A DNA stretch of 64,000 nt. It comes from Paracoccaceae bacterium (GTDB lineage: Bacteria > Pseudomonadota > Alphaproteobacteria > Rhodobacterales > Rhodobacteraceae). The notes under the pieces were generated by a model that had not been told where the DNA came from, ran no database searches, and was given only the letters and a program-made list of their open reading frames with translations. The stretch is taken from positions 585,358-649,357 of the forward strand of contig OZ244066.1 in NCBI GenBank assembly GCA_965215545.1, written 5' to 3'. Below are positions 1 to 64,000 of this stretch, piece by piece. The position numbers and the translations under genes were made by a program. Every line of letters begins with the position of its first letter. Positions within the stretch are counted from its first letter, which is position 1.

Positions 1-89
1 ACCACCTCGACGACAAGAAAGATGATCAGACTGGCCGCCAGCAGGCTCACACAGAGCGACAGGCCCTTGACCAGGATCAACCGGATCAT
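1..89 (-). CDS. ABC-transporter permease, N-terminal 29 codons only (gene runs off the left edge)
   Basis: ATG at 89 on the minus strand. MIRLILVKGLSLCVSLLAASLIIFLVVEVV is the hydrophobic N-terminal helix pattern of DppB/OppB-type permeases. Too short to be sure. Confidence 0.35.
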   Translation of the reverse strand, partial: MIRLILVKGLSLCVSLLAASLIIFLVVEV

Positions 90-152
90 GATCCGAAGTC
101 CTGTCCCGGGGGCGTTCCCACCGGACCCCACCCAGACAGATTGAAACGGATC

Positions 153-842
153 TCAGGGGTTGCCATGACACTGCCTGATGGTTTCCCAGGCCTCGTTGAC
201 CGTTCGCAAGCGATCATCGGCAAGACGCAGGGCCTCCCTGGGGACACCGCGGGCCACCAACACATCAGGATGGTTCTCCATGACCTTGCGCTTCCAGGCG
301 GCCCGGATCGCCGCAAAGTCCGCATCCCGCGCCACCCCAAGGGTCTGGTAGGGATCAAGCGTCGTCAGTCCCGCAATCGCGCCAAGGCGCCGCCGGATGT
401 GCTCATCAGGCAGGCGGAAGATCCGACTGATGCGGATGAGGGCGGTTTTTTCACTGTGGGAGAGAACCCCATCGGCCCTGGCAATTGCCACCAGGGCATC
501 AATGACCACCTCGAGCACGGGTTGGCCATGGCCCAGCGAACGGGCAACCATGCGGGCATAGTGCTCATAGCCCAGTGCCGTCCGGCTGGCATAGTTGTAC
601 ACACGTGCCGCATTGGCCATTTCACCACGGGGAATCTCGAACAGACTGCGAAATGTGTCGATTTCCTCACGCGAGACCCGCCCGTCGATCTTGGCCAGTT
701 TGGCACTGAGGGCGATGATGGCGATGGTGAACGACACCTTGCGATCCCGGCTGCCAAGAGCCCGGACCAGTCGCCGACCGATCTGACCACCAGCCATCTG
801 CTGCAGGGACCGCAGGGACTTTTTCCAGGTCAACCCCTTCAT
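153..842 (-). CDS. DjlA-like co-chaperone (TerB-like N-terminal domain + C-terminal J domain)
   Basis: 229-aa ORF. The C-terminus DPYQTLGVARDADFAAIRAAWKRKVMENHPDVL carries the J-domain HPD motif. The N-terminal IAIIALSAKLAKIDGRVSREEIDTF ... VIDALVAIARADGVLSHSEK repeats look TerB-like. Confidence 0.75.
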   Translation of the reverse strand: MKGLTWKKSLRSLQQMAGGQIGRRLVRALGSRDRKVSFTIAIIALSAKLAKIDGRVSREEIDTFRSLFEIPRGEMANAARVYNYASRTALGYEHYARMVARSLGHGQPVLEVVIDALVAIARADGVLSHSEKTALIRISRIFRLPDEHIRRRLGAIAGLTTLDPYQTLGVARDADFAAIRAAWKRKVMENHPDVLVARGVPREALRLADDRLRTVNEAWETIRQCHGNP

Positions 843-1000
843 GTGCGCTCTTCCAATCTGCCCGCCGCCTGGGCCCCCTCTCCCAACTCACCTCCTATTG
901 TCTCCATGGACCAAATGAAACACAATGCCACTCTTGTGACAAGGTCGCTCATCCCCACCACCGGGGATGCCAGGCCCATCATTCGAAAGGAACCGGCCTG

Positions 1001-1468
1001 ATGCCAAAGACACTCTATCTGGCGAATCAATATGGATTCTCAGTCCAGCAGAAGGACCGGCTCCTGCCCGAGATCGCCAACGCACTGGCTGCCCTCGGCA
1101 TTGAGGTCTGGGAACCCTTTGCCCGCAACAACCAGATCGACTTCAGCCGCACCGGCTGGGCCTACGATGTCGGCCAGGCCGATTTCCGTGACGTCCGTGA
1201 CTCCGATGGCATCTTTGCCATCGTCAATGGCTGTCCGCCCGATGAGGGTGTCATGGTTGAACTCGGCATGGCCATTGCACTTGGCAAACCCACCTTTCTC
1301 TTTCGCGATGACTTCCGCCGCTGCACCGACAGCGACTCCTATCCCCTCAATCTCATGCTCTTTACCGGTCTGCCCCGCGAGGGCTGGGAGGCCTACTGGT
1401 ACAGGTCCATCGATGAGATCGCCGATCCCGGCAAGGCCCTGGTCCAATGGATCGCCGCCGGCATCTGA
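1001..1468 (+). CDS. Nucleoside 2-deoxyribosyltransferase-family protein
   Basis: 155-aa ORF. LYLANQYGFS ... DGIFAIVNGCPPDEGVMVELGMAIALGKPTFLF matches the fold signature of this family (conserved Glu in the VELG context). Confidence 0.65.
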   Translation: MPKTLYLANQYGFSVQQKDRLLPEIANALAALGIEVWEPFARNNQIDFSRTGWAYDVGQADFRDVRDSDGIFAIVNGCPPDEGVMVELGMAIALGKPTFLFRDDFRRCTDSDSYPLNLMLFTGLPREGWEAYWYRSIDEIADPGKALVQWIAAGI

Positions 1469-1582
1469 CGACATCCAGGACGCCGCCCCGGATCCTCGCA
1501 ACAGCCCATCGACCGGGCGGACCCCACGCATGGAGGTTATGCCTGCACGGTAAGGGGAATTCCTGCATGCAACAGCGTGTGA

Positions 1583-2482
1583 TCAGGCCTCGAGAGGGAT
1601 GCGCTCACGCTCCTGGTTGAGTTCGTGGACACGGCGGGTGACGCGTTCAAAGGCACGGTTCTCGATCTGGCGAATCCGCTCCTTGCTGACCTTGTATTTC
1701 TGCGAGAGGACCTCAAGCGTGTCGGAAGGTTCCTTGAGGCGGCGGCACAGAAAGATGTCCCGCTCCCGTTCATTGAGAACATCAAGGGCTTCCTGCAGCA
1801 ACTGGCGCCGGTAGACCAGCTGATCCTGTTCGGCATATTCGTCCTCGTGAGAGGGGGAGTCATCCGGGAGCAGATCGATGTATTCAGTTCCACCCTCATC
1901 ATCACCGGAGACCGAAACGTTGAGCGAGCTGTCATGGCCGGAAAGCCGACCGTACATCTGGACAACATCGGACTCGTTCACCTTCAGGATGTCCGCCACC
2001 CGGCGGATCTGGTCCGGGGTCGGGGGCTTGCCATCGACAACACCGACCCTGGCCAAGGTCTTGCGGAGATTGAAGAAAAGTTTTTTCTGGGCCCCGGTCG
2101 TCCCGAGCTTGACCAGGCTGTAGGTCTTGATGATGAATTCCTGCACCTGGGCCCGGATCCACCAGATCGCATAGGTTGCCAGCCGGAATCCCTTGTCGGG
2201 TTGGAAGCGCTTGACCGCCATCATGAGGCCGATATTGGCTTCCGAAATCAGGTCGGGCAGCGGCAGTCCATAGCCACGGTAGTCATTGGCCACACGCGCC
2301 GCAAGCCGGAGGTGGGACGCGACAAGCTGGTGGGCCGCCTCCACATCCCCCTCAACCTCATATCGCTTGGCCAGCGTGTATTCCTTCTCGGCGGTGAGGA
2401 TGGGGTACTTGCGGATGCTGGCGAGGTACTCCTGGATCCCATGTTCCTTGCTTGGTACCGGAAGATTCGAATAGTTGCTCAT
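1583..2482 (-). CDS. rpoH: RNA polymerase sigma-32 (heat-shock sigma factor)
   Basis: 299 aa. Sigma-70 regions 2-4 are present (DLISEANIGLMMAVKRFQPDKGFRLATYAIWWIR). An RpoH-box-like segment is present (QEFIIKTYSLVKLGTTGAQKKLFFNLR). Confidence 0.95.
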   Translation of the reverse strand: MSNYSNLPVPSKEHGIQEYLASIRKYPILTAEKEYTLAKRYEVEGDVEAAHQLVASHLRLAARVANDYRGYGLPLPDLISEANIGLMMAVKRFQPDKGFRLATYAIWWIRAQVQEFIIKTYSLVKLGTTGAQKKLFFNLRKTLARVGVVDGKPPTPDQIRRVADILKVNESDVVQMYGRLSGHDSSLNVSVSGDDEGGTEYIDLLPDDSPSHEDEYAEQDQLVYRRQLLQEALDVLNERERDIFLCRRLKEPSDTLEVLSQKYKVSKERIRQIENRAFERVTRRVHELNQERERIPLEA

Positions 2483-2579
2483 CGGCGCCCTGATTGTCGA
2501 CAGTTCCCGCCAATGATAGGCCCCCGGCAGCCATCTGTCAAGTCACCAGGCACTCTGAATCATTCTAAACATCTGCCTG

Positions 2580-3620
2580 TCATGATGTTCTGTCCTGGTC
2601 ATGCTGCAGCACAGCAAGGAGAGCACACATGTCATCAGGCAATGCAGCCACAAATGTCATCCGCTCACCGCTGACAGGATGATCGAACGACAGCTCGCCG
2701 GCATGCAAGGCCTGCCGCGGGAAAGCCTGCACCACCTCCTGCCATGCCGGGTTGACGTGCTGGGGCAAGGTCGTGGCGCCGGCCCCATAGAGCCGGTCCC
2801 CGATCAGGGGGTGGCCAAGATGGGCCAGATGCACACGGATCTGATGGGTGCGGCCAGTCTCGAGATGGCACCGGACGTGGGAACAGGTGGCCGCTGCCAG
2901 TGACCGGATGCACCGGACATGTGTCACTGCCCGCTTGCCATGGGCGACATGGACGGCATTGCGCAGCCGGTTGTGCCGATCCCGCCCGATGACCCCGGCA
3001 AGCCGGAAGGCTCCGTCCCCCTTGGCTGCAATCCGCATGTTGCGTACCGATCGGGTGCCAAGGGTCCGGAGATCCCCCCGAACGACAGCCATGTAGGTCC
3101 TCCGGGCGGTGTGGGCGGCAAACTGGGCAGTCAATGCCAGCATGGACCGCTCGTGCCGTGCCACGACCAGCAGACCTGTCGTATCCTTGTCGAGACGGTG
3201 GACAAGGCCGGGATCGGTCGCCCTGCCCCCTGATGCGCTCTGGCAATGATGAAGTACGGCGTTCAACAGCGTCCCCCGTCGATGGCCCGGGGCCGGATGG
3301 ACAACCATGCCGGCCCGCTTGTTGATCACCAGGATGTCCTCATCCTCATGGACAATGTCGAGGGGGATGTCCTCGGCGGCAGCGGGAGTCTGTTGATGCG
3401 CTGGCAGCGTGAGATCATAGACCGCGCCGCTGCGGGCCGGCGCAGCACAATTGTTGATGACCACACCGTCGCGGGTGACGCAGCCGCAGCGAATCAGTTT
3501 GCTGATACGGGACCGTGACAGGCTGATCTCCGCTGGCAGGGATGCCGCCAATGCGGTATCGAGACGTCCGGCGGCGCTGTCCCTGATCCGGACAGTCATG
3601 CTGGGTTCGGGGGCCATCAT
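2580..3620 (-). CDS. rluD: 23S rRNA pseudouridine synthase, RluA/RluD family
   Basis: 346 aa with an S4-like N-terminus. Contains ILVINKRAGMVVHPAPGH and the catalytic HRLDKDTTGLLVVAR motif. Confidence 0.9.
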   Translation of the reverse strand: MMAPEPSMTVRIRDSAAGRLDTALAASLPAEISLSRSRISKLIRCGCVTRDGVVINNCAAPARSGAVYDLTLPAHQQTPAAAEDIPLDIVHEDEDILVINKRAGMVVHPAPGHRRGTLLNAVLHHCQSASGGRATDPGLVHRLDKDTTGLLVVARHERSMLALTAQFAAHTARRTYMAVVRGDLRTLGTRSVRNMRIAAKGDGAFRLAGVIGRDRHNRLRNAVHVAHGKRAVTHVRCIRSLAAATCSHVRCHLETGRTHQIRVHLAHLGHPLIGDRLYGAGATTLPQHVNPAWQEVVQAFPRQALHAGELSFDHPVSGERMTFVAALPDDMCALLAVLQHDQDRTS

Positions 3621-3930
3621 GCAGAACGACTACGACCGGAGTGAGGATGAGCGAACCACCCTGAAATGGCTCCGGATTCTCGTGCTGGTCCTGACCGTGA
3701 CCATGATTGGCGGATTTCTGGTCATCGTCGTTCTGTTCATCCTGAAATTCCAGAGTCTCGGGCAGGCCACCCTGCCCCTGCCTGAGGAGATCACCCTTGC
3801 CCCGGGGCAGGAGGCAGCCGGGTTTGTCCAGGGTGACCGCCACTTCTATGTCATTACCCGCAATGATACCATTCGCGTCCATGATGCAGTCACCGGCACG
3901 CTTGTCCAGGAGATCAGGCTGGTTGAGTGA
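3619..3930 (+). CDS. Small single-pass membrane protein (DUF6476-like)
   Basis: The ATG at 3619 abuts the divergent rluD start (CATCATG). There is one TM helix, LRILVLVLTVTMIGGFLVIVVLFIL. The longer start at 3451 would lie antisense inside rluD. Confidence 0.55.
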   Translation: MQNDYDRSEDERTTLKWLRILVLVLTVTMIGGFLVIVVLFILKFQSLGQATLPLPEEITLAPGQEAAGFVQGDRHFYVITRNDTIRVHDAVTGTLVQEIRLVE

Positions 3931-4334
3931 CAGCCTCTCCGGCCCTCGACCACCAGCGGCCCAAGACACTGCAGCGACCGGGAGACACCGGCTTGTCCTG
4001 ATGGCCACAACGCACACGGGGAGTCCGTCCCTGATCCCTGCATGCCGATCGGGTCGTGTCCCGCGTCATGGGAACAGGATCGCGATCCTGGTTGCCTGAT
4101 CATCCAACCCGACAGGATCCTCGCGCAGACCGGTGGCGGTTCCCGGCACCGGATACCGCTCCCGAGAGGATGGCAGGAATGTGGGCGAGGTGGGCAGAGG
4201 CACCCTGTGGAGACCATGGGGACGGTGTATTCGACCGGACAGGACAGTCTGGCCGGTGGGCCTGGACCTGGCGCATGGACACCGATTTCTCCGTTGGCCA
4301 CGGCAGCCCTTGCCATCGGTCGGCTGGACCCTGA

Positions 4335-4592
4335 ATGACCCGGCGTGCCTTGATTGAAATGGCAGAGATGTCGCTGGAGGCCGATGCGAATGCCCGCCGT
4401 GCAAGGGACCAGACGCCCCCGCACCCGGATGTCCGCAAAGGATGGGCTGGTCCTGTTTCGGTGAGACTCGAATCGGGAGCCAGCATCGAGACCCGTGACG
4501 GTGTCGGCTGGACTCCCCTGCATAACGCCGCCCGCGGCGACCTCATCGAGGCGACCCGGCTGATCGCCGCAGGCGGAACTCGAACCGTATGA
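4335..4592 (+). CDS. Ankyrin-repeat fragment (about 2 repeats, probably truncated)
   Basis: ESGASIETRDGVGWTPLHNAARGDLIEATRLIAAGG matches the ankyrin consensus (G-TPLH-AA--G). Only 85 aa, and followed at once by a tRNA-3'-end-like fragment. Confidence 0.45.
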   Translation: MTRRALIEMAEMSLEADANARRARDQTPPHPDVRKGWAGPVSVRLESGASIETRDGVGWTPLHNAARGDLIEATRLIAAGGTRTV

Positions 4593-4972
4593 TTGTTTGC
4601 CTGACTCAGGGTGGCAGAGCGCTGAAAGCGTTCTTGGTGCAGGGGACGGAATCGATGGCATGGGGGCTGCCCGGTGCCGGGCCCAATCTCCCAATTGCCG
4701 CCATTCCCGAAGCCCAGAGCCGGGACAGTCTCGGTCTTACCGCCATCCCGGGACCGACACGGATCTGTCTCGAGACAGGTGATGCGTGGCTCTCTGACCT
4801 GACCGTCCGACCCTGCTGGCCATGACCGGCGATCGTCCGCCTCAATGAACGCCGTACTGGCCGGAGCGGTGTCCCTGTCCGCCAGCCGATCACGGTGCAC
4901 AGGCGTCCGCAGTTGCGCGGTGCGCCCGGGATCCCTAGACTGGCCGGGTCTGACGAAGAGAGGATTGCCGTG

Positions 4973-6753
4973 ATGGCGCTCGCCAGGAAGGAGCTTGCAG
5001 ACTTTGTCAATCGCGACGAGGGCGATGCACCCCCGGTGTTTGTCGGCCGCAAGGATGTCTTGGCCGATATCCTGGCCGCTGCCGACCGGAGTTGGGCCGG
5101 CCTTGACGGGGTACAGGGTCGTGCCAAGGACACCCGGATCATCCAGGGCGCCCCGGGTGCCGGCAAGAGCACCATCCTCGCCGAGTTGGCCCGCCGGGCG
5201 GCGACCGCGGCACCCGACGGTGGAACGACGCAGGTTCTTTCTCTCAATTCTGCCGACATCAACGAACCCATCGACATCCTCCGACCACTGGCGGAGCGGG
5301 TCGATCCCGCCAGGGCCCAGGAGTTCCTGGCCCGGTTCCAGACCACCCGCACTGTGGGCGGCTCGGTGGGAGCATTGCAGACGGCCGTCACCGGCACCCG
5401 CACCACGACCACCACCCCATATGCGCCCGAGCCGACCCTGGCCGCCTTCCGCGACTGGGTGCGGGACACAACGGATAATGGTCTGCAGGGCCCCATCATC
5501 ATCGCCATCGATGAGGCCCAGCGCCTGCGGTATCCGGACACACACCCGGTGGCCAAGGTGCTGCAGGGCCTGCATGACAACACGACTGGCCTGCCCCTGA
5601 CTCTCGGGCTGGCTGGCCTCGGCGACACCGACGCCCGGGCCATGGACATGGGCCTGACCCGGGGCAAGCGCCGCCACGCCATCGGGGGCCTGACCGCCCC
5701 CGAGGTCACCACCCTCTTCACCGGCTTCTGCCGGCATTACGGTCTGGATCCCACCGGCCATGCAGACGCTCTCGAAGCCCTGGCCCGACCCTGCGAGGGC
5801 TGGCCACGCCACCTCCACTTCGCCCTGCAGGCCCTCGGTCGGGCGGTCCTGGCCACCGCAGGCGATCTGAGCGCGGTGGACTGGGAGACAGCCGCCGCCG
5901 AGGCGGCCGCGAGCCGTCTCGACTACTACCGGAGCCAGCAGCGCGGTGCCCTGCAGGCATGCCCGGCGCTCGTCGGGACCGTGCTAGCCGATCTTGCGCC
6001 CGGCCAGCGCCGCCTCCATGTGATCGACTTGATCGAACAGTATGATGGGGCACACCCGGGCCAGGCGTGGCAGGTCCCCGAAGGCATGACACCAAGGTCC
6101 CTGACCGACCATCTTCTCCATCGCGGCGTGCTTCAGGAAGAGCCAGACGGGTCCCTGACTTGCCCCATCCCCTCCTTCCGGTCCTATCTTGTCCGTGACT
6201 GGACCCGCATGGAGGTCGAGACGCTGGACAGCGCGGCAGAGGGCAAGACTCCCGGTGCCCACGCCACCCGAATCCTCGCCGCCACGGAGCCCCACACCGA
6301 GGAGGAGATCAGCCGCTGGGAGGCCTTGGCGACCACCTGGCGGCGGCGGCCGCGGATGCAGCAGCCCTGGCCACCGTCACCGACAGCCCCACCGATGCCG
6401 ACCGGGCCCGCGCGGCCACCCTTCTTGCCACCCTGGCGGCGGCCGGCCCGGCCCCACCTGCAGGTGCAGACAGCCCGACCCTGCCCCGGGTGCTCCCGCA
6501 TGCCGAGAGGGCTGTCGTGGCTCTTGAGGAGAGGGTCGACGTGGTGCGGGGCGCGGCCCAGGCTCTCCGTGATGGCAAGGCCGATCCCGGGCGGGCCGCC
6601 ATACTCGCGGATGTGGCCGGTCTGCCCGGAGAGGCGATGGCCGCCAGCCCAGACGAGCGGCTCGAGTGGGCGATCGCATATCTGGCCGAGGAGAGGCCAG
6701 GGGCGGCGACTCCCGAATCACCGGTGGCGAGCGGGCCTGCGGTGGAAGTCTGA
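4973..6753 (+). pseudogene. P-loop AAA ATPase (AAA_22/ExeA/ORC-like), paralogue 1, frameshifted
   Basis: Walker A is GAPGAGKST and Walker B is IIIAIDEAQ. Collinear with the intact paralogue at 27681-29513. The frame is lost in the (CGG)n run at 6341-6355. The paralogue-matching C-terminus (APPAGADSPTLPRVLPHAERAVVALEERVD...) continues in another frame to the stop at 6753. The start was chosen at ATG 4973 (RBS GAAGAGAGGA) by alignment with the paralogue. Confidence 0.7.
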
Positions 6754-7182
6754 TTTCTGCCACCTTGAATGCCCAACTCACGGAACAGCCAGCCGTACCC
6801 AAGTCCATCGGCGCACGTCTTGGGCGGTACGGTATCCGGCCCGCGGGTGCGGGCACGCCGAGTCGATATCATGGCGCGTTGGAGCCAGTCACTGCCTGTT
6901 GGGCCGACGTCCTGACCGGGCCAGGGACAGACCGACCGGATTGATGCCGCAGTGACCCGGTGGGCGGGGTCCATGCAAGGTCGATGCGAGTCCCCATGAA
7001 CAGGCCAGGTGCAATGAACCACTCCAGGCCACAGGGGCCTGCTGGCAATTCCACCATGCCCGGTTCGGGTGAAGTTGTTTGGTTCTCGATCCGGGACAGG
7101 CCTCTGATCGGAGGGTCGTTCGATCGACGCTCGGATCGAGAAACAATTTGCCAAGCGAGCGGGAAGTGGCGATAATCGTATC

Positions 7183-9201
7183 ATGACCATCCCCGAGGCA
7201 TTTCTTGACGATCTGAAGGCCCGCACCTCCATATCAAGGGTGATTGGGCGATTTGTCAGTTGGGACGACCGCAAATCGAAGCCCGCCAACGGCGATTATT
7301 GGGCCTGCTGTCCGTTCCACAAGGAGAAATCACCGTCATTCCATGTCACCGAAAGCCGGGGTACGTACTATTGCTTCGGCTGTCATGCGAAGGGAAACGC
7401 CTTCACGTTTCTCAAGGCACACCGGAACATGAATTTCCGCCAGTCCATCGAGTATCTCGCCGGACTTGCCGGCATGGAGATCCCTGAGGAAACGCCAGCC
7501 GATCGGGCCAAGGCCGACCAACAGTCCCTGCTGTTGCGCCTGCTCGAGCGGGCCGACCGTTACTATCGGCGCTGCCTGCATGACCCTTCAGGCCGTCTGG
7601 CCCTCGACTACATCCGTTCTCGTGGGTTCCGGCCGGAAACTCTGGAACATTTTGGGGTCGGTTATGCCCCGGCCGGGAGCAAGTTGCTGGAGTTGTGCCG
7701 TTCTGAAGGCATCACTGATGCCCAGCTGATTGATGCGGGCCTGGCTCGGGAGAGCCGGGATGGCGCCGGAGTCTACCCGGTCTTTCGGGATCGCCTGATG
7801 ATACCGATCACCGACCTGAAGGGCCGGACCATTGCCTTTGGTGGCCGGGCAATGCAGGACAGCGTACCAGCCAAGTACCTGAACTCGCCGGCAACCCAAC
7901 TGTTCAACAAGGGCACGGTCCTGTTCAATCACCGGACGGCACGGTCGGCGGCTGTCCAGGAGCAGCGGCTTGTCGTCACCGAGGGCTACCTTGATGTGCT
8001 GGCTCTGCACGAGGTGGGGCTTGTGCGCACGGTGGCCCCGCTGGGGACTGCGATCACTGACAGCCATCTTCAGCAATTGTGGCAGATGCACCCCACCCCG
8101 ATCCTGTGTCTTGATGGGGACGAGGCCGGGCGGCGGGCCGCCACTCAGGCCATGCACCGTGCCTTGCCGCTCCTCAGGCCCGGTGCCAGCCTGGAATTCT
8201 GCATCCTGCCCGATGGTCTTGATCCCGATGACGTGATCCGCCAGTCGGGAGCAGATGCCCTGCACAGGCAGCTCGCCAATGCCGTGCAATTTCAACACTT
8301 CCTCTGGGACAGGTTCGTGGGCGGGCGGCCACTCAAATCCCCGGACCAGCAGGCCAGACTGCGCTCCGAGCTCGGAAAGACCCTGGACCGGATCGAAAAC
8401 ACCAATGTCCGCAAGACCTATCAGTCCTACATCTTCAACCGGGTCTACAACGAAATCCAGAACAAGTTCTCCCGCACCAGGGAACGGGAACAGGGTCTGG
8501 CCACGGCCCGGGATCGGGCGGAAGCGGATCTCACCGAGAGTTATCTGCGGGCGGATCCCCGCTATTTCGATTCAGCCTGTGTTCTGGCACTCTGCCTGCA
8601 CCATCCGGAGCTGATCGATGCCAACATGGCCAGGCTGGAAGGTCTTGCCCTGCCGACAACCCATGACCATCAGCAGATTCTCGCAACTCTTCTGGAGATC
8701 AAGGCGGCAAGAGCAGACCCCCCGGACCTTGAGCGGCGACTGGCCCAGCGTGTGGGGCGGAAATCCCTTGACAGGCTGCTCGGGCTGAAACAGCTGCAGA
8801 TCCATCCGGAGCTCGCCGCGCCCGACCAGGGTGAGGCTGCCGCACAGTTGCTCGAGGATGCGTTGTTCCGGCTCGAGACCATCGCCTGGCATACGGAGTT
8901 GGTCGCCGCCATTGATGCAAGGCCCGCCGATGCGGAATGCGGCCATTCCGCCGAGCAGCTCTATCGGCTCGAGGCCGACATGCATGCGCGACTGTCGGCG
9001 GCCACGGCCGCACAGGATACCGTCATGCTTGGCCATGTGCCTGTCAGCCAGGAGGATCTCCAGCGACTCGATGACGAAATCAACGCCCCCCGCCCCCCGC
9101 GACGGGCCCGGGCGCGATCCCCCGGCAGCGAGACATCCACACGCCAGGCGGTCCCCGAGGACGATCTGGCAGCCCTGGCGGCGGAACTTGGCCAGGCATG
9201 A
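7183..9201 (+). CDS. dnaG: DNA primase
   Basis: 672 aa. CHC2 zinc finger (CPFHKEKSPSFHV..YYCFGCHAKG). TOPRIM (VVTEGYLDVLAL ... CLDGDEAGRRAA). Conserved position upstream of rpoD. Confidence 0.95.
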   Translation: MTIPEAFLDDLKARTSISRVIGRFVSWDDRKSKPANGDYWACCPFHKEKSPSFHVTESRGTYYCFGCHAKGNAFTFLKAHRNMNFRQSIEYLAGLAGMEIPEETPADRAKADQQSLLLRLLERADRYYRRCLHDPSGRLALDYIRSRGFRPETLEHFGVGYAPAGSKLLELCRSEGITDAQLIDAGLARESRDGAGVYPVFRDRLMIPITDLKGRTIAFGGRAMQDSVPAKYLNSPATQLFNKGTVLFNHRTARSAAVQEQRLVVTEGYLDVLALHEVGLVRTVAPLGTAITDSHLQQLWQMHPTPILCLDGDEAGRRAATQAMHRALPLLRPGASLEFCILPDGLDPDDVIRQSGADALHRQLANAVQFQHFLWDRFVGGRPLKSPDQQARLRSELGKTLDRIENTNVRKTYQSYIFNRVYNEIQNKFSRTREREQGLATARDRAEADLTESYLRADPRYFDSACVLALCLHHPELIDANMARLEGLALPTTHDHQQILATLLEIKAARADPPDLERRLAQRVGRKSLDRLLGLKQLQIHPELAAPDQGEAAAQLLEDALFRLETIAWHTELVAAIDARPADAECGHSAEQLYRLEADMHARLSAATAAQDTVMLGHVPVSQEDLQRLDDEINAPRPPRRARARSPGSETSTRQAVPEDDLAALAAELGQA

Positions 9202-9420
9202 CCCCGGACCCACAAGGGCTGGCAGCGACCTGCTGACTGTGGGGTGGAACCGATGGAAATTTTTGTGGCCGGGGCATTGCTGTTGGCAATTGGTGCCCTA
9301 TCTTTAGGTGTGAGGCCGTATGGGTTGAGCAGGAGCGCGGGAGCAGACCGGACCACACTGTCCCGGATCTGCCGGTCAGCCTGATGTCGCAGTCATGACG
9401 GTTCACGGAGGTCAATCGGA

Positions 9421-12400
9421 ATGGAAGAGACGAGTCTGACCGAGGTCACACTGCGGGAGTTGTTCCTGAAGGCCAAGAGTCAGGGCTGCATCGACGAGGC
9501 AGAACTGACATCCCAGTTGCAGGCGATCAATTATGACGCGGGCCAGATCGGCAACATCAAGGACCGGCTCCAGGAGAATGGTGTGTCGATCCTGGCTGGC
9601 GGCGCCAGCGTTGCCGTCAGTGCCGGATCGAGCGGAGCCGGGGACAGCCAGTATGATGGGACCGATCCCTATGACCTGCCAGAAGATTATTCGCTGGAGA
9701 CAGAAAAGGCCCTGAGCCGGGTCATCGACGATTGGTCCGGGTCAATTTATCAGGCCCTGTTCCAGATCCCCCAGGCCTCCACCACCCTGATTGACTGGCA
9801 TGAACGGAGCCAGTGTGGGGATATCCCGCTTGATGCATTCATCGACACACTGGCCGAGGTCCAGAAACGCCCGGGCAAGATTGCCTCGAGCAAGAACGGT
9901 GTCCGGTCCCACAGTTCCATGACGCACATGCTGCAGGACACACGGGGCAAGCTCAGTGATCGGGAACGTCAAGCCCTCGAGCGGGTGCTGACCCGCATCG
10001 CCCGAATCCACGAGGAGTACCGGGGTCTGCATGACCGGCGCCTCGAATATCTGGCCGGTCGAGCCGATCGCTACACCAAGGCCCAGGCCCGTCGCTATCT
10101 GCGGGTCCGGGACGAGCTGCACGAGACGGCGATGAAGATCGCCGTCTCCCGCACGGTCGTGGCCGACCAGATCAAGGATGTGACAACCCGGGTGGCAGAA
10201 ATTCAAGCCGTCGAGACGCGCTGGCTTGAACTGGCGGCCAGGGCCGGCATCAGCACAGGTGACTTCCGGGCGGCCTGGCATGGCAAGGAGCTGGTGCCGG
10301 ACTGGCTTGCCCACCGTGCGGGCAACGGCTCGACTCAATGGCAGAAGCTGGCCCGGCTGGCCGGTAACGAGGCCACCGAACTCGCTGCGAAGATGGAAAC
10401 AGTCTGCCAACAGACAGGCCTTGATCCCGACGAATTCCGGCAACTGGCCGCCAAGGCCACAACAGCCCACACGCAGCTTGAGGCCGCCCGAGCAGAACTC
10501 AGGGACTACTTCCAGCCCGTTCTTGAGGCAATCATTGCCGAAAAGAAGGAGATCCACCCCCGCGAGTCCGGCATCAATGCCAAGGCCCGGGAGGCCTTGT
10601 CCCTCGCCATCGATTCCTACCATCATGACCAAGAGGACTTTTTCGACTTTGCCCAGCAGTTCCTGCGCAATGTGATCGGGATGCCCAGCACCAGCATTTA
10701 TGCCGATGATGCGGAATGGGACTACGACAGCACCCATCTCTACTCCGAGGATGGTGAGGAGATCGTTGATGATGGGGAGCTCGCGCTCGATCGGGACCGG
10801 AGCGACGAGGCCCTGGAGGGCAAGGAAACCGACCGCGGTGAGATTGTCGAATACGCCAGCGGCACGACAGCCCTGGACCGCAGCACGGATCCGGTCCGGA
10901 TGTATTTTCATGAGATGAGTCATGTCGATCTCCTGTCCCGTGAGGGCGAGATCGCCATTGCCAAGCGCATCGAGGCCGGAGAAAAGGAAATCATTGCCGC
11001 ACTCTGCACCAGTCCCCTGACCTACAAGGCCATTGCCGTCTGGTACCAGGAGATCCTGGATGGAGAGGCCTCACTGCGGGATGTCATCGATCTTGAAGCC
11101 ACCTATCACTCCTTCCGCAAGCCACGGGTGCTCGATATGGAGAAAGTGGTGGGCTCGGAGGTCATCAACCGCATCGCCCAGATCGCCGAGCAGGTGGACC
11201 AGCACATGCCCCGCGACAGGTCTTTGCTGAAACTTGAACTGGCGCGGATCCAGAAGAACCAATCGGCCCTGCTCGAGTCGGAAATCCACCATCGGGCGGC
11301 GATTCGGGCCCTGTGCGACTCCTTCGCCCTGCATGAAAACCAGAATTCAATGCTGATCCAGCGGGTCTCCCAGGTCCACAATCGCTATGTGAAGATTGAT
11401 GCGGCCTTGAACCAGATCGCCAATCGTGAAAAGGTCGGGTCGGAATCCCTGCGGCGGATCCTCTACCAGTCTGCCGAGAATCCCGACTGGCTCAAGCAGC
11501 TGGGCAAGCAGGGCGGGACGTTCTGGGCCCAACTGAATCTGAAACTGCGCAACGACCTGCCGGTGCTGATCCGCAAGATGCGCGAATGCATCCGCCAGAC
11601 CAGTCTCACGACATCGGAGCTGGAGATGCTGGCCACGCAGGTGACGGGCTATCGCAAGGCCCTGCAAGGCCGGGCGCGGATGGAATCCGAGATGCATCAT
11701 CATGACATGTTCCTCTACGATGTGGAGGACTGGTTTGCCGGCATCGAATCCGGGGCCCTGGCACTCGATTCCGTCATCAACCTCAGTACGTCCCGTCTTG
11801 GCCAGGACAGGAGTGGTGATTCAGCCACTCCGGCCCTTCACTGTGTACAGGCCTATCGCCGGCAGTTCCGGCAGTTCCGGCAACGCCACACAGCGCGTCT
11901 CGACTACGTCTGTGGCAAGAATGACCGCTTCACGGTCACCCAGCAGCGGCGCCTGGACAGTGACAAGAGTGAACTGCTCGAGATCCTGGCTCCGATTGTC
12001 TTCAAGCGCCACCGGGTGGAGGCCAGCGCCGCCAAACTCGTGGCCAACTGGCAACGGTGGCAGGAACTTGAATCCCGCCTGGCCGCAACGGCCAGGTCCC
12101 ACAAGATCAGCCGCTCCGACTTTTTCAACGCGGTGGCGTCCAATTGCCGCAAGAGTCAATGGCGCACCGTGATCAAGGGGAAGAAGGTGGCCGCCTGGCA
12201 GACGATTGACTGCCGCAAGGGCGGCACGTTTGCGACCCTCATTGCCGACATGCAGGCCTTTGTTACCGACCTCAAGAGCGATCCGGAGTCGTTTCGCAAG
12301 GGCATCTCGGCCAAGCTGATCAACCAGGCCAACCAGGATCCCCTGAAACTCCGTCAGGATCTCGTTACGCAGGTCGGCAGTTCCATGATCCTCGTGGATG

Positions 12401-14661
12401 CCTTTCTTGAGACCTATGTGGAGTTTCGCAAGGGCCACCTGCCACTGTCGGCCATTGTCGATACTGAAGCGATGGGCTTTGAGGACATCACCTGGGAAGC
12501 GGGTCGGAAACCCGGGGCCAAGACCTGCACCCTGCTCAATCAACTCGACCGCCAGGCCAAGCGGTGCCTGGCAGTCAAGGAACAGTTCTCAGTGCGTCTG
12601 CTGGTGGCCAGTGACAGTGGCGACAAGGACCTGGAAGCCAGCAAGATCCTTTATTTCAATGAGTGCGACAGCCTCACCAACCAGTTCCGGAAACTCACGC
12701 TCAGCGCCAACCTGATCGATGTGGTCTGTGACCAGATCCGGGATGTCAACAAGATCCTCGGACGCATCCGGGTCCAGACCCGGAAATTCGCCCAACGCAT
12801 GAGCATTGATCCCGGCGAGATGGATGCCTTCATCGACAGCAACCTGCATGACTCGGGACTCCGGGAACGCAGCGGGCGGCAAACCGGGACCGGCTGGTCA
12901 CGGCTTGCCAGGGAGCTGGCCCTCATCGATGAGGTCAAACGGTTGCGCAAGGAAATCTCTGATGTGGGATTTGAAGCCGGCTTGACCTACCAGACTTTCC
13001 GGCAGCTGTTCCCGGTCGACTGGTTCACCATCAAGGGACTGATCAAGCGTGAAAAACGGGACGCCCTGATCGGGAAATTGACCCAATTGCCCATGACCAT
13101 GTGGGAAATCGCCTCCTGGAATGACAAGCTGGGCACTGACAATGTCGGCCTGGCTGACAAGATCAATATCGAGGCGACCTACGAGAAGTTCAACCGGGCC
13201 GGCATCATCGCCGCTGTCGATGCCACGGACTGGCCCGGTGGCAAGGCCGGGATTCCCACCGATGGCAAGGAGGCCGGGCCGGGCCCGACCGAGGCGGAGT
13301 CCGAGACTGGTCCATCGATTGCGGTCATGGAGGAAGAAATCCGGGATCAGGTGATGAACATGCTCGGGACGATCAGCAACTCGGGCAGGAAACTCAAGGA
13401 AATCCAGATCAAGCGCATTGCCAAGGAAGCCGGCGAGATCACCCGGTTCACCAAGGTCCAGGAAGGCCGCTATATCCGACTCCGCAATGAGATCATCGAA
13501 CAGGTCCAGCAGCTGCACCTGCACCGCCGGCGCACCGAAACCCTGATCAAGCAACTCGAGGCCGTCTCAGCGCATTTCCTGGAACTGCGCAATGAGCTGA
13601 TGCGGCTTGCGGATCGGTGCCGGATCAACCGCAAGGATTTTCGGGATGCCTGGCTTGGCCACGAAATCGAGCCCAACTGGTACGACAAACGGGCCCTGCG
13701 TGGCCGGCGGGGCTGGAATGACCTGATCCACAACCACCGCGACCGGGTCGAGGCGATCCGCAGCGAATACATTGCCTCCTGCAAGCATGTCGGACTGAAA
13801 CTCGGCGGCGGCATTCCGCCCATGACCCATCTCCTGCAGCTCGGGCACCCCCTCACCGGCGCCCTGCGGGCCCCGCATGGCGATCTGGAGTTCAACAGCC
13901 TGATCGCTCGGCTCAAGAAGGGGGAACACGAGGCCAATCTGGCCAAGAATGAAATGATCGAGGCCAATCTGCGTCTGGTGATCTCGATTTCCAAGAAATA
14001 CACCAACAAGGGCCTGCAGCTCCTCGACCTCATCCAGGAAGGCAACATCGGGCTGATGAAGGCTGTCGACAAGTTCGAGTACCGGCGTGGTTTCAAGTTC
14101 TCGACCTATGCCACCTGGTGGATCCGGCAGGCCATCACCCGCTCGATTGCCGACCAGGCCAAGACCATCCGGATCCCGGTCCACATGATCGAGACCATCA
14201 ACAAACTCAACCGGACCTCCCGGCAGCTGCAGCTCGAGCTCAAGCGGGAACCCAATCCCGAAGAGCTCGCCGAAAAACTCGGCATGCCACTCGACAAGGT
14301 CCGCAAGGTCATGAAGATCGCCAAGGAACCCTCCAGTCTCCAGTCGCCGGTCGGTGACGAAGAGGACAGCCAGCTCGGTGATTTCATTGAGGACAAGCAG
14401 GCCATGCTGCCACTTGAGAGCGCCATCCAGAGCAGTCTCAAGGAAACAACCTGCCGGGTCCTTGCCACCCTGACACCCCGTGAAGAACGGGTCCTGCGCT
14501 TGCGGTTCGGCATCGGTGTGCCTTCGGAAAACACCCTTGAGGAGGTCGGACGCGAATTCCAGGTCACCCGCGAACGGATCCGCCAGATCGAGGCCAAGGC
14601 CCTTCGCAAGCTCAAGAACCCCAGCCGGGGCCGCAATCTCCGCACCTATCTGGAGGAATGA
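9421..14661 (+). CDS. rpoD: Primary sigma factor RpoD, abnormally long (1746 aa)
   Basis: Region 1.1 is at the N-terminus. Region 1.2 ([31 protein letters not shown]) is at aa 489-520. Regions 2-4 are near-canonical at aa 1516-1746 ([82 protein letters not shown] ... [28 protein letters not shown]). The extra length comes from repeated non-conserved-region modules (see findings). Confidence 0.95.
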
Positions 14662-14716
14662 CCATGCCTCCACGCCAGACCCGGTTGCTCCGGCAACCGT
14701 TCCCGGGGTCGCCCTG

Positions 14717-15199
14717 ATGCGCTGTCCCTTCTGCAGCGGACCGGAATCGCAGGTCAAGGACACCCGGCCGATCGAGGAGAACGCTGTCATCCGCCGCCGC
14801 CGCTCCTGCCTGACCTGCGGGGGACGTTTTACCACCTATGAACGAATGCAGGTCGGTATCCTCACCGTGATCAAGTCCGATGGCCGCCGCCAGAGTTTCG
14901 ATCGCGAGAAGCTCAAGAAGTCGATTGTCGTGGCCCTGCACAAGCGCAGCATCGGCGGTGAACGGATCAACCAGATCGTCACCGGTCTCATCCGCCGTCT
15001 CGAGGAGGGCGGTGAGACGGAGGTCCCGTCGGAACGGATCGGGCGCTATGCCATGGAGTCCCTCGAGGTCATCGACACCGTTGCCTATGTCCGCTTCGCA
15101 AGCGTCTACAAGAACTTCCAGATGGTCGATGACTTCGAATCCTTTGTCTCGGAAATCCGACCCAGCAGCGAGGCCGACGATGGAGTTGACGAACAGTGA
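14717..15199 (+). CDS. nrdR: Transcriptional repressor NrdR
   Basis: MRCPFCSGPESQVKDTRP...CLTCGGRFTTYE zinc ribbon followed by an ATP-cone. Start at ATG 14717. Confidence 0.95.
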   Translation: MRCPFCSGPESQVKDTRPIEENAVIRRRRSCLTCGGRFTTYERMQVGILTVIKSDGRRQSFDREKLKKSIVVALHKRSIGGERINQIVTGLIRRLEEGGETEVPSERIGRYAMESLEVIDTVAYVRFASVYKNFQMVDDFESFVSEIRPSSEADDGVDEQ

Positions 15200-16277
15200 C
15201 GTGCGCTACATGGACCACGCCCTTGCCCTCGGTCGCCGCCAGCGTGGACAAACCTGGCCCAATCCAGCCGTCGGCTGTGTCCTGGTCAGCAATGACACCA
15301 TCGTCGGCCGGGGCTGGACTGCCAGCGGTGGCCGCCCCCATGCCGAAGCCCAGGCTCTGATCGCCGCTGGCGACCGCGCCCGGGGTGCCACCGCCTACAT
15401 CACCCTTGAACCCTGCGCCCACCAAGGCCAGACACCCCCCTGCGCCGAAGCCCTGATCGAAGCCGGCATCGCCCGGGTGATCACAGCCATGGATGATCCC
15501 GACCCGCGGGTCGCCGGGGCCGGTCATGCCCTGCTTGCCGCCGCCGGCATCTCTGTCACACGATCCTGTCTTGCCCAACAGGCCAGCACCGAACACCATG
15601 GTTACCTGACCCGTTGCCGAACCGGTCGCCCTGCCCTCACCCTCAAACTTGCCCTCTCCTTCGATGGCAAGGCTGCCCTGCATGCCGGCACGCCGACATC
15701 CATCACCGGCTCCGCCACCCAGCGCTTCTGCCATCGCCTGCGCTCGGACCACGATGCCATCCTCGTTGGCCGGGGCACCGTGATCGCCGACAACCCCCGA
15801 CTCACCTGCCGCCTGCCCGGCATCGTGGACCAGCCGATCCGGATCATTCTTGATTCACGCCTGCAGCTGAACCCGGACTGTGCTCTTCTTTCCACTGCTG
15901 CCGACCACCCGGTCTGGATCTGTCATGGTCCGGATGCCTTCCCGGTTCCCGACCGACCGGGTCTGACCCCCATTGCCTGCCAGCCGGATGCCAACGGCCG
16001 GATCGATTGTGCAGACGCCCTTGCCCGGCTCGGCGACCGGGGTCTGACCCACGTCTTTTGCGAAGGCGGACCCCGACTCGCCGCATCCCTCCTTGCGGCC
16101 GATCTCGTCGATACAGTCTATGGCTTCATCGCCGGGACCATCTTTGGCAGCACGGGCCTGCCCGCCATCGGCATCCTGCCCGCCCCCCGGGGATTCACGT
16201 TGCATTCGGTCGAACGCTGCGGAAATGACAGCATCTGCTGCTGGAAGCGAGGTTCGGAGGGTCCAGGGTGCGCATAA
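15180..16277 (+). CDS. ribD: Bifunctional riboflavin biosynthesis deaminase/reductase
   Basis: MDHALALGRR..NPAVGCVLV..HAEAQAL..TLEPCAHQGQTPPC deaminase zinc motif plus a C-terminal reductase domain. Overlaps the nrdR end. Confidence 0.9.
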   Translation: MELTNSDVRYMDHALALGRRQRGQTWPNPAVGCVLVSNDTIVGRGWTASGGRPHAEAQALIAAGDRARGATAYITLEPCAHQGQTPPCAEALIEAGIARVITAMDDPDPRVAGAGHALLAAAGISVTRSCLAQQASTEHHGYLTRCRTGRPALTLKLALSFDGKAALHAGTPTSITGSATQRFCHRLRSDHDAILVGRGTVIADNPRLTCRLPGIVDQPIRIILDSRLQLNPDCALLSTAADHPVWICHGPDAFPVPDRPGLTPIACQPDANGRIDCADALARLGDRGLTHVFCEGGPRLAASLLAADLVDTVYGFIAGTIFGSTGLPAIGILPAPRGFTLHSVERCGNDSICCWKRGSEGPGCA

Positions 16278-16348
16278 CAAGACCGGTTCCCCGCCATCAC
16301 GCTCCGGTGCCCGGCAAGAGGGTTGCCGGGACAGAAGGTGCCTGAGCG

Positions 16349-16945
16349 ATGTTTACCGGCATGATCAGCGAGATCGGCACAGTTGCGTCGATCGACCGCA
16401 CGGGCGACTGGACCATCCGCATTGCCACCGACTCCCTGCGCGAGGGCCTGCAAATTGGTGCCTCGGTCGCCTGTCATGGAATCTGCCTGACGGTTGTGGC
16501 CCTGAGCCCACCGGGCAAGGCCGGCTGGTTCGAAGTGCAGGCCTCCCGCCACACCGCCAGCATCACCAACATCGAGACCTGGCAGACCGGTGTCCCGATC
16601 AATCTCGAACGCGCCCTGCGGGTCGGTGATGAGCTCGGCGGGCATATCGTCACCGGTCACATTGATGGGATGGCCCGCATCCGGTCCCGCACGGAGGCGG
16701 GCCAGTCTGTCCGCTTCCAGCTCGACTGCCCGGCCGGACTGGCCCGGTATCTCCCGGCCAAGGCCTCCGTCGCCCTCAACGGCGTGTCGCTGACCGTCAC
16801 GGATGCCGATCTGGCCGAATTTGGGGTCAACATCATTCCCCATACGCTCAGGGCGACCAGTTTTGGCATCTGTGCGGCCGGCGACTCCCTCAATCTCGAG
16901 ATCGATCCACTGGCCCGCTACGTCGAGAGGTTGCACAACCCATGA
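16349..16945 (+). CDS. ribE: Riboflavin synthase (alpha chain)
   Basis: MFTGMISEIGTV start. Two lumazine-binding repeats (GASVACHGICLTV / KASVALNGVSLTV). Confidence 0.9.
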   Translation: MFTGMISEIGTVASIDRTGDWTIRIATDSLREGLQIGASVACHGICLTVVALSPPGKAGWFEVQASRHTASITNIETWQTGVPINLERALRVGDELGGHIVTGHIDGMARIRSRTEAGQSVRFQLDCPAGLARYLPAKASVALNGVSLTVTDADLAEFGVNIIPHTLRATSFGICAAGDSLNLEIDPLARYVERLHNP

Positions 16946-18069
16946 CCGGGGGGGATGCCACATTGGGTACCGTTGTGCCCATCGAGACACTGATCGAGGA
17001 TGTCCGCAATGGCCGCATGGTCATTCTGGCTGATCATGAGGATCGAGAAAATGAGGGTGACCTGATTATCCCGGCCCAGATGACCACCCCGGATATCATC
17101 AATTTCATGGCTACCCATGGCCGCGGCCTGATCTGTCTGGCCCTGACCGAAGCCCGCATCACGGCCCTCGGCCTGCAGCTGATGACGGCGGTCAACTCAT
17201 CCCGCCACGAGACAGCCTTCACGGTCTCGATCGAGGCCCAGGAGGGGATCACGACAGGAATCTCCGCCCATGACCGGGCCCACACCGTCCAGGTCGCCAT
17301 TGATCCGGCCACCACCGCCAGGGATATCGCCACGCCAGGCCACATCTTTCCCCTCCAGTCCCAGAATGGTGGCGTTCTCGTCCGCGCTGGCCACACCGAA
17401 GCCGGGATCGACCTGGCCCGGCTGGCCGGCCTCAATCCCTCGGCCGTCATCTGCGAGATCCTGAATGCCGATGGCACCATGGCCCGCATGCCGGATCTCC
17501 TGACCTTCTCGAACACCCATGGCATCCATGTCGGGACCATTGCGGATCTCATCGCCTATCGGTTGCAGCATGACCGGACCGTCGATTGCCGTCTGCGCAC
17601 CCCCATCGAGTCCAGCTATGGGGGCACCTGGGATATGCACATCTTCCGCGATGCAATCCAGGCCGTCGATCACCTGGCCCTGACCAAGGGAACAATTGAT
17701 GATGGCGAACCGGTCCTGGTCCGGGTCCACGCCACCAATGCCTTTGCCGACCTGCTTGGCTTCACCCAGCACCGGCAGCACCAGATCCGTGGCGCCATGG
17801 AGCAGATCGCCGCTGCCGGTCGGGGGGTTCTGGTCCTGATCCGCGACACATCTCCCGACCTTGATCCCGGCCTGCATGAATCGCCCCCCACGCTGCGCCA
17901 GTATGGTCTCGGGGCCCAGATCCTCAGCGGTCTCGGTGTACAAAGGATGATTCTGGTGACGAACTCCCCATCCCCCCGGATCATTGCCCTCGCGGGGCAT
18001 GGGCTGACAATCGACGGCACAGTCCCCATCACGCAAGACGACCAATCCCATGTTGCGCACGGCCCGTGA
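16942..18069 (+). CDS. ribBA: 3,4-dihydroxy-2-butanone-4-phosphate synthase / GTP cyclohydrolase II-like
   Basis: 375 aa. DRENEGDLIIPAQ and HGRGLICLAL DHBP-synthase motifs, with a cyclohydrolase-II-like C-terminal half. 4-nt overlap with ribE. Confidence 0.9.
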   Translation: MTGGDATLGTVVPIETLIEDVRNGRMVILADHEDRENEGDLIIPAQMTTPDIINFMATHGRGLICLALTEARITALGLQLMTAVNSSRHETAFTVSIEAQEGITTGISAHDRAHTVQVAIDPATTARDIATPGHIFPLQSQNGGVLVRAGHTEAGIDLARLAGLNPSAVICEILNADGTMARMPDLLTFSNTHGIHVGTIADLIAYRLQHDRTVDCRLRTPIESSYGGTWDMHIFRDAIQAVDHLALTKGTIDDGEPVLVRVHATNAFADLLGFTQHRQHQIRGAMEQIAAAGRGVLVLIRDTSPDLDPGLHESPPTLRQYGLGAQILSGLGVQRMILVTNSPSPRIIALAGHGLTIDGTVPITQDDQSHVAHGP

Positions 18070-18538
18070 AGATCTCGACCGGATCGACTGGTCGCCAATC
18101 ATCCCCGCGAGGATTCTCATCATCGTGGCCGATTACAACACTGCCATCTCCGACATGCTGCTGACCGGCGCCGCCCGCCGCCTCGAATGGCGAATTGCCC
18201 CCCGGATCACCACCGCGCAGGTCTCGGGCGTCCTGGAGATCCCGCCCCTGATCCACCAGAGCCACACCATGCGGCCTCATGACGGGTATCTGGCGCTTGG
18301 CTGTGTCCTGCGCGGCGCCACCGCGCATTTCGATATCGTCGCCCGGGAGTCGGCCCGCGGCCTCACACTGCTTGGGCTCGATGGAGTCCTCATTGCCAAT
18401 GGCATCCTCACCGCCGATACCAGCAACCACGCCCTCGAGCGGGCTGACCCGGACCAGGCCGACCGTGGCGGCGAGGCTGCTGATGCCCTTCTGCGACTGA
18501 TGCTGGCCACCAGGTCACTGTCCCGGTCCGATGACTGA
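18050..18538 (+). CDS. ribH: 6,7-dimethyl-8-ribityllumazine synthase
   Basis: 162 aa. ARILIIVADYNTAISDMLLTGA ... VLEIPPL ... LGCVLRGATAHFDIVARE is the lumazine-synthase pattern. Operon position between ribBA and nusB. Confidence 0.85.
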   Translation: MLRTAREDLDRIDWSPIIPARILIIVADYNTAISDMLLTGAARRLEWRIAPRITTAQVSGVLEIPPLIHQSHTMRPHDGYLALGCVLRGATAHFDIVARESARGLTLLGLDGVLIANGILTADTSNHALERADPDQADRGGEAADALLRLMLATRSLSRSDD

Positions 18539-19037
18539 TGCTGCCCCGATCGACGGGCCGGACCCCTTGCAACATCACACGGCCCGGGCCCGCCGCACTG
18601 CCCGGCTGAATGCCGTCCAGGCCCTCTACCAGATGGAGATCAGTGGCCAGGGTCTTGACTATGTCGTCGAGAACTTCACCCATCAGGGTTCCCTTGGCGA
18701 ACCCGATAACCAGGAAACCCTCTGCGACCAGGTCCTCTTCCGCACCCTCGTGGCCGCCGCTGTTGCCCACCAATCAACCACCGACACTCTCGCAGCTGCT
18801 GCCCTCCGCCAGGACTGGCCACTCGCCAGCCTCGACCCGACCCTCCGAGCCATCTTCCGGGTCGCCACCGCCGAACTCCATGATCGCCAGCGCCCACCCC
18901 GCATCGTCATCCGGGACTATCTTGACATCGCCAGCGCCTTCTTCCCCCAGGGCAAGGAAGTCGGTTTCGTCAATGGCATTCTCGACACTCTCGCCCACCA
19001 CCTGCGCCCCGATGCCTTCAACCATGACCCCGCATGA
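18531..19037 (+). CDS. nusB: Transcription antitermination factor NusB
   Basis: 168 aa. ARLNAVQALYQMEISG ... LRAIFRVATAELH ... VGFVNGILDTLA. Conserved ribH-nusB linkage. Confidence 0.9.
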   Translation: MTDAAPIDGPDPLQHHTARARRTARLNAVQALYQMEISGQGLDYVVENFTHQGSLGEPDNQETLCDQVLFRTLVAAAVAHQSTTDTLAAAALRQDWPLASLDPTLRAIFRVATAELHDRQRPPRIVIRDYLDIASAFFPQGKEVGFVNGILDTLAHHLRPDAFNHDPA

Positions 19038-19220
19038 CAACCGGGCAATCCGCCAGCCCATCGGCCGGAAGGTCTCGAAGATCACGTCACTGTTCAGGGT
19101 CCTGCCCCACCGCCAGACCCTGTCCGCCGGCAGGCTGTTTGACACCGTCTGTCGCATCGCCCATCCACCCACCAGCCAGGACGGCCAAAGCCGCGGCGAC
19201 AGGCAGCCGGCAGGCATCCC

Positions 19221-19512
19221 GTGTCAGGACCCATCGACGATCGTGAGTCATTGGCCAACCCGAGCACCACCCTGACAGCAGCCCTTGCCGACCGCGATGC
19301 CGTGATTGCCGAGCACCGCACCACCGTCGCCGTCCAGGCCGCCCCATCGCCGAACCGGAGCGCCGCCTCGGACTCGACGGTGCGGGCAAAGCCACCGTCC
19401 GTCGCGCCAGCCAAAGAGCAACCGGATGCCGGGCGGCCCGCGGCGCCGTCCCGACCCCATCGCGGACCACGATCCTGATATCTGCACAATCTGTGGCGCG
19501 GGGGACCAATAA
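19221..19512 (+). pseudogene. IS66-family transposase N-terminal remnant (frameshifted, truncated)
   Basis: LTAALADRDAVIAEHRTTV is coiled-coil-like. In a second frame, RRPDPIADHDPDICTICGAGDQ resembles the ...HLPRE..H.P..C.CG.. zinc-finger entry of IS66 TnpC. It stops where the AT-richer islet begins. Confidence 0.3.
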
Positions 19513-19570
19513 TTGGGGGATTTCTCGTAGGCGGGGCAAGATGATGTGGATTGGGGCGTGCCGGGGAGGC

Positions 19571-20992
19571 TTACGGTGAGGTCTGGTCCGGAACAGCACG
19601 ACGGCTCGTTATGAAAGCCTCAGGGTTGTCATTCCCGGCGTGCCCAGCGAACACTTCCAGGCAGTCAAGGAGACAGTGCCTTGCCAGCTGCTCACCAAGT
19701 GCTCGATCATGCGTCCAGTCACAACCCAGACGATCGCTGACACCGTGGAGGAGGCGGCTGCGACCGGGATCGTCGTAGAGTTCATCAATCCTGTTTCTCA
19801 GAGCTTCATCGTAGCTGTCAGGAAGGCAGACCTCCACCAGCTCCCGAATCCCAATTTTCCTCCGCCCCTTTGTGAGGGCATCCAGTGAGGTCATGAAATT
19901 GGCCAGAGCCATTGGGTTGACCTTCTGCCGACATCCTGCATGAAACCACAGCAGGGCCTGATGCAGGGCTGCTGCCATTTTGGGGTGATCGGTAACGGCA
20001 TAGTCAGACCCTTGGACAAACCAATCAATGGCATCACCAGCGGCCTTGAAAACCTGAGCATGGTCGCTGCAGTATTCTGACCATTTTTCCTTTGACATGA
20101 AACTGCCTATGCCGCCCTCGGAATATTCCCACACTGTCCGAAGGGCCCATTCCCTGCTCTGGGAACGTCGGGTCACCGAGGCCTGTTCATGGGGGATATC
20201 ATCCCAGGTCAGACGCATGTCCCTGAGGGCTTTTGATGGCGTCGGGAAACCAAGGGAGATTGCTGTCAATGCCAGATGGGCGGCCATTAGGGCAATATTA
20301 TGCCCCGCCTCCGCCCCCATTGGCCGCTTGACAGTGACACTGCAGACAAAGTCCGCCCCACCCACGGTTCTAGCAATCCTCCCGGCAGACCCGGTGAGGT
20401 TTGCGTCTCCTGATTGCCCGTTCTGCCAATGATCCCTGAGGACCGTGGCATCGTCCAAATCCAAGCGGCCTGCCTCTGCAGTCTGACCAACCCAGTCCAG
20501 TCGCGGTTCAAAGGCGACCGGTCCGATTGCCGGCAAGCCAGGGAAGTCGGAAAGATTGGAGAGATGGCAACCGAACAGGTGGGTTCGGGGGCCAGTGGCG
20601 GCCTTCTCTTCACTCTCGATACTGGCTAACAAAGTTTGATAGAATGTATCGGACGGGATTGTTTTGACGTTATCGGTTGTTGCTACAACATCAGCGAAAC
20701 AGTGGAAAACGATTTCAGTCCATTCCTTGTTTTTGAATGCTGTCTGCCGTTCCTCATTCATCTCTGCGTAAAGAGTTGCGGCAATTTGGGACAACAGTTT
20801 TTGACCGTCCGGGCCGATATAAACCGGTGCGTCGGTGTTTAGCCTCAGCCTGTAAATGTCCCTGAAACGCAGAAGCGTCCAGTCTCCGAACCGGCCATCC
20901 TGCTTGACCCCGACCTCAACCCTTCCACTTGGAAATGGCTTTATAAGAGATTTCAAGTCCTTGAGTTCATCAAGCACGGCAGGAGCGGCCAT
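19571..20992 (-). CDS. Hypothetical about 473-aa protein with a C-terminal Rx4H (HEPN-like) motif
   Basis: Long ORF in an AT-richer patch with no shadow-ORF character. The C-terminus is ...LHQALLWFHAGC...FMTSLDALTKG...RIDELYDDPGRSRLLHGVSD. Start set at Met31 of the 503-aa ORF (MAAPAVLDELKDLK), which leaves an 88-bp divergent intergenic region. Starts at 21082 or 21040 are possible. Confidence 0.6.
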   Translation of the reverse strand: MAAPAVLDELKDLKSLIKPFPSGRVEVGVKQDGRFGDWTLLRFRDIYRLRLNTDAPVYIGPDGQKLLSQIAATLYAEMNEERQTAFKNKEWTEIVFHCFADVVATTDNVKTIPSDTFYQTLLASIESEEKAATGPRTHLFGCHLSNLSDFPGLPAIGPVAFEPRLDWVGQTAEAGRLDLDDATVLRDHWQNGQSGDANLTGSAGRIARTVGGADFVCSVTVKRPMGAEAGHNIALMAAHLALTAISLGFPTPSKALRDMRLTWDDIPHEQASVTRRSQSREWALRTVWEYSEGGIGSFMSKEKWSEYCSDHAQVFKAAGDAIDWFVQGSDYAVTDHPKMAAALHQALLWFHAGCRQKVNPMALANFMTSLDALTKGRRKIGIRELVEVCLPDSYDEALRNRIDELYDDPGRSRLLHGVSDRLGCDWTHDRALGEQLARHCLLDCLEVFAGHAGNDNPEAFITSRRAVPDQTSP

Positions 20993-21080
20993 TAGGTGGA
21001 ATCCTTGTGCAGATTCGGGATAAGGAACACCACTCCCCATTTTGCCCGGGAATACAAGAAAAACCATAGAGCCGACTTGC

Positions 21081-22093
21081 ATGAAACCCGCTCAGATAAC
21101 CAACCCCAAGGACGGACACGACGTCTTTATTCTGGGGGCAGGATTTTCAAAGGCAATCAGCAGGATCATGCCGACACTGGATGAGCTGGGCCAAAAGATC
21201 CGCCAGGAATCTCGTGGTCAGGACGGACCGGGCTATGACATGGCCAAGTGGTGCAACAATGTCGAATTGTGGATGACGGACATGCTGCATGCCCAGCCCT
21301 TTTGCCTGATCTGGTCCACGGCTGCCAAGCGATCGGGCTCTGGACGCGCAAGACCATTGGGAGAATCATTCAGGAGCGCTCGCACCAAGCAACAGAGATG
21401 GCAGCCCCTGCATGGCTCTGTCAATTGACGCGGGCCTGGCAAGACCACAAATCTGTCATTATCACCCTGAACTACGACACCCTTGTCGAACAGGCTGTTC
21501 GACAAAGCACACCCACACGGGGTCTCTACCCTCCCCACTTCGCCGATATCAAGACACGCAGAGGAGAGGCTGTATGGGGTTCAGACAATCAGGCCTTCCA
21601 GTTGCTCAAACTGCATGGATCAGTGAACTGGCACTACTCCGGTCAGGAAGACTTTTATGGAGAGACAATCTTCTACTCTGACGTTGCCGAGTTTGGCCAT
21701 AAGTCCGGTGCATCTTCTTCTGAAACGTTTGAAATAGCTGAAGATAAGATGATGCTCTTGGCCCCTCCGGTTTTTGACAAAACCCCATTCTTCAAGAACG
21801 GGGCCGTCAGAGCCCTTTGGGCACGGGCTGCAGAGGCCCTGCAAACCGCAAAGAGAATCTACCTGATTGGATACTCTCTGCCGGCTTCTGATTTGGGCAT
21901 GCACTCATTCCTCATTCAAAACTGCCCGGAGGAATCTGTTCCCTTTTATGTGATCAACCGTGATGCAGAGGCCCCAAATCACTACCGAAATATCCTCGAA
22001 AGCCGCTGTTCTGTCGACATCAAAGACACGTACATCAGAGTGAATGATCCCGTAGGCCGGTTTGTGAAGGATTACCTGCAAGAACTTCGGTGA
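21081..22093 (+). pseudogene. SIR2_2-type (prokaryotic SIR2/NADase-like) protein, interrupted by one frameshift
   Basis: FILGAGFSKA (GAGxS) lies in frame 0, in the N-terminal piece that starts at ATG 21081. IITLNYDTLVEQA (Asn), LLKLHGSVNW (His) and IYLIGYSLPASD lie in frame 2 (to 22093). The frames meet at the T4 run at 21300-21303. One extra T would give ...HAQPFLPDLVHG.... Confidence 0.75.
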
Positions 22094-22108
22094 AACAGAC
22101 CGGAAGAT

Positions 22109-22538
22109 GTAACTGTTCAGGTTCCTGAGCCAGGAACTGCCGGCCCGCAGCGGCGATCAGCGGAGCGGAGCGGACGCCGACTCTGCGATCCGGTCCATCA
22201 ACCCCTCCGGTGACGCCCGCAGCGTTGCCAGCCGGTCTGCAGCACGGCATGACTCTGGACCCCCTCGGTCCTGCAGACACGGCCGGCGATCGTCGGCTGC
22301 AGCTTGCGGGGGCAGCACGGACAATCCGGATGGCGAAGGTCAGGCTCAAACTGTCCGGCTGCTTCCGCCCCCAGCGCAACGCCGCGGCCTGGTGCCGGAT
22401 CGCCAGCGGCCTGCGTTCAATGGCGGCCCGCGGCTGCCATCCACTTGCTGCCATTGCGATTGCACTGGCCGGACAGGTGGCGCGCATGATTGATCACGAT
22501 GACTGGCCATCTGTACTTGAGAAGGGGTGAGCAGTTAC
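22109..22538 (+). mobile_element. IS66-like internally deleted (MITE-like) remnant with GTAA termini
   Basis: Starts GTAACTGTTCAGGTTCCTGAG and ends ...GAGCAGTTAC (imperfect inverted termini; 5'-GTAA is typical of IS66). It encodes a fragment, RMAKVRLKLSGCFRPQRNAAAWCRIASGLRSMAARG, that resembles the C-terminus of IS66/ISBst12-type transposases. Confidence 0.4.
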
Positions 22539-23036
22539 GACGATGGCCATGTGTGTGCAAGGTGCCGAGAACGGATGCCCCGGGGTCGTGACAGGCATTG
22601 CTGACTGCGATGATTTTCTTCCAGCCGACAATCAGGCATCTCCGGACCCTGATGAACACAAGGACCCATGCCGGGATACGCCATGGTCTCCCGATGTTTG
22701 AACCAGCCCGATCCGGTCAGGGGTCACCGTCATGGCATCAGGGTATCGCGAATGAACAGCGGCAGTATCAGCAGCCTGTGGCAACTCACTGCGCACTGAT
22801 CGATGCAGCGACAATTGCCTCCTCCTTGCATTGCCGTTGGTTGTCGTTGTCGTCATCCATTCTCATCGGCAACTGTCGGCTGCAGCCTGCCTGTTGACGG
22901 TCTGTATCCGTCTCGATCCCGGAAGAAGTCCAGTGAGGCAGGGGCACAGTTGCCTGGACTGGTCGGTCTGGACCACCGGGCCGATCTGGCACATCAGCCC
23001 GGCCTGATATAAGTCACCGGGCGTTACAGAGACTGG

Positions 23037-24761
23037 ATGAGTGCCATGCAGCGGGTCCTGATCACTTCAGCACTTCCTTACATCAATGGAATCAAGCATC
23101 TTGGTAATCTGGTTGGCAGCCAGTTGCCTTCAGATCTCTATGCCCGGTACCTGCGCCAGCGCGGCGTCGAGGTCATGTTCATCTGTGCAACCGATGAACA
23201 TGGGACTCCGGCCGAGATCGCTGCCACCAAGTCTGGAATGTCGGTCGAGGACTACTGTCATGACATGTACAAGACCCAGAAGGCTCTCGCCGACGGGTTC
23301 CTGTTGTCCTTTGATCACTACGGTCGATCCTCGAGCCCGCAGAACCATCGCCTCACCCAACATTTTGCCGGTCGCCTGGCAGCCAACGGTCACATCGTCG
23401 AGATTGAGGATCGCCAGATTTATTCCGTGGCTGATGGCCGCTTCCTGCCTGATCGTTTCGTCCAAGGGACCTGCCCGGCCTGTGGCTATGAGCGGGCCCG
23501 GGGTGATCAGTGTGAAAACTGTACAAAGCAGCTCGATCCCGAGGACCTGATCAACCCGCGATCCGAGATCTCGGGATCCACCGAGCTGGAGATGCGCCAG
23601 ACCCGTCATCTCTACCTCCGCCAATCCCGGTTCCGGGACGAGCTGGATGCCTGGATTGCCTCCAAGACCGACTGGCCGGTCCTCACCACATCCATTGCCC
23701 GCAAATGGTTGCATGACGATGATGGATTGCAGGACCGGGGCATCACCCGCGATCTGGATTGGGGCATTCCAGTCCGATGCGGCACCGAGACCTGGCCCGG
23801 CATGGAGAACAAGGTCTTCTATGTCTGGTTTGATGCCCCGATCGAGTACATCGCCGCCACCGCCGAGTGGGCCGAAGCCAATGGCTTGCCGGACGCGGCC
23901 TGGGAACGTTGGTGGCGCATCGACCGGGGGGCGGATGATGTTCGCTACGTCCAGTTCATGGGCAAGGACAATGTCCCCTTTCACACCCTGTCCTTCCCGA
24001 TCACCATTCTCGGCTCCGGGGAACCTTGGAAACTCGTGGATTACATCAAGTCATTCAACTTCCTCAATTACGATGGTGGCCAATTCTCAACCAGCCTGGA
24101 GCGGGGCATCTTCATGGATCAGGCTCTTGATATCCTGCCCGCTGATACCTGGCGCTGGTGGCTGCTCTCACACGCACCGGAGCATGCCGACAGCGAATTC
24201 ACCTGGGACAACTTTGCCGATACCATCAACACCGACCTTGCCAATGTGCTCGGCAACTTCATCAGCCGGATTGCCGGATTCTGCCGCAATCACTTTGCCG
24301 GTCGTGTGCCAACCCACGGCGACTGGGGACCCCCGGAACGAGACACTGCCGCACGGGTCCAGACCGGGCTCGAAGCCTATCAGGAGACCATGGATGCCAT
24401 TGAGGTCCGCAAGTCAGCCCAGGCCCTGCGGTACCTTTGGACCCTCGGCAACGAGTATGTCCAGTCCGCCGCCCCCTGGACTGCCATCAAGGAAGACCCC
24501 GACCGGGCTGCCACCATCATTGCCTTTGCCCTGAACCTCGCGCGTCTCTACGGGATCATCTCCGCCCCGTTCATCCCTGCAACTGCCGACAGGATTCTCG
24601 CCGGTCTTGGTGCGGACACGGCCCCCTGGCCTGCCGCCGTCTCCGACGCCCTGACCACCCTGCCCGCCGGAACCCCGGTCGCGTTTCCCGACGTCCTGTT
24701 TCGCAAGGTCACCGAGGCCGAAATGACCGGCTGGAAGACACGTTTCGCCGGCAAGGCGTGA
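23037..24761 (+). CDS. metG: Methionine--tRNA ligase
   Basis: 574 aa. [17 protein letters not shown] (HIGH-type), the zinc knuckle [17 protein letters not shown], and an anticodon-binding C-terminal part. Confidence 0.95.
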
Positions 24762-25786
24762 TGCCACCTGTCGTGGTCAAGGATACAGGCCCTGGCCAGA
24801 GTGCACCGGCACCACTTGATCTCACCAAAATCCGGGAACATTTCCATCTCTGGGGCCTGCCGCCATCGTGCACTCCCACTCTCCTCAATCATGCCGAGAA
24901 CATCACTGTCCTCCTCGAGGATGCCGATGGCGGCAAGAGCGTCCTGCGCATCCATCGGCCGGGCTACCAGTCCCGTGCCGCCATCCGCAGTGAGTTCGCC
25001 TGGATCAGGGCCCTGAGGGCCGAGGAGGTCATCAGCACACCGGACATCATTCCCGGCTGCAATGGCCATGCCATCCAGTCCGGGGTCGTCGGCGCCCACC
25101 GGGCCCCTCGGCTCATGGTCCTGTTTGCCCACGTCCCCGGTCACCATCCCGACGAGTCCGGTGACCTTGCCACCCTGTTCCCGATGCTCGGCAGGCTGGC
25201 AGCCCGGTTGCATGACCACGCGGCCCGCTGGCAGCCTCCAGATGACTTCACCCGACCCCACTGGAATCTTGAGCGGGTCCTCGGCCACCGGGCCATCTGG
25301 GGCAACTGGCAGGACGCACCCTTGATGACAGGCCCGATCAGGAACGTTCTCGACCAAGCGGCAACAAAACTCTGCCACCGCCTGCACCGCTATGGAACCC
25401 ATTCCGACCGGTACGGCCTGATCCATGCCGACATGCGTCTTGCCAACATCATCGTGCGGGACAGCACCCGAACCCTCATTGACTTCGATGACTGCGGCTT
25501 CGGCTGGCTGCTGGCGGACTTTGCCGCTGCGACATCCTTCCTCGAACATCTCCCCATGCTCGGTGACCTCTGGACGGCCTGGTCGGCGGGATATCAGGAG
25601 GTGCGTCCCCTGCCTCCCGAGCATCGTTCCGTCGTGCCCTCCCTGGTCATGCTGCGCCGCCTGGCATTGCTCGCATGGATCACCAGTCGGTCCGATTCCT
25701 CCGAGCCCCGCAGACTGGCCCCGACCTTTGCCGCCGACACCGCCGAGATGGCCACCCGCTATCTGGCAGGAACACTGCTGCACTGA
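24761..25786 (+). CDS. Phosphotransferase-family kinase (APH / homoserine kinase type II-like)
   Basis: The ATG overlaps the metG stop (TGATG). Brenner/APH catalytic motif LIHADMRLANIIV and IDFDDCGFGW. Confidence 0.8.
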   Translation: MPPVVVKDTGPGQSAPAPLDLTKIREHFHLWGLPPSCTPTLLNHAENITVLLEDADGGKSVLRIHRPGYQSRAAIRSEFAWIRALRAEEVISTPDIIPGCNGHAIQSGVVGAHRAPRLMVLFAHVPGHHPDESGDLATLFPMLGRLAARLHDHAARWQPPDDFTRPHWNLERVLGHRAIWGNWQDAPLMTGPIRNVLDQAATKLCHRLHRYGTHSDRYGLIHADMRLANIIVRDSTRTLIDFDDCGFGWLLADFAAATSFLEHLPMLGDLWTAWSAGYQEVRPLPPEHRSVVPSLVMLRRLALLAWITSRSDSSEPRRLAPTFAADTAEMATRYLAGTLLH

Positions 25787-25789
25787 TCC

Positions 25790-26127
25790 TGATGTTCGTG
25801 GCGGCCTGGCTTCGCACTCCGGGTTGACGTTCACGGCTGCGGGCAGGCGCCGTTGCAACAGTGTTCCACGTGCATCGATTGTCAGGACAGGCGGCCGCCT
25901 GTCATCCATTCGGGCCGGACGTTGTCCGCAGTGCCGAAGGTGCCCGGCACCACGCGGTGTTGCGAACCGTACTGGACACGGCTGGCCGCCAGAGCTGGAA
26001 CAGGCTGGTGACACTGAGGGGGCAACCGGAGGAGCCAATGGACCAGATCGCAGAGATGGAATCCGCTCCGGCCCGCTGATTCCGGTTCCGGACCGGCAGT
26101 TCCTGTCTCAGGAACCTGAACAGTTAC
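25790..26127 (-). mobile_element. Second, inverted and truncated copy of the IS66-like remnant
   Basis: The reverse complement of 26127-26020 aligns by eye (about 75%) with 22109-22215, starting at the same GTAACTGTTCAGGTTCCTGAG end. Weaker similarity continues for about 300 bp. Confidence 0.35.
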
Positions 26128-26188
26128 GGCTTGGTTCTTGTTCTCTCGCATGGTGTCCTCTGGAGAAACAACACCATGCGGCAGATCC

Positions 26189-27245
26189 ATGCAGAACCTT
26201 GCAGCACTTTTCGAGGGGACCCGTGACCCCCGCACCAGCAATGCCACCCGTCATGACCTGAACGAGATGCTGATGATTGCCCGTCTTTGCATCATGTGCG
26301 GCGGCCTGACATGCACTGACATGGCCTTGTTCGGGCCTTCGAAAGAAGCCTTCTTGCGCCGTTTCCTGACACTGGAGCACGGCATCCCGAGTCACGACGC
26401 CTTGTCTCGTCTGTTCCGCTCCCTGGATCCAGACGGTCGCCAGCGGGCCCTGGTTCGCTTGACCAGGCGTGGGTCCACGCGGCTGGGAACGGGGGTGATC
26501 GCCATTGATGGCAAGACTCTCCGACGATCGTTTGCGGTGGCGGCGCAGCGCACGCCCCTGCATGTCGTCAGATCCTTTGCCGCCGAAGCCCGCCTTGGGC
26601 TCGGTCAGGTCAGGGTCGACGGCAAGGCGGGCAAGATCACGGCCTTCCCCGCATTGCTGGACCTGACCGACCGGATCGTGACAGCGGCTGCAATGCCCAT
26701 GCAACACCGGACCGCAGACGCGATCATCGCGAAAGGTGATAATGATGTCCTGGCGCTCAAGGACAACCAAGAGACACGGCACGACGATATCCGTGTCCGC
26801 ATGGCGGACCCCGAGACGTGGCTGCTCTCGCCGGGCCACGGATATCAACAGGGGTCATGGACGCATGGAGATCCGCACCGCCACAGTCTGCCATGATCCT
26901 TGGCCGATTCAGGACACGCATCACCGGCCTGGCCTGCGGGCTGTCGGGAGGATCACTGCCACGCGGGCGATCAAGGGCCAGCAGAGCCGGGAGACAGGGC
27001 ATTTCCTCCTCAGTCAACCGCTGGACCCGGCGACGTTCCCCACGGCAGTGCGGACGTACTGGACCATTGAAAATTCCCTCCATTGGGGTCTCGATGTGAC
27101 CCGCGGAGAGGACGATCTCCGCAACCGCAGGGATAAAGGGCCGGAGACCCTGGCACCGATGCGGATACGGGCCTTGAACCTTGCACGGATGACCGATGGC
27201 GGGGCCGTCATGTCCATGCGGGCCAAACGCAAAAAAGCCGCCTGA
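26189..27245 (+). pseudogene. ISAs1-family (H-repeat-associated) transposase, frameshifted
   Basis: N-terminal part: MQNLAALFEGTRDPRTSNATRHDLNEMLMIA...IAIDGKTLRRSF...ALKDNQ. The C-terminal part, HGRMEIRTATV...YWTIENSLHWGLDVTRGEDDLRNR, is in another frame. The shift is near 26820-26845. Confidence 0.8.
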
Positions 27246-27339
27246 GATGACACGTTTCTGTTTCAAACGCATCCGTTCTGCAGGACAATTGACGGACACC
27301 GGAGAACCGGCAATGGTTCAAGTGCGATAGCCCTGATCA

Positions 27340-27349
27340 CCCCCCCCCC
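27340..27349. repeat. C10 homopolymer tract
   Basis: Counted directly. It lies between the ISAs1 right end and a 25-codon methyltransferase-like N-terminal fragment. Confidence 0.95.
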
Positions 27350-27680
27350 AACGTTCTCAACCGCACCATATTATGCAAGGACAATCTCGATGTTCTGCGC
27401 TGTCTGAATTCCGGCTGGATTGACCGCCCCCGTGCCACTCCCCTTCCGTCATGTCGGCACCCGGACCCGCTGGTCGGAGATCGATCGGCGCAATGGCCTC
27501 AAGGACAGTGAATCCGCCAACCCGGCGGAGATCAAATCATCGCTGACTGTGTCCTCCTGCCGCCCCGGTGACGGGGTCTGGAGTCCGGCGTCCATCCCTT
27601 GCCAATCCGGGGCGGGATCCCTATGTCGCAAGGGACACCGCTTGTGGCACGACAACTGAGGGAAAGACGCAGATGGGGGA

Positions 27681-29513
27681 ATGGTCCAGATGACGTTGGA
27701 CCGGGCAGGGCTTGCGGAGTTTGTTGACCGTGACGAAGGCGATGAACCCCCGGTCTTTGTCGGGCGGGATCCGGTCTTTGCCGACATTCTAGCCACGGCC
27801 GACCGGAGTTGGATGGACAGGGATGGAGTGCAGGGTCGCGCGAAGGATACCCGCATCATCCAGGGTGCCCCCGGGGCCGGCAAGAGCACGATCCTCGCCG
27901 AGCTGGCAGCCCGCACCAGGGCCGGCGGCGGGGGGACGGGTAGCATCAGGACCGAGGTCCTCACGCTGAGTTCCGGTCGCATCCGCGGACCCATCGACAT
28001 CCTCGGACCGCTGGCGGCACTGGTCGATGCCGCTGCCGCCAAGGACTTCCTGACCCGCTACCAGACGACCTCCAGCCGCGGTGCCCATCTCGGCGCCTTT
28101 GGGTCATCGATCGGGGTCGAACGGGCCACGACCACAACCTCGTATGCGCCCGAGCCGACCCTGACGGCCTTCCATGATTGGGTCCGCGATTCAACGGGGG
28201 GGCTGCCGGGCCCCATCATCATAGCCATCGACGAGGCCCAGAACATGCGGTTTGGCAATGATGATCCCCGCACCAGCCTCTTGCGGTGCATCCATGAGGC
28301 CGACCCGCCCCTGCCGTTCACTCTTGTGCTCGCCGGCCTCGGCGACACCGACACCCGGGCCACGGACATGGGCCTGACCCGGGGCAAGATGCTCCACACC
28401 ATCGGGGCACTGGACCCGAACGAGGTCACCGATCTCACCCATCGGTGGTGCGGGCACTTCGGCCTGGACCCAACTGGCCATGCGGACGCTCTCGCTGCTC
28501 TTGCCGGTCCCTGTGAGGGGTGGCCGCGCCACCTCCACTTTGCCCTGCAGGCCCTCGGTCGGGACATCCTGCGCACCCAGGACGCAGGACCCGGGGCGCT
28601 CGCCGCGGTGGACTGGGAGCGGGTGGCCACAGCGGCGGCTTTCAGCCGCCTCAACTACTATCGGGGCCAGCAGCGCGGCGCCATGGCAGCGTGCGCCGCC
28701 CTTGTCGGTGCCGTTCTGGACGATCTCGGGGCTGCGGCCGCGCCGTCTCTCCTACGCCGTTCCCATGTCATCAACGGCCTCCATCGCCATACCCTGGCCC
28801 ATCCCGATGCCAGCGCGTGGCAGATCCCCAAGGGCATGGATGCCGACTCCCTGGCCGACCATCTCTTCCACCGTGGTGTCCTGCAGGAGACCCCGGATGG
28901 CTCCCTGACCTGTCCCATCCCCTCCTTTCGCTCCTATCTTGTCAGGGAGGCAGCTCGGGTGGAGGTCGGGACGCTCCTTGCCGGCGACCAGGGCCCGTCG
29001 CCGGTCGACCGGGAGGCTGACCGGATCCTGGCTGCCACCGAGCCTCACACCGAGGACGAGATCGCCCGCTGGACGGCCCTGGCATCCACCTGGCGCCGCC
29101 ACTGTGGGGCCCTGGCGACCATCGCCGGGGATACGGCCTGCCTGGCGACCGTCAAGGGTGCCCCCACCGACACCGATCGGGCCCGAGCCACCACTGTCTT
29201 GGCCACCCTCGATGCCGACGGGACGACCCCGCCCGCAGCTGGGGTCGTCCCGGACCTGCCCCACTCTCTCCCACACGCCGAGCGGGCGGCTGCGGCACTG
29301 GAGGGAATGATCGACACGGTCCGTGATGCGGCGAGGGCCATCCGTGATGGTGAGGCCGATCCCTGGCGCGCCGACACACTCGGCGCGGTCGTGAACCTGC
29401 CTGAAGAGGCGGTGGCGGCCAGCCCGGAGGAGCAGCTCGCATGGGCCCTCGAGCACCTGACCGGGGCACCACCGGAGGCACCGGAAGACTCCAGCCCTTC
29501 GATGGATCCCTGA
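27681..29513 (+). CDS. P-loop AAA ATPase (AAA_22/ExeA/ORC-like), paralogue 2, intact
   Basis: 610 aa. Walker A GAPGAGKST, Walker B IIIAIDEAQ, LVLAGLGDTDTRATDMGLTRGK, CEGWPRHLHFALQALG. About two-thirds aa identity by eye with 4973-6753. Confidence 0.75.
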   Translation: MVQMTLDRAGLAEFVDRDEGDEPPVFVGRDPVFADILATADRSWMDRDGVQGRAKDTRIIQGAPGAGKSTILAELAARTRAGGGGTGSIRTEVLTLSSGRIRGPIDILGPLAALVDAAAAKDFLTRYQTTSSRGAHLGAFGSSIGVERATTTTSYAPEPTLTAFHDWVRDSTGGLPGPIIIAIDEAQNMRFGNDDPRTSLLRCIHEADPPLPFTLVLAGLGDTDTRATDMGLTRGKMLHTIGALDPNEVTDLTHRWCGHFGLDPTGHADALAALAGPCEGWPRHLHFALQALGRDILRTQDAGPGALAAVDWERVATAAAFSRLNYYRGQQRGAMAACAALVGAVLDDLGAAAAPSLLRRSHVINGLHRHTLAHPDASAWQIPKGMDADSLADHLFHRGVLQETPDGSLTCPIPSFRSYLVREAARVEVGTLLAGDQGPSPVDREADRILAATEPHTEDEIARWTALASTWRRHCGALATIAGDTACLATVKGAPTDTDRARATTVLATLDADGTTPPAAGVVPDLPHSLPHAERAAAALEGMIDTVRDAARAIRDGEADPWRADTLGAVVNLPEEAVAASPEEQLAWALEHLTGAPPEAPEDSSPSMDP

Positions 29514-29609
29514 GGCCTTGATGGTCTGAATCCCCGGCCTTTTACATCACTTGTCAGACACCTCTTCCAGTCGGTATCTGTTGCAACGACGCCGATGGTC
29601 AGTTGAACA

Positions 29610-30975
29610 ATGATACACTCTCCGAGTGTATTATTTGGGGCCCGTGCCACCCTGAAGAGTCCATGGGCTTGACGCACCCCGCCTCGGCTGTCTGACAGCC
29701 GGCATGCGGCGCGGTCACGCCGTGTGTGACCTCTCCATTGCCAACCGTCAGGACCGGCGTCAGGACCATGACCACGCCACCATCGCCTCCACCGACCGAG
29801 TCGGGTCTGACCACGGTCTCGATAGCGGCGACCGACACCCTCCCCGGACCCACACCCTGGCCCCGCGCCTTTCAACAGGACACTGCTGACTCGGTGTTTC
29901 TGACGTTGTATTCTCGGCTGCATGAGAATCGGTCTTCGACATTACGCCCACGAGACGGTTGACTGGCTGAAGGCGGGGCTTGCGGCCAGTGACTGCACGC
30001 GCACCTTTCTGGCCCGCGGGCTCTGCGAGCGCGAGGGCTGGCGGAACGCGAAGGGCGAGCTGTGTCTTGCCTCGGCCCGGGCCGCCCTTCCGAAACTGTC
30101 CTCGGCCCCCATCGACCGCTGCCGCCGGCAGCGGTCGATGATGGCGACGCACCACCCCCGGGGCGATGCCGGCTGTCCCGGCGGGCGCCTCCGCGACTGG
30201 ATCCGCTCGCCATCGCACGGCATCCTCGGCGGGTTCACCGTCGGTGCCGCTGCCTGGCACCACAGGGCGCGTGACCGCCACATCGGCTGGTCGCAGGCGG
30301 CGCGGGACGCCAACATCGGGCGCGTGGTCAACAACGACAGGTTCCTTTTGCTGCCGGCCCGAGCGCCGCTCGACTGGCTGCTGCTGACCACCGGGGGCGG
30401 GCCCGACGCGGCGAACGTGCTCCGCGTCGTCACATGGTACGAGAAGCGATGGCTGATCGAGGAATGGTTCGCGGCCCTCAAGGTCGGAACGCGGATCAAG
30501 GACCGCAGGCTCAACGCCGGCGCCGACGGTCGTCCACCCCGACGCGATCCATGTCCTCGCCGTGCACATGGCGAAGCCCAGCCACCGCAGGCAGCGCGGC
30601 CCGGACCAGACGGTCGCGGCGTTCGCGGTCAACACCGCACGCCTCGCCGGCTTCATCCCCTCGACAGGGCAACCCACTCCGGGAACCAGGAAACTCTGGG
30701 AAGGATCCCTGATCCTGTCACTCTTCGTCGAACATCACGGGGCCATGCGCGAATACGCAAACACCGAGTCAACAGTGTTACATTGAAAGGGGCGGGACCC
30801 CCCGGATCCGGGGCCAACACGCAGGGGCTGTCGGCATGGCTCTGGCGACCCTCAGCGGGGGGTCCTGTCTGCAGGCGGTCGGCGGTGCCTGGCCACGCGA
30901 GGGCCCGACAGGTGACCGTCCGCGGGGATGGGACCGGCATCCGGCCCCAATTCCCCCTCTCGATCGCGGCCGCTA
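29610..30975 (+). mobile_element. Defective IS4-family-like element with DUF4338-like N-terminal module and long (about 250-300 bp) imperfect TIRs
   Basis: The core TIR motif GGCCCCGCGCCTTTCAACAGGACACTGCTGACTCGGTGTTT (29859-29899) is matched in inverted orientation at 30759-30799. Weaker similarity extends outward on both sides. Boundaries are +/- 30 bp. Confidence 0.5.
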
Positions 30976-30986
30976 ACTGGGACTAG
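29922..30986 (+). pseudogene. Internally deleted transposase remnant (DUF4338-like N-terminus fused to an IS4 YREK C-terminus)
   Basis: ETVDWLKAGLAASDCTRTFLARGLCEREGW and AAAWHHRARDRHIGW..VVNNDRFLLLP are DUF4338-like. VVTWYEKRWLIEEWFAALKVGTRIKDRRL is the Y-R-E-K signature of IS4/Tn5-type DDE transposases. The DDE core is missing. Confidence 0.55.
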
Positions 30987-31554
30987 CGGCCGTCTGGAAG
31001 CAGGCTTGGGCTTGCTCCCGTTGATTGGGCTGACAGTGCCGCCACCGCCCCCATCCGTCACAACCTCGCCATTCCGTTTCCTCAACTCACCAACAACAAC
31101 CTGCGCCACATATGTCTTCGATGAGACCAGGCTCAGGAATGTTGCGGGACTGGGGATCAGGCCGCGGCGGGTGACCTTCCCCGCGTGCAACCAGACCCCA
31201 TGGACAAGATCGCCGTCGGCGAAGTCGACTCGCCGGGTGTCCTGGGTGCCATCGGGGTATCCGTAACCCCTCACGCTGAAACACAGAGTGGCGTTATTCC
31301 AGGCGCCCGGGTAATCTCCAGTGACATCTGACAAGTTGTTGATACCCGTTGTGGTTATGGGGGTAGCGCCTCGAAACGTGACCCTGTCGTGGGCGACATC
31401 ACTCACAAAGAATAGTGAGAAAGTATCTTTCTCCGCCACGCCGTCCGGGCAGGCCGCTTGTCCAATCGTCTGCGCCTCGGCCTCACCCGCGGGCAGGGCG
31501 AGGCCCAGCGTGAGGGCGACCCAGGGCGGGGGTGAGACCGACCGTCAGGCGGTC
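30852..31554 (-). pseudogene. Secreted-protein paralogue disrupted at both ends
   Basis: Downstream of the IS block the minus strand reads FDRLT.., then the signal-peptide end VALTLGLALPAGEAEAQ, then the ORF AEKDTFSLFFVSD.... It needs a frameshift in a C-run near 31525. Its own start and leader lie 4.75 kb away (36317-36345, ATG mutated to ATA). The 3' end runs into the IS4-like TIR. Confidence 0.45.
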
Positions 31555-31681
31555 AAAAAAAGGGGATTATATACTTGAAAACAAGAAATGAAATTAGCCG
31601 ATAAGAATCAAAATGTTATGCTTTGATCACCACCAATGAGCAAAGATAGCTTATGTCAATGATTATATTGGAGTAATCTAG

Positions 31682-32608
31682 GGCCTGTTGACACTCCCCC
31701 GCTCCGCTGCGATCCTGCCCCCCAACGACCGCCCGGAACGGGCGGCATCCCTTGGCAGGAGCCGACCCATGACCCGCGACCGATCCCGTCTTGCCGACCG
31801 CATGTGGCACCGCATCGAGTCTCTCTGTCCCGGCAAGGTCGGCGACCCCGGCGGCACCGCCGCCGCCAACCGTCTCTTCGTCGAGGCCGTTCTCTGGCCC
31901 GGGATCTGAGTCCCCTGGCGCACCGGTTCGCCCGGGCGTGACCGGCCCGCCCGCTGCGGCCCGACCGCCTGATGCACGGCAGGGGAATTCGGTCTTCCAG
32001 CGCTTCCGCCGCTGGGCTAGGAAGGGTGTCTTCGAACGCATTTTCAGGGCGTTATCGGAGGCGTTCGATCTCGAATACGTCGGCATCGACGGCACCATCG
32101 TCACGGCGCACGCCAGGGCCGCCGGCACCCCATCGGGAGCATGACCGGTGGGGGAACCTGCGATCAGGGGATCGGCCGCCCAGAGGGGCGGTCTGACCAC
32201 CAGGATCGTGGCTGTCACCGATGCCCTTGGTTACCTTGTCCACTTCGTCATCCGGCCCGGTCAGGCCCATGACCCCGGAGGCGGCCAGCGGATGGGGGAC
32301 AGACGCGGTGCTGGCGGGCCTCGATGGCGATGCCCTCATTGCCGACACGGCCTTCGATGCCGACAGCCTCCTTGCCGATCGCGAAGCACGCGGCGTCAAG
32401 GCCGCACTCCCGGCCCAACGCAACCGCACGGCGATTCGGGACCATGATCGGGACATGTCTGCCTGGCGGCACCCGATCGAGACCGTCTTTGCCAAACTCA
32501 AGGCGTTCCGGGGGATGGCGATGCGCTTCGACACGACGCTGACAAGCTTCGCGGCCTTCATTGCCCTGGTGGCCGGGGTGATTGCAGCCCGGTACGTGTC
32601 AACAGGCC
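31682..32608 (+). mobile_element. IS5-family element (IS427/IS1031-like), degenerate
   Basis: Inverted ends are GGCCTGTTGACAC / GTGTCAACAGGCC, flanked by CTAG on both sides. The transposase (MTRDRSRLADRMWHRIESLCPGKVGDPGG..., NSVFQRFRRWARKGVFERIF, ...AFDADSLLADREARGVKA...IETVFAKLKAFRGMAMRFD) is split over three frames and has an internal stop. Confidence 0.7.
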
Positions 32609-32612
32609 CTAG

Positions 32613-33497
32613 GCTGTGTACTTAAATATTGACAGATCTGTCTGGAGCTGCGAGAGGAGCCAAAAAACCATCAGGCAGGAGCAGACCCATGAGCGGACAC
32701 CGCCACGACATGACCGATGCCGAGTGGGCGATCCTCCGCTCGGTGCTTCCCCAGAGACACCAGGGACCCCGCCGGATCCATGACCGAAGGGTCATGGATG
32801 GTATCTTCTTCGTGTTGCGCACCGGCATCCCCTGGCGGGATCTCCCCGAACGCTACGGTCCCCACTCGACCTGTTTCAATCGCTACAACCGCTGGAGCAG
32901 GAACGGCACCTGGGCCCGGATCATGCGGGCCCTGGCCGAGCGGACGGATGGTGATGGAGGCCCGGTCGGACCCGTGCGCCTGCGCATGCTGGACTCCTCC
33001 GTCGTGCGGGCCCACAAGCATGCTGCCGGGGCCCGCCGCGACGGCCCGCCGCCGCCGATCGGCCGGAGCCGTGGCGGTCGGACGACCAAGGTCCATCTCG
33101 CCCTCAGCGGGACGGACGCGGTGCAGGCCCTGGTCCTGACCCCGGGTCAGGCCTCGGACTGTGCCCAGGCCGAGGCGCTGCTTGCCGACCTTCAGCCGGG
33201 GACGACCGTCCTCGGTGACAAGGCCCATGATGCCAATGCTGTCGTCCGGTGCATCGAACGGGCGGGGGGCCAGGCGAACATTCCCTCCCGGTCCTGCCGC
33301 AAGATCCCCCGGCCCTTTGACCGCACCCTGTACAAGGGTCGCAATCGGATCGAGCGGTTCTTCGGCAGGATCAAGGAATTCCGTCGCGTTGCCTCGCGCT
33401 ACGACAAGACCGCCCGCAATTTCCTCTCGGCAATCCAGCTGACGGTCAGTCGCTTCCTGCTGCGGGCTCTGGCGAAGCAATTAAATGGGTACACAGC
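32613..33497 (+). mobile_element. IS5-family element, apparently intact, inserted next to the first at the same CTAG
   Basis: Ends are GCTGTGTAC / GTACACAGC, flanked by CTAG (32609-32612 and 33498-33501). Contains one uninterrupted transposase ORF. Confidence 0.7.
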
Positions 33498-33501
33498 CTA
33501 G
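32689..33501 (+). CDS. IS5-family DDE transposase
   Basis: 270 aa from ATG 32689. MTDAEWAILRSVLPQR...RVMDGIFFVLRTGIPWRDLPERYGP (DUF4096-type N-terminus), LDSSVVRAHKHAAG, VLGDKAHDAN, NRIERFFGRIKEFRRVASRYDK. Confidence 0.85.
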   Translation: MSGHRHDMTDAEWAILRSVLPQRHQGPRRIHDRRVMDGIFFVLRTGIPWRDLPERYGPHSTCFNRYNRWSRNGTWARIMRALAERTDGDGGPVGPVRLRMLDSSVVRAHKHAAGARRDGPPPPIGRSRGGRTTKVHLALSGTDAVQALVLTPGQASDCAQAEALLADLQPGTTVLGDKAHDANAVVRCIERAGGQANIPSRSCRKIPRPFDRTLYKGRNRIERFFGRIKEFRRVASRYDKTARNFLSAIQLTVSRFLLRALAKQLNGYTA

Positions 33502-33781
33502 AAATTACTTTTTCAAGTATATAATCCCCAAAAAAAAAGGGGATTATATACCTAAGTGCCACAGTTTCCGACGGCCCGATCCGCCTGAACTGACCGCCAG
33601 ATCCGTCAGGCATCCTTATCCTCCACGACCCTCACTTGCTGGAATGCTGACCGGATCAGGTCAGCAGGCGAGGTGTCAATGCGGACATCCTTGTCCAGTT
33701 CGGCCTTGCTCGGCTGGTAGTCCGATGGCTTGAGGTGGACAGTGGGGCGGGTTTCGGTTTTCTTGGTCATGGTTTTCCTTC

Positions 33782-35196
33782 TTAGAGCCAGTCACGAATC
33801 CGGTCTTCATGGATTGCCTTGCCATTGTACGGATCCCGCATGGGCGGCATGTGGAGACGCCGATCATCAAAATAGTCTTCGATGGACCAGAGGTTCATGC
33901 GCTTGTAGTCCATGATGCCGATACTGCATGTCCCGGCATTGGTGGCTTCACGGATAGCTTCCTTCGAAGTTACCCTGTCGAGCGTGATGTAACAGCCGAT
34001 GGCGGCGTTGTCCCGCTGGATGACATGCAGGAAGTCGTGCAGGTTGCCAAGATTGAACTTGCCGCCTTTGGCTTGAGCCAACGCCAGATCGGAATCCAGA
34101 TCATCAGGGCGAACTGCCAGTTTCCCGCGGCCGTCCACCCCGCCATCGCCGACCTGCTTGGTGTTGGGGGCAAAGCCGGGAAGGCGGGTGACGGCCCAAC
34201 TTTCGAACTGGAACGGGTTGTCCTTGGCCATCAAGCGAGCCGAATACATATCGACCGGGATGCCCTTGGCTGGGATGCTCATACCCATGCGCTTTTGCCG
34301 AATGAGGTCAATGGCAAAGGCGGAGATGTCGATACCAATGAAACGTCGGTTGAGGTTACGAGCGGATTCAACTGCCGTGCCGCACCCGCAGAAGGGATCC
34401 ATGACAACATCGTTGGGGTTGCTGGAAGCACGAATGATGCGGTCAAGGAGTGCAATGGGCTTTTGGGTGGGGTAGCCGACTCGTTCTTTGGATTGAGAGT
34501 TTATGTATGGAATATCCCATACATCGCGCATATTGACATAATTGAAAACGCCCTTATCGTCTTTAAAAAATTCGGCATTTCCTGCTCCATAATTTATGAT
34601 CCCTGGCTTGCGGCTTTTGCTTTTTGTGTAGGCTTTTTCTTTCAGAACATTGAAACATGAATTTGGACCTTTTCCATAAAACAGAATGACATCGTGTTTC
34701 TTGGAAAAATGATTTTTGCCCGCCCCTCCTGTCCGATAATGCCAAATGACTTCATTCCTGAATCCCCCCCCCCCTGCTTGACAATAATTTCGTCCATCAA
34801 GGCTTTCAGGTAGTGTGAGGCTGTCGGGTCGCAGTGCAGGTAGATGGAGCCGGTGGGTTTCATGAGGCGGTGCATCTCTGCCAATCTCTCGGCCATGTAG
34901 GTGAGATAGCCAAGCATACCGCACTCGCCCAGCATGGTATGCAGACCAAGAATGGCGCGATGAGCTGGGTGAGCGATGGCATCCAGCCGGTTGGCCGCTG
35001 CATCATCCCAGACCCATGTGTCGTTGAAGGCGCGGTACTGGGCGTCGATACCCCCGCTTTTGCCAAACAGGACATTGTACTGCGCCTTGGAGTTGAAGGG
35101 CGGGTCGAGATAGATCAGGTCGATGCTCTGATCATCCCAATGTTGCATCCAGTCCAGACAATCTCCGTAGTAGAGTGTGTCCAGGTCGGGACTCAT
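33782..35196 (-). pseudogene. N6/N4 DNA methyltransferase with a C-terminal Mrr-like nuclease-fold domain; out of frame at a G11 tract (phase-OFF)
   Basis: N-terminal ORF: LYYGDCLDWMQHWDDQSIDLIYLDPPFNS (motif IV DPPF). C-terminal ORF: FRNEVIWHYRTGG..., VVMDPFCGCGTAVESA (motif I), GDGGVDGRGKL...LAQAKGG (Mrr-like). The two frames meet at the G11 run (34764-34774). 12 or 9 G would restore ...KQGGGGFRNEV.... The ATG at 35196 overlaps the transposase stop (ATGA). Confidence 0.8.
34764..34774 (-). repeat. G11 (coding-strand) homopolymer tract inside the methyltransferase gene
   Basis: Counted directly (C11 on the plus strand). It is the exact point of the frame change. Confidence 0.95.
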
Positions 35197-36179
35197 GCAG
35201 CGCACTCCTGCGCTCCGCTGTCGAGGCCATTGTCGGCCTTCAGGGCTGCATAGGTCAGCCGCTTGCCCTGCATGCGCTCGACGGTCAGTTCCAGTTGCTG
35301 GATCGTATCGCCCTCGCGCATGTTATGACGGCCAGCGAACTCGTTGATGTAGCGTTGCAGGTGCTTGGGACTCATCTTGTGATAGGTGCCCTTGTAGCCG
35401 CGCTTGAACATCGACCAGAAGGACTCGATGCCGTTGGTGTGGACAAGACCCTTCACATATTCCCCCGATGAATGCTTGACCGACTCGTGATGGAAGCCCT
35501 CGATGCCCTGATAACCCTTGTGGTCGTCGGTGTACAAGTCGGAACCCGGGGCGACTGTCTCGGCCACAAAGCCTTGCAGGGTTGCCTTGTCGGTGCTCTC
35601 GACCGTCCGGGCCACGACCGCATTGGTCTCCCGATCCTTGACCCCGGCAACGATTTCCTTGCCGACTGCCCCGCGTCCGGTCATGTCATCCCGCTTCGAC
35701 TTCGGCATGTTCTTGCGCTTGCCACCCATGTAGGTCTCATCGGCCTCGGCCGGGCCGGTGAAGAGGGGAAGTCCCGCCTCATAGGTCTTGCGGAGGCGGT
35801 GGGCCAGATGCCAGGCCGATTTCTGGGTGATCTCCAAATCCCGATGCAGTTTCATCGAACTGACGCCCTTGAGACTGGTGGTGACCAGATAGGCAGCGAT
35901 GGCCCATGTCTGGTATCCGAGTTTGCTGGACTGCATGACCGTGCCGGTCTTGACGCTGAACCGGGGCTTGTCGGCACAGTCCCGGCAACGATGGGTCATG
36001 CTGTGATGCTTGATGTTGCACTGGACATTGTCCGATCCGCAGTGGGGGCACCGGGGACCATCCGGCCAGACAATCGACTCGATCCATGTGCGGGCAGTTT
36101 CGTCATCGGGGAACATCCTGAACAACCTGGGCAGGCTGATCGTCTTGCGGTAGTGCTTGCCGGGGGCTTCGTGGGCCAT
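35193..36179 (-). CDS. IS1595-family transposase
   Basis: Start at ATG 36179 (RBS AAGGAG). N-terminal zinc ribbon WPDGPRCPHCGSDNV...HRCRDC. DDE-type core ..EADETYMGGK...LYTDDHKGY...HTNGIESFWSMFKRGYKGTYHKMSPKHLQRYINEF. Confidence 0.85.
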   Translation of the reverse strand: MAHEAPGKHYRKTISLPRLFRMFPDDETARTWIESIVWPDGPRCPHCGSDNVQCNIKHHSMTHRCRDCADKPRFSVKTGTVMQSSKLGYQTWAIAAYLVTTSLKGVSSMKLHRDLEITQKSAWHLAHRLRKTYEAGLPLFTGPAEADETYMGGKRKNMPKSKRDDMTGRGAVGKEIVAGVKDRETNAVVARTVESTDKATLQGFVAETVAPGSDLYTDDHKGYQGIEGFHHESVKHSSGEYVKGLVHTNGIESFWSMFKRGYKGTYHKMSPKHLQRYINEFAGRHNMREGDTIQQLELTVERMQGKRLTYAALKADNGLDSGAQECAA

Positions 36180-36316
36180 GGTCAGTCTCCTTGTTGCGAG
36201 TCTGATATATGGCACTTTGCTGTAAATTTCAAGGGGTCAATGGCACCTTTCTCTATTTTTCCCGGCCGCCGGGCCGGAACAAGGCTGGCACTTAGGTATA
36301 TAATCCCCAAAAAAAA

Positions 36317-36447
36317 GGGGGGGGGGGCAGTGTCAAGCGGGTTATGGTCTCTCTCCGGGTTGGGTGGCCACCCGGTGGCACGCAACGGCCACCGGGTGGA
36401 TCATCATGCTGGGACGGCGATAGCACGAGCGGGGGCCGGCTGGCAAG
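36317..36447 (-). repeat. Leader cassette copy 1 (orphaned by the IS insertion): G11 tract + start region + 5'-UTR hairpin
   Basis: 131 nt, near-identical to 37326-37457 (about 6 differences by eye). The start codon is mutated to ATA. Hairpin at 36368-36399. Confidence 0.85.
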
Positions 36448-36812
36448 AGCGGAATCCCGCCCGCATCCGCCGCTAGGGCTGAGTGTCCGCGCCCGCCGTG
36501 CCGCTGCGGGGGCAGTCGGTGTCAGCCAGGCGGCGGTCCCTTGACCCCGTGCCGCTGTCGACGATCGCCTGGCGCCGGGGTGCGCGCGTCGGTCACCAGT
36601 GTCCCCCTGTCGATCGTGCGACCCCCTGTGATGGCCCTGTCGTCGGCTGTCATGGTTCGCTGCCCTGGCGGGGCGGCCCATCGGGGGCAACATGTGCCTG
36701 GCTGGCGCCGGCGTGCGACGAGATCGGCACGGATTGGCAGTGGGCGGGCCAGCAAATGGCCGCAATTCGATGACGACGGGAGACCCGCTTGCAGTGGCCA
36801 CCGCCCCCCGGA

Positions 36813-37355
36813 TCAGTCGTTATCCCGGATGGGAATGCGCAGATGACGGGTCGGGTTGCGCATGATGACGTGGATGGCATTCTCCCCTGTGTCCCGGACA
36901 CTGTTCTCGCGGGGGGTCAGCAGGCCAGACGTAAAGCCTTCGGCCTCGGTCATGGTGTTGCACCGCTTGAACGCGCCGGCAGCCTGCCAGCGGTCGCCCT
37001 GAAGGCCGCTGGCCCCGGCAACATTGTTGGGCAGGCAGTTGGTCGCGCTGGCATCGCACGGGGTGGTGTCGAAAATTTCGGCGCAGAAGGGAATCCGGTA
37101 CTCCCGGGGTGTCTCGAAACTGCCGAAGTTGTCGCAGTTTTCCAGGATGAACTGGATGATCACACCGCCATCAGTACCTTCTGTTGCCGGCGTGCCCGCC
37201 ATCGGGAAGCCCTGGTATAACTTGATATGGGAGGCATTGCACTGTTCGGCCAGCGCCGGGCCGGTCGGCAGGGCCAGGAACAGGGTGACAGCCAGGGCGA
37301 CCGCGAGGGCCGTCAGGCGGTCAAAGGGGGGGGGGGGCAGTGTCAAGCGGGTCAT
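36813..37355 (-). CDS. Cys-rich secreted protein with a poly-Pro (C12-encoded) signal-peptide N-region
   Basis: ATG at 37355 preceded by GGAGAGAG. MTRLTLPPPPFDRLTALAVALAVTLFLALPTGPALA|EQC is a signal peptide. The mature part has 7 Cys. The longer 36813-37604 ORF has no support upstream of this ATG. Confidence 0.6.
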   Translation of the reverse strand: MTRLTLPPPPFDRLTALAVALAVTLFLALPTGPALAEQCNASHIKLYQGFPMAGTPATEGTDGGVIIQFILENCDNFGSFETPREYRIPFCAEIFDTTPCDASATNCLPNNVAGASGLQGDRWQAAGAFKRCNTMTEAEGFTSGLLTPRENSVRDTGENAIHVIMRNPTRHLRIPIRDND

Positions 37356-37457
37356 GGTCTCTCTCCGGTTTGTGTGGCCACCCGGCGGCAAGCAACGGCC
37401 ACCGGGTGGATCATCATGCTGGGACGGCGATAGCACGAGCGGGGGCCGGCTGGCAAG
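37326..37457 (-). repeat. Leader cassette copy 2 (functional): G12 tract + start codon + 5'-UTR hairpin
   Basis: Direct repeat of 36317-36447. G12 at 37326-37337 encodes PPPP in frame. Hairpin at 37378-37409. Confidence 0.85.
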
Positions 37458-37975
37458 GGGGGTGTGGCCGCCGGCGCCTCGGCCCACTTGCCTGGCCCCG
37501 GTGGTCAGGCGGGGGCCGGTCCAGGCGACAGCAGCACCGGTGACCGCGAGGGCGGGGCTGGCCCGGTCAAGCCGGGTGCCGGTGCAGGAACTGTGGGCTG
37601 GCACCGATGAGGTCAGGCGGAAGCCTGGATGGGCCCGGAATTGGCGGACCTGTCGGAACGGTTGGCGGACATGTTCCTTTCATCGGCTGGGGGTCAAGGG
37701 GGTCGGTGCTGCACGGTGCTGGTGCAGGGAGTCATGCAGCGGTCGTCATCGACAGGGCGGACAGGACAGTTGGTTTGAGGGTGGCCGGTAGTGGGGAAGC
37801 GGAAGCGTCCGGGTCGTTCGTTCCAGCGAGGGCGGCAAACCGGGCGGCATCGATATCGGGACGGTCCTCTTCGGTCGCCGGGGACGCGGGAGGGACAGGT
37901 TTCAAGGAGTGCTGTGAACCCATCGTCCACACCGGAGACGATGAGCTCCAGAGCCAACGGGGTCGCCCCACCTCA

Positions 37976-39544
37976 TCAGGGGAGGACAGCTGGCTCCGCC
38001 CGGACTTCGAGAAGGTTGCGGGCGTCGCGCCCGCAGGCGATGGCAACGAGATGGACAGTCTGGCCGTGCTGGGTGTCGGCATAGCCCCGGTCCCGCATCT
38101 GGGCGTGCGCGGCATCAAGGGCCGCCTCGGCACCATCGTGGCTGTCCGCCATCTTGAATTCGAGGATGAAGACCTGGCCGCCGAGATGGATGACCATGTC
38201 GGCCCGGCCATGGCTGGTGGCGGCCTCGGCGTGCACATCGACGCCGATGGCACGGAAGACCATGTGCAGGAGACTGGCATACCAGGCCTCGTAGCGGGCG
38301 AGGTCGCCTGTGGTGTGCCACTGGTAGGGAATGCTGGCCAGCCAGGCCTTGAGGGTCTCGGCGAAGCCTGTGAAGTCATTGGCTTCGAGCCGGTCCCGCA
38401 GGGTGTCCCCCTCATCGAGGGGCACCCGGCCCTGCGGGTTCAGGGCCGCCAGCAGATGATCGTTGAGGCTGAGCTTGACTTCCTGATTGGGATAGTCGAG
38501 CCGGTAGAGGGTGCGGTGGCCCTGGCGGATCTCGTCCGTGATGGTGAGGTAGCCGGTCTGGAACAGCAGGGCCTCGGGGCTGATGGCATCGACATCGAAC
38601 TTCGAGACCAGGGACCGGTCGGCCAGGCATCCCTCCAGGTCCAGGGGGCTGATGGACGTCCTCTTCAACGTCTCGAACAGGAAGGTCGGCGAGCCGGTCT
38701 CGAACCAGTGGGGTTTGAACTCCCGGGTGTCCAGCAGCAACAGCACATCGAAGGGATTGTAGAGGCGCTCTTCACCCAGCCAGCTGTAGCCATTGTACCA
38801 GGTGCGGATCGCCTCGCGATCGAGGCCTGTAAGCTCCGGCGCAAACACCGTGTCGAGATCGGCCTCGGTGTAGCCGCAGAGCGTGGCAAAGCGGGGATCG
38901 AGACTGATGTCCTTGAGGTTGTTCAGGCCCGAGAACAGGCTGACCCTGGAGACCATGCTGATGCCGGTGACGAACACGAAGCGGACATGGGCGGCGCTGT
39001 CCTTGATGATGCCGTAGAAACCCCGCAGATAGTCGCGGTTGGCCCGGGCCCGGGCGGGGTCGTGGAGGGCATCGAGGATGGGCTTGTCGTACTCGTCGAC
39101 GAGGACCACGACGCGCTGGCCGGTCTGGTGATGGAGGCGGTCCAGGAGATTGCGCAGGCGGCGGGGGCCGGTATCCGAAGTGGCGGCTGGTGGGAGGCCG
39201 GCATTCCGCTCAATGGCCTCCAGCTGTTCGATGATGTCGCCTTCGATCTCCTCCGGTCGGTCATACTTGCCATCAAAGCTCAGGCGTACCACCGGGTGGG
39301 TGACCGACCAGTCCCAGTGTGGGTGGATGGCGAGCCCCTGGAAGAGGGCTTCCTCGCCGGCAAACAGGGCCCGGAGCGTGTCGACCAGCAGACTCTTGCC
39401 GAAGCGGCGGGGGCGGGACAGGAAGTAGTGCCGCCCCTCTTCCACTAACCGACCGATAAGGGGTGTCTTGTCGACATAGTAGAACCCCTCGCTTCGGATG
39501 GTCGCAAAATCCTGGATCCCGATGGGCAGGTGTTGGCGGGTCAT
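37976..39544 (-). CDS. AAA-ATPase_like (DUF1703-type) N-terminal domain + PD-(D/E)XK nuclease (PDDEXK_9-type) C-terminal domain protein
   Basis: 522 aa. LPIGIQDFATIRSEGFYYVDKTPLI..YFLSRPRRFGKSLLVDTL.., VVLVDEYDKPI, and the C-terminus SHGRADMVIHLGGQVFILEFK. This is the well-known widespread family. Confidence 0.85.
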   Translation of the reverse strand: MTRQHLPIGIQDFATIRSEGFYYVDKTPLIGRLVEEGRHYFLSRPRRFGKSLLVDTLRALFAGEEALFQGLAIHPHWDWSVTHPVVRLSFDGKYDRPEEIEGDIIEQLEAIERNAGLPPAATSDTGPRRLRNLLDRLHHQTGQRVVVLVDEYDKPILDALHDPARARANRDYLRGFYGIIKDSAAHVRFVFVTGISMVSRVSLFSGLNNLKDISLDPRFATLCGYTEADLDTVFAPELTGLDREAIRTWYNGYSWLGEERLYNPFDVLLLLDTREFKPHWFETGSPTFLFETLKRTSISPLDLEGCLADRSLVSKFDVDAISPEALLFQTGYLTITDEIRQGHRTLYRLDYPNQEVKLSLNDHLLAALNPQGRVPLDEGDTLRDRLEANDFTGFAETLKAWLASIPYQWHTTGDLARYEAWYASLLHMVFRAIGVDVHAEAATSHGRADMVIHLGGQVFILEFKMADSHDGAEAALDAAHAQMRDRGYADTQHGQTVHLVAIACGRDARNLLEVRAEPAVLP

Positions 39545-40519
39545 GGGTCCTGTCCTTCGTTGCAGGTGATGGGTGCTCCGTTATGAGGGCCAGGCATCGG
39601 GGTGGATGGCTGGGGTGTGGTTGTCATTGCCGATCACCTCCGACTGTTTTCAGATGTCCATCCCTGCCGCTCCGGGCCGGATGGGCGGATCGGTCGGGTG
39701 GACGCCGCCAGGGACCCCATCCCCGGGGTCCGGCCGTCAGACAGGGCAACGCCTTGGGGATGGCTCCCGGTTTCAGCATGGCCTGTCATGACCTGCAATC
39801 ATTGCCAGATGTCAACCCGCCTTCCCTGCAGGCAGGACTCGATCCGTGCCAGCCCATCACGGCGGGGCTGGCGAGCGGCACGATCAGGCATCGGTGTCGG
39901 CGGCATAGAGGAGCTGGGCATCGGTCTTGCGGGCATTGATGAGCGCCCGATGGGATCGACATCCGCTCCCGGGGCGGCCGAGCCGACCATGGACCGGGTC
40001 CGGACCCGGTCTCGACGGCAGAGGGTGGCGGTGCGATGGTGGTGCAAGAGCGCAGGCATGGTGGCTCTCCCTCGGTTGTCGTGCCGCAGGCGTTGTCCCC
40101 TGTGACATAGAGGTCCGGCCCGGGCTTGGCAAGGGCTGGGTCACCGGAACACGGGGGTGGTCCACCCGACGGGCCGCTGAGGGATTCCGCCATGGAGGGC
40201 GGCCCGGGTCCGGCTGGCCGGGGTGTCAGTCCCGATCTGGCGGCGTTGGGATCCCGATCAGATGAAGTGTGGATCCCGATTGGACGCCTGGCCGGTCGCG
40301 ATGGGTCGGACAGTCAGTCCCGGTCAGACGACCATGACCCCCTCACACGCATCACCCGCATGGACCGCCGCTGGGGGACATCCCAGCCGATCCTGACCCG
40401 GCGGGTGGCCAGGGCCTGGTGGTAAGGCGGGCCGGGGCGGTGTTCGGCCAACGGTGGGCGGACTCAGAAATCCGGTGCGGGGCTGTCGTCTGGAGAGGGA
40501 CTGGGATCAGGCGTGGGCG

Positions 40520-41085
40520 CTGGACCCTTCGGCAGGCCGATGGCCGAGGACAGTTTCGGAAGGGCGGGCCGAGGCGAGACACAGCTCGCCCTTCGCATTC
40601 CGCCAGCCCTCGCGCTCGCAGAGCCCGCGGGCCAGAAAGGTGCGCGTGCAGTCCCCGGCCGCAAGCCTCGCCTTCAGTCAGTCAACCGTCTCGGAAGCGC
40701 AGTGTCGGAGGCCGATTCTCATGCAGCCGAGGATACGACGTCAGAAACATCGAGTCAGCAGTGTCCTGTTGAAAGGCGCGGGGCCAGGGCGCTGTGGTCA
40801 GTCATCGCCGCCGGGGCCAGGGTGTGGGTCCGGGGAGGGTATCGGTCGCCGGGCAGTGGCGACCACCGGGGGATGCGCGGCGGACGTCCACCGCCATCGA
40901 GACCGTGGTCAGACCCGACCCGGTCGGTGGGGACGAGTGTGGCGTGGTCATGGTCCTGACGCCTCTCTGACCGGTCATGGATGGCGAGGTCATGCCACCC
41001 ATCGACAGGCCTCGCCATGTCCCGGACAGGACAACAGCAACGTCCGGGGGCTGGCAAGAGTATGGTATCTATATGATCGCCATAA
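40520..41085 (-). mobile_element. Solo left end (TIR + first about 70 codons) of the IS4/DUF4338-like element, inverted relative to 29610-30115
   Basis: The reverse complement aligns by eye with 29610-30110, including the core motif at 40745-40785 and the coding fragment ...ARAALPKLSSA.... Boundaries are +/- 30 bp. Confidence 0.5.
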
Positions 41086-41117
41086 GAATCCCCTTTCAAT
41101 TCGCCAGTGCCGGGGTG

Positions 41118-42602
41118 TCAACCCTGAGCGGGCCGGCAACCATGGGGATTCTCCTGAATTGGCCAGATGTCGCGACTCAGGTTGCGATAGCCATTTGTTG
41201 CCGGGTTGCTCGGATACGGTCCGTCGATGGCGACATACAGGATTTTCGAGGCAATCACGGAAAACGCATCGTGGAAGTGATTCGTGGACTTCACAACGAG
41301 CATGGACCGTTCCCTTGGATCGATGCCGAAATTGGCAAACACGTCTGGATGAAAGACCTGGCTGCGCACGGTGTTCAGGATGACGTCGATGCCGCCGACG
41401 TCAATTCGAACACTGTCTCCGAGCGGCACAACACTCTCACCAAAACTCTGAACCGCTTCATGCAGAATGCGGTGCACCCTGACTCTGGCATCAAGCGGCT
41501 CGCCACCTGCGTGCCCCATCTTGCCCCCGAAGCGAAGCTGCAATTCGGTGCCCTCACCCGCTGATATGCATGTGCGAACCGCCATAGGATCCCAGATGGT
41601 CGCCAATGCCGCATTGTCAATCTTGCGACGGATCATCTCGCGCAGAATGATTGTGGAGTCGCCGGGCACACCGCCTCCGGGATTGTCCCACACATCCGCA
41701 ATGACCAGCGGGCCACCCATCCATGCCTCAGCCCTGTCCAGTGCTTCGCCTGGCGAATGGAAAACCGGCCGTGTCCTGCCTCTCATCGAGAACAGCTCGA
41801 GCCCGAGCCTTCTGGCAAGCACGTCGCCCTCGTTCTTCGCATCATCCGTAATCACGATGATCTTGGCTCCAAGGTCGGGCACATCGCCTGCCATGAAACC
41901 ATGGATGACGGAAACGGACAGGATCCTGCCACACCCCTCGAGCGCCTTCAAGGCATCAACAAAGCCGCGCATGGGTTCATGGCTCGTCGGGAAGACATCG
42001 ACAATCCGGCAATCAAAGGTCGAGATCACCGGCATGATGCTCCTGACCGAGGCACGGTCCACCAGATCGATCAGGTTTTCGGCTGTTTCGACGAAGTCCG
42101 TATGAGGAAACTCCTTGAAGACCGTGATCAGGTCGGCATTTTCCACCCGCCTGTCGGACAAGTGGCTGTGCGGGTCGAAGGTGACCCCGATGATCGCATC
42201 ACGTCCGACGATCGCACGAACTGCCTCGATCAGTTCGCCTTCACAGTCGAGACATTCCTGGGACACCATGGCACCATGCAACCCAAGCAGCACGATGTCC
42301 ACCGGCAGCGCGACACGAAGCTCCTTGAGGAGCTGGTCGCGAAGAGTCTCCCAAGTGCGCTGGTTGACAATGCCGCCCGGCTCCGCCCATGTCGCCGTGC
42401 CCTCGATCAATGTCCACCCGATTGCGTCAGCTTTCGCGCGTGCAACCGGGTAGATCGCACTGCACAATGTGGGTGTCGAGGGGTGCGAGCCAGGAGGTGC
42501 AAAGAAACTGTCCTTGAAATCGCGCATGTCCGTCCGCAATGGAGAGAATGTGTTGGTCTCTGTTGCAATCGAGCCCAGGAAGACACGTTTCCGGCTCATC
42601 AT
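41118..42602 (-). CDS. M81-family metallopeptidase (MlrC/microcystinase C-like)
   Basis: 494 aa. RVFLGSIATETNTFSP, VLLGLHGAMV, FDPHSHLS, VIHGFMAGDVPDLG. This is the DUF1485 + MlrC_C architecture. Confidence 0.85.
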   Translation of the reverse strand: MMSRKRVFLGSIATETNTFSPLRTDMRDFKDSFFAPPGSHPSTPTLCSAIYPVARAKADAIGWTLIEGTATWAEPGGIVNQRTWETLRDQLLKELRVALPVDIVLLGLHGAMVSQECLDCEGELIEAVRAIVGRDAIIGVTFDPHSHLSDRRVENADLITVFKEFPHTDFVETAENLIDLVDRASVRSIMPVISTFDCRIVDVFPTSHEPMRGFVDALKALEGCGRILSVSVIHGFMAGDVPDLGAKIIVITDDAKNEGDVLARRLGLELFSMRGRTRPVFHSPGEALDRAEAWMGGPLVIADVWDNPGGGVPGDSTIILREMIRRKIDNAALATIWDPMAVRTCISAGEGTELQLRFGGKMGHAGGEPLDARVRVHRILHEAVQSFGESVVPLGDSVRIDVGGIDVILNTVRSQVFHPDVFANFGIDPRERSMLVVKSTNHFHDAFSVIASKILYVAIDGPYPSNPATNGYRNLSRDIWPIQENPHGCRPAQG

Positions 42603-43405
42603 CCGGTCCTCTTGCCAAGGCGCGGAATCGAGGCCAGAAGCCTTTGCGTATAGGCGTGCTGCGGTGCCTCGAAAATCTGCCGCTTCATTCCGGTTTCGAC
42701 AAGTTTTCCCCCATACATGACTGCGACCCGGTCACTGATGTGGCGGACTGCACCGAGATCGTGACTGATGAACAGCATCGACATGCCGCAGTCACGCTGG
42801 AGCTTCTTTAGCAGGTTGAGAACCTGGGCCTGGATGGAAACATCAAGCGCCGAGACCGGCTCGTCGGCAATGACGAGACGCGGAGTCAGGATCATGACTC
42901 TGGCAATACCGATACGCTGTCGCTGACCGCCGGAGAATTCGTGCGGGTAGCGTTTCATCGAGTCCGCCTCCATCCCCACACGTTCAAGCGTTGCAGCGAT
43001 CCTCGCGCGCGCTGCCGGTCGGTTACGCACAAGTCCATGAATGAAAAGCGGTTCGGCCAGCATCTGCTCGATGCTGAGACGTGGATTGAGTGAGGCAAAT
43101 GGATCCTGAAAAATCATCTGGATATCCCGCCGCAACGGCCGGAATGCGGCCGGCGACAGGGTCAGGATATCCCGCCCGTCGAACAGTGCCGTTCCAGCCG
43201 TGGCCGCTTCCAGATGGGTCAAGGTCCGTCCGACCGTGGACTTGCCACAGCCACTCTCGCCGACCAGGCTGAGAACTTCGCCATTGTGGATGGTGAATGA
43301 AACGCCATCAACGGCCCTGAGCACAGACGTCCTGCGCATGAACCCACCCCGTCCGACACGGAAATGTGTCTTCAGCGCGTGCACTTCCAGCAGGGGATGG
43401 GTCAT
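42599..43405 (-). CDS. Peptide ABC transporter ATP-binding protein (DppF/OppF-like)
   Basis: Walker A GESGCGKST, signature FSGGQRQRIGIA, Walker B LVIADEPVSALD. The start at 43405 gives an ATGA overlap with the upstream gene. Confidence 0.9.
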   Translation of the reverse strand: MTHPLLEVHALKTHFRVGRGGFMRRTSVLRAVDGVSFTIHNGEVLSLVGESGCGKSTVGRTLTHLEAATAGTALFDGRDILTLSPAAFRPLRRDIQMIFQDPFASLNPRLSIEQMLAEPLFIHGLVRNRPAARARIAATLERVGMEADSMKRYPHEFSGGQRQRIGIARVMILTPRLVIADEPVSALDVSIQAQVLNLLKKLQRDCGMSMLFISHDLGAVRHISDRVAVMYGGKLVETGMKRQIFEAPQHAYTQRLLASIPRLGKRTG

Positions 43406-44376
43406 GGTGACGATCCTTGCGGAAAATGACAACGGACGACGTGGGAGGGTGCAACGGCCACAACGTCTGGATCTGTTGTCATGCAGGTTCCCTTTGCCGC
43501 AAAGCAGCGTGGGTGAAAGGCGCAGCCGGGCACTGTTTCGTCCAGCGTCGGCACCCGACCGGGAATGGCATCAAGCCATTCAACATCGCGATCGAGGGCT
43601 GGAATCGAGCCGAGCAGCCCCAACGTGTATGGGTGGCACATGTCTGAAATGAGTGCCGAGGTCGACGCCTGTTCGACTATCCTGCCGCGGTACATGACAG
43701 CAACCGTGTCACACATCTCGGCAACCACCCCCAGGTCATGCGAGATCAGGATGACGGACATGCCGGTCCGTGACTGCAGGTTGCGGATGAGTTCCAGCAC
43801 GTCTTTCTGTACGGTGACGTCCAGTGCCGTTGTCGGCTCGTCGGCAATCAGGAGCTGTGGATCGCAGGCAAGCGCCATCGCGATCATGACCCTTTGCCTC
43901 TGTCCGCCGGACAGCTGGTGCGGAAAACTGTCGATTCGGTGCTTCGGGTCGGGAATGTGCACGAGTTCCAGCAGTTCCAGCACACGTTCCCGCACCTGCC
44001 TTCTGGTCATGCTGCGATGCTGCAGAAGGGCTTCCCGGATCTGGTCACCGACCCGATAGACAGGATTCAGGCTGGTCATCGGTTCCTGAAATATCATGGC
44101 CATCCGCGCGCCCATCACCCGCCGCCGCTCGTCGGGAGAAAGCGCCAGGAGGTCCTGGCCCTGGAATCGAATTGACCCTCCGACAATCCGCACTGGCGAA
44201 CCTTCGAGCAACCCCATGATTGCCAATGCGGTCAGACTCTTGCCGCACCCGCTCTCACCGACGATGCCCAGCGTTTCATTTTCCTCGACGGCAAGTGACG
44301 CCCCTTGCACCACTGGCAGGAATTCGCCGCCCCGGGCGATGCTCAGTTCCAGGTGTCTTATGTCAAGCAAGGCCAT
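43402..44376 (-). CDS. Peptide ABC transporter ATP-binding protein (DppD/OppD-like)
   Basis: Walker A GESGCGKSLT, LSGGQRQRVMIAMAL, LLIADEPTTALD. Has the C-terminal oligopeptide-type extension (CAFHPRC). Confidence 0.9.
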   Translation of the reverse strand: MALLDIRHLELSIARGGEFLPVVQGASLAVEENETLGIVGESGCGKSLTALAIMGLLEGSPVRIVGGSIRFQGQDLLALSPDERRRVMGARMAMIFQEPMTSLNPVYRVGDQIREALLQHRSMTRRQVRERVLELLELVHIPDPKHRIDSFPHQLSGGQRQRVMIAMALACDPQLLIADEPTTALDVTVQKDVLELIRNLQSRTGMSVILISHDLGVVAEMCDTVAVMYRGRIVEQASTSALISDMCHPYTLGLLGSIPALDRDVEWLDAIPGRVPTLDETVPGCAFHPRCFAAKGTCMTTDPDVVAVAPSHVVRCHFPQGSSP

Positions 44377-44379
44377 TGT

Positions 44380-45231
44380 TCAGACCCCCGCAATGTCGCC
44401 CTTGAACCGAGGATCGATGGTGTCACGCAACGCGTCCCCGACAAGGTTCATCGAAAAGACCGAAAGGATGATCAGCGCACCGGGAAAGATCAGCAGCCAC
44501 GGTGCGCGCGTCACATAGATCCGTTCCTCGCTCAACATGTTTCCCCAGCTCGGAACTTCCGGTGGAAGGCCAAGTCCAAGGAAGTCCAGCGCTGCGGCCT
44601 GCAATTGTGCGAAGGCAAAGATGAAACTCGCCTGCACCAGCATGGGGGACATGAGATTCGGCAAGATATGACGGAACAGGATCGACATGTGCCCCGCGCC
44701 GGAACAGATTGCGGCATCCACAAAGACATCACCCTTCAACTTCAGGGTCATGCCAAACACGATCCGGGCCGTTGTCATGGCGTAGACAATGCCAATGACG
44801 ATGATCGTGTTCAGCACGCTGCGCTCGAGGAGCGTCATCAGAACCAGCGCCAGAAGCAATGCCGGGAACGCCATCAGCACATCCACGACTCGCATCAGCA
44901 AATGGCCCAGACGGGCAAAATGGGCGGAAAGCATGCCGATCAGACCGCCAGCAGTCAGGGCGATCAGCACACTGCCCGACCCAATCAGAATCGCCATGCG
45001 CGCACCGTATATGGCCCGGGAAAGCGAATCCCGACCAAAATGATCGGTTCCGAAGAGATGGGGCCAACCGGGTTCGGAAAGGCGAACGAGCGGGTCGAAT
45101 TCCAGCGGGTCGAATGGTGCCAGAAGCGGTGCCCAGAGCGCCGCAATGCCGACGATCAGCAGCCAGCACGCACCGATCATGGCAAGCACGCGACCACGAA
45201 AGACCGGCGCGATTGAAAGAACCGTGCTCAT
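44380..45231 (-). CDS. Peptide ABC transporter permease (DppC/OppC-like)
   Basis: 283 aa, multi-TM. The GTDHFGRDSLSRAIYGAR motif is typical of DppC-type permeases. Confidence 0.9.
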   Translation of the reverse strand: MSTVLSIAPVFRGRVLAMIGACWLLIVGIAALWAPLLAPFDPLEFDPLVRLSEPGWPHLFGTDHFGRDSLSRAIYGARMAILIGSGSVLIALTAGGLIGMLSAHFARLGHLLMRVVDVLMAFPALLLALVLMTLLERSVLNTIIVIGIVYAMTTARIVFGMTLKLKGDVFVDAAICSGAGHMSILFRHILPNLMSPMLVQASFIFAFAQLQAAALDFLGLGLPPEVPSWGNMLSEERIYVTRAPWLLIFPGALIILSVFSMNLVGDALRDTIDPRFKGDIAGV

Positions 45232-46175
45232 TGCAGCGACACTCTCGGATCCAGACTCGCATAGGCAAGGTCCACCAGGAGATTGATGACCATGTAGAAG
45301 ACCACAATGATCAGTATGACGCCCTGGATCACCGGATAATCGCGCCGCAGGATGGATTCCACCACAAGCCGTCCGATGCCAGGCAGGGAAAAGACGGTTT
45401 CGGTCACCACCGCTTCGCTGACCAGTGTCGCGAAAGTGAAGCCGAAAGCCGCGGCAACGGCAATGAGCGCATTGCGGAAGATGTGCCTGATGGTCACCCG
45501 GGCCGGGTGCAGGCCCTTGGCTCTGGCCGTGCGCACATGGTCTTCCCGCGCGACATCAAGCATGGAGGCGCGTATCAGGCGGATGATGAGAGCTGCGTTG
45601 GGTGCCGCCAGGGTCAGGCTGGGCAGAACGAGGTAGCGCAGGTTCGCTGCTCCACCCTCATCGGCTAGCGACGGAAATCCAGAAGAGGGGAACCAGCCCA
45701 GCCCGACCGAGAAGATCAGGATCAGATAGAGCCCCAGCCAGAACGTCGGCACCGAAGCAAACAACATGGCTCCACCAGAGGTCACCTGATCGACCCATGA
45801 TCCGTGACGCATGGCGGCAATGATGCCAACCGGAACCCCGAACACGACAATCCAGAACATGGTCATTGTCGCCAGGAGGATCGAGGTTTCGGCACCGTCG
45901 GCGATGACCGAAAGAACAGGTTCATGAAAGAAGACTGATGTCCCGAGATCGCCCTGCAGGACATTGCCGAGCCACAGAACATACTGCGTCCAAAGCGGTT
46001 CATCCAGACCGAGCGCGCGAGAGAGTTCGGCAACGTCCTCCGGTGTTGCCGTGTCACCCAGAAGGATCGAGGCCGGATCGCCGGGGATCAAGTGAATGAA
46101 CATGAAGACCAGAAACGAGGCGGCCAACAGTGTGGGGACAAGCGTCAGGGCTCTGTTCAAGGCATAGATCAACAT
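45228..46175 (-). CDS. Peptide ABC transporter permease (DppB/OppB-like)
   Basis: 315 aa. IHLIPGDPA and EDHVRTARAKGL (EAA-loop region). Confidence 0.9.
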   Translation of the reverse strand: MLIYALNRALTLVPTLLAASFLVFMFIHLIPGDPASILLGDTATPEDVAELSRALGLDEPLWTQYVLWLGNVLQGDLGTSVFFHEPVLSVIADGAETSILLATMTMFWIVVFGVPVGIIAAMRHGSWVDQVTSGGAMLFASVPTFWLGLYLILIFSVGLGWFPSSGFPSLADEGGAANLRYLVLPSLTLAAPNAALIIRLIRASMLDVAREDHVRTARAKGLHPARVTIRHIFRNALIAVAAAFGFTFATLVSEAVVTETVFSLPGIGRLVVESILRRDYPVIQGVILIIVVFYMVINLLVDLAYASLDPRVSLQ

Positions 46176-46201
46176 GAAACGGCCCGATGAGAGCGGAAAT
46201 C

Positions 46202-46232
46202 GGCCTCCCCGCCTTTCAACGGCGGGGAGGCC
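46202..46232 (-). promoter_or_regulatory. Intercistronic 12-bp GC stem-loop between the binding-protein and permease genes
   Basis: GGCCTCCCCGCC-tttcaac-GGCGGGGAGGCC is a perfect palindrome arm pair. There is no clear U-tract. The position is typical of mRNA-stabilising or attenuating hairpins after ABC binding-protein genes. Confidence 0.5.
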
Positions 46233-46245
46233 GAAGGATTATCAC

Positions 46246-47787
46246 TTATTTTGAAACGTTCCAGAAGTGTGGCCAGATCAGGGTCGCCTCACCGAGGCCT
46301 GCCAGATCAGGCGATGCGATATTGTAGGTATAGACATCACCCGTCTTCATTGTCGGGACCTGCTCGTAGATCAACGCCTGGATCTCGGTCCAGATCGCCT
46401 GACGTTCGGCTGGATCCGAGCTCTCGGTGAACTGCGCCTTCAGGGCGTTTATCTCCTTTGTTGCCCACCAACCGGGATAGCTGTCATTCATGACCGAGAT
46501 CAGGATCGGGTCGGGCACAAAACCATGATGGGTGAAGAACATGTCCCACTGGTCCGGCTGGGCCCGCTTTTCAATCAGGGTGGCCCAGTCATAGACCTGG
46601 AGGTCGATGTTGAATCCGGCCTGTGCCAGCTGCCGGGTGTAGACAATCGCGGTATCGTAGTGGAACGGGTAGTTCGTCGAGACCATGAACTTGATCGGCT
46701 CACCGCCATATCCGGCATCTTCGGCCATGGTGCGGGCGGCATCCGCATCGCCCATGCTGAAGTGCTCGGTGCCGGCTTCCGTGAACCACACGTTGCCCTC
46801 GGGCAGGAACGAACCATTCGCACGCCACAGTCCCTCTGGACCAATGGCCACGTGCAGTGCGGGAACCTTGTCCAGTGCCGTCTGGATCGCGCGCCGCAGG
46901 CCAAAGTTGTCCTGAAGCGGGCCATCCTTGGAATTCATGAACACCAGGCCGAAGATCGGTCCACCGTTCAGGATCGTGACAACCGAGGGATCGGCCTCGA
47001 GGTCGGCGTAGAGATCACCGGGAATGCTCTCGGCATAGTCATAGTCACCGGCCTTCAGGCCAGCCACACGCGTCCCGACGTCAGGAACCGGGATGAACCG
47101 CAGCGCGTCGAATTCGGCCACGCGTGCCCCTCCATAGCCATCTGCCTCGCCTTCAGGCGAGACATAGCCGTCGAACCTCACCAACTCCACATGGCGGTTT
47201 GGTACCCACTCGCTGAACATGTAGGGCCCTGTTCCAACGTAGTTGTCGGGCGCAATCGGCTCCTTGCCAGCGTCTTCGGCAACCGAGGCCGGGTAGATTG
47301 CTGGCCCGCCGTTGATAAAGGCCAGCAGGTTCTTCCAGGGGCCAAAGGGCTGGACAAGCCTGATCGTGATCTCGTGGTCCCCTGTCGCTGTCACGTCCTC
47401 GACATTCGCGAACAGAAGTCCGCCCCGCGACCCGAATTCCCCCCATCGGTTCAGCGACGCGACGACATCCGCTGCTGTCATGTCCTGACCGTTGTGGAAT
47501 TTCACACCGTCCCGGAGCATGATCGTGATCGTCTTCCCATCATCCGAGACTGCCTCGCCGGCGGCGAGCAGGCCAACGGGAGAATTCGAGGCATCGAATG
47601 TGTAGAGTCCCTCGAAGATGTGATGGGCAATCGTGGTTGACAGATCGGACGTGAGAACCTGCTGGTCAAGACTCGGTGGCTCGCCAACGGTCGCATACCG
47701 TAATGTCCCGGCCGCAAGTGCTGCACCGGCAAGCATGGTGCATGCACCCAAGGCAATCGCCGAGCGCAACAGCATTCTACAGTTCAT
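46246..47787 (-). CDS. Peptide/nickel ABC substrate-binding protein (family 5, DppA-like)
   Basis: Start at ATG 47787 (RBS GAGAGGAG). Signal peptide MNCRMLLRSAIALGACTMLAGAALA. Family-5 pattern LRYATVGEPPSLD. Confidence 0.9.
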   Translation of the reverse strand: MNCRMLLRSAIALGACTMLAGAALAAGTLRYATVGEPPSLDQQVLTSDLSTTIAHHIFEGLYTFDASNSPVGLLAAGEAVSDDGKTITIMLRDGVKFHNGQDMTAADVVASLNRWGEFGSRGGLLFANVEDVTATGDHEITIRLVQPFGPWKNLLAFINGGPAIYPASVAEDAGKEPIAPDNYVGTGPYMFSEWVPNRHVELVRFDGYVSPEGEADGYGGARVAEFDALRFIPVPDVGTRVAGLKAGDYDYAESIPGDLYADLEADPSVVTILNGGPIFGLVFMNSKDGPLQDNFGLRRAIQTALDKVPALHVAIGPEGLWRANGSFLPEGNVWFTEAGTEHFSMGDADAARTMAEDAGYGGEPIKFMVSTNYPFHYDTAIVYTRQLAQAGFNIDLQVYDWATLIEKRAQPDQWDMFFTHHGFVPDPILISVMNDSYPGWWATKEINALKAQFTESSDPAERQAIWTEIQALIYEQVPTMKTGDVYTYNIASPDLAGLGEATLIWPHFWNVSK

Positions 47788-48269
47788 GGTCATCTCCTCT
47801 CTCAATGGTTCCATGTGAAAGATCAATTCTGTAAGTTCATTATATTTTGCTTCCAAAACCATCAAGTGAGTTGGATGAATTTCTTTGATATGCAGAAAAA
47901 GAATTCATTTAGTTACTATCAATATTATACTTTTAATCATTATATCATTTATCAAGCAATTCTAGATTACGATACTTACTTTCATATTGGTTACTTCAGG
48001 GTGATCCACGATCCGTCATGATCATGGACCGGGCGGACCCCAAACGGTGCTTCACTGCGAGGTGCAGGCCCCGAAACGGGCATTGGGTCGTGTCTCAGTC
48101 GGAAATGATCTCTTCCTTCCGACCGCCAACCCTGCTGCAGACCGAGAGCCCCACAGCATCCGGAGCCTTGACAGTGATGCCCCGTCAACGACCAAAGACA
48201 TCCTCATGACCCGTTGCCACCCTGACCCTCACTGCCGCGCTGGCCACCCTTGTTGCGTCGGTGACAATA

Positions 48270-48287
48270 TCACCCGTTTTCGGGTGA
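48270..48287 (-). terminator. Possible rho-independent terminator of the 48320-48934 gene
   Basis: On the minus strand: TCACCCG-aaaa-CGGGTGA followed by UAUUGU. The stem is short (7 bp) and the U-tract weak. Confidence 0.35.
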
Positions 48288-48319
48288 CGCTCACGACCCC
48301 GGGATCGGCAGCTGTGTCA

Positions 48320-48934
48320 CTACTGGGTCGACCCGTCGGTCTCGCCCCACTCGTCGAGTGTCGCACAGCCCTTGCCGCCGGTAAACAGGAAGTGGGCGCT
48401 GCCGGCGACACCGTGATTCGATCCTGGATTCAGCCGAAAGTCCTGCACCACCAGCTCACCGGGGCTGCGCTGGATATTGCTGAGATTGCGATTGCTCCAG
48501 ATTTGGGCACCAGCCTTGGGGCGGACCTCGATGAGGTTCGCGCCGAGCACGCCGCCGGCAAAGCCAATTCGATTGGCAGCGGGGTCCTGCCACTGGTTTC
48601 TGTTCGAAGCCGTGGCGCGCCACTCCCGGTTGGAGAATGCCGTCGCCCGGAGATCGCTGGTTGCCTGAATCCAATAGCCAGAGATCTGAAAGCTCGCCCG
48701 CATCACGCTGGGATCGGTGCTCGAGAAGATGATCTTCATGCGGCCGAGCGTGGCGGCCCCACCGTAGCCGTCCACGACCTGGCCGCCGTTGACTGATGCC
48801 ATCCGGACAGTGCATTTGTTGCGGTCGCAGGTAGCCTGGGCGTGCGCCTCACCCGCGGGCAGGGTCAGTGTGAGGGCCAGCAGGGCGGTGGCCAGAAGGG
48901 TCAGGGGGGGGGGCGGGTGGATCAAGTGTCGCAT
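48320..48934 (-). CDS. Secreted protein with a poly-Pro (C10-encoded) signal-peptide N-region
   Basis: RBS GGAGGA. MRHLIHPPPPLTLLATALLALTLTLPAGEAHA|QATC is a signal peptide. The leader style matches the 37355 gene, but the mature part is unrelated. Confidence 0.55.
   Translation of the reverse strand: MRHLIHPPPPLTLLATALLALTLTLPAGEAHAQATCDRNKCTVRMASVNGGQVVDGYGGAATLGRMKIIFSSTDPSVMRASFQISGYWIQATSDLRATAFSNREWRATASNRNQWQDPAANRIGFAGGVLGANLIEVRPKAGAQIWSNRNLSNIQRSPGELVVQDFRLNPGSNHGVAGSAHFLFTGGKGCATLDEWGETDGSTQ
48904..48913 (-). repeat. G10 tract (plus strand) inside codons 7-10 of the 48934 gene
   Basis: Counted directly. Encodes P-P-P-P in frame. Confidence 0.95.
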
Positions 48935-48976
48935 GGAGAATCCTCCAGATCAAGCTGTGGCTGCTCCCTTCTATCA

Positions 48977-48986
48977 GGGGGGGGGG
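48977..48986 (-). repeat. Second G10 tract, 43-52 nt upstream of the 48934 start codon
   Basis: Counted directly. The local context TCA-G10-CGGG duplicates that of the intragenic tract. Confidence 0.95.
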
Positions 48987-49501
48987 CGGGCCGCCGGCAA
49001 GGGGCAATGTTCGGATGGGGCCATGACTGCGCGTGCGCTGGGTGTTGACGATTTTGGCGGTATGTGCCTATGCAGGCAAGGCACTTGTACACGGAAAGGG
49101 GCGCAATATGGTGACCGGGATAATGCGTTTCGGCATCGCCGATGGCACCTGTTGGCCAAGGCAGTCCGGGCGGGTGATGCCGTCTTTGTTTTTCCGGTCA
49201 GTCCCGCCAGCGATGGCAGGATTGCCGCCAACGACATCGCGGAACAGGCGGAACGGGTCATCATGAAGCGTCATTGCCACTCTCGATGCGGCGGATTGCG
49301 AACTGGCCCATGTGGTCGATGTCTGGCTGGACAATCCTCGGGATGTCACGAGTCTCGATGCCGTGTTCGAATGCCATTTCCATGATCACCCACCTGCCCG
49401 CTCAGCAGCCCGGTCCACGCTCGTGGTTGACGCGAAGGTCCAGATGGGCGTGATCACATCCGGCCCCGACGAGCCGGAACGCGGCTGCATGCAACGAGAT
49501 C

Positions 49502-50380
49502 ATGACCAAGATCATTGATGTCATATCGCAGATGCGGAAACTGGATGGCAGGTTTCCCAAGCGCGAACAGCGCGTGGCGGACTTTGTGCTCTCCAGCCTG
49601 GAGCGTGCGCCCCGCCTCACGCAGAACGACATCGCGGAAGCGGCTGATGTCTCCGTCGCGACAGTGAACCGGTTCTGCCAGACCATCGGTTGCGAGGGTT
49701 TCCGGGACTTCAACATCAGACTCGCCCAAAGCGTGGCAGTCAGCCTGCAATATCTCGGTGGGCCAAGCCGCACGGATTCCGAATCCGAGCAACTCGTCAC
49801 GCAGGTCTTTGGCGCCTTTGTCGATACCCTCAACCTGGCACGGTCCCAACTTGACAGCGACGCCGTGCAGCAGGCCGTCTCGGTGCTCGCGGATGCACGA
49901 CGGATCACGTTCATTGGCGTTGGCGGTGGCTCGGCCAATGTTGCTCGCGAAGGTGCAAACAGGTTCTTTCGCCTCGGAATTCACACCGAAGCCCATTCTG
50001 ACGGTTACTTCCAGCGCATGCTTGCCTCGACCCTTTCGGACGGTGACGTGATCTTTGCCATATCTGCGAGCGGCCAGCCGACCGAACTCCTCGACAGCGT
50101 GGCCATCGCCCGACAGTATGGTGCAAAGTCAATCAGCCTGACCAGGACCGGATCGCCCCTCGCCAGATCAGCCGACGTTTCTGTCGAGATCGACATTCCC
50201 GAAGATCAGGACATCTACAAGCCTTCCGCTTCACGGCTGGTCTTCATTGCAATCATCGACGTGCTGGCGGCGGGCACAGCCCGCAAACATCCAGAGTCGG
50301 TCAAGGAGTACATGCGCCGCATCCGCACCTCGATGGTCTCGATCACCGACGATACCGATCCGAAGCCGATTGGTGACTGA
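49502..50380 (+). CDS. RpiR/MurR-family transcriptional regulator (HTH_6 + SIS)
   Basis: 292 aa. FPKREQRVADFVL...LTQNDIAEAADVSVATVNRFCQTIGCEGFRDF (HTH), ITFIGVGGGSANVA...VIFAISASGQPTEL (SIS). Confidence 0.9.
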   Translation: MTKIIDVISQMRKLDGRFPKREQRVADFVLSSLERAPRLTQNDIAEAADVSVATVNRFCQTIGCEGFRDFNIRLAQSVAVSLQYLGGPSRTDSESEQLVTQVFGAFVDTLNLARSQLDSDAVQQAVSVLADARRITFIGVGGGSANVAREGANRFFRLGIHTEAHSDGYFQRMLASTLSDGDVIFAISASGQPTELLDSVAIARQYGAKSISLTRTGSPLARSADVSVEIDIPEDQDIYKPSASRLVFIAIIDVLAAGTARKHPESVKEYMRRIRTSMVSITDDTDPKPIGD

Positions 50381-50592
50381 CCCCGCTGCTTGACTCGTGC
50401 ATCACCTCAGCTGCCAGCATGGAAAGCAATTCATGTGACAGTTGGCACGACCCGGATTGTCAGGGACCGGGCCGCCCTGGTTTGCCCTTCCACAACCGGC
50501 AAGGATGGTGCCGAGCCTGGTGGCGGGGCATCGGTCGCACACCAGCACCCGGACGCAGCCCGGGGCACTGCCGACCGGGCCTGGACAGGGAC

Positions 50593-52263
50593 TCAGAAAA
50601 GACCGTCGATCTGACCGGCGTCATTGAGACGGATGGCTTCGGCCGCTGGAACGCGTGGCAGGCCGGGCATGGTCATGATGGCACCGCAGATGACCACGAC
50701 AAATCCGGCACCGGCGGCCAGGCGAACCTCACGGATTGGAATCGTGTGACCGGTGGGGGCCCCGCGGGCATCAGGGTCGGTCGTGAAACTGTACTGGGTC
50801 TTGGCCATGCAGATCGGCAAGGCACCGTAACCGGCGTCCTGCCATGCCTCGAGCTGGGAGCGAATCCTGGCATCCATGACAATCCCCTCCGCACGGTAGA
50901 TGGTGCGGGCGATGGTCTCGATCTTGTCGATGAGACCGAGACTGTCGGGATAGAGGGGCGTGTAGGCAGCCTGGCCGGATTCCACGAGGGCCGTGACCTT
51001 GTGGGCGAGATCCTCGGTCCCCCGCGACCCCTCGGCCCAATGGCGACAGACCGAAATCCCGTGACCGGTGGCCTCGACATACTGGCGCACGACATCGACC
51101 TCGGTATCGGTATCACCGGTGAAATGGTTGATGGCAACGGTGACCGGGACGCCGAAGTTCTGCATGTTCTCGATATGCCGGCCAAGATTGGCACAGCCCG
51201 CCTCGACGGCACGACAGTTTTCCTCACCGAGCGCGTCCCGCCCGACCCCACCGTTCATCTTGAGGGCCCGGATGGTGGCCACGAGCACAACAGCCCGGGG
51301 TTGGAGACCGGCATGGCGGCATTTGATGTCCATGAACTTCTCGGCACCAAGATCGGCCCCGAAGCCGGCTTCCGTGACGACATAATCAGCAAGTTTGAGT
51401 GCCGTGGTGGTGGCGATGACCGAATTGCAGCCATGGGCGATGTTGGCAAAGGGACCGCCATGCACGAAGGCTGGATTGTTCTCGAGCGTCTGGACAAGAT
51501 TGGGTTGCATGGCCTGCTGCAACAGCACGGCCATGGCCCCATCTGCCTTGATGTCCCGGCAATGGACCGGGGTCCGGTCCCGCCGGTAGGCAACAATCAT
51601 GTTGCCGAGACGCTCCTGGAGATCATCCATGGTCCGGGCCAGGCACAGAACCGCCATCACTTCGGATGCCACGGTGATGTCGAATCCCCCCTCGCGCGGG
51701 AACCCGTTGGCGACACCACCAAGACTGCAGGTGATGGAGCGAAGCGCTCGGTCATTCATGTCCATCACCCGCCGCCAAGTCACCCGCCGGACATCGATCC
51801 CCTCCTTGTTGCCCCAGTAGACATGGTTGTCGATCATGGCGGCCAGGAGGTTGTGGGCGGCAGTGATGGCGTGGAAATCGCCGGTGAAATGCAGGTTCAT
51901 GTCCTCCATGGGGACAACCTGGGCATGGCCACCCCCGGCCGCACCCCCCTTCATGCCGAAACAGGGGCCGAGGGAGGCCTCCCGGATGCAGATGGCCGCC
52001 CTCTTGCCGATCCGGTTCAACCCATCACCGAGACCCACGGTGGTGGTGGTCTTGCCTTCACCGGCCGGCGTCGGATTGATGGCCGTGACCAGGATCAGGT
52101 GCCCGTCCTCCCGATCGGCCAGCGAGTCGATGAATTCAGCTGTGATCTTGGCCTTGTCATGGCCAAAGGGGATCAAGTGCTCGGCCGCAATGCCAAGTTC
52201 CGCCCCGATGTCCTGGATGGGACGTTTGCTGGCCGCGCGGGCAATGTCGATATCGGCTGTCAT
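50593..52263 (-). CDS. fhs: Formate--tetrahydrofolate ligase
   Basis: 556 aa. [33 protein letters not shown], and the typical C-terminus. Confidence 0.95.
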
Positions 52264-52266
52264 CGT

Positions 52267-53193
52267 TCAGTCTCCTTCTTCACCGAGGCGATGGCCCACG
52301 GCCAGACCGGCCTCCCGGGCCCATGTCCCGGCATCGACCTTGCCACCGCCGGTCGGCCGAACCCGCTGCACCTCGATCCTTCCACCGTCGGCCTGGACAT
52401 GGATCGACTCTTCACCGATCGCCGCGACCACGCCCGGTTCACCCTCGCCGGACCGGCATCGTGAATCATAGATCTGCAGTGTCTTGCCCTGCCAGAGCGT
52501 CCAGGCACCCGGCTGGGGATTGGTGCCCCGGATGAGATTGTAGACCGCTGGGGCCGACCGGTCCCACGCAATCCGGGCATCGGCGGCCCGGCACCAGGAT
52601 TCATAGGTGGCCTGGGACTCGTCCTGGGCGACCCGGGGCGGATTGCCGGTCCGGAAGAGATCGCAGACCTCATCAAGGGAGGCGATGGCCGCGGGGTAGA
52701 TGGACTTGAAATAGACATCACCGAGCGTGTCATCAGGCCCGATGGGGCACGCCCGTTGCAGGAGAATGTCCCCCTCATCGAGACCGTCGGTTGGATAGAA
52801 CCAGCTGAATCCGGTTCTGGTGGCCCCCGTGATGATCGGCCAGTTGATGGAGCTGGGCCCTCGGTGCAACGGCAGAAGCGACGGATGAAAGCAGATCGAT
52901 CCCAGACGGGGGATGTCGCGGGCACTTGCCGGCACGAACAGGGTGACATAGGCCATGATCATCAGGTCGGCATTGTACGAACGCATCACATCCAGCACGT
53001 CCCCATCCTTGAAGCCGGTCGGCTGATGGACCGGGAGATTGGCGGCAAGGGCTGCTGTCTTCAGCGGATCCTCCGGTCTGCCATCCCGCTCGGGGGCACA
53101 ATAGACAGCCACAACCTCATCAAGCCCCCGGGCCCGGATCCTCTCGAGGGCCGACCGGCCGAAGGCCTGCTGGCCCATGATGATCAAACGCAT
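52267..53193 (-). CDS. Formyltransferase-family protein (Fmt/PurU-like N and C domains)
   Basis: Start at ATG 53193 (RBS GGAGA). MRLIIMGQQAFG, ICFHPSLLPLHRGPSSINWPII (the HxSLLPxxRG motif of formyltransferases). Confidence 0.8.
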   Translation of the reverse strand: MRLIIMGQQAFGRSALERIRARGLDEVVAVYCAPERDGRPEDPLKTAALAANLPVHQPTGFKDGDVLDVMRSYNADLMIMAYVTLFVPASARDIPRLGSICFHPSLLPLHRGPSSINWPIITGATRTGFSWFYPTDGLDEGDILLQRACPIGPDDTLGDVYFKSIYPAAIASLDEVCDLFRTGNPPRVAQDESQATYESWCRAADARIAWDRSAPAVYNLIRGTNPQPGAWTLWQGKTLQIYDSRCRSGEGEPGVVAAIGEESIHVQADGGRIEVQRVRPTGGGKVDAGTWAREAGLAVGHRLGEEGD

Positions 53194-53218
53194 CTCGGTC
53201 TCCTGTCTCTGTCGCTGG

Positions 53219-54499
53219 TCACGGGGTGCCGCTTTCACCAGGGTCAAGTGTGCCCACAGCCCCGGAATCCACGATGGCCGCCAGATCCGAACCGTCATAA
53301 CCGAGCACATCCCGCAGAATTTCGCCTGTATGCTCACCAAGGAGCGGAGCACGTGTCACCGGCACGGCACAGTCGGACATCTTGATCGGACAGCCAACCG
53401 AGAGGTAGGGGCCCCGTTCGGGGTGGTCGACCTCAACGATCGTCCCCGACGTGCGCAGACCCTCATCAGCGGCCAGTTCCTCCATCGAGAGAATGGGACC
53501 GACGGGAATATTGAGGGGATTGCACGCCTCCATGACCTCGAATTTGGTCTTGGTCCGTGTCCACGCCTCGATCGCGGCGAAGATCACATCAAGCCGGGGC
53601 AGACGGGCGTCGGGCGTGGCATACTCCGGATCCTCCTTCCAGTCCGGTCGGCCGATCAGATCACAGACATTGCCCCAGACCGCGGCCTGGGTGATGAAAT
53701 AGGTATAGGCGTTGGGATCATCCTCCCAGCCCTTGCATCTCAGGATCCGACCGGGCTGTCCGCCGCCGGAATCATTGCCGGCCCGTGGGGTCGCCGCACC
53801 AAAGGGGATGCCCTTGCCGTGCTGGGAGTACTCCCGCAGGGGGCCGGCAGCCAGGCGCTGCTGATCCCTCAGTTTGACCCGACAGAGATTCAGGACACCA
53901 TCCTGCATCGGCGCCAGGATCCGTTGCCCACGCCCCGTGCGCTCACGCTGGAAGAGAGCCGTGACGATCCCGAGGGCGAGATGGAGTCCCGTACCGGAAT
54001 CGCCGATCTGGGCCCCGGTGACCAGCGGCAGACCATCATGGAACCCGGTGGTCGAGGCCGAACCTCCTGCGCACTGGGCCACGTTCTCGTAGACCTTGCA
54101 GTCCTCATATTTGCCCGGACCAAACCCCTTGACCGATGCCATGATCATCCGCGGATTCAACGCCTGGATGCGCCCCCAGCCGAACCCCATGCGATCAAGG
54201 GCACCCGGCGCGAAATTCTCGACCAGCACATCGCAGACCTTGACCAGCCGCTCGAGCACCTCCTGCCCGGTGGCGGATTTGGTATTGAGCGTGATCGAGC
54301 GCTTGTTGTGGTTGAGCATGGTGAAATACAGACTGTCGGCACCCGGTTTGTCGACCAGCTGCCTGCGGGTGGCATCACCGACCCCGGGTCGCTCGACCTT
54401 GATCACATCGGCCCCGAACCAGGCAAGCAACTGGGTACAGGTCGGACCCGACTGGACATGGGTGAAGTCCAGGATGCGAATCCCGTCAAGTGCTGTCAT
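53219..54499 (-). CDS. frc: Formyl-CoA:oxalate CoA-transferase
   Basis: Start at ATG 54499. [39 protein letters not shown] is the family III CoA-transferase N-terminus. Linked to oxc. Confidence 0.9.
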
Positions 54500-54545
54500 G
54501 TCCCTCTCCCCATTTCCCAAGGGTCGGCTGCTTCCGGCATCCGGG

Positions 54546-56279
54546 TCACTTGTACATCGTCTGGCGCTTGGTGCCCGGGGCATACTCGTCGGGATCGATC
54601 CACACATTCACCACGGCACAGTTGCCGGTCCTGGCAATGGCGTCCCGGGCCCGCTGCAGGGCTGGCTGCAATTGGCTCGCCTCACGAACCTCTTCACCGT
54701 AACCACCGATCATCTCCCCGAACCTGCCAAACTCGACATCACCAAGTTTGTTGCCGATATCGCCCCGGTTGGCACCGTATTTGGCAATCTGGCCATAGCG
54801 AATCTGGTTCATCGCTGAATTGTTGCCCACGATGGCGAGATAAGGGGCCCCGAAGCGCTGGGACGTCTCCATGTCGAAGGCCGTCATTCCAAAAGAGCCA
54901 TCTCCGTACAGGCAGACAACTTCCTTGGCAGGATGGGCCAGTTTGGCGGCCATGGCAAATCCGGTGCCGACCCCGAGCGATCCCAGCGCCCCCGGATCCA
55001 TCCACTGGCCGGGTTGCCGGGGCCGGACGGCCTGGGCCGAGATGGTCACCACATCCCCACCATCACCGATATAGATGCTGTCATCGCCCAGAAATTCATT
55101 GATCTCCCAGGCCAGGCGATAGGGATGGATGGGTGACTGATCCGTCGTGAACAGAGGCATCAGGGCCTCAAGTTTGGTAGCCTCGATTGACCGCAGCTCC
55201 TGCATCCACTGGCGGCGCTGCTGCTGCCGATCACGCTTGATCCGTCCCGAAGCGGCATCCACGACCCGGGACAGGATCGCCCCGGGATGACCACTCAATC
55301 CCAGGGTGATGTCGCGGTTCTTGCCGACGGTGCGGTAATCGAGGTCAATCTGCACCAGGGTCGGAACCTGGATCCGGTTCCCATAGCCCATGCGGAAGTC
55401 AAAAGGCGTGCCAACGATCAGGATGACATCGGCGTTCTTGAAGGCATCGGACCGAGTACGATCGTAATGATGGGGGTCACCCTGTTCCATCATGCCCCGG
55501 GCGGCACCATTCATGTAGGCGGGGATGTCGAGCGCCCGCACGAACGCGATGCCGTCTTCATGTGCACGCGAGGCCCAGACCTGTTGACCAAAGAGCACCG
55601 CCGGGCGTTCGGCATTCACCAGGATATCCGCGAGTCGTTCGATGTCGTCTGGGTCCCCCACCGAGCGCACCGACCCCCGATAGCTGCCCGGCGCCGGGAT
55701 CCGGGCCTTGGCAAGGGGGATTTCGGCATCGAGGATATCCCGCGGAATCTCGAGATAGCTGGGCCCATACGCCCCCGAGAAACTCTCCCGCGCCGCCATC
55801 GAGATCATGTCGGCGATCCGCTCGGTGGAATAGACTCCCGAGGCAAACTTGGTGATCGGGGTCATCATGTCGACATGCGGCAGGTCCTGCAGCGAACCCA
55901 TCTTGTGCTGGGTCAGCGAGGACTGCCCCCCGATGTGCAGGATTGGACTTTCGGACCGGAACGCCGTGGCCACACCAGTCACCGCATTGGTGCACCCGGG
56001 CCCGGCAGTGGTGACCACGCAGCCAAGCTTGCCGGTCTGGCGGGCATAGCCATCGGCCGCATGTGCTGCGGTCTGTTCGTGTCGGACATCGACGATCCTG
56101 ATGCCTTCATCGATGCAGCCGTCATAGATGTCGATGATATGCCCTCCGCACAGGGTGAACACCGTATCGACACCTTCGTTCCGCAGAGCCTTGGCAACGA
56201 GCCGACCCCCAGACACGATCGTGTCATCAGTGCTTTTCTTGGCCAGCGTGTCATGGGCCGTGGCTGAGTGTGCTGTCAT
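54546..56279 (-). CDS. oxc: Oxalyl-CoA decarboxylase (ThDP-dependent)
   Basis: Start at ATG 56279 (RBS GGAGGA). [24 protein letters not shown] and the ThDP motif [29 protein letters not shown]. Confidence 0.9.
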
Positions 56280-56280
56280 G

Positions 56281-56988
56281 TCATCCTCCGTTCTGGTCGA
56301 CCCGGCCATCGCCTGAGCGCCAGTTCCTGCTGATATAGGACCCAAGCTGCATCGTATGGTCCCGGACCAGGCGGTCGGCCCGGTCCGCATCCCGCGCCAT
56401 CAGGGCATCGACGATGTTGGAATGGTCGACGATCGATCGATCGGTGCGGGACGTGTCCCGCATGGCATGCCGGCGCACCGGTTCCAGTTTGGCAAAGAGT
56501 TCGTTGCCCATCTCGGTCAGGATCCCACAGCCCGACAGCACCAGGATCCGGCGATGGAACCGGATGTTGTCCCGGGAATATTCATCAATCTGCATGCGGG
56601 CCCGATCCGATGTGTAGCTGCGGCCGATCCGGGCCAGTTCTGCAATGTCCTCATCGCTGGCATGGACGCAGGCCAGCCGTGCCGCCATGCTCTCAAGGGC
56701 CGCCCAGACCGTGACCAGCTCGACCACCTCATCAATGGCCCGGCGTACGACATAGACCCCGCGGCGTGAACGGATCTCGACGATCCCTTCATTCTCCAGC
56801 CGGACAAGGGCTTCACGCAACGGCGTGCGCGAAATACCCAGCTGCGCCGCCATCTCCCGCTCATCAAGTCGCAACGGAACAGCATGGTCATAGATGTCCA
56901 TCGCCAGGATGGCCGTGCGCAGCTCGTCGTAGATCCTGTCCTTCAGCGTCACACCATCAACTGGTTTGAGTGCGATGACATCCCCCAT
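56281..56988 (-). CDS. GntR-family (FadR/FCD subfamily) transcriptional regulator
   Basis: Winged HTH LDEREMAAQLGISRTPLREALVRLENEGIV plus an FCD-type helical C-terminal domain. The stop is 1 nt before the oxc start. Confidence 0.9.
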   Translation of the reverse strand: MGDVIALKPVDGVTLKDRIYDELRTAILAMDIYDHAVPLRLDEREMAAQLGISRTPLREALVRLENEGIVEIRSRRGVYVVRRAIDEVVELVTVWAALESMAARLACVHASDEDIAELARIGRSYTSDRARMQIDEYSRDNIRFHRRILVLSGCGILTEMGNELFAKLEPVRRHAMRDTSRTDRSIVDHSNIVDALMARDADRADRLVRDHTMQLGSYISRNWRSGDGRVDQNGG

Positions 56989-57024
56989 CGGTGCTCCAAG
57001 CCTCCACTTGTGATATTTTTTATG

Positions 57025-57033
57025 TGGTATACC
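57025..57033. promoter_or_regulatory. Candidate GntR/FadR-type operator half-palindrome TGGTATACC
   Basis: Lies in an AT-rich patch 37-45 nt upstream of the gntR-family gene start. It fits the t.GT-N-AC.a operator pattern of the family. Confidence 0.35.
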
Positions 57034-57426
57034 TTATACACATCAATCTGTCAACGTCCCTTGCTCTCCCGACTCCCCCAGAATCCCGCCAAAGCCAGTC
57101 CGGTAACCACCCCCGCTGCCCGGACGCTGTTCGGCTTTCCATTCCAGCGTCCTGCCATGGAACCGGCTTCCCGCCCCAGCCATCCCAATCGTCCGGAACG
57201 TCTTCCGCGGTCGTATGTCCCTGCCCCGTCCATCGCCCCTTGCCGGACCCCGAATCTGCGCATGGCTGTTGACTGGGCAGCCGGTCTGACCTTGATCGGG
57301 GTGTCAGGGGCCGCAACGCAAGCCCCTGCCTTCCTTTGCTGGCCGGGATGCAGTAAGGTCTGTCGCGGGATGGATGGCCGTGGGTTCGCAACTGCAGATG
57401 CCGGCCCCGGCAGACATGGAGTGAAC

Positions 57427-57861
57427 ATGATCCGCTACACGCTGCGCTGTGACAACAACCATGACTATGACAGCTGGTTCCAGTCGAGCGAGTCCTACCT
57501 GCAATTGCGGGATGCGGCGATGCTGTCATGCCCGCTGTGCGGGTCCAGCCAGGTCGAGAAGGCCATGATGGCACCTCAGGTGACCGCCGGCACCCGGTCG
57601 GACGCGGCAACGGAGCAGATTGATCTGGATGCACCCATGAGCCGCTATGAGGAAGCGGTACAGGAATTGCGCAAGACAATCGAGACACACTCCGAGGATG
57701 TGGGCCGGAACTTTGCTCGGGAGGCCCGCGCGATCGCAAGCGGCGAGGCCCCCCGGCGGACAATCCGAGGCGAGTCGCACCACAAGGAGGCCAGGGGGCT
57801 GATTGAGGACGGCATTGCTGTGCTGCCCCTGCCCTGGTCGCATCATGTCAACACACACTGA
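57427..57861 (+). CDS. DUF1178-family protein
   Basis: MIRYTLRCDNNHDYDSWFQSSESY...SCPLCGSSQVEKAMMAP is the characteristic N-terminus of this alphaproteobacterial family. Start at ATG 57427. Confidence 0.75.
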   Translation: MIRYTLRCDNNHDYDSWFQSSESYLQLRDAAMLSCPLCGSSQVEKAMMAPQVTAGTRSDAATEQIDLDAPMSRYEEAVQELRKTIETHSEDVGRNFAREARAIASGEAPRRTIRGESHHKEARGLIEDGIAVLPLPWSHHVNTH

Positions 57862-58007
57862 CAGCCACCACTGACGTGGAACTGGGCCCTTGAGTCCAGA
57901 ACGCACCTGATCCGGCACCGAGATCCGATGCCCTGATGAGGGCTTGCCTTTGGTGGTGGGTCTTGTAGATTCCCCGCAGGTGGACAGGTCAGGGACGTAC
58001 ACATTCC

Positions 58008-59234
58008 ATGACACCGGTGGTGATGAAGTTTGGTGGCACATCCGTCGCCACGATCGAAAAAATGCAGAAGGCTGCCAGTTTCATCAAGCAGGAAGTCGAT
58101 GGCAAGTCACCTGTCATTGCCGTGGTCTCGGCCATGGCGGGCGAGACCAATCGCCTCGCGGACCTGGTCGGTGCGGTCTCCCCGGTCTTTGATGCCAGGG
58201 AGTATGACAGCATTCTTTCAACTGGCGAGACGGTCACCAGCGGCCTCATGGCCATCATCCTGCAGACGATGGGGGTGTCGGCCCGGAGCTGGCTGGGATG
58301 GCAGGTTCCGGTCCGGACGAGTTCGGTGCATGGTGCAGCCCGCATCCTCGGCATTGACCGAGCCCCTCTTGAGGCCCGGTTTGTCGATGGCATGGATGTG
58401 GCGGTGGTGGCCGGGTTCCAGGGGCTGAGTCCCGATGGACGAATCACCACCCTCGGTCGCGGTGGCTCGGATCTGACAGCTGTGGCCTTCGCTGCCGCCT
58501 TTGACCGGGCCCGCTGCATGATCTACACCGATGTGGATGGAGTCTTTACCGCCGACCCCCGGGTGGTGAAGGACGCCCGGAAACTCGGTCGCATTGCCTA
58601 CGAGGAGATGCTGGAACTGGCCTCTCTCGGCTCCAAGGTGCTGCAAACGCGTTCGGTGGAGCTTGCGATGCGCCATCGGGTGCCCGTTCACGTGCTGTCG
58701 AGCTTCACCGGCCGGCCAGGCACACTTGTCACTGATGAGGAAACAGACATGGAAACACGGACGATTTCAGGGATTGCCCACTCGCGCGATGAAGCCAAGG
58801 TGACCCTGCAGTCCGTCGCGGACCGTCCGGGGATTGCCGCAACGATCTTTTCCGCCCTGGCCAGCCACAGCATCAATATCGACATGATTGTCCAGAACAT
58901 TGCCGAGGACAACCGCACCGATATCACTTTCTCCTGCCCGGTGGCCGATGTCGTCAAGGCCAGGACCGCCATCGAGACCTTGCGCGACAATGGCGACCTC
59001 AACCTTGCAGGCCTGAGCTGCGACGAGGCGGTTTGCAAGGTCTCGGTGGTCGGGATCGGCATGCGGACCCAGTCCGGCATCGCCGCCAAGATGTTTACCG
59101 CACTCGGTCGCGAGAACATCAACATCAAGGTGATCTCGACCTCGGAAATCAAGATCTCCGTCCTGGTCGCCAGGAAAGACATGGAACGCGCAGTCCGGAC
59201 CCTGCACGAGGACTTTGGATTGCATCAGCAATGA
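58008..59234 (+). CDS. lysC: Aspartate kinase
   Basis: 408 aa. VVMKFGGTSVA, VVSAMAGETNRL, GRGGSDLTAVAFAAA, and two C-terminal ACT domains. Confidence 0.95.
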   Translation: MTPVVMKFGGTSVATIEKMQKAASFIKQEVDGKSPVIAVVSAMAGETNRLADLVGAVSPVFDAREYDSILSTGETVTSGLMAIILQTMGVSARSWLGWQVPVRTSSVHGAARILGIDRAPLEARFVDGMDVAVVAGFQGLSPDGRITTLGRGGSDLTAVAFAAAFDRARCMIYTDVDGVFTADPRVVKDARKLGRIAYEEMLELASLGSKVLQTRSVELAMRHRVPVHVLSSFTGRPGTLVTDEETDMETRTISGIAHSRDEAKVTLQSVADRPGIAATIFSALASHSINIDMIVQNIAEDNRTDITFSCPVADVVKARTAIETLRDNGDLNLAGLSCDEAVCKVSVVGIGMRTQSGIAAKMFTALGRENINIKVISTSEIKISVLVARKDMERAVRTLHEDFGLHQQ

Positions 59235-61504
59235 TCCAGACCGCCGACATGCCCGATGCGACCCTGGAAACCCGCTCCCAGGACCTGCTTTTACGTCTCA
59301 ATGATGCCTTGGCCAGCGCCGGGGACGGCCAGCAGCGCCTCGACCTGATCACCAATGTCGTTGCCAACACCATCGGGGTGGAAGTCTGTTCCATCTACCT
59401 GCATCTTGATGAGACCACGCTTGAGCTCTGTGCCACGACCGGCCTGCGCTCGGAAGCGGTCCATAGGTCCCGGATCAACACATCCGAAGGTCTCGTCGGC
59501 AGGATTTCACGCGAACGCATCGTCATCAACACCCCGATCGCCAGGGATGAAAGCGGCTTCCTGTATATCGAGGAGACCGGGGAGGAACGCTACTCCTCAT
59601 TCCTCGGTGTGCCGATCCAGCGCCTCGGTCAGATGCTGGGCGTTCTCGTCGTCCAGAGCACCGAGGCCACAGCGTTTGCCATCGATGTGGTCAATACCCT
59701 CGCTGTCGTCGCCACCGTCATTGCCGAGATGCGCGAGACCGGCATCATCACCGGTGAAGGCCAGGCGCTGTCACGCATGCACACCCAACCTGTCACGTAC
59801 ACCGGCATGACCGCCCATGAGGGTCTCGCACAGGGACGGGTGCTCCTCCACGAACCCCGGGTGGTCATCACCAATCCCTTTGCCCGGGATACCCGGGCGG
59901 AACTCCAGCGTCTTAGTGAGGCCATCGCCACCTTGCGAGGCAATGTCGACACCCTGCTCGACGGCACGACCGCGCCCTCCCTCGAACAGCGCGAGATCCT
60001 GGAAACATATCGCATGTTCGCCAATTCACCCGGTTGGGTCAAACGAATGGAAGGCAACGTCCGCACTGGTCTCTCGGCAGAAGCCGCCGTCGAAATGGAG
60101 CAGACCGAGGCCCGCAGTCGCATGGAAAAGTCCTCCGACCCCTATCTGCGCGATCGCCTCCATGACCTCGACGATCTCTTCAACCGCCTGTTGCGCATTC
60201 TCACAGGCAAGGGCCAGACTGCCATCGAGGACATCCCGGATGACCCCATTCTGGTGGCCCGCAACATCGGGCCGGCCGAACTCCTCGATTATGGCCGGAC
60301 CCTCAAGGGAATCATTCTCGAAGAGGGTTCCATCGGTTCCCATGCCACCATCATCGCCCGGTCCATGTCCATCCCCCTGCTGATCCATGTCGCGGGCATC
60401 ACCACTGAAGCCCTCGAGGGTGACACGATCTGCCTGGACGCCGAACGTGGCAGCGTCCACCTGCGTCCCGATGAGCTGATCAGCGAAGCCATCCGCAACC
60501 GCATCGACATGGCTGCTGATGTCGAGGCCGTCTACACCCAGATCCGTGACAAGCCGGCCACAACCCTCGATGGCATCCGCATCGGCCTCATGATCAATGC
60601 CGGCCTGCTCGATGACCTGCCCAACCTCGAGCGCTCCGGCGGCGAAGGTGTGGGTCTGTTCCGGACCGAACTGCGCTTTCTGGCCGCCAACAGCATCCCG
60701 TCACGCACCGAACTGGCCAACCAGTATTCCAGGGTGCTCGATTCGGCCAAGGGACGCCGCGTGGTCTTCCGCACCCTCGACATTGGCTCGGACAAGGTCC
60801 TGCCGTACCTCAAGCGCGACGAAGAGCCCAATCCGGCCCTCGGGTGGCGGGCCATCCGGATCTCGCTCGACAAACCCGGTCTGCTCAGGATGCAGGTCCA
60901 GTCCCTTGTCCGGGGGGCCCGCGGGCGGCCCTTTGCCATCATGTTCCCCATGGTGGCCGGCCTCATGGAATTTCTCGAAGCCCGCGATATTGCCCTTGCG
61001 ACTCTCCAACGCGAACGCACCGCCGGCCAACCCGTCTCTGACGCCATCGAGATCGGCGCCATGCTCGAAACACCCTCGCTGGCCTTCGCCCCGGACCGCT
61101 TCTTTGCCATGACCGACTTTGTCTCCATCGGCGGCAATGACCTCAAGCAGTTCTTCTTTGCCGCCGACCGCCAGAACGAGCGCATCCGCTACCGCTATCA
61201 CAGCCACTTCATCAGCTACCTGTCCTTCATCCGCATGATCGCCGACCGCTGTCATGCCCACGACACCCCCATCAGCTACTGCGGTGAGGATGCCGGTCAA
61301 CCGGCTGTCGCGGTCTGCCTTGCGGCCATGGGTGTCCGCAGTTTCTCGCTGCGCTCCTCCTCCCTCGGCCGCGTCAAATACGCCCTCCACCGCGTCGATC
61401 TCACTGCCATCGCCACCCTCATCACCGACGCCACCCAAGCCGGCAAGACCACCGTCACCGATGATATCAAGGCCTACCTTGACCACGCCGAGGCCGAGAT
61501 CTGA
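59231..61504 (+). CDS. ptsP: Phosphoenolpyruvate--protein phosphotransferase PtsP (EI-Ntr, GAF + EI domains)
   Basis: The ATG at 59231 overlaps the lysC stop (ATGA). Has an N-terminal GAF domain, the catalytic-His region GSIGSHATIIARSMSIPL, and GVGLFRTELRF and ISYCGEDAG motifs. Confidence 0.9.
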   Translation: MIQTADMPDATLETRSQDLLLRLNDALASAGDGQQRLDLITNVVANTIGVEVCSIYLHLDETTLELCATTGLRSEAVHRSRINTSEGLVGRISRERIVINTPIARDESGFLYIEETGEERYSSFLGVPIQRLGQMLGVLVVQSTEATAFAIDVVNTLAVVATVIAEMRETGIITGEGQALSRMHTQPVTYTGMTAHEGLAQGRVLLHEPRVVITNPFARDTRAELQRLSEAIATLRGNVDTLLDGTTAPSLEQREILETYRMFANSPGWVKRMEGNVRTGLSAEAAVEMEQTEARSRMEKSSDPYLRDRLHDLDDLFNRLLRILTGKGQTAIEDIPDDPILVARNIGPAELLDYGRTLKGIILEEGSIGSHATIIARSMSIPLLIHVAGITTEALEGDTICLDAERGSVHLRPDELISEAIRNRIDMAADVEAVYTQIRDKPATTLDGIRIGLMINAGLLDDLPNLERSGGEGVGLFRTELRFLAANSIPSRTELANQYSRVLDSAKGRRVVFRTLDIGSDKVLPYLKRDEEPNPALGWRAIRISLDKPGLLRMQVQSLVRGARGRPFAIMFPMVAGLMEFLEARDIALATLQRERTAGQPVSDAIEIGAMLETPSLAFAPDRFFAMTDFVSIGGNDLKQFFFAADRQNERIRYRYHSHFISYLSFIRMIADRCHAHDTPISYCGEDAGQPAVAVCLAAMGVRSFSLRSSSLGRVKYALHRVDLTAIATLITDATQAGKTTVTDDIKAYLDHAEAEI

Positions 61505-61970
61505 TCAACCCGCACCATCAGGCCTTGCCGGCCCCAACCCCTGCGATGACAAATCGGCGCCCCCGAATGATCGCTGTCGGGAACGCCCGGAGGACAACCG
61601 GGATTCGCAACCCACCGGGACATGCCCAACTGCCGCGCAGGCCTTCGCAGACACGACCACGGACCCAGATGTCACATTGCCATCTGCAGTCATCCTGGCG
61701 CGCTGCCACCTGACGCGATCCCAAGCAACCAGGACAGTCATGGCATGACCCGGTCGACCCTTGCCATGCCCCGCTGCCACTTGAGAAGGCAGATCAAGGC
61801 ACGTCAATCCGGGTCAGAGACCCGCAGCCAGCAACCAGCGGAGATCACGCCTCCCCTGACAGTAGGCAGGGGACAGTCTTCCCATCATCCGGGGCCGGGC
61901 CCAGCGGGCGCGCTGGACTGTCCGACCGAAACCGTGTCCTTGATGGAGCAATTCGGAGACCTGGTGCAGA

Positions 61971-62660
61971 TCAGGCCACATCCGCGTTCGGCTCTCGTGC
62001 TGTCTGTCCACCGGCTGGCGTACCCTGCACCGTCTCCGGTCTGAAGATCTGGTGGTCTTTCAGATCATAACTGGCCTCGAGGTCGTCCGGGACATCCCTC
62101 GGAACCCAGTCATAATCCACCCGTGGTGGCGCGCGACCAGCATCCTCGATCTGTTCAAACAGACCAGTCGCAGAGTCGATGACGCCCATCCTCTCCAGAG
62201 CCACGGCAAACGACCAGGTGGACATCACCCGCATGAATGGGCCGAACCTGATCCGCTGAACACCCTTGTCCTCAAACAGCACCAGTCCGGAGGCCTTGCG
62301 GGACAGTCCATGGGCGAGCTCTTCGGCCAGATCACGAATTGAACGTTCTCCGGCATCCTTGAGTTTCGGGTTCCGGGGCACGCTGGCCCTGCCCCCCGGA
62401 GGGAGTTTCTCACGGAGCCGAAAAATCTCCATCATTGCTGCACCCCAGGCGGTCTCGACCACGCGGACACGATTCCCACCAGTCGCCAACCAGTCCCGAA
62501 GCCGATCCTGATCGGCAGTTCGCAACCGCCCCCCGAGAATTTCAAGCCTGACCGCATCCGTGATCAGGATGGGGCACGCAAATCTGTCGAGAAGGTCCAG
62601 CCGGTCAGCCCGGGCCAGCGAAATGAGTGGGCCAGCATCCGGGATGACGACAACGATCAT
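61971..62660 (-). CDS. PIN-like (DUF3368-type) putative toxin with an extended C-terminal region
   Basis: MIVVVIPDAGPLISLARADRLDLLDRFACPILITDAVRLEIL is the PIN/DUF3368 N-terminal pattern. At 229 aa it is about 70 aa longer than usual. ATGA overlap with the upstream small gene. Confidence 0.55.
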   Translation of the reverse strand: MIVVVIPDAGPLISLARADRLDLLDRFACPILITDAVRLEILGGRLRTADQDRLRDWLATGGNRVRVVETAWGAAMMEIFRLREKLPPGGRASVPRNPKLKDAGERSIRDLAEELAHGLSRKASGLVLFEDKGVQRIRFGPFMRVMSTWSFAVALERMGVIDSATGLFEQIEDAGRAPPRVDYDWVPRDVPDDLEASYDLKDHQIFRPETVQGTPAGGQTAREPNADVA

Positions 62661-62938
62661 GGAACCTTGCGCCCACTTCGATCATCCCCGTCTCTCTCCT
62701 CTTCCCCCCCGTCCGGGCGGCCGAGCAGTTGGCGCAGGATCGGGAGTCCCTCCCGCACCTCGCGTTCGGTTTCCTCTTCGCGGCCCTTGCCTTTCGGCAG
62801 CGGCAGATCGTGACGGGCCATGGCATCAAACAGGTGACTGTAGCCAAGACCCCCGGTGGCCTGAATGGCTTCCTGTGGCCCGATCAGACCCTCGGAATAG
62901 GCCCGCAGGACCTGGGCTGTCGTCGTGTACCGTGCCAT
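62657..62938 (-). CDS. Small antitoxin-like protein (UPF0175-like HTH)
   Basis: ATG at 62938 with a strong RBS (AAGGAGG). MARYTTTAQVLRAYSEGLIGPQEAIQATGGLGYSHLFDAMARHDLPLP, followed by an acidic tail. Confidence 0.5.
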   Translation of the reverse strand: MARYTTTAQVLRAYSEGLIGPQEAIQATGGLGYSHLFDAMARHDLPLPKGKGREEETEREVREGLPILRQLLGRPDGGEEERDGDDRSGRKVP

Positions 62939-64000
62939 CCTGACCTCCTTGCGCCGGTGTCTGTCCTTGTCCTGACAGCGTGCGTCGGCTCCCGACGAAT
63001 GCCCCCGGTCCTCGTGTCCCGGACTCGTCGTGGAGCCTGAAAACTCTTCCCCCTGCATTGGTGGGAGAGTGATGCGGCATCTGGCGAAATACGATGCTCC
63101 ATGAACGCCCGAATGACAATCGGGACCCTTTGGTCCGGTTGATGGCGATTGTCATGTCAGCCCATGGAGTGCGGTCCCGGGCACTTTGTCGAGGACCCGT
63201 GCTGCGCCTGCTGGACAGCGTTTGCCTTGCCCCAATTGCCTCTCATCCCTTCCGGTCCTGTCGGGCAGCCTCCACCTCCGTGGCTGCATCCACATCGGCA
63301 GGGTCGATCCGTTCCTCTGGAAGGCAGGGTCGATCGTCGGGATCGATCCTGCCACGCATTGTGCCCACAGGTTGGAGTCGCCCTTGTGTTGGCCCTGCGA
63401 ACCGCAATGATACGAATTCGAGCCTGTGTCAACGATGGCATTGCGCCCACCCGGCAACCATTCCGATCAGCCGATAGCGGTCCTTGCCATTTTCCATCGC
63501 GCGTCCCGTGCCGATCAGCCGCAGCGGATCGCGGCAGGCACGAGTGGTCATGGCAAAGTCGAGGCCCCGCTGCGTCAGACAGGCATCGTCCCCGGCATCA
63601 CCCCGCTCAAACCCTTATTCCATAGGCCAATGGCCCACATAGATCAACTCGCCCCGGGCTCATTCGCCCCCACTGCCACTGTGAACAACGATCTCCACTG
63701 GCTCAACAGCATGGACATCGCGGAACTCCGTACCTGCTCCAGTTCCTCCAGCCCGCCAAGCAGAAGAAGATCGCCCTCGATACCCTGGTCGATGCACACA
63801 ACGCGACCTGTGTCCGATAAGATCGGTTGGAGATCACGTCCTGCTCACCCGTGTCGGAAGAGCGCTCTTGCGGTCCATGATGCCGTGATGGCTCATCGCG
63901 GCACATGATATCACATAAGATATTTGCTTTCAATGAATGCAAAAAGGGCTTATGATATCATAAAGGACACAGCGTTGGAGGATAGCATGGCGAATATGAC

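Follow-up and report, generated by a model that had tools for sequence, protein, structure and literature searches.

The locus and the identity of the giant protein

Few bacterial proteins are as conserved as the primary sigma factor, whose non-conserved region (NCR) is normally a single module. The window analysed here is a stretch of 64,000 nucleotides from a Paracoccaceae genome (contig OZ244066.1), and all nucleotide positions below are counted from its first letter. It contains, exactly as the initial annotation had it, a single intact open reading frame of 1746 aa with an ATG start, encoding a protein of 198 kDa with a pI of 7.0 (Table 1). The gene follows dnaG, and the order dnaG-rpoD-nrdR-ribD is kept in all five loci compared (the window, L001, L003, L004, and L005). 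Its GC3 is like that of the neighbouring genes and uniform along the gene. The Shine-Dalgarno stretch CACGGAGGTCA(A/T)TCGGAATG is kept in the window, L005, and L001, while in L003 GAGGGGG stands ahead of a GTG start. An internal start at Met1225 or Met1227 producing a sigma factor of normal size was also considered and rejected: both residues are Ile in the orthologue P0005, neither is preceded by a Shine-Dalgarno motif, and synonymous sites show no excess constraint. Rfam and tRNA scans across the whole window returned no matches.

Table 1. Features of the giant rpoD gene and its upstream neighbour, in window positions
Feature	Position	Strand	Evidence
dnaG	7183..9201	+	directly 5' of rpoD (operon context); Pfam DnaG domains
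Shine-Dalgarno GGAGG	9407..9411	+	9 nt 5' of the ATG
Complete giant rpoD ORF	9421..14661	+	ORF call, Pfam, NCBIfam; GC3 0.78
Region 1.1 (aa 10-59)	9448..9597	+	Pfam PF03979 22.7 bits, cut-off 22.5 (marginal)
Degenerate region 1.2 copy (aa 84-130)	9670..9810	+	hhalign against true region 1.2: 33.8; shuffles 9.1+-2.0, 0/200 reach it
NCR module A (aa 131-365)	9811..10515	+	Sigma70_ner 45.0 bits, 1.6e-11; A-E hhalign E 5e-19
Degenerate region 2.1-2.3 copy (aa 366-425)	10516..10695	+	hhalign against region 2: 25.0; shuffles 9.5+-1.9, 0/200 reach it
Acidic linker (aa 426-489)	10696..10887	+	net charge -17; aligns to the linker preceding region 1.2 in 7ye1_F
Canonical region 1.2 (aa 490-540)	10888..11040	+	Pfam PF00140 45.9 bits at aa 490-523; omega 0.01-0.06
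NCR module B (aa 541-748)	11041..11664	+	Sigma70_ner 28.1 bits; omega about 0.09
Unit C, 1.2-like helix and NCR module (aa 749-968)	11665..12324	+	no Pfam match; C-A E 2e-13; net charge +8 to +12
NCR module D (aa 969-1189), most diverged	12325..12987	+	Sigma70_ner 17.6 bits; omega 0.11-0.15
Degenerate, highly conserved 1.2-like helix ahead of module E (aa 1190-1226)	12988..13098	+	aligns to full region 1.2; omega 0.03-0.09
NCR module E (aa 1227-1495), canonical position adjoining region 2	13099..13905	+	Sigma70_ner 79.2 bits, 5e-22; aligns to the 7ye1_F NCR
Regions 2, 3, and 4 (aa 1496-1746)	13906..14658	+	Pfam regions 2, 3, and 4; 422 bits to Caulobacter RpoD 7ye1_F; omega 0.015-0.027; 15 clade-specific substitutions

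The protein had been proposed to be an RpoD-type primary sigma factor, and the Pfam regions, the gene slot behind dnaG, and the NCBIfam RpoD equivalog NF004208 (810 bits against a cut-off of 555) all agree; TIGR02393 (RpoD_Cterm) is passed as well, at 370 bits against 354, and PGAP names the orthologue MCY4261510.1 RpoD. Regions 1.1, 1.2, 2, 3, and 4 are present as in Caulobacter crescentus RpoD/sigma-73 (7ye1, 5yix) and E. coli sigma-70, with an NCR between 1.2 and 2.1, and the acidic linker before region 1.2 and the dnaG-rpoD context are those of alphaproteobacterial RpoD. Pfam scores are 78 bits for region 2 (aa 1512-1581), 95 for region 3 (aa 1591-1666), and 61 for region 4 (aa 1680-1732), and in an AF2 model region 1.1 has three helices forming a small helical domain (aa 7-58, pLDDT about 70). 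Every canonical part is there and strongly conserved, and the motifs that read the -10, extended -10, and -35 elements are intact by sequence comparison. The earlier statement that these regions occur once each and look canonical holds as far as Pfam detection goes, but degenerate copies of 1.2 and 2.1-2.3 exist as well, and regions 2-4 share only about 77% identity with those of 115 roseobacter RpoDs, which are themselves about 99% identical to one another. The 15 clade-specific changes fall at positions otherwise at least 98% invariant.

Unlike ordinary alphaproteobacterial RpoD, the giant is 1746 aa long rather than 613-671 aa, has five NCR modules instead of one, and contains, after region 1.1 and ahead of the linker, an additional 1.2-NCR-2.1-2.3 domain in degenerate form. 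Its NCR modules are neutral to basic whereas the ordinary NCR is strongly acidic (net -28 in Sulfitobacter), and its regions 2-4 are about 23% diverged from family relatives.

Five NCR modules and a degenerate sigma-2 domain

The first reading of the sequence had proposed about five diverged copies of the NCR, one ahead of region 1.2 and the other four behind it as a tandem array with a repeat length of about 225-235 aa, and both segment-by-segment BLASTP and profile-profile alignment agree with this. The four quoted helix peptides sit exactly at aa 541-562, 768-791, 992-1019, and 1227-1254, and the quoted stretches of module A at aa 226-301 and 325-342. Whole-protein self-BLAST returns the trivial self-match only; the repeats emerge when segments are compared with one another (BLASTP E values: A-E 9e-17, A-C 7e-11, A-B 4e-8, A-D 1e-7, B-E 6e-7, C-E 2e-6). 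All five modules, A to E, are colinear, share 18-28% pairwise identity, and score above shuffled controls (z about 6-50), and a profile built from module A retrieves all of them. The profile-profile comparisons used module cores only, because an overlap of module B with the canonical template at residues 524-562 would otherwise raise the score. Against column-shuffled controls the cores gave z=50 for C-A, 41 for A-E, 19 for C-E, and 10.6 for B-A, followed by the weaker pairs B-E (8.4), D-E (6.1), and D-A (5.9), all of which exceed every shuffle; the C-D comparison taken alone is not significant.

The proposed scan with Pfam Sigma70_ner (PF04546, gathering score 29.7 bits) recovered modules A and E; B fell just below the gathering score, D lay further below it, and C had no match. 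Modules B, C, and D are tied to A and E solely by the profile-profile alignments against shuffled controls. Module D is the weakest member of the family, and the scores behind its homology are modest (z about 6, with a Pfam E of 0.004). The usual acidity of the NCR is lost in these modules and module C is basic, a shift that is consistent across the clade. Alignment to region 1.2 further indicates that degenerate 1.2-like helices open units C and E.

Sequence alignment and structure modelling support module A as part of a second, degenerate 1.2-NCR-2.1-2.3 domain that is represented in its entirety in the N-terminal third of the protein. With hhalign, aa 84-422 align to 1.2, NCR, and region 2 together at a probability of 99.6 (E 1e-24), and the residues for core binding and for -10 melting are lost in the 2.1-2.3 copy. 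In the structure prediction that had been suggested as a check, the AF2 model of aa 1-545 has a pLDDT of 70-90 across aa 190-420, and its best PDB match is Caulobacter sigma70 domain 2 (5yix_A, E 1.8e-8, target-normalised TM 0.73), whereas the model of aa 486-1685 (pLDDT 45.8, pTM 0.32) is too poor for module packing.

Orthologues and selection

Orthologues that are 83%, 73%, and 58% identical measure 1747, 1744, and 1757 aa, and P0005 is a four-module form of 1571 aa (A, B, D, and E) from which unit C is absent. The architecture recurs, with gene order unchanged, in at least five independent assemblies, drawn from NCBI/ENA, JGI, and several ENA long-read assemblies, and contigs of 3.10 and 2.06 Mb carry further giant copies. 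Purifying selection acts on every module (omega 0.03-0.4). Modules B and D match RibBA in conservation and exceed both DnaG and the canonically placed module E; module lengths are nearly free of indels down to the orthologues at 58% identity, and patches of high conservation lie at aa 641-680 and aa 1201-1280.

These data bear on whether the giant reading frame could be an artefact of assembly or annotation, in which repeats were collapsed or expanded, a contig was chimeric, or adjacent genes were fused. Chimeric RpoDs with exact internal duplications do exist in public metagenome data. Two of them, P0043 (528 aa) and P0044 (810 aa), were considered as evolutionary intermediates and rejected, being ordinary roseobacter RpoDs on chimeric short contigs. 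Several results speak against an artefact in the giant gene: its architecture recurs across data sources and long-read assemblies, TRF finds no DNA-level repeats within the gene, its copies at 18-28% identity cannot confuse an assembler, and GC3 is uniform and purifying selection acts throughout. Within the reach of sequence data the artefact reading is refuted, and we give it practically no chance; the view of the initial annotation that the amplification is ancient has been borne out. The giant RpoD is a real and conserved protein, nearly three times the normal size, of a small Paracoccaceae group.

Among 1.84 billion representative proteins the architecture is limited to this clade. In the suggested comparison with relatives, similar lengths are seen in close relatives but not outside the small clade, and the nearest ordinary RpoDs (53-54% identical over module E and regions 2-4) have 656-671 aa. 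Literature searches returned no paper that describes a multiplied sigma NCR or mentions these accessions. Two other searches are weak negatives: unit A alone as query gave no matches and missed its own protein, and the search listing the nearest ordinary RpoDs did not list the giants themselves. A JGI metagenome scan with generic region-1.2/NCR patterns had, among the matches listed, only ordinary RpoDs of 646-781 aa and missed the known JGI giant contig. Annotation pipelines call the protein plain "RpoD," which makes its architecture invisible in databases.

Origin and role of the expanded sigma factor

We consider it probable, with good confidence, that the gene is the rpoD (primary, group 1 sigma-70) of a small Paracoccaceae clade in which the NCR was multiplied in a lineage-specific manner, along the following lines. 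The first tandem duplication would have doubled everything between the linker and region 2.3, both included, and the upstream copy (aa 84-425) would later have lost its core-binding and DNA-melting residues while keeping its fold. Modules B to E, which lie between the true region 1.2 and region 2, may then have arisen by further tandem duplications of a unit consisting of a 1.2-type helix and an NCR. In the Caulobacter sigma-70 structure the NCR forms an independent head, carried by a coiled-coil stalk that the 1.2 and 2.1 helices build, and GcrA and RbpA dock at this NCR-bearing bridge (PMC5887438). Each extra unit is likely to be a similar self-contained helical stalk and head with its two ends close together, which would make it possible to string units in series without breaking the sigma-2 core. 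The holoenzyme would then gain some 1,100 residues of folded helical mass, projecting on its sigma-2 / beta-prime clamp side.

Judged from its sequence, the giant RpoD most likely serves these bacteria as their primary sigma factor; the conserved motifs suggest normal binding to core RNA polymerase and normal recognition of sigma-70-type promoters. It might instead be a paralogue that evolves fast in a specialised role, or an orthologue that was displaced, with an ordinary rpoD elsewhere handling bulk transcription, as the divergence of regions 2-4, their clade-specific changes at nearly invariant positions, and the low identity to the nearest normal RpoDs could suggest. Yet the gene occupies the ancestral slot behind dnaG in every locus compared, passes the equivalog cut-off, keeps its promoter-reading motifs, is very strongly constrained in regions 2-4, and has kept its full length on a contig of just 2.06 Mb, so that this alternative appears unlikely. 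Many bacteria lack an NCR or can do without it, and the extra modules could for that reason be seen as functionless ballast, grown neutrally in an insertion-tolerant loop and kept as their removal harms folding; the strong dissimilarity of the copies, the missing module C of P0005, and the functional residues gone from the relic sigma-2 domain fit such a history. It is nevertheless hard to reconcile with an omega of 0.09-0.2 across the modules, with their almost indel-free lengths and conserved patches, with modules B and D being conserved above DnaG and module E, and with a charge shift that is consistent clade-wide, and we regard it as quite improbable.

Under the preferred reading of a primary sigma factor with a multiplied NCR, the extra modules are selected as strongly as ordinary enzymes, have lost the NCR acidity, and include a basic module C. 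A speculative but probable role for them is to offer new binding surfaces for upstream DNA or regulators; such surfaces might modulate open-complex formation or promoter escape. More tentatively, and as a doubtful extension, the array could be a new appendage of the initiation machinery, in which the neutral-to-basic NCR modules (the conserved, basic module C in particular) contact upstream DNA or RNA or recruit clade-specific regulators, or in which the relic sigma-2 domain beside region 1.1 serves as an autoinhibitory or decoy module. Either would be a mode of housekeeping-sigma regulation unseen elsewhere, and the burst of substitutions in regions 2-4 would reflect co-adaptation. Multiple GcrA docking sites on the extra units are unsupported, as the contact residues are not kept in the degenerate 1.2 copy of unit A. 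Most GcrA contacts are kept in the true region 1.2 helix, where the last two differ (D146/T147 in Caulobacter, K/E in the giant), and in the region 2.1 helix three of four are kept (the K407, E411, and E418 equivalents), T403 not being placed in the alignment.

Five NCR modules and a fossil second sigma-2 domain are thus kept under purifying selection in genomes of 2-3.5 Mb, and sigma tolerates, and apparently uses, about 1,100 extra residues at its sigma-2 / beta-prime clamp face. This amounts to a natural experiment on the role of the NCR, which could lie in promoter escape, in contacts with DNA, or in the docking of regulators at the 1.2/2.1 coiled-coil bridge that GcrA and RbpA use. The protein is a striking target for cryo-EM. 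As the giant RpoD preserves its own duplication history, it is also a record of domain-architecture evolution in an essential protein.

Another long protein of the sigma-70 family, MzaA of the MZA anti-phage system (NF041931, 726 profile positions), shares regions 2-4 with the giant; the giant was rejected as such a defence sigma, because its match reaches 376 bits against a cut-off of 800 and covers profile positions 465-716 (regions 2-4) only, and because its gene lies in a dnaG-rpoD context, not a defence locus. RNA polymerase beta and beta-prime carry lineage-specific insertions of repeated domains, such as the cyanobacterial SI3 of ~65 kDa (PMC10120043). The giant's array resembles these in being a large, clade-restricted set of repeated modules at an insertion-tolerant surface position of a universally conserved transcription protein, but SI3-type insertions are beta-rich modules of catalytic subunits, whereas the array lies in sigma and is all-helical.

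Architecture of the giant RpoD

The giant rpoD gene is one unbroken open reading frame that begins at an ATG and encodes 1746 aa (198 kDa), with a ribosome-binding GGAGG located 9 nt 5' of the start and kept in the orthologous loci, a GC3 of 0.78 matching the neighbour genes, and no tandem repeat at the DNA level within the gene. The NCBIfam RpoD equivalog NF004208 matches the protein over six stretches with 810 bits (cut-off 555), and Pfam assigns regions 1.1, 1.2, 2, 3, and 4 once each, as the initial annotation had claimed, while several further stretches are matched by Sigma70_ner, the family of the sigma-70 non-conserved region (NCR). The peptides quoted in that annotation were all exact at their residues. 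Its description of regions 2–4 as canonical holds in that Pfam finds them and they are under the strongest constraint, but they share only ~77% identity with 115 ordinary roseobacter-group RpoDs, which are ~99% identical among themselves, and 15 positions common to all five giants (among them A1524S, F1534L, R1581K, and N1660Q) are otherwise at least 98% invariant in ordinary RpoDs.

By sequence comparison, giant RpoD holds five NCR-derived modules, A before the canonical region 1.2 and B–E between regions 1.2 and 2. Segment-vs-segment BLASTP relates A to E (E-value 9e-17), C (7e-11), B (4e-8), and D (1e-7), and E to B (6e-7) and C (2e-6), at identities of 19–28%, and a module A profile made from four orthologues matches all five. 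Profile–profile comparison of the module cores gave colinear matches that were significant against column-shuffled controls, with z of 50 for C-A, 41 for A-E, 19 for C-E, 10.6 for B-A, 8.4 for B-E, 6.1 for D-E, 5.9 for D-A, and 5.2 for B-D; the C-D pair alone did not reach significance. The earlier suggestion of about five diverged copies is thus borne out, and so is the internal repeat detection proposed as its check, C-D excepted. The proposed Sigma70_ner scan agreed in part, since A and E exceed the gathering score of 29.7 bits, whereas B and D fall under it and C has no match. The family consensus is nearer for A, C, and E, and B and D are more derived. The acidity of the NCR has been lost in these modules: the normal NCR of Sulfitobacter has a net charge of -28 and a pI of 4.3, against +5 in A, +4 in B, +11 in C, -1 in D, and +1 in E, and the whole-protein pI is 7.0 vs 4.8 for the normal protein. 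Module C is basic: its net charge lies between +8 and +12 in each of the four GC-rich orthologues.

Features of giant RpoD (aa) and of the window (nt), with omega against two orthologues
Feature	Position	Strand	Match	Omega
Giant rpoD	9421-14661	+
Region 1.1	aa 10-59		Pfam, marginal (22.7 bits, cut-off 22.5)
Module A	aa 131-365		Sigma70_ner, 45 bits	~0.2
Region 1.2	aa 490-523		Pfam	0.01-0.06
Module B	aa 609-756		Sigma70_ner, 28.1 bits	~0.09
Module C	aa 813-961		no Sigma70_ner match	~0.2
Module D	aa 1072-1196		Sigma70_ner, 17.6 bits	0.11-0.15
1.2-like helix	aa 1190-1226			0.03-0.09
Module E	aa 1314-1460		Sigma70_ner, 79 bits	~0.22
Region 2	aa 1512-1581		Pfam
Region 3	aa 1591-1666		Pfam
Region 4	aa 1680-1732		Pfam
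Regions 2-4				0.015-0.027
RpoH-type sigma factor, 299 aa	1583-2482	-	regions 1.2, 2, 4
ORF, 282 aa	3846-4694	-	no Pfam match
ORF, 686 aa	4895-6955	+	weak AAA_16/AAA_22 P-loop ATPase
ORF holding nrdR	14480-15199		zinc-ribbon from residue 80

A relic sigma-2 domain and the tandem unit

The N-terminal third of giant RpoD contains the relic of a whole sigma-2 domain, supported by both alignment and a predicted structure. Residues 84-422 align over their full length with region 1.2, NCR, and region 2 (hhalign probability 99.6, E 1e-24), and the flanks score well above their shuffles: aa 85-130 against region 1.2 gave 33.8 (shuffles 9.1+-2.0), and aa 368-423 against regions 2.1-2.3 gave 25.0 (shuffles 9.5+-1.9), with 0/200 shuffles as high in either case. 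AF2 modelled aa 1-545 with confidence at aa ~89-126 and ~190-420, and among PDB structures the model best matches domain 2 of Caulobacter sigma-70 (5yix_A; E 1.8e-8, target-normalised TM 0.73, 339 aligned columns). By alignment, the relic copy has other residues in place of those that bind core in region 2.2 and of the aromatic ones that melt the -10 element in region 2.3 ([13 protein letters not shown] to [13 protein letters not shown]). The resulting order is 1.1, a short linker, [1.2'-NCR_A-2'], an acidic linker, and 1.2 onward, which a tandem duplication of the segment from linker to region 2.3 would leave behind.

The 1.2-like helix at aa 1190-1226 aligns with full region 1.2, and so do aa ~749-790; the tandem unit therefore consists of a 1.2-type helix, an NCR, and a 2.1-like C-terminal helix. 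Against Caulobacter RpoD (7ye1_F) the alignment falls into three parts, at aa 437-565 (linker, 1.2, and first NCR helix), 1282-1460 (NCR), and 1491-1745, which fits serial tandem duplication with the first copy retaining the upstream context and the last the downstream context. The AF2 model of aa 486-1685 is unreliable (pLDDT 45.8). The initial interpretation was largely right but incomplete, as it missed the relic sigma-2 domain (and hence the relic copies of 1.2 and 2), the 1.2-like helices, the loss of acidity, and the divergence of regions 2–4.

Relatives and conservation

Full-length orthologues are known at 83% (1747 aa, JGI), 73% (1744 aa, OZ241384.1, 'MAG: Paracoccaceae bacterium'), and 58% identity (1757 aa, ENA), so that the length comparison proposed earlier yields giants of 1744-1757 aa beside closest ordinary RpoD relatives of 656-671 aa; other metagenomic RpoDs, among the matches listed, span 646-781 aa from stop to stop. 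Contigs of 3.10 Mb and 2.06 Mb carry further giants, one of which is annotated as 'RNA polymerase sigma factor RpoD' (MCY4261510.1). The window and the four loci of relatives (L001, L003, L004, and L005) share the order dnaG, giant rpoD, nrdR, ribD, ribE, ribBA. Omega is well under 1 in every segment; modules B (89/81/63% identity across orthologues) and D (86/82/58%) are conserved as well as RibBA and better than DnaG for the same genome pairs. With these orthologues, the shared gene order, dN/dS below 1, and no DNA repeat, giant rpoD is conserved and not an assembly artefact, as the first reading had suggested. Two candidates for an intermediate-size sigma, P0043 (528 aa, 1.6-kb JGI contig) and P0044 (810 aa, 5.7-kb ENA contig), were rejected: both are ordinary roseobacter RpoDs with an exact internal duplication of the NCR-end/region 2 stretch, which makes their scores deceptively high, and they most likely come from chimeric or mis-assembled short contigs.

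An exhaustive HMMER search of 1.84 billion representative proteins with a B-C-D profile (threshold 1e-10) returned two matches, the cluster of giant RpoD itself and P0005, a 1571-aa relative (L004, 8001-12716) that has A, B, D, and E without C in the same gene order. Module C was either gained after the P0005 split or lost during genome reduction. A variant of P0005, P0165, is on a 2.06-Mb contig. The P0005 lineage is a distant clade member with an AT-richer amino-acid composition and an apparently smaller genome. In the literature we found no account of NCR multiplication or of these accessions, and the protein is an RpoD with a new architectural variant that is rare, conserved, and undescribed. 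The closest analogy is the ~65-kDa SI3 of cyanobacteria, one of the lineage-specific repeated-domain insertions in beta/beta-prime (PMC10120043), which concern other subunits and other folds than these modules.

Possible role and neighbouring genes

Every canonical sigma-70 part is present under the strongest constraint and the gene occupies the rpoD slot, from which we infer that giant RpoD serves as the primary sigma factor. It is rather improbable that a normal-size rpoD elsewhere in the genome makes the giant a specialised paralogue. An internal start yielding a normal-size sigma product was looked for in the gene and none was found. In the GcrA-sigma structure of Caulobacter a coiled-coil bridge, built from the 1.2 and 2.1 helices, connects the conserved core to the NCR, which forms an independent unit; GcrA and RbpA dock on this bridge (PMC5887438). 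Most GcrA contact residues are kept on the true region 1.2 helix and 3/4 on region 2.1; they are lost from unit A's degenerate copy of 1.2. Each extra unit, with its own 1.2-like and 2.1-like helices, would plausibly form a self-contained stalk and head with adjacent ends, an arrangement that would allow serial insertion. Since the modules are strongly selected, have lost their acidity, and include a basic C, the array may, speculatively, make new contacts with upstream DNA or regulators, and it might tune open-complex formation or promoter escape.

Rfam and tRNA scans of 1-64000 gave nothing at gathering score and no tRNA, and no FMN riboswitch reached the Rfam gathering score ahead of the nrdR-ribD-ribE-ribBA-ribH cluster (14.7-18.5 kb). 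The mechanical ORF holding nrdR overlaps the 3' end of rpoD; because its zinc-ribbon begins so late, the true start is probably near 14717, directly past the rpoD stop. On the opposite strand, ~5 kb upstream, is the RpoH-type gene, whose position is conserved in L001, L003, and L004. Upstream of dnaG these three loci carry rpoH-like, rluD-like, and DUF6476 genes, a stretch beyond the end of the short L005 contig, and the window likewise has the rpoH-like and rluD-like genes. Between rluD and dnaG the three relatives have only the small DUF6476 gene, in whose place the window has the ORFs of 282 and 686 aa; this pair (3846-6955) has the look of an insertion specific to the lineage and may be a defence or mobile element.

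Follow-up and report, generated by a model that had tools for sequence, protein, structure and literature searches.

An Rx4H-motif gene and an apparently decayed SIR2 gene in a low-GC islet: probably chance neighbours rather than a two-gene defence system

Introduction

Between nusB and metG, two genes are transcribed divergently from a short spacer, and the question they raise is whether they work together or only lie side by side. A preliminary description of this DNA had proposed the former, namely an anti-phage module in which a protein with a HEPN-type motif (the left gene) is paired with a SIR2-type protein (the right gene), and had named two independent single-gene elements as the alternative. 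The locus was analysed within a 64-kb window, the whole stretch of DNA under study, and compared with loci of both families elsewhere. A new two-component system would be notable; the data argue against one, and proximity within an islet does not by itself speak for a system.

Results and Discussion

A low-GC islet with unequal flanks

The region holding the two genes looks like a horizontally acquired patch. Its GC content of 0.54 (19571-22093) is the minimum of all 2.5-kb stretches across the 64 kb (mean 0.623, sd 0.029), in agreement with the AT-richer islet of the preliminary description, and the divergent arrangement around an 88-bp spacer was likewise confirmed (Table 1). No sigma-70-type promoter match was found inside this spacer, and a search of the islet against plasmids at the DNA level gave no match.

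The islet had also been described as bracketed by IS66-family debris. On the right flank this is weakly borne out by one ORF, of which residues 35-75 align with an annotated IS66-family transposase (tblastn, 51% identity over 41 residues, E=1e-4). On the left flank no match was obtained, and a Pfam scan of nine flank ORFs for IS66 was negative.

Table 1. Features of the islet and its flanks (positions in the window).
Feature	Position	Strand	Remarks
Islet, small and foreign-looking patch	19571-22093		between nusB and metG
Left copy of short repeat bracketing the islet	19086..19109	+	direct with 22109-22132; inverted with 26109-26128
Left gene, intact, of a stand-alone uncharacterised family	19571..20992	-	473-aa ORF; exact product in NCBI/ENA (P0001)
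GRSRLLHG, Rx4H motif R411...H416, predicted catalytic site	19742..19765	-	from translation
Divergent spacer between the two start codons	20993..21080		88 bp; from ORF positions
Predicted SIR2 pseudogene, N-terminal piece, frame A, with GAGFS NAD-binding loop	21081..21299	+	frame continues to stop at 21428
SIR2 lesion site	21297..21306	+	CTGG (4 nt) missing after 21299 relative to intact L008
Predicted SIR2 pseudogene, C-terminal piece, frame B, with catalytic Asn and His blocks and IGYSLPASD	21305..22093	+	Pfam SIR2_2, PADLOC SIR2
Right-flank repeat	22104..22236	+	length 133 nt; 79% complementarity with 26000-26132; nt 1-24 are a repeat of 19086-19109
Possible remnant of an IS66-family transposase, weakly supported	22210..22530	+	

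The SIR2 gene is broken

The right gene is of the SIR2_2 type, as had been proposed. All four motif blocks are present in order (GAGFS 21135-21149, TLNYDT 21464-21481, KLHGSVNW 21608-21631, IGYSLPASD 21866-21892), and the Pfam model SIR2_2 (PF13289) reaches 28.7 bits, above its cut-off of 24.5. The repaired protein, which has 337 aa and consists of the SIR2 domain only, matches the PADLOC SIR2 model PDLC04087 at 5.9e-13. Its relatives form a large clade of SIR2_2 proteins that are short (333-361 aa) and have a single domain; the residues invariant in this clade (G19, G21, F22, S23, N131 and H179 in alignment A3) are all encoded in the window.

The proposal that 21081-22093 is a single ORF did not hold. 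Frame A ends at its stop, and a different frame encodes the Asn, His and IGYSL blocks. The nucleotides lost relative to the intact gene of L008, a related locus, include the codon of a Trp that is nearly invariant, and their loss shifts the frame, so that relatives read QPWLSPDLV where the window reads QPF.LPDLV. Because this 4-nt deletion puts the GAGFS loop out of frame with the Asn and His blocks, the right gene is, to judge from its sequence, a pseudogene here. The NCBI/ENA entry for it covers a 231-aa piece only (P0027), and its dN/dS of ~0.44 is higher than that of the left gene. The preliminary description had hinted at a broken gene only through the word "repaired" in its proposed checks. 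A programmed frameshift at CCCTTTTG was considered and rejected by reasoning, as L008 has four extra nucleotides including the conserved Trp codon and the site does not form a canonical X XXY YYZ slip site in the zero frame.

The two genes do not travel together

Among 42 left-family loci (35 of them with at least 1.2 kb upstream) and 83 SIR2-clade loci (58 with at least 1.5 kb on at least one side), searched with HMMs of both families, both genes were found at L008 only (INDEPENDENCE). This locus shares ~88% nucleotide identity with the window in the genes and 95% across 20900-21420, which comprises the spacer and both gene starts. It is evidently a close relative of the window locus; the shared gene order is thus inherited and does not constitute independent evidence. 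No independent lineage in which the two families are adjacent was found among the 42 and 83 loci. Conserved-neighbour clustering gave no recurrent neighbour of the left family, and no recurrent neighbour or partner of the SIR2 clade emerged from its 83 loci; what appeared in both families were clade-local or antisense artefacts. Two left-gene homologues of 60% identity (L001, L005) are the nearest outgroups, and they are uninformative on pairing since their contigs end 85 bp upstream, ~10 nt short of the expected divergent SIR2 start codon.

The islet is therefore probably a horizontally acquired patch with two functionally independent, stand-alone accessory genes that became neighbours by chance in this lineage, the left one a putative HEPN-type RNase of an abortive-infection (Abi) or toxin element and the right one a dead SIR2 NADase. 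Given a single shared locus among 42 and 83 and the lack of conserved neighbours, the alternative of two independent single-gene elements is the better reading of the preliminary description's two, and its paired module is not sustained.

A lineage-specific two-component module, with an Rx4H sensor/effector and a SIR2 NADase co-regulated from a shared 88-bp divergent promoter region and the window as a recently decayed copy, appears improbable. L008 does keep the divergent layout and the 88-bp spacer, together with an intact 338-aa SIR2 protein, and the low-GC islet is common to both genes. Retention of the pair and its spacer at dS ~0.2-0.35, with the spacer and both 5' ends better conserved than the gene bodies, would be compatible with some lineage-specific linkage. 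The synteny of L008 is inherited, however, and this SIR2 gene is present at none of the 41 other left-family loci, just as a left-family gene is present at none of the 82 other SIR2 loci. In addition, the gene upstream of a 58%-identical SIR2 gene (L009) is unrelated and lies in the same orientation. The left gene, with a dN/dS of 0.20 against L008, is evidently under purifying selection despite the broken SIR2 gene beside it. It is highly improbable that the frameshift arose as an error of assembly or sequencing, with an intact gene in the organism. Such an error might be suspected as the lesion adjoins a short T run (CCCTTTTG) and a second gene of the window (~33.8-35.2 kb) also seems split. 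Yet what sets the window apart from L008 is the loss of 4 nt, a whole TGG codon among them, rather than a homopolymer slip of 1 nt; the read-through product would still be without the nearly invariant Trp of the clade; and dN/dS of the SIR2 gene exceeds that of the adjoining gene.

The left gene represents a sizeable unnamed family

The left protein had been said to belong to no named family, and this was upheld: it has no match in Pfam (E<=1), PADLOC or NCBIfam, and PHROG 38039 (unknown function, 5e-9) is the sole match when PHROGs are included. PDB sequence profile searches with full-length and C-terminal alignments of the family returned nothing. The family is sizeable and absent from Pfam, PADLOC and NCBIfam; a cut-off of E<=1e-3 gives at least 891 representatives (clusters at 50% identity), and one of E<=1e-30 gives 292. 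Nearly all members have ~450 aa and are matched end to end. In 81 of them a Pfam scan found no recurrent family and no HEPN model, and one AIG2/GGACT fusion.

The Rx4H motif that had been noticed in the C-terminus is not a chance occurrence. In the 81 members (alignment A5, identity down to ~20%) no polar residue other than R411 and H416 is invariant; G417 is invariant there too, and R411-x4-H416 is also invariant across a 25-member alignment (A1). S412, the polar residue directly after the Arg, is invariant in A1 and the consensus in A5; the corresponding residue of HEPN domains is polar but typically N, D or H (PMC3710099), whereas the left family has Ser.

In the all-alpha up-down bundle of HEPN domains, the Rx4-6H motif is placed at the end of helix-3 or the start of the loop to helix-4 (Anantharaman et al. 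2013, PMC3710099). In the AF2 model of the left protein (pLDDT 81, pTM 0.82), the N-terminal and middle part is mixed alpha/beta with many helices, and ~residues 296-473 are all-helical and bear the motif. It is found 5-10 residues past a helix (396-405), where the loop towards the last long helix (427-449) begins, which would be consistent with that placement, at a local pLDDT of 64-75 and with the assignment of H1-H4 being our own. Upstream, E352-x2-R355 (WFHEGCR) is conserved in A1 and not invariant in A5, the HEPN-typical element being Ex3[K/R] in helix-2; a nearly invariant E434-x3-R438 lies downstream of Rx4H, in the last helix.

Foldseek gave no match at E<0.6 and no significant match to HEPN or any other fold, with best E values of 1.7 against PDB and 0.67 against BFVD for the full-length model and of 2.5 against PDB for the separately modelled C-terminal domain. 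Nor was similarity to known HEPN domains found with Pfam or PDB sequence profiles. A HEPN fold, which the preliminary description had taken the motif to indicate, is therefore only plausible.

Mobility and possible function of the left family

The neighbours of left-family genes are variable and often mobile or defence-related, including GmrSD, McrBC, HsdM, Type I, IIG and ISP R-M, AriAB and IetS, as well as integrases, transposases, toxin-antitoxin pairs and prophage head genes; many others are housekeeping genes. Homologues occur on Sinorhizobium plasmids, and a full-length one is inserted between head genes of the cultured temperate, integrase-carrying Acinetobacter phage vB_AbaSI_5. Its depositors labelled the latter "HEPN domain-containing protein"; an NCBIfam scan tracing this label found no matching HEPN model, and the only Pfam match, below threshold, is MauJ (function unknown). 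An IMG/VR scan yielded a single contig, on which the neighbours are Ku-like and a phage context is not clear. From this genomic context we infer a role in defence.

It is tentatively suggested that the family, not yet catalogued, consists of HEPN-type RNases that act in abortive infection as single proteins and have a novel type of N-terminal sensor region, and that prophages, plasmids and islets have carried it through the Alphaproteobacteria and further. The Rx4H motif would then form a metal-independent RNase active site completed by homodimerisation, and the conserved N-terminal and middle region would act as a sensor or regulator that keeps the RNase inactive. An infection-related cue would lead to the cutting of RNA (tRNA or mRNA) and a stop of growth, which would make the protein an abortive-infection or toxin element that needs no partner.

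It is rather unlikely that the family is not a HEPN RNase at all, with Arg and His serving another chemistry or binding and the protein being a mobile-element accessory (anti-defence, regulatory or phage-morphogenesis) instead of a host defence toxin. The lack of any structural or profile link to a HEPN family, the position of one homologue inside a phage head-gene module, the many neighbours that are not defence genes and the MauJ match are what one would expect in that case. Against this, the restriction of invariance to R, H and the next G, the Ser after the Arg and the position at the end of a helix, ahead of the last one, make up a classic HEPN signature. The label of the phage homologue comes from an independent computational annotation, and conflict genes typically show such a patchy, mobile distribution.

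Comparison with known systems

Like the left protein, ApeA, DARNA/PD-T7-3, HepS and Tha are stand-alone proteins of ~450-500 aa in which Rx4H is the most conserved feature. The single-protein HEPN Abi RNases and the left family also share a non-catalytic domain that probably senses infection, and the genes of both are carried by mobile elements or prophages and lie within variable islands. No sequence or profile match links the left protein to ApeA, DARNA, HepS or Tha (PADLOC, Pfam, PDB sequences). A loop (121-134) comes after the motif of DARNA, and the left-protein model is similar in this respect. Membership in the DARNA/PD-T7-3 family was nevertheless rejected, as DARNA is all-helical with its HEPN domain at the N-terminus and PADLOC gave no match, whereas the motif of the left protein is C-terminal, behind a mixed alpha/beta region without a fold match.

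The N-terminal domain of ApeA comprises ~300 aa. It is mostly-beta (PMC3710099), unlike the mixed alpha/beta N-terminal part of the left protein. The likeness to ApeA that had been proposed was thus not supported, and an identity with ApeA was rejected in the absence of Pfam HEPN_Apea, ApeA_NTD1 or PADLOC matches.

Intact members of the right-gene clade would deplete NAD+ once activated, like AbiH, ThsA or DSR, a capacity that the 4-nt deletion would have abolished in the window genome by leaving the catalytic Asn and His in another frame than the GAGFS loop. A precedent is offered by AbiH of Lactococcus, a single-domain SIR2-like Abi protein of ~340 aa that acts alone and is found on mobile elements (PMC13064643). 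AbiH and the clade are both stand-alone, the neighbours of the latter being variable. AbiH models are absent from the Pfam and PADLOC matches of the right gene, which consist of SIR2_2 and the generic PADLOC SIR2; the mechanism of AbiH is only predicted, and the right-gene copy in the window is an apparent pseudogene. The same Gly-rich loop, catalytic Asn and His are shared with Thoeris ThsA, DSR1/DSR2, SIR2-HerA and SIR2-pAgo, and the same NAD+ depletion may be expected. Thoeris, however, has a SLOG domain and a TIR partner, neither of which the right gene has, and DSR proteins exceed 1000 aa with a large C-terminal sensor that is lacking here. No HerA or pAgo neighbour of the SIR2 gene was found in the window or at the 83 clade loci.

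What the islet offers is the left family itself, which has a clean candidate active site (R411/H416), lends itself readily to testing and could add a further HEPN-type defence made up of a single gene, along with a new sensor domain. The window is also an example of defence-gene decay, with its SIR2 pseudogene and a methyltransferase gene that is probably split and lies elsewhere in the window.

The islet and its flanks

The islet between nusB (ending at 19037) and metG is a low-G+C patch, as the preliminary description had it: the GC content of 0.54 at 19571-22093 is the lowest of all 2.5-kb windows (64-kb mean 0.623, sd 0.029). The bracketing of the islet by IS66 debris, also proposed there, has weak support, and on one side only. 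On the right, 41 residues of the flank ORF 22210-22530 match an annotated IS66-family transposase (E=1e-4), but the left flank has no transposase match, and none of the flank ORFs scores on a Pfam transposase model. Repeats on either side (see Table) are consistent with repeat-mediated acquisition of the islet. Between the two inverted copies of the 133-nt element lie metG (23037-24761) and a phosphotransferase gene of the APH family (Pfam APH match on ORF 24437-25786).

Table. Coordinates of the spacer, repeats and upstream ORFs.
Feature	Position	Remarks
Divergent spacer between left and right genes		88 bp; follows from left-gene start at 20992
24-nt repeat	19086-19109 and 22109-22132	Either side of islet
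133-nt element	22104-22236, inverted copy 26000-26132	Copies 79% complementary; contains right 24-nt repeat
~170-aa upstream ORF, type 1	L003 5438-5953, L010 ~5227-5727, L012 ~5435-5806 (left-family loci)	Hydrophobic N-terminal segment
~170-aa upstream ORF, other loci	L004 5018-5551, L011 4978-5493 (left-family loci)	

The right gene, a short SIR2

All SIR2 blocks of the right gene (21081-22093) are encoded, but in two frames rather than in one ORF. Frame A, with FILGAGFSKA, runs from 21081 to a stop at 21428; frame B, which ends at 22093, carries the Asn (TLNYDT), His (KLHGSVNW) and IGYSLPASD blocks and is of the SIR2_2 type (28.7 bits on the Pfam model, cut-off 24.5). The break is visible against 32 aligned relatives, which have QPWLSPDLV in place of the window's QPF.LPDLV. 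When the DNA is aligned with the intact gene of L008, a close relative with both genes, exactly 4 nt (CTGG) are missing after 21299, and a nearly invariant Trp thereby loses its codon. The loss is not a homopolymer slip. The NCBI/ENA entry is a fragment of only 231 aa (P0027). The catalytic residues are thus encoded, yet split by a frameshift, and from the two frames, the deletion and the fragmentary entry we conclude that the SIR2 gene is a pseudogene in this genome.

The repaired 337-aa protein matches the generic PADLOC SIR2 model PDLC04087 over residues 13-297 (5.9e-13), and G19, G21, F22, S23, N131 and H179 are invariant in its clade. Since most of the at least 864 relatives are single-domain proteins of 333-361 aa, and no neighbour recurs across 83 loci, the right gene is a stand-alone short SIR2, an ordinary member of SIR2_2. 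Its clade's surroundings include restriction-modification-like genes and an integrase. The closest functional precedent is AbiH, likewise a stand-alone SIR2-like abortive-infection protein, whose NAD+ depletion is itself only predicted (PMC13064643); intact members of the clade may deplete NAD+ as well.

The left gene and its family

On the minus strand, 19571-20992 is an open frame of 473 aa, the left gene. An extension to 21082 would give 503 aa; the start at 20992 is backed by homologues and by an identical 473-aa NCBI/ENA product (P0001). The protein indeed lies outside named families, with no match to any Pfam, PADLOC or NCBIfam model. A word-indexed search recovered only 25 relatives; with an exhaustive profile search the number rose to 891 representatives at E<=1e-3 (292 at E<=1e-30). 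These are ~450 aa long and match end to end in nearly all cases, so that the left gene belongs to a sizeable stand-alone family. Among 81 aligned members (A5), with identity down to ~20%, the sole invariants are G157, W167, R411, H416 and G417, which makes the Rx4H motif the most constrained feature of the family. S412, directly after the Arg, is invariant in closer members. In one of the 81 sequences Pfam detects the gamma-glutamyl cyclotransferase-like domains AIG2_2 (1.4e-12) and GGACT (2.3e-08); the carrier is most likely P0147 (632 aa), the sole member with a ~184-residue N-terminal extension before the family domain.

One system or two genes

Six-frame ORFs from 42 left-family loci and 83 SIR2-clade loci were searched with HMMs of both families. 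Of the former, 35 include 1.2 kb or more of upstream sequence; of the latter, 58 include 1.5 kb or more on one side or both. A paired HEPN and SIR2 module, the reading first put forward, is unsupported by these loci: both genes occur in L008 only, in the same divergent layout with an 88-bp spacer and an intact SIR2 of 338 aa. As L008 is a close relative (gene bodies ~88% identical in nucleotides, dS 0.17-0.35), its gene order is inherited. In locus L009, home of the next-closest SIR2 (58%), the gene upstream is a different one and has the same orientation. Among left homologues, those of L001 and L005 come next (60%), but their contigs end 85 bp upstream and are therefore uninformative on pairing. 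Neither the left family (42 loci) nor the SIR2 clade (83 loci) has a conserved neighbour. Between the window and L008, dN/dS is ~0.44 for SIR2 and 0.20 for the left gene, which is under purifying selection; the left gene is thus kept intact by selection although the neighbouring SIR2 is broken. Co-occurrence, synteny, neighbours and dN/dS together favour the alternative already raised in the preliminary description, namely two independent stand-alone genes. In this genome, probably only the left gene could still be active.

Over the spacer and both gene starts, the window (20900-21420) and L008 (808-1330) share 95% identity, more than in the gene bodies; the stretch may be a regulatory region that both genes share and that is conserved, or else a patch of recent recombination. 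L001 and L005 are contigs of one JGI sample, and their left-gene homologues are 70% identical; the identical first 85 bp upstream of the gene (1-85 in each) probably mark an assembly-graph branch at shared upstream sequence.

Genomic company and a phage homologue

Defence neighbours of the left family comprise GmrSD, McrBC, HsdM, Type I/IIG/ISP restriction-modification, AriAB, IetS and the PADLOC candidates S31, S39 and S40. Mobile or conflict neighbours comprise integrases, transposases, toxin-antitoxin pairs, caspase/EAD1-type conflict genes, and prophage capsid and portal genes. The neighbours are heterogeneous, and housekeeping genes are also among them. Homologues are found on Sinorhizobium meliloti plasmids and in PHROG 38039. 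Such a distribution fits a mobile gene of the accessory or conflict type; it suggests a defence role but does not prove one. In two sub-lineages, not family-wide, the gene is preceded, at a distance of 170-500 nt, by a co-oriented ORF of ~170 aa (see Table).

Acinetobacter phage vB_AbaSI_5 (PQ382036.1, L124 4464-5837) encodes an integrase and a full-length, 457-aa family member (hhalign probability 99.7%, E=1.9e-25, 426 aligned columns) that keeps GRSRilHG and is a moron inserted between minor-capsid and DUF2213 head genes. Its depositors labelled it 'HEPN domain-containing protein' (BLASTP, HHpred, InterPro), a label that Pfam and NCBIfam do not reproduce; we take it as an independent pointer toward HEPN for the left family. 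Sub-threshold matches of the phage protein are Pfam MauJ (E=0.005) and the NCBIfam anti-CRISPR AcrID1 (E=0.0017, residues 168-214).

Structure of the left protein

The AlphaFold2 model of the left protein is confident (pLDDT 81, pTM 0.82; 84 pLDDT for the C-terminal domain by itself). The N-terminal and middle part is mixed alpha/beta, and the C-terminal domain, which contains the Rx4H motif, is all-helical. In the model GRSRLLHG directly follows helix 396-405, where the loop toward the long last helix 427-449 begins; the Rx4-6H of HEPN is placed at a corresponding position (Anantharaman et al. 2013, PMC3710099). Conservation speaks for the proposed HEPN-type RNase motif and the modelled placement is consistent with it, but Foldseek against the PDB gave no HEPN or other significant match (best E 1.7 full-length, 2.5 for the C-terminal domain), nor did searches of BFVD (best E 0.67) or PDB sequence profile searches with the family. 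HEPN membership is therefore no more than plausible. The left gene credibly represents a new family, listed in no catalogue, within the known class of single-protein Rx4H/HEPN-like effectors. We suggest that it might act as an auto-inhibited HEPN-type RNase with an active site built at a homodimer interface; its N-terminal and middle region would sense an infection cue and release the RNase, and RNA cleavage would lead to growth arrest.

A second low-GC patch

Another low-GC patch (~0.554 around 33.0-33.8 kb) lies within 32629-36215. There a DNA methyltransferase-like gene appears, from translations only, to be split over two frames (DPPF, 34642-35205, and DPFCGCGT, 33782-34924, both on the minus strand), flanked by transposase-like ORFs at 32629-33501 (+) and 35193-36215 (-). 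On that reading, the region would count as one more mobile or defence islet in decay.

Follow-up and report, generated by a model that had tools for sequence, protein, structure and literature searches.

Long G/C tracts of a Paracoccaceae bacterium as probable members of a genome-wide set of contingency loci

In a small number of pathogens of humans and animals, contingency loci are textbook knowledge. In Neisseria, a poly-G tract is located in the signal-peptide coding region of pilC, and CTCTT repeats are located in the leader of opa; changes by one unit toggle translation, the mature protein remains unchanged, and the copies switch independently. The genome of Campylobacter jejuni has about 30 tracts, and its G runs stand out trivially because it is AT-rich. 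Homopolymers also occur in promoter spacers, namely, poly-C in fim2/fim3 of Bordetella pertussis and poly-G in porA/opc of Neisseria meningitidis. Environmental and mutualistic bacteria have hardly been searched for such loci, as MAGs from short reads are interrupted at these runs.

The genome described here belongs to an uncultured Paracoccaceae bacterium, which is probably sponge-associated. Its secreted-protein genes resemble pilC and opa (PMC5320596, PMC5084427) in that a multi-copy family of surface or secreted proteins carries the repeat in a leader that is cleaved off. The differences are that the organism is a marine bacterium and not a human mucosal pathogen; that about 40 genes of several unrelated, unnamed families are involved; that the tract is always poly-C/poly-Pro; and that the families are common to bacteria of other classes and phyla. 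As in the poly-G phasome of C. jejuni (PhasomeIt, PMC6321876), dozens of G/C homopolymers of about 9-12 nt with bimodal lengths are concentrated in genes for surface structures and restriction-modification, in a genome without canonical MutS/MutL repair. Unlike in C. jejuni, the G+C content is 62%, with 7-8-mers still depleted, the targets are small secreted beta-sandwich proteins instead of glycosylation genes, and the tracts number about 100 versus about 30. Bartonella (PMC11466379) is likewise an animal-host-associated alphaproteobacterium with simple-sequence repeats in surface-protein genes, but the repeat types and genes differ, and Bartonella is a mammal pathogen with experimental evolution evidence, whereas the loci described here are known from sequence alone. 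In a literature search, no paper was found describing this phasome or linking contingency loci to sponge symbionts.

Census of long G/C runs

The window, i.e., the whole analyzed stretch of 64 kb, was reported in an earlier note to contain six G/C tracts of 10-12 nt. All six are present at the positions given there (Table 1), and the rest of the window contains no G/C run longer than 7, other runs of 7 being located at 16948 (G), 28196 (G) and 62704 (C). The placements read in the note, at or near the 5' ends of secreted-protein genes, inside a methyltransferase gene and upstream of a methyltransferase-like fragment, were borne out. Order-3 and order-5 Markov simulations give ~0.05-0.1 runs of at least 10 per 64-kb window; the six observed are not explained by chance. 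With six runs as against a genome average of ~1.45 per 64 kb (71 in 3.13 Mb), the window is a roughly four-fold local hotspot.

Table 1. Features of the window related to the long G/C tracts
Feature	Coordinates	Strand	Description
C10 tract	27340-27349	+	Before short DNA-methyltransferase-like fragment (…ALITPPPNVLNRTILCKDNLDVLRCLNSG…, stop about 60 codons on)
Decayed body of paralogue	30850-31554	-	Begins …DRLTVGL…, frameshifts and stops after
First inserted element	31562-33529	.	Inverted ends GGGGATTATATACTT; IS5-type transposase at 32689-33501(+)
IS1595-type transposon	33539-36308	-	Inverted ends, 8-bp AT-rich target duplications; transposase 35193-36215
Methyltransferase-Mrr gene	33782-35205		N6/N4 methyltransferase-Mrr fusion, passenger of the IS1595-type transposon
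C11 tract (coding-strand G11)	34764-34774	-	Inside methyltransferase-Mrr gene, out of frame
Orphaned promoter-leader cassette	36317-36447	-	G11 (coding-strand C11) at 36317-36327; start codon mutated to ATA
Secreted-protein gene P0046	36813-37355	-	180 aa; MTRLTL-PPPP-FDRLTALAVALAV…ALA/EQC; ON, in frame with 12 C's
G12 tract (coding-strand C12)	37326-37337	-	Signal-peptide codons 7-10, 18 nt past ATG of P0046
Secreted-protein gene P0001	48320-48934	-	204 aa; MRHLIH-PPPP-LTLLATALLALTL…AHA/QATC; ON, in frame with 10 C's
G10 tract (coding-strand C10)	48904-48913	-	Signal-peptide codons, 21 nt past ATG of P0001
G10 tract (C10 on gene's strand)	48977-48986	-	43-52 nt upstream of ATG of P0001

The whole genome, a single contig of 3.13 Mb with 62% G+C, was examined by the census that the earlier note had proposed, with expectations from the same two types of Markov simulation. 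Long G/C runs were strongly in excess, 109 runs of at least 9 being observed versus 13-23 expected and 71 runs of at least 10 versus about 2-5, and shorter runs were rarer than expected (89 7-mers versus about 260-295; 21 8-mers versus 52-69). The run-length spectrum is, accordingly, bimodal, with a trough at 7-8 and a second peak at 9-11.

The enrichment in 5' coding regions for which the note had proposed a test was found: 40 of the 109 tracts are located in signal-peptide codons 9-27 nt past an ATG and are followed by a hydrophobic signal peptide and an ORF of 160-260 aa. All 40 are C on the coding strand, read as poly-C/poly-Pro. They include two of the six window tracts, both in intact genes (37326 in 36813-37355 and 48904 in 48320-48934, both on the minus strand). 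Although CCC accounts for 41% of Pro codons, just 6 of the 170 internal poly-Pro runs consist entirely of CCC, and the signal-peptide poly-C appears to be a DNA-level feature. The tract is in frame in 16 of these genes and out of frame in 24; the in-frame share is thus near the one third that chance would give, and the ON/OFF states themselves show no selection.

Called genes contain only 11 of the 109 tracts. Their readable products, assigned from motifs, are two methyltransferase-Mrr copies, another methyltransferase-like ORF and a transposase-like ORF, which would make them mobile-element or defence-type genes; the remainder have no assignment, and none is housekeeping-like. Further tracts are located in or before methyltransferase and restriction genes, at ORF starts and upstream of ORFs, and tract genes also include those of an EcoO109I-type endonuclease and a Calx-beta protein, as well as transposase-linked ORFs. 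Among the 58 tracts outside called genes and the signal-peptide set, none has a coding signal on both sides; such a signal is confined to the tracts of the methyltransferase and of a few accessory ORFs. The census of 109 tracts, in which no recognisable housekeeping gene is interrupted, agrees with the link to accessory genes drawn in the note, and random placement, including inside essential genes, was not seen.

Secreted-protein genes with tracts in the leader

The product of gene P0046 has no match in Pfam or NCBIfam, and 28 homologues with up to 87% identity, most of them with PPP leaders, were found in other MAGs. A paralogue of this gene is broken. Its orphaned leader is 96% identical over 120 nt to the leader of the intact gene, and the flank gaccgtcaggcggtc of its decayed body is the same as at 37311-37325 of the intact copy; two insertions into the T8 run adjoining the 36317 tract parted the cassette from the gene body. 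The 36317 run is thus a relic attached to a broken gene.

The product of gene P0001 has a mature part of about 170 aa, an all-beta domain in which four Cys are conserved; its AlphaFold2 model (pLDDT 76.5) has only generic beta-sandwich matches in Foldseek. Profile and Foldseek searches with the tract-bearing secreted proteins gave no known function. Alignment with paralogues places the second tract of this locus, at 48977, between a -35-like TTGCCG (48995-49000) and a -10-like TAGAAG (48968-48973), and similar TTGCCT-N17/18-TAGAGT blocks are located upstream of many tract genes. The spacer is 21 nt, versus 17 nt in two paralogues with CATAT replacing the tract. A simple sigma-70 consensus scan called no promoter at this site or in the paralogue and thus does not support the promoter-spacer reading, which is putative. 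The position of the run between putative promoter elements, with the hexamers of the paralogues 17 nt apart, resembles fim2/fim3 and porA/opc, but the promoter here is putative and the spacer with C10 is far from optimal. The length of such a run would set the spacing and therefore transcription, so that the 48977 run may determine the transcription strength of P0001.

Both secreted-protein families of the window recur only in other MAGs, including those of other orders and phyla, some of them sponge-named. Homologous loci were found in Paracoccaceae, Arenicellales, including Ca. Poriferihabitaceae, Pseudomonadales, Rhodospirillales, Bryobacterales and others. A C-run of 8-29 is located at the same place in 68 of 80 such loci, namely, within about 120 nt of the match start in 63 (runs of 8-28) and slightly further upstream in five more (up to 29). 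Paralogues with an identical leader inside one MAG have tracts of 13, 17, 18, 20 and 21 or of 9, 13, 16 and 18. Five MAGs with homologous loci contain 44-167 runs of at least 9 each; MAGs that retain mutS and mutL carry such numbers of runs, with the same tract position in homologous genes.

The poly-C run may, more doubtfully, also be the standard joint of a modular system common to the host-associated, probably sponge, bacterial community. Every genome would retain its own promoter-leader-poly-C cassettes; mature-domain genes of several secreted families would cross phyla and plug in behind the cassettes at the run; and dedicated mobile elements would land at the same runs and duplicate them, for example, an IS4-family element with a DruA/DUF4338 domain and G/C runs on both flanks, or IS1595-type transposons carrying tract-controlled restriction or modification genes. 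It is highly unlikely that the run is mainly such a seam between resident cassettes and incoming mature-domain genes, and an IS landing site, with switching secondary: a seam would need neither at least 9 bases nor upkeep as a pure homopolymer, and no division into leader and body is seen at the tracts of the methyltransferase, the restriction enzyme and the promoter. Recombination at the run is nevertheless consistent with 26 tract pairs sharing at least 60 nt of leader abutting the run without a shared body, with 20 pairs having a common body and different leaders, with three copies of the IS4-family element with G/C runs on both flanks, and with leaders that are genome-specific (MTRLTL- here; MFSLKVQCDV-/MLNLKVQCDV- in a Pseudomonadales MAG) in front of mature domains common across phyla. 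A role as a joint is also compatible with switching as the main explanation.

Methyltransferase tracts, length differences and mismatch repair

The IS1595-type transposon has Pfam matches PF12762, PF12760, PF01555 and PF04471, the latter two being the domains of its methyltransferase-Mrr gene. In a second genomic copy of this gene, the tract is 15 nt long and in frame, and the protein of 472 aa is intact; the two 2.77-kb transposon copies differ by three substitutions and four C's. As in phasevarions (mod genes of Haemophilus, Neisseria and Helicobacter; PMC5149525), a hypermutable repeat interrupts a DNA methyltransferase ORF, its length sets the frame (G11 out, G15 in), and two copies differing by four repeat bases are one intact and one frameshifted. 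Unlike in phasevarions, the enzyme is a beta-class N6/N4 methyltransferase with an Mrr-type nuclease domain, is carried on an IS1595-type transposon, and is a candidate judged by its sequence, predicted to be OFF in the window and ON in the second copy.

The 27340 tract is located closely downstream of ISAs1-type transposase fragments (26189-27245). The methyltransferase likeness of the fragment behind it was read from an N-terminal motif, with no Pfam match; since the frame has no intact start codon, the fragment is probably a pseudogene remnant, and the run is probably a relic attached to a broken gene.

Tract length differs between otherwise identical copies. Three pairs of duplicates with no mismatches in 288-400 nt of flank have tracts of 15/11, 11/12 and 8/9, and copies with 96-97% identity have tracts of 10/11, 9/11 and 9/10. 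A search for a close relative for locus-by-locus comparison of tracts found none. Homopolymer length is the least reliable call in long-read assemblies, and the ON/OFF calls rest on homopolymer lengths of a probably long-read metagenome assembly, so single states may err by 1. That the runs themselves are a sequencing or assembly artefact and not part of the organism's DNA is extremely improbable, even though long-read platforms err mainly in homopolymers and poly-C occurs at contig ends in several other Paracoccaceae assemblies: the runs are all within one contig of 3.13 Mb, where they occupy codon-precise, repeated positions between conserved flanks, and unrelated taxa, assembled independently, have runs at the corresponding place of homologous genes. 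The question touches exact tract length only.

Control at the RNA or protein level in place of heritable DNA switching is unlikely. Poly-Pro motifs stall ribosomes without EF-P, and homopolymers promote RNA polymerase slippage; either the C-run would cause slippage in transcription or frameshifting by the ribosome, so that OFF copies would be leaky, or EF-P-dependent stalling on the N-terminal poly-Pro would tune translation. The in-frame tracts do encode PPP-PPPP or longer, and the tracts of up to 29 in other MAGs would give nine or more prolines, but identical duplicates differ in length at the DNA level, and 24 of the 40 genes are out of frame and therefore make no poly-Pro. Such control complements DNA switching more than it excludes it.

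A profile search of the genome gave no match to MutS_V, MutL_C or DNA_mis_repair, and tblastn with the MutS of a congener gave P-loop noise only; mutS and mutL are absent. The absence of mismatch repair is partly a neutral source of unstable runs, which counts against the main explanation. On a fully neutral account, runs at 62% G+C without mismatch repair would arise, drift and survive where harmless, in accessory or dispensable genes and intergenic DNA, with no adaptive switching. This agrees with the lack of mutS and mutL, with the near-random ON/OFF ratio and with recognisable core genes free of tracts, for which purifying selection alone could suffice. It is quite unlikely, since drift leaves unexplained the 40 tracts placed shortly after ATG and always C on the coding strand, the second peak and the trough of the length spectrum, and the MAGs that retain both repair genes and have the same tract position in homologous genes.

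Proposed switching and its significance

The six tracts very probably belong to an SSR "phasome", a genome-wide set of about 100 switches of the simple-sequence contingency-locus type, most of which are located in genes for restriction-modification and in the signals that direct the export of small secreted proteins. G/C runs of at least 9 would gain or lose bases in replication through slipped-strand mispairing, presumably reversibly, and the slips would stay uncorrected in a genome without MutS or MutL. In the secreted-protein genes, the run is read as poly-Pro (CCC codons), in the N-region of a cleaved signal peptide; a three-base change would leave the mature protein unaltered, and a one-base change would put the gene out of frame with its start codon and turn it OFF. 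The 34764 run would switch the transposon-borne methyltransferase-Mrr gene. The population would thereby be a mosaic, in which cells differ both in restriction-modification state and in which of roughly 40-50 small proteins, secreted or at the surface, they display. From placement and conservation, we infer selection for such hypermutable switches, in support of what the earlier note had suggested; the benefit may lie in escape from phages, or in not being recognised or phagocytosed by the sponge that is probably the host.

On this reading, a marine symbiont makes use of contingency loci as mucosal pathogens do. As a practical warning, genes listed as "frameshifted pseudogenes" in MAGs from long reads may in fact be switched off. 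The hundred or so switches, together with the recurrence of the switch position in shared secreted-protein families in MAGs of Alpha- and Gammaproteobacteria and Acidobacteriota, suggest that bacteria in a filter-feeding, phagocytic, phage-rich host adapt in general by varying their surface stochastically, and provide concrete candidate genes for the long-standing question of how symbionts escape being eaten or lysed.

Distribution of G/C runs in the genome

The genome of the Paracoccaceae bacterium (G000) is a single contig of 3,134,200 bp with a G+C content of 61.7%, on which the window occupies G000:C1:585358-649357. A run scan of the window recovered all six G/C tracts listed in the earlier note at the positions claimed for them, and its observation that the housekeeping genes are free of runs longer than 7 nt was confirmed, the rest of the 64-kb window topping out at 7. 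In the whole genome, 1134 runs of 6 nt, 89 of 7 nt and 21 of 8 nt were found, as well as 38 of 9 nt, 36 of 10 nt, 24 of 11 nt, 7 of 12 nt and 4 of 13-15 nt; the spectrum is bimodal: counts fall to a trough at 7-8 nt and climb again to a second peak at 9-11 nt. The longest A/T runs are of 9 nt. The comparison of this census with Markov expectation, proposed previously, revealed a clear excess of G/C runs of at least 9 nt: whole-genome simulations gave about 23 (order 3) or 13 (order 5) such runs, about 5 or 2 runs of at least 10 nt, respectively, and, for both orders, 260-295 seven-mers and 52-69 eight-mers. Therefore, long runs are in 5-30-fold excess, and intermediate runs are three-fold too rare. 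An order-7 model was unsuitable as a null and was dropped, since it learns the very tracts under test.

Genes were called with a rough codon-usage caller (2,481 genes, 77% of the genome covered), and every tract was inspected on both strands. The anticipated position in 5' coding regions was found for 40 of the 109 tracts, which lie 9-27 nt (mode 18) past an ATG preceded by a GGAGGA-type ribosome-binding site. In these signal-peptide tracts the coding strand always reads C. Downstream of the run come [RK]-L-T-x-L…, a hydrophobic core and A-x-A, with an ORF spanning 160-260 codons; as assembled, 16 are in frame and 24 out of frame. Eleven tracts are located within called genes. Two of these genes are the copies of a methyltransferase-Mrr fusion; the others include, according to motif reading in a non-systematic annotation, a methyltransferase-like ORF bearing a DPPY motif, one that resembles a transposase and some that could not be assigned. 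For the remaining 58 tracts, neither strand shows coding potential both before and after the run; they stand at ORF starts, precede ORFs or lie in non-coding or decayed DNA. Among the products of ORFs that open directly after a tract are an EcoO109I-type restriction endonuclease and a Calx-beta protein. No recognisable housekeeping gene is interrupted by a tract, in agreement with the proposed confinement to accessory DNA. CCC accounts for 41% of proline codons, yet of 170 internal poly-Pro runs just 6 consist of CCC alone; therefore, the purity of the runs is a feature of the DNA level and not a requirement of the protein.

Window tracts and the secreted proteins

Positions of G/C runs and associated features in the window and, where marked G000:C1, on the contig
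Feature	Position	Location	Associated gene or state
G7 run	16948		
Tract C10	27340	before a ~60-codon methyltransferase-like fragment	adjoins ISAs1-type transposase remnants
G7 run	28196		
DruA-domain ORF	29922-30986		
Tract C11	34764	inside passenger gene of second inserted element	IS1595-type transposon 33539-36308
Tract G11	36317	leader of third secreted-protein paralogue	ATG mutated to ATA
Tract G12	37326	codons 7-10 of MTRLTLPPPPFDRLTALAV…	intact 180-aa secreted protein, 36813-37355(-)
Tract G10	48904	codons 8-10 of MRHLIHPPPPLTLLATALL…	intact 204-aa protein, 48320-48934(-)
Tract G10	48977	43-52 nt upstream of ATG	gene 48320-48934(-)
C7 run	62704		
Sites linked to GGGGATTATATAC-ended elements	31555-31561, 33530-33538, 36309-36316; G000:C1:91289-91305		
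IS1595-type transposon, other copies	G000:C1:511631-514404; 870464-873332		
IS4-family element	G000:C1:504470-507775; 1109513-1111936; 1392527-1394950		

The first C of tract 48904, in the gene of the 204-aa secreted protein P0001, finishes the CCG proline codon ahead of the run. At the place matching tract 48977, two paralogues carry CCCCTTGCCGGCTGCCCG-CATAT-CTGATAGGAT, and the window gene has a C-run where CATAT stands. On one side of this tract is a -35-like TTGCCG and on the other a -10-like hexamer, the spacer being 21 nt long versus 17 in the paralogues; a consensus promoter scan made no call at 48977 and none in the tract-free paralogue. From the arrangement of the hexamers, tract 48977 may be part of a putative promoter spacer of the P0001 gene.

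Many tract genes are preceded by similar blocks, TTGCCT-N17/18-TAGAGT/TAGAAT. A promoter-like block, TTGAAATTTTCTCTTGCC-N-GGCAAG…TAGAGT/TAGAAT…GGAGGA, is common to ~15 tract genes (for example, upstream of G000:C1:363231, 2152233, 2349356, 2669108, 2929227 and 3085345); the small palindrome CTTGCC/GGCAAG between its hexamers may be a common operator. In the leader copies 36348-36447 and 37356-37457, an inverted repeat, ccacccggtggc…gccaccgggtgg, is conserved immediately before the ribosome-binding site; this hairpin recurs ahead of a number of unrelated tract genes (G000:C1:70348, 456425, 1308179 and 2986174).

The leader with tract 36317 matches the leader of the gene for the 180-aa protein, P0046, at 96% identity across 120 nt and is separated from its own decayed body (30850-31554) by two elements with GGGGATTATATAC ends, both of which landed in the T8 run immediately after the C-run. 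Besides its transposase, the IS1595-type transposon of the window encodes an N6/N4 methyltransferase fused to an Mrr nuclease domain.

The AlphaFold2 model of P0001, built from a 33-sequence alignment, is predicted to be all-beta (pLDDT 76.5), and a Foldseek search with it against PDB returned only generic Ig-like and beta-sandwich domains, with a TM of about 0.3. Pfam and NCBIfam gave no match for any of the nine secreted families tried. P0001-type proteins may be secreted or surface binding modules. Secreted proteins without detectable overall similarity share the short cysteine motifs …DDNCRN… and …CF-x-TGG…C-x-C… (for example, G000:C1:382327, 1394952, 2152318 and 2969968), a sign that they may belong to a broader superfamily of small Cys-rich secreted domains.

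Tract length, mismatch repair and mobile elements

In line with fast mutation of the tracts, their lengths differ between otherwise identical copies. Three duplicate pairs with no mismatches over 288-400 nt of flank have tracts of 15/11, 11/12 and 8/9 nt, and pairs 96-97% identical have tracts of 10/11, 9/11 and 9/10 nt. The two copies of the 2.77-kb transposon are three substitutions and four C's apart; methyltransferase-Mrr is intact, at 472 aa, in the C15 copy and frameshifted in the window copy. Behind an identical 30-nt leader, paralogues of a Pseudomonadales MAG contain 13, 17, 18, 20 and 21 C's, and those of a Bryobacterales MAG contain 9, 13, 13, 13, 16 and 18 C's.

No close relative was available for comparison of the locus, and the same-genus genome G079 has no DNA match over 46200-50400. 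In 13 same-genus genomes, the flanking oppA-like and rpiR-like core genes align at only 70-78% DNA identity, local G+C content is 40-54%, and a tract at the corresponding spot is absent from all 13. Five other MAGs match the secreted gene alone, never its flanks. At the same-genus loci L096-L102, whose core genes match the window at 68-78% identity, G+C content is 40-54% versus 62% in G000; base composition is very heterogeneous within the genus.

No match to the MutS_V, MutL_C or DNA_mis_repair domains was detected in G000, and tblastn of same-genus MutS against it gave P-loop noise only. MutS_V is present in 12 of the 13 congeners, G131 being the other one without it; the loss of mutS and mutL is lineage-specific. 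As a general correlate of tracts this loss was ruled out, because five other tract-rich MAGs all retain both genes. The loss does not account for the tract pattern, though it may raise the switching rate in G000. The simplest reading of the tracts as on/off switches would be slipped-strand mispairing at the run, favoured by the absence of mutS and mutL. With the run in the cleaved N-region, in-frame length changes would be harmless, and poly-Pro may make translation additionally dependent on EF-P.

The run may also be a seam between the leader and the body beyond it: in 26 tract pairs only the leader, as far as the run, is common to both members, and in 20 pairs only the body. Leaders are genome-specific, and mature domains are common across phyla. 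All P0001-family copies of a Pseudomonadales MAG (L003, L005, L023, L038 and L058) start with MFSLKVQCDV-P(n), near-identical to MLNLKVQCDV-P(n) of its P0046-family member; in G000, the leader MTRLTL-P(n) serves several families. The idea of a mobile cassette was rejected, convincing terminal inverted repeats flanking neither secreted gene of the window.

The three copies of the IS4-family element have the ends CAATGGCATTAACTTA and encode a transposase of 724 aa in which DruA/DUF4338 and DDE_Tnp_1 domains are combined. G/C runs are present on both sides of each copy (C14/C9, G10/G8 and C8/C11), and the element appears to insert into tracts and duplicate them. The IS1595-type transposons have one backbone, with transposases 99.7-100% identical, and carry either methyltransferase-Mrr with an internal tract (two copies) or an EcoO109I-type endonuclease with C10 at its 5' end; the cargoes appear to be mobile restriction or modification genes under tract control. 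The GGGGATTATATAC-ended elements make 8-bp AT-rich target duplications and twice hit a T8 run directly after poly-C (C11-T8 in the window, C9-T8 at 91289).

Relatives and known systems

Only 45 relatives of P0001 were found among 5.8 billion clustered proteins, none of them named or assigned a Pfam domain. When one genome per species was scanned, 117 encoding loci were detected, all in MAG records of one accession series, with titles including Paracoccaceae, Arenicellales, Ca. Poriferihabitaceae/Poriferihabitans, Pseudomonadales, Pseudohongiella, Ca. Azotimanducus/Azophilus, Rhodospirillales, unclassified Alpha- and Gammaproteobacteria and Bryobacterales (Acidobacteriota). The family was not detected in 120 sampled Paracoccaceae genera, and no relatives were found in JGI metagenome contigs. 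Tracts were checked at 80 kept loci: 63 have a C-run of 8-28 nt within about 120 nt of the match start, and five more have one (up to 29 nt) slightly further upstream; on the coding strand, every one of these runs is C. An Aestuariivita MAG (L040, L064 and L069) has composite C(n)T(6-7) tracts.

In a tree of 91 sequences, well-supported, very short-branched subclades mix Rhodobacterales, Arenicellales, Pseudomonadales and other Gammaproteobacteria, with 39 label changes versus a minimum of 7. Accordingly, the sequence relationships indicate that the P0001 family spread by horizontal transfer. The same set of MAGs contains 28 relatives of P0046 (up to 87% identity), the majority of them with PPP leaders. 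Five of these MAGs contain 52, 107, 167, 44 and 48 G/C runs of at least 9 nt; the one with 167, the Arenicellales MAG G123 with locus L008, has only 8 runs of exactly 7 nt. C10 matches are few in most sampled Paracoccaceae.

The relatives lie on contigs whose names (ctg…x_c / …x_l) resemble metaMDBG naming. A literature search on the named MAG taxa returned just one sponge genome note, in which Ca. Poriferihabitaceae is named and the metagenome was assembled with metaMDBG from PacBio HiFi reads (PMC12859430). A sponge origin of G000 is likely.

The tract signal peptides resemble pilC/opa of Neisseria, where the switch is also in the leader, and G000 resembles Campylobacter, with its poly-G phasome in a repair-poor genome. 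Tract 48977, in its putative promoter, may be likened to the promoter-spacer tracts of Bordetella fim and meningococcal porA/opc, and phasevarions are a known counterpart of the mechanism. By analogy with these systems, the mechanism would be wholly classical. Full-text searching of the literature found no description of this pattern. What is new is the setting, an uncultured marine Paracoccaceae; the scale, about 100 tracts in a genome of 62% G+C; and the recurrence, across phyla, of one switch position and of unnamed protein families.

Follow-up and report, generated by a model that had tools for sequence, protein, structure and literature searches.

A probable poly-G contingency tract in a DNA methyltransferase gene carried by an IS1595-family element of a Paracoccaceae bacterium

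The window analysed here, a stretch of 64,000 nt from a Paracoccaceae bacterium (assembly GCA_965215545.1, contig OZ244066.1, positions 585,358 to 649,357), contains a 2770-bp IS1595-family element that carries a DNA methyltransferase gene as its passenger (Table 1). The transposase, in which an N-terminal zinc ribbon is combined with an ISXO2-like DDE domain, matches the profiles PF12760 (8e-11), PF12762 (2e-40) and NF033547 (1e-53). Its TGA stop codon overlaps the ATG of the methylase gene (ATGA), and the methylase is predicted to be translationally coupled to the transposase. The 23-bp terminal repeats of the element are perfect and unique in the window, and they are bordered by a target duplication of A8, the exact length of which is ambiguous because the target is a homopolymer. 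Members of the IS1595 family are known to have terminal repeats of about 25 bp and to duplicate 8 bp of their target (PMC5704250), and with its transposase domains, 23-bp repeats, target duplication and a passenger inside the repeats the element has the make-up of a transporter IS. The same order of transposase followed by methylase is found in the relatives L001, L084, L088, L093, L096 and L097, and a 63–64 aa ORF occupies the position equivalent to that of the 54-aa ORF in L084 and L089, without sequence similarity to it. Scans for consensus promoters and terminators on the coding strand inside the IS returned nothing, and Rfam at the gathering threshold gave no match in the whole window. 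Solitary M genes flanked by IS elements have been mentioned before, in a passage of PMC2853133 that credits them to Siguier (2009).

Table 1. Features of the IS1595-family element and its flanks (positions in the window)
Feature	Position	Strand	Remarks
A9 flank	33530..33538	.	Holds one copy of the A8 target duplication
IS1595-family element	33539..36308		
Terminal inverted repeat, methylase-side end	33539..33561	+	GGGGATTATATACCTAAGTGCCA
Small ORF, 54 aa	33606..33770	-	Between methylase stop and IS end; no family match
Methyltransferase C-terminal frame	33782..34763	-	326 codons, tract end to stop
Mrr_cat-like PD-(D/E)XK domain	33902..34189	-	Residues about 340-435
Target-recognition region, low-GC (36-43%)	34480..34760	-	Directly 3' of the tract; variable
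Methyltransferase N-terminal frame	34642..35196	-	184 aa from ATG; motif IV DPPF; database protein P0128
Homopolymeric G11 tract	34764..34774	coding strand (-)	C11 on the + strand; frame junction
IS1595-family transposase	35193..36179	-	328 aa; zinc ribbon and DDE_Tnp_IS1595
Terminal inverted repeat, transposase-side end	36286..36308	+	23/23 complementary to the opposite end
A8 flank	36309..36316	.	Second copy of the 8-bp target duplication

The methyltransferase is encoded in two overlapping minus-strand ORFs that meet at a homopolymeric tract, in which the + strand has exactly 11 C, giving G11 on the coding strand. The upstream ORF (34642..35205) reads ...MDEIIVKQGGG and then runs off-frame (DSGMK...), ending after 187 aa at a stop codon 40 codons past the tract. 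The overlapping ORF (33782..34924) reads ...QAGGGGFRNEVIWHYRTGG..., and its part beyond the tract contains FRNEVIW (motif VIII), the target-recognition region, motif I (DPFCGCGT) and the Mrr_cat-like domain. When the tract was replaced in silico, G9 and G12 each yielded a single ORF, of 473 and 474 aa, respectively, from a GTG start, whereas G10, G11 and G13 led to early stops; a second script gave 9, 12 and 15 as the ON lengths, with a full-length product of about 470 aa. Run length alone thus moves the gene between a full-length (G9/12/15) and a truncated (G10/11/13) frame, and no other lesion is present across its 1.4 kb, both halves being open. Potentially phase-variable methyltransferases have been defined in silico by mononucleotide runs of 9 nt or longer within the ORF (Atack et al., 2018, PMC5909438), and at 11 nt the tract lies within this definition. 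The first-pass annotation of this DNA had located the frame change at a run of 11 G, had counted G11 as OFF and 9 or 12 G as restoring an ORF of about 470 aa, had compared the arrangement to SSR-switched methyltransferases and had placed the gene on an IS, and on all four points our results agree with it.

The encoded enzyme belongs to the beta-class N6-adenine/N4-cytosine DNA methyltransferases, as judged from its match to PF01555 (2.6e-44, residues 28-302) and from the motif order, in which motif IV (DPPF) precedes motif I (FCGCG), D34-P-P-F37 and F272-C-G-C-G both being invariant. The top structural matches of the methylase are CcrM, M.RsrI, M.BceJIV and M.MboIIA, and the Mod proteins of EcoP15I and Mbo45V are among its sequence and fold matches. 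We rejected the possibility that it is the Mod subunit of a Type III system, as there is no adjacent res gene and the neighbours are the IS1595 transposase and the 54-aa ORF. In one related genome the recognition region has been swapped between two otherwise near-identical paralogs, P0002 and P0003, with conserved flanks. The C-terminal domain scores 25.3 bits against Mrr_cat, for which the cut-off is 21 (E 1.8e-5), and 113 homologs show no variation in this region at E335, D354, D358, Q378 or K380. A fold search with the whole chain gave methylase matches only, the methylase domain dominating and the C-terminal domain not being resolved. Since an Mrr-like nuclease domain is conserved at the C-terminus, the enzyme may not be a pure regulator but one that combines restriction and modification in a single chain, in the manner of Type IIC/IIG-like enzymes.

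In the protein, the tract corresponds to a loop of glycines that connects helix ...HYLKALMDEIIV with strand FRNEVIWHY. In an AlphaFold model (pLDDT 83) residues 140-145 form this loop, between helix 124-139 and strand 146-155, and because the tract lies in a glycine loop ahead of the motif VIII strand, in-frame changes of its length would be tolerated. The loop glycines are encoded here as GGG GGG GGG GGA, while GGG makes up 19% of the other glycine codons of the gene; in four lineages, with genes of 40–53% GC, the loop glycines are GGG in 11/12 codons, compared with 15–27% GGG elsewhere in those genes. We therefore rejected the idea that the tract simply results from GC content or from codon usage, since the GGG bias is also present in genes of 40–46% GC. 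Neither is a run of this length expected by chance, as three G/C runs of at least 11 nt were observed in the window against 0.3 expected from first-order Markov simulation. The lengths of G/C runs in the window are bimodal (6 nt, n=27; 7 nt, n=3; 8-9 nt, n=0; 10-12 nt, n=6). The other 10-12 nt G/C runs in the window are found at codons 7-10 of signal-peptide genes, and on the basis of this placement such tracts seem to be in general use by this genome.

Homopolymers at exactly the same site occur in at least ten divergent relatives (35–60% identity, contig GC 37–67%), with lengths of G9-G12. In-frame, ON relatives are L088 (G11), L097 (G9) and L098 (G11), in-frame alleles being known in four lineages, and the tract of L084 is interrupted (G5AG5). 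A frame-blind DNA pattern scan of metagenomes recovered six family members with G9-G12, all six of which are OFF, three needing one more G and three one G fewer for repair; where the contig allows, the frames flanking their tracts are open for 118-180 and 257-347 aa. A seventh pattern match, L091, was a chance match and not a methylase. Of the short N-terminal fragments in the protein database, the best 120 include 15 that end in MDxIF...GGG followed by an off-frame tail and at least five more that shift frame at this site, and some of the fragments truncated at the tract sit on contigs of complete-genome size. Exact-flank DNA patterns with a variable gap gave 0 matches in the genome and metagenome collections, a degenerate tract pattern gave 0 matches in viral contigs, and megablast and tblastn against the plasmid collection gave distant matches only. 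The tract is conserved as a feature of the methylase family, a large part of which rides on IS1595 elements, and it is not the oddity for an alphaproteobacterium or an IS-borne gene that it had been taken for at first. The family also shows decay, as in the element L099 of another genome the tract region has been deleted and the methylase is degenerate and truncated.

The chromosome itself, a contig of 3,134,200 bp, encodes a second, nearly identical copy of the methylase that is in frame (P0001, 472 aa). P0001 and six proteins of the window (P0121-P0124, P0128 and P0129) all map to a contig of this length. Compared with the repaired window gene, P0001 has one extra glycine (QGGGGGF) and one Y-to-H change and is otherwise equal. 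Its five glycines correspond to G15, as deduced from the protein, so that the tracts of these two same-chromosome paralogs differ by 4 nt where a single residue differs elsewhere. A second pair of alleles behaves likewise, the N-terminal part of P0153 (OFF, G10 deduced) being 100% identical to that of P0013 (ON, G11). Run length thus varies between near-identical alleles in both pairs, with the lengths in P0001 and P0153 being deduced ones. The window copy is OFF, one G insertion away from ON, and the sister copy is ON. With a copy of the same specificity region ON in the genome, an OFF state of the window locus does not mean that the cell is without this methylation. The term candidate phasevarion, applied to the locus in the first-pass annotation, was an overstatement: a phasevarion requires an active enzyme with a defined motif and a regulon that is expressed differently in the two states, the switch alone does not set the methylation of the cell, as the second copy carries the same recognition region in frame, and the phasevarion reading is unproven.

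We suggest that the G11 run is probably a genuine hypermutable repeat of the contingency type, lying within the gene that an IS1595 element carries as its passenger and conserved across the methylase family. Slipped-strand mispairing during replication would alter the length of the run; runs of 9, 12 or 15 would give the full-length methylase-nuclease protein, while a run of 11 would give a fragment of 184–187 aa that keeps motif IV and has no motif VIII, recognition region, AdoMet motif or nuclease domain. That an uninterrupted run has been maintained at identical codon positions in contigs of 37–67% GC, with a strong GGG bias, points to selection for the run itself. Since the run recurs at one site in many distant relatives, in ON as well as OFF lengths, the tract has the look of a conserved on/off switch and not of a mark of a dead gene. 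We infer that switching within the population is frequent and reversible and that the enzyme is active. As to its purpose, our preferred guess is that the switch would serve to silence and re-arm a potentially self-damaging methylase-nuclease on a mobile element.

Alternatively, the gene could be a plain pseudogene, in which the homopolymer is only a mutational hotspot and a redundant IS copy has been frameshifted and is decaying without any adaptive switching. As the sister copy is ON, the window copy may just be redundant and in the first stage of decay, since loss is tolerated when an intact copy is present in the same chromosome; IS passengers do decay, as L099 illustrates, and the examples found without regard to frame are all OFF. 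With the window copy included, the alleles found irrespective of frame number seven and every one of them is OFF, for which the probability with random frames is (2/3)^7 = 0.06, and this fits a weakly selected mutational hotspot as well as it fits a switch biased towards OFF. We nevertheless consider a pseudogene unlikely, as the 1.4 kb of the gene contain no further lesion and five or six independent OFF lineages are open in both halves, as the tract has been kept at the same codons over the wide range of GC and with the GGG bias described above, and as ON/OFF pairs exist among otherwise identical alleles in two lineages.

An error of sequencing or assembly, with a true length of 12 (or 9 or 15) and an intact gene, is improbable in our opinion. 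Homopolymer runs above about 8 are unreliable in long-read assemblies, and a single contig of 3.13 Mb suggests that this assembly is of that kind; the two copies of the element are furthermore near-identical repeats, and polishing across them may have worsened a miscall. On the other hand, the other long coding runs in the window, C12 at 37326 and C10 at 48904, are in frame, many ORFs of the window are intact (up to 1746 aa), six independently assembled metagenome contigs have OFF lengths at the same site, and the fragments truncated at the tract site come from many projects. Most improbable is programmed recoding, in which the out-of-frame state would be the normal one and transcriptional slippage or ribosomal frameshifting at the G run would yield a little full-length enzyme: all 7 alleles that were found irrespective of frame are out of frame, the gene lies in an IS operon, IS elements often recode and slippage on the run could give leaky expression in either frame, but lineages need different shifts (+1 in 4, -1 in 3), in-frame alleles exist in four lineages, no stable RNA structure follows the tract (z = +1.36 against shuffles) and the documented slippage of bacterial RNA polymerase concerns A/T runs (PMC6260861). 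Because the direction of the shift is not conserved and a stimulatory structure is lacking, we rejected the site as a programmed frameshift site.

If the contingency reading is taken one step further, one could tentatively propose that a self-contained, repeat-switched methylase-nuclease module is carried by IS1595 transporter ISs of a widespread group, its tract kept by selection in one loop, ahead of motif VIII, in lineages of 37–67% contig GC, although we regard this wider proposal as doubtful. Stochastic silencing would then let the element settle or persist in hosts that are harmed by the active enzyme, and rare ON variants would re-arm effects in defence, addiction or epigenetics. These effects may include control of the element's own transposition, which is conceivable given the predicted translational coupling of transposase and methylase. 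Were this true, the locus would be a mobile contingency locus spread by transposition and not a phasevarion evolved by the host.

Most known repeat-switched methyltransferases are part of Type I or Type III systems in host-adapted pathogens. What is different here is that the candidate switch belongs to a solitary methylase, of the beta class and with a fused Mrr-like domain, that this gene moves with an IS as its passenger, and that the poly-G tract is conserved at one site in many environmental lineages. If switching is confirmed, mobile elements can bring their own contingency switch, and transposition could add or multiply stochastic epigenetic or restriction switches in a genome. Pseudogene calls of a "frameshifted methylase" beside IS1595 transposases would then need to be read again, and the presence of an ON and an OFF copy in one chromosome would offer a simple test system.

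The window enzyme shares the beta-class N6_N4 methyltransferase fold with the SSR-switched Mod methyltransferases, in which the length of an intragenic repeat likewise sets the ON or OFF frame, and mod alleles are recognition-region variants with conserved flanks, as are P0002 and P0003. Unlike the Mod systems, the window gene has no res partner and adjoins a transposase gene and a small ORF; it is an IS1595 passenger present in at least two copies per genome, its product has a C-terminal Mrr-like domain, and its tract falls in the loop that precedes motif VIII. The host belongs to a free-living-type Rhodobacterales lineage, its MetRS allowing a placement no finer than Rhodobacterales/Paracoccaceae (67-71% identity). 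A further parallel is Cj0031, a gamma-class methylase with an N-terminal nuclease, switched by poly-G and encoded at a chromosomal non-IS locus. This protein of Campylobacter jejuni, treated by Anjum et al. in 2016 (cited in PMC13076061), is reportedly a phase-variable single-chain Type IIG enzyme, and it resembles the window enzyme in having methylase and nuclease domains in one polypeptide and an intragenic poly-G run, whereas the window enzyme is of the beta class, has its Mrr-like domain, a putative nuclease, at the C-terminus and is encoded on an IS.

The transposases of IS1 and IS3 use A runs for recoding, and they have in common with the window gene a homopolymer between two reading frames of an IS-encoded gene. 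The run described here is, however, in the passenger and not in the transposase, and it consists of G instead of A/T; relatives differ in the direction of the shift they need, some alleles are in frame, and a stimulatory structure is lacking. In the literature searched we found no description of a repeat-mediated switch in the passenger gene of an IS1595 transporter IS, and the switch of the window was not found in work on IS1595 methyltransferase passengers, on phase variation, on contingency loci in the Rhodobacteraceae or on methylase-Mrr fusions. In its general plan the element follows the IS1595 transporter ISs tISCpe8 and MTnSag1, which likewise have a transposase with zinc-ribbon and DDE domains, terminal repeats of about 25 bp, an 8-bp target duplication and a passenger inside the repeats.

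The homopolymer in the methylase gene is exactly 11 nt long by direct count, and two overlapping minus-strand ORFs meet at it (see the table). When the tract was replaced in silico by G9, G12 or G15, a single ORF of ~470 aa resulted, whereas G10, G11 and G13 led to early stops; the G11 tract and frame change described by the first-pass annotation are thus borne out as written. The tract clears the published in-silico threshold for phase-variable methyltransferase tracts, at least 9 nt (PMC5909438). G/C runs of at least 11 nt occur three times in the window against 0.3 expected from a first-order Markov model of it, and the run lengths are bimodal (many of 6–7, none of 8–9, six of 10–12), which suggests that the genome keeps many such tracts.

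Features of the window and of related loci
Feature	Location	Strand	Remarks
C11 (G11 coding) tract	34764-34774	coding -	exactly 11
N-terminal methylase ORF	34642..35205	-	...HCDPTASHYLKALMDEIIVKQGGG, then off-frame DSGMK..., stop
C-terminal methylase ORF	33782..34924	-	...QAGGGGFRNEVIWHYRTGG..., 326 codons further
Methylase IS	33539-36308		2770 bp
Its terminal inverted repeats	33539-33561, 36286-36308		perfect, 23 bp; nowhere else in window
Small ORF downstream of methylase	33606-33770	-	54 aa; no family match
Two elements in one A8 run	31555-36327		A7, left element, A9, methylase IS, A8; A runs total 24 = 3 x 8
Left element	31562-33529		perfect 20-bp terminal repeats
IS5-family unit	31678-32612		perfect 17-bp inverted repeats 31678-31694 / 32596-32612
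Further IS5-family material	32629-33501
C11 run before insertion target	36317-36327	+	in disrupted paralog
G12 (C12 coding)	37326-37337	+	gene 36813-37604 (-); codons 7-10, PPPP; in frame as sequenced
G10 (C10 coding)	48904-48913	+	gene 48320-48934 (-); codons 7-10; in frame
G10	48977-48986	+	same CCGC10TGA context; ~45 nt upstream of start of gene 48320-48934
C10	27340-27349	+	apparently non-coding; between IS fragment and AAA gene at 27681
Candidate defence or mobile island	27681-30986, 37976-39544
ISAs1-like fragment	~26736-27245
Small ORFs after methylase in relatives	L084 2532-2726, L089 1470-1661		basic
L099 element	L099 3875-8736		~4.9 kb; 4.0-Mb genome

The gene with the C12 run has its likely start at MTRLTLPPPPFDRLTALAVALAV..., preceded by GGAGAGAGACC, with a signal-peptide-like leader and the poly-C directly after the start; its protein has no Pfam match. 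Such a placement, with a poly-C right behind the start of a gene whose product is secreted or surface-exposed, is classical for contingency loci. The gene at 48320-48934 encodes a 204-aa secreted-protein-like product (MRHLIHPPPPLTLLATALLAL...), and the second G10 run possibly lies in its promoter or leader.

The repaired methylase matches N6_N4_Mtase in Pfam (PF01555, 2.6e-44, residues 28–302) as well as Mrr_cat (PF04471, residues 340–435, scoring above gathering). Motif IV (DPPF) lies N-terminal of motif I (DPFCGCGT), the beta-class order, and the nearest solved structures, both in sequence and in fold, belong to M.MboIIA, CcrM, M.RsrI and M.BceJIV, all beta-class N6-adenine methyltransferases. 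Across 113 aligned homologs the putative nuclease residues E335, D354, D358, Q378 and K380 do not vary, so the C-terminal Mrr-like domain, a putative nuclease, is under constraint. In the AlphaFold model for the in-frame sister protein (mean pLDDT 83), the glycines fall at 140–145, in the loop joining helix 124–139 to the motif VIII strand 146–155 (FRNEVIWHYR), so that in-frame changes of tract length should be tolerable. The segment just after the tract has 36–43% GC against 55–60% for the rest of the gene, in a window of 62% GC. Two paralogs from another genome, P0002 and P0003, are 97–100% identical in their N- and C-terminal parts but only 13–50% identical over residues ~120–240, a variable recognition region to which the low-GC segment would correspond.

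Directly upstream of the methylase is an IS1595-family transposase (NF033547, 1e-53) that combines a zinc ribbon with an ISXO2-like DDE domain. Its TGA stop and the ATG of the methylase share an ATGA, an arrangement typical for translational coupling. The terminal repeats of the element are bordered by A9 and A8, which fits the 8-bp target duplication of the IS1595 family (PMC5704250). The order of transposase then methylase, with a small ORF in some cases, recurs in six related loci (L001, L084, L088, L093, L096 and L097). The small ORFs (54–64 aa across three lineages) show no detectable similarity among the window, L084 and L089, nor any family match. Solitary M genes on insertion sequences had already been noted for the IS1595 family (Siguier et al. 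2009, cited in PMC2853133), so a methylase riding on an IS is not new in itself.

The left element shares the first 13 bp of its terminal repeats (GGGGATTATATAC) with the methylase IS and was thus probably moved by the same kind of transposase. The insertion target directly follows a C11 run, inside a disrupted paralog of gene 36813-37604 that has ATA as its start codon. IS5-family material, including a 290-aa transposase (DUF4096 and DDE_Tnp_1), is nested within the left element. The surrounding genes resemble a defence or mobile island: their products include a 610-aa protein with AAA_16/AAA_22, one of 354 aa that matches DruA (Druantia) and one of 522 aa with AAA-ATPase_like and PDDEXK_9, and several IS fragments lie among them. 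The methionyl-tRNA synthetase of the window shares 67–71% identity with its counterparts in many Rhodobacterales/Paracoccaceae genera, marking the host as a fairly divergent member of Rhodobacterales.

The best database match, P0001 (472 aa), equals the repaired methylase but for two differences, its five glycines (KQGGGGGF) and one Y-to-H near the C-terminus. Exact protein look-up placed six window proteins on a contig of 3,134,200 bp, the length also recorded for that of P0001; among them are the transposase (P0124) and the 184-aa N-terminal fragment from the G11 allele (P0128). At least two copies of the element thus reside on the chromosome. The window copy, with G11, is OFF; the sister copy is in frame (ON), and from its protein we infer G15 if its tract is uninterrupted. 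A difference of 4 nt in the tract, set against one amino acid elsewhere, speaks for a much faster mutation of the tract than of the remaining gene. A second transposase variant on this contig, P0125, lies outside the window and matches P0124 except in its last residues (...GARAE, against ...GAQECAA), which implies a further copy with a different transposase–passenger junction. With the sister copy ON, an OFF state at the window locus would not leave the cell unmethylated.

At the tract site most homologs read MDAIFG(K/Q)(E/N)NFRNEIVW, but some carry a GGG(G/A) loop, and wherever DNA was inspected a long run of G codes for that loop. The run is in frame in L088 (P0013, 57% identity; G11, gene GC 0.40), L097 (P0004; A7-T-G9) and L098 (P0039; G11), and also in L084 (P0042), where it is interrupted (G5AG5). 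A frame-blind DNA pattern (G9, 0–6 bases, TTY MGN AAY GAR RTN NNN TGG) found seven loci in a metagenome collection, six of them family members with the run at the same site, on contigs of 37–67% GC. All six are OFF, with long open frames on both sides of the tract: L090, L094 and L095 (each G9) need +1, and L092 (G9), L093 (G10) and L096 (G12) need -1, which with the window copy makes four and three. An IS1595 transposase lies upstream in L093 and L096; three others had no transposase match within the flanks at hand. Querying the protein database with the N-terminal 144 residues brought up short proteins only, and among the best 120, 15 end in MDxIF...GGG plus an off-frame tail and at least 5 more shift at the same site; some such fragments come from contigs of 2.8 to 3.7 Mb. 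P0153 is 100% identical to P0013 in its N-terminal part and its tail is a shifted reading of the P0013 sequence, so that P0153 (G10, as deduced) and P0013 (G11) form a second ON/OFF pair. Two different truncated fragments, P0134 and P0140, both end at the Gly-run site and come from one 2,844,637-bp contig, so another organism seems to carry two OFF copies simultaneously. GGG accounts for 11 of 12 loop glycine codons in four lineages, against 15–27% elsewhere in those genes, so the uninterrupted run is no by-product of composition.

The strongest rival is that the window copy is a plain pseudogene in decay. The sister copy makes it redundant, and in L099, an IS1595 element whose transposase is 90% and right end 87% identical to those of the methylase IS, the tract region is deleted and the methylase degenerate: it is truncated and lacks exactly the YLK...FRN segment holding the tract site. 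The L099 element also carries a 495-aa protein with AAA_16/AAA_22 and small ORFs. However, neither the window copy nor the other OFF lineages carry second lesions, and the tract is conserved. The tract length may instead be miscalled in the assembly, but the other long coding runs of the window are in frame and OFF lengths recur across independent assemblies. Programmed recoding across the tract, although some leaky expression by slippage is possible, fits poorly with a shift direction that varies by lineage, with the existence of in-frame alleles, with RNA 3′ of the tract no more structured than shuffles (z = +1.36) and with bacterial polymerase slippage being documented for A/T runs (PMC6260861). 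We consider it fairly probable that the tract is a selected hypermutable switch rather than a product of decay, error or recoding. The comparative evidence supports and strengthens the core of the first-pass annotation, namely that a homopolymer switches the frame of a transposon-borne methylase.

Setting the frame through an intragenic homopolymer is the classical mechanism of phase-variable mod and other R-M genes. Like the mod alleles described in PMC5909438, the methylase family pairs a repeat tract with conserved flanks that enclose a swapped centre, the swap being seen in P0002/P0003. Unlike a Type III Mod, the window methylase has no res partner, which rules out that identity. A simple phasevarion requires a single switch determining the methylation state, which the ON sister copy breaks; the proposed phasevarion over-reaches the present evidence, and the view that the arrangement is atypical for an IS-borne gene has to be reversed, as it is typical of this IS-associated family. 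Within the literature searchable, what appear to be new are a switch in a passenger gene of an IS1595 transporter IS, its conservation at a single loop in many divergent lineages, most of them environmental, and its occurrence in an enzyme that joins a beta-class methylase to an Mrr-like domain.
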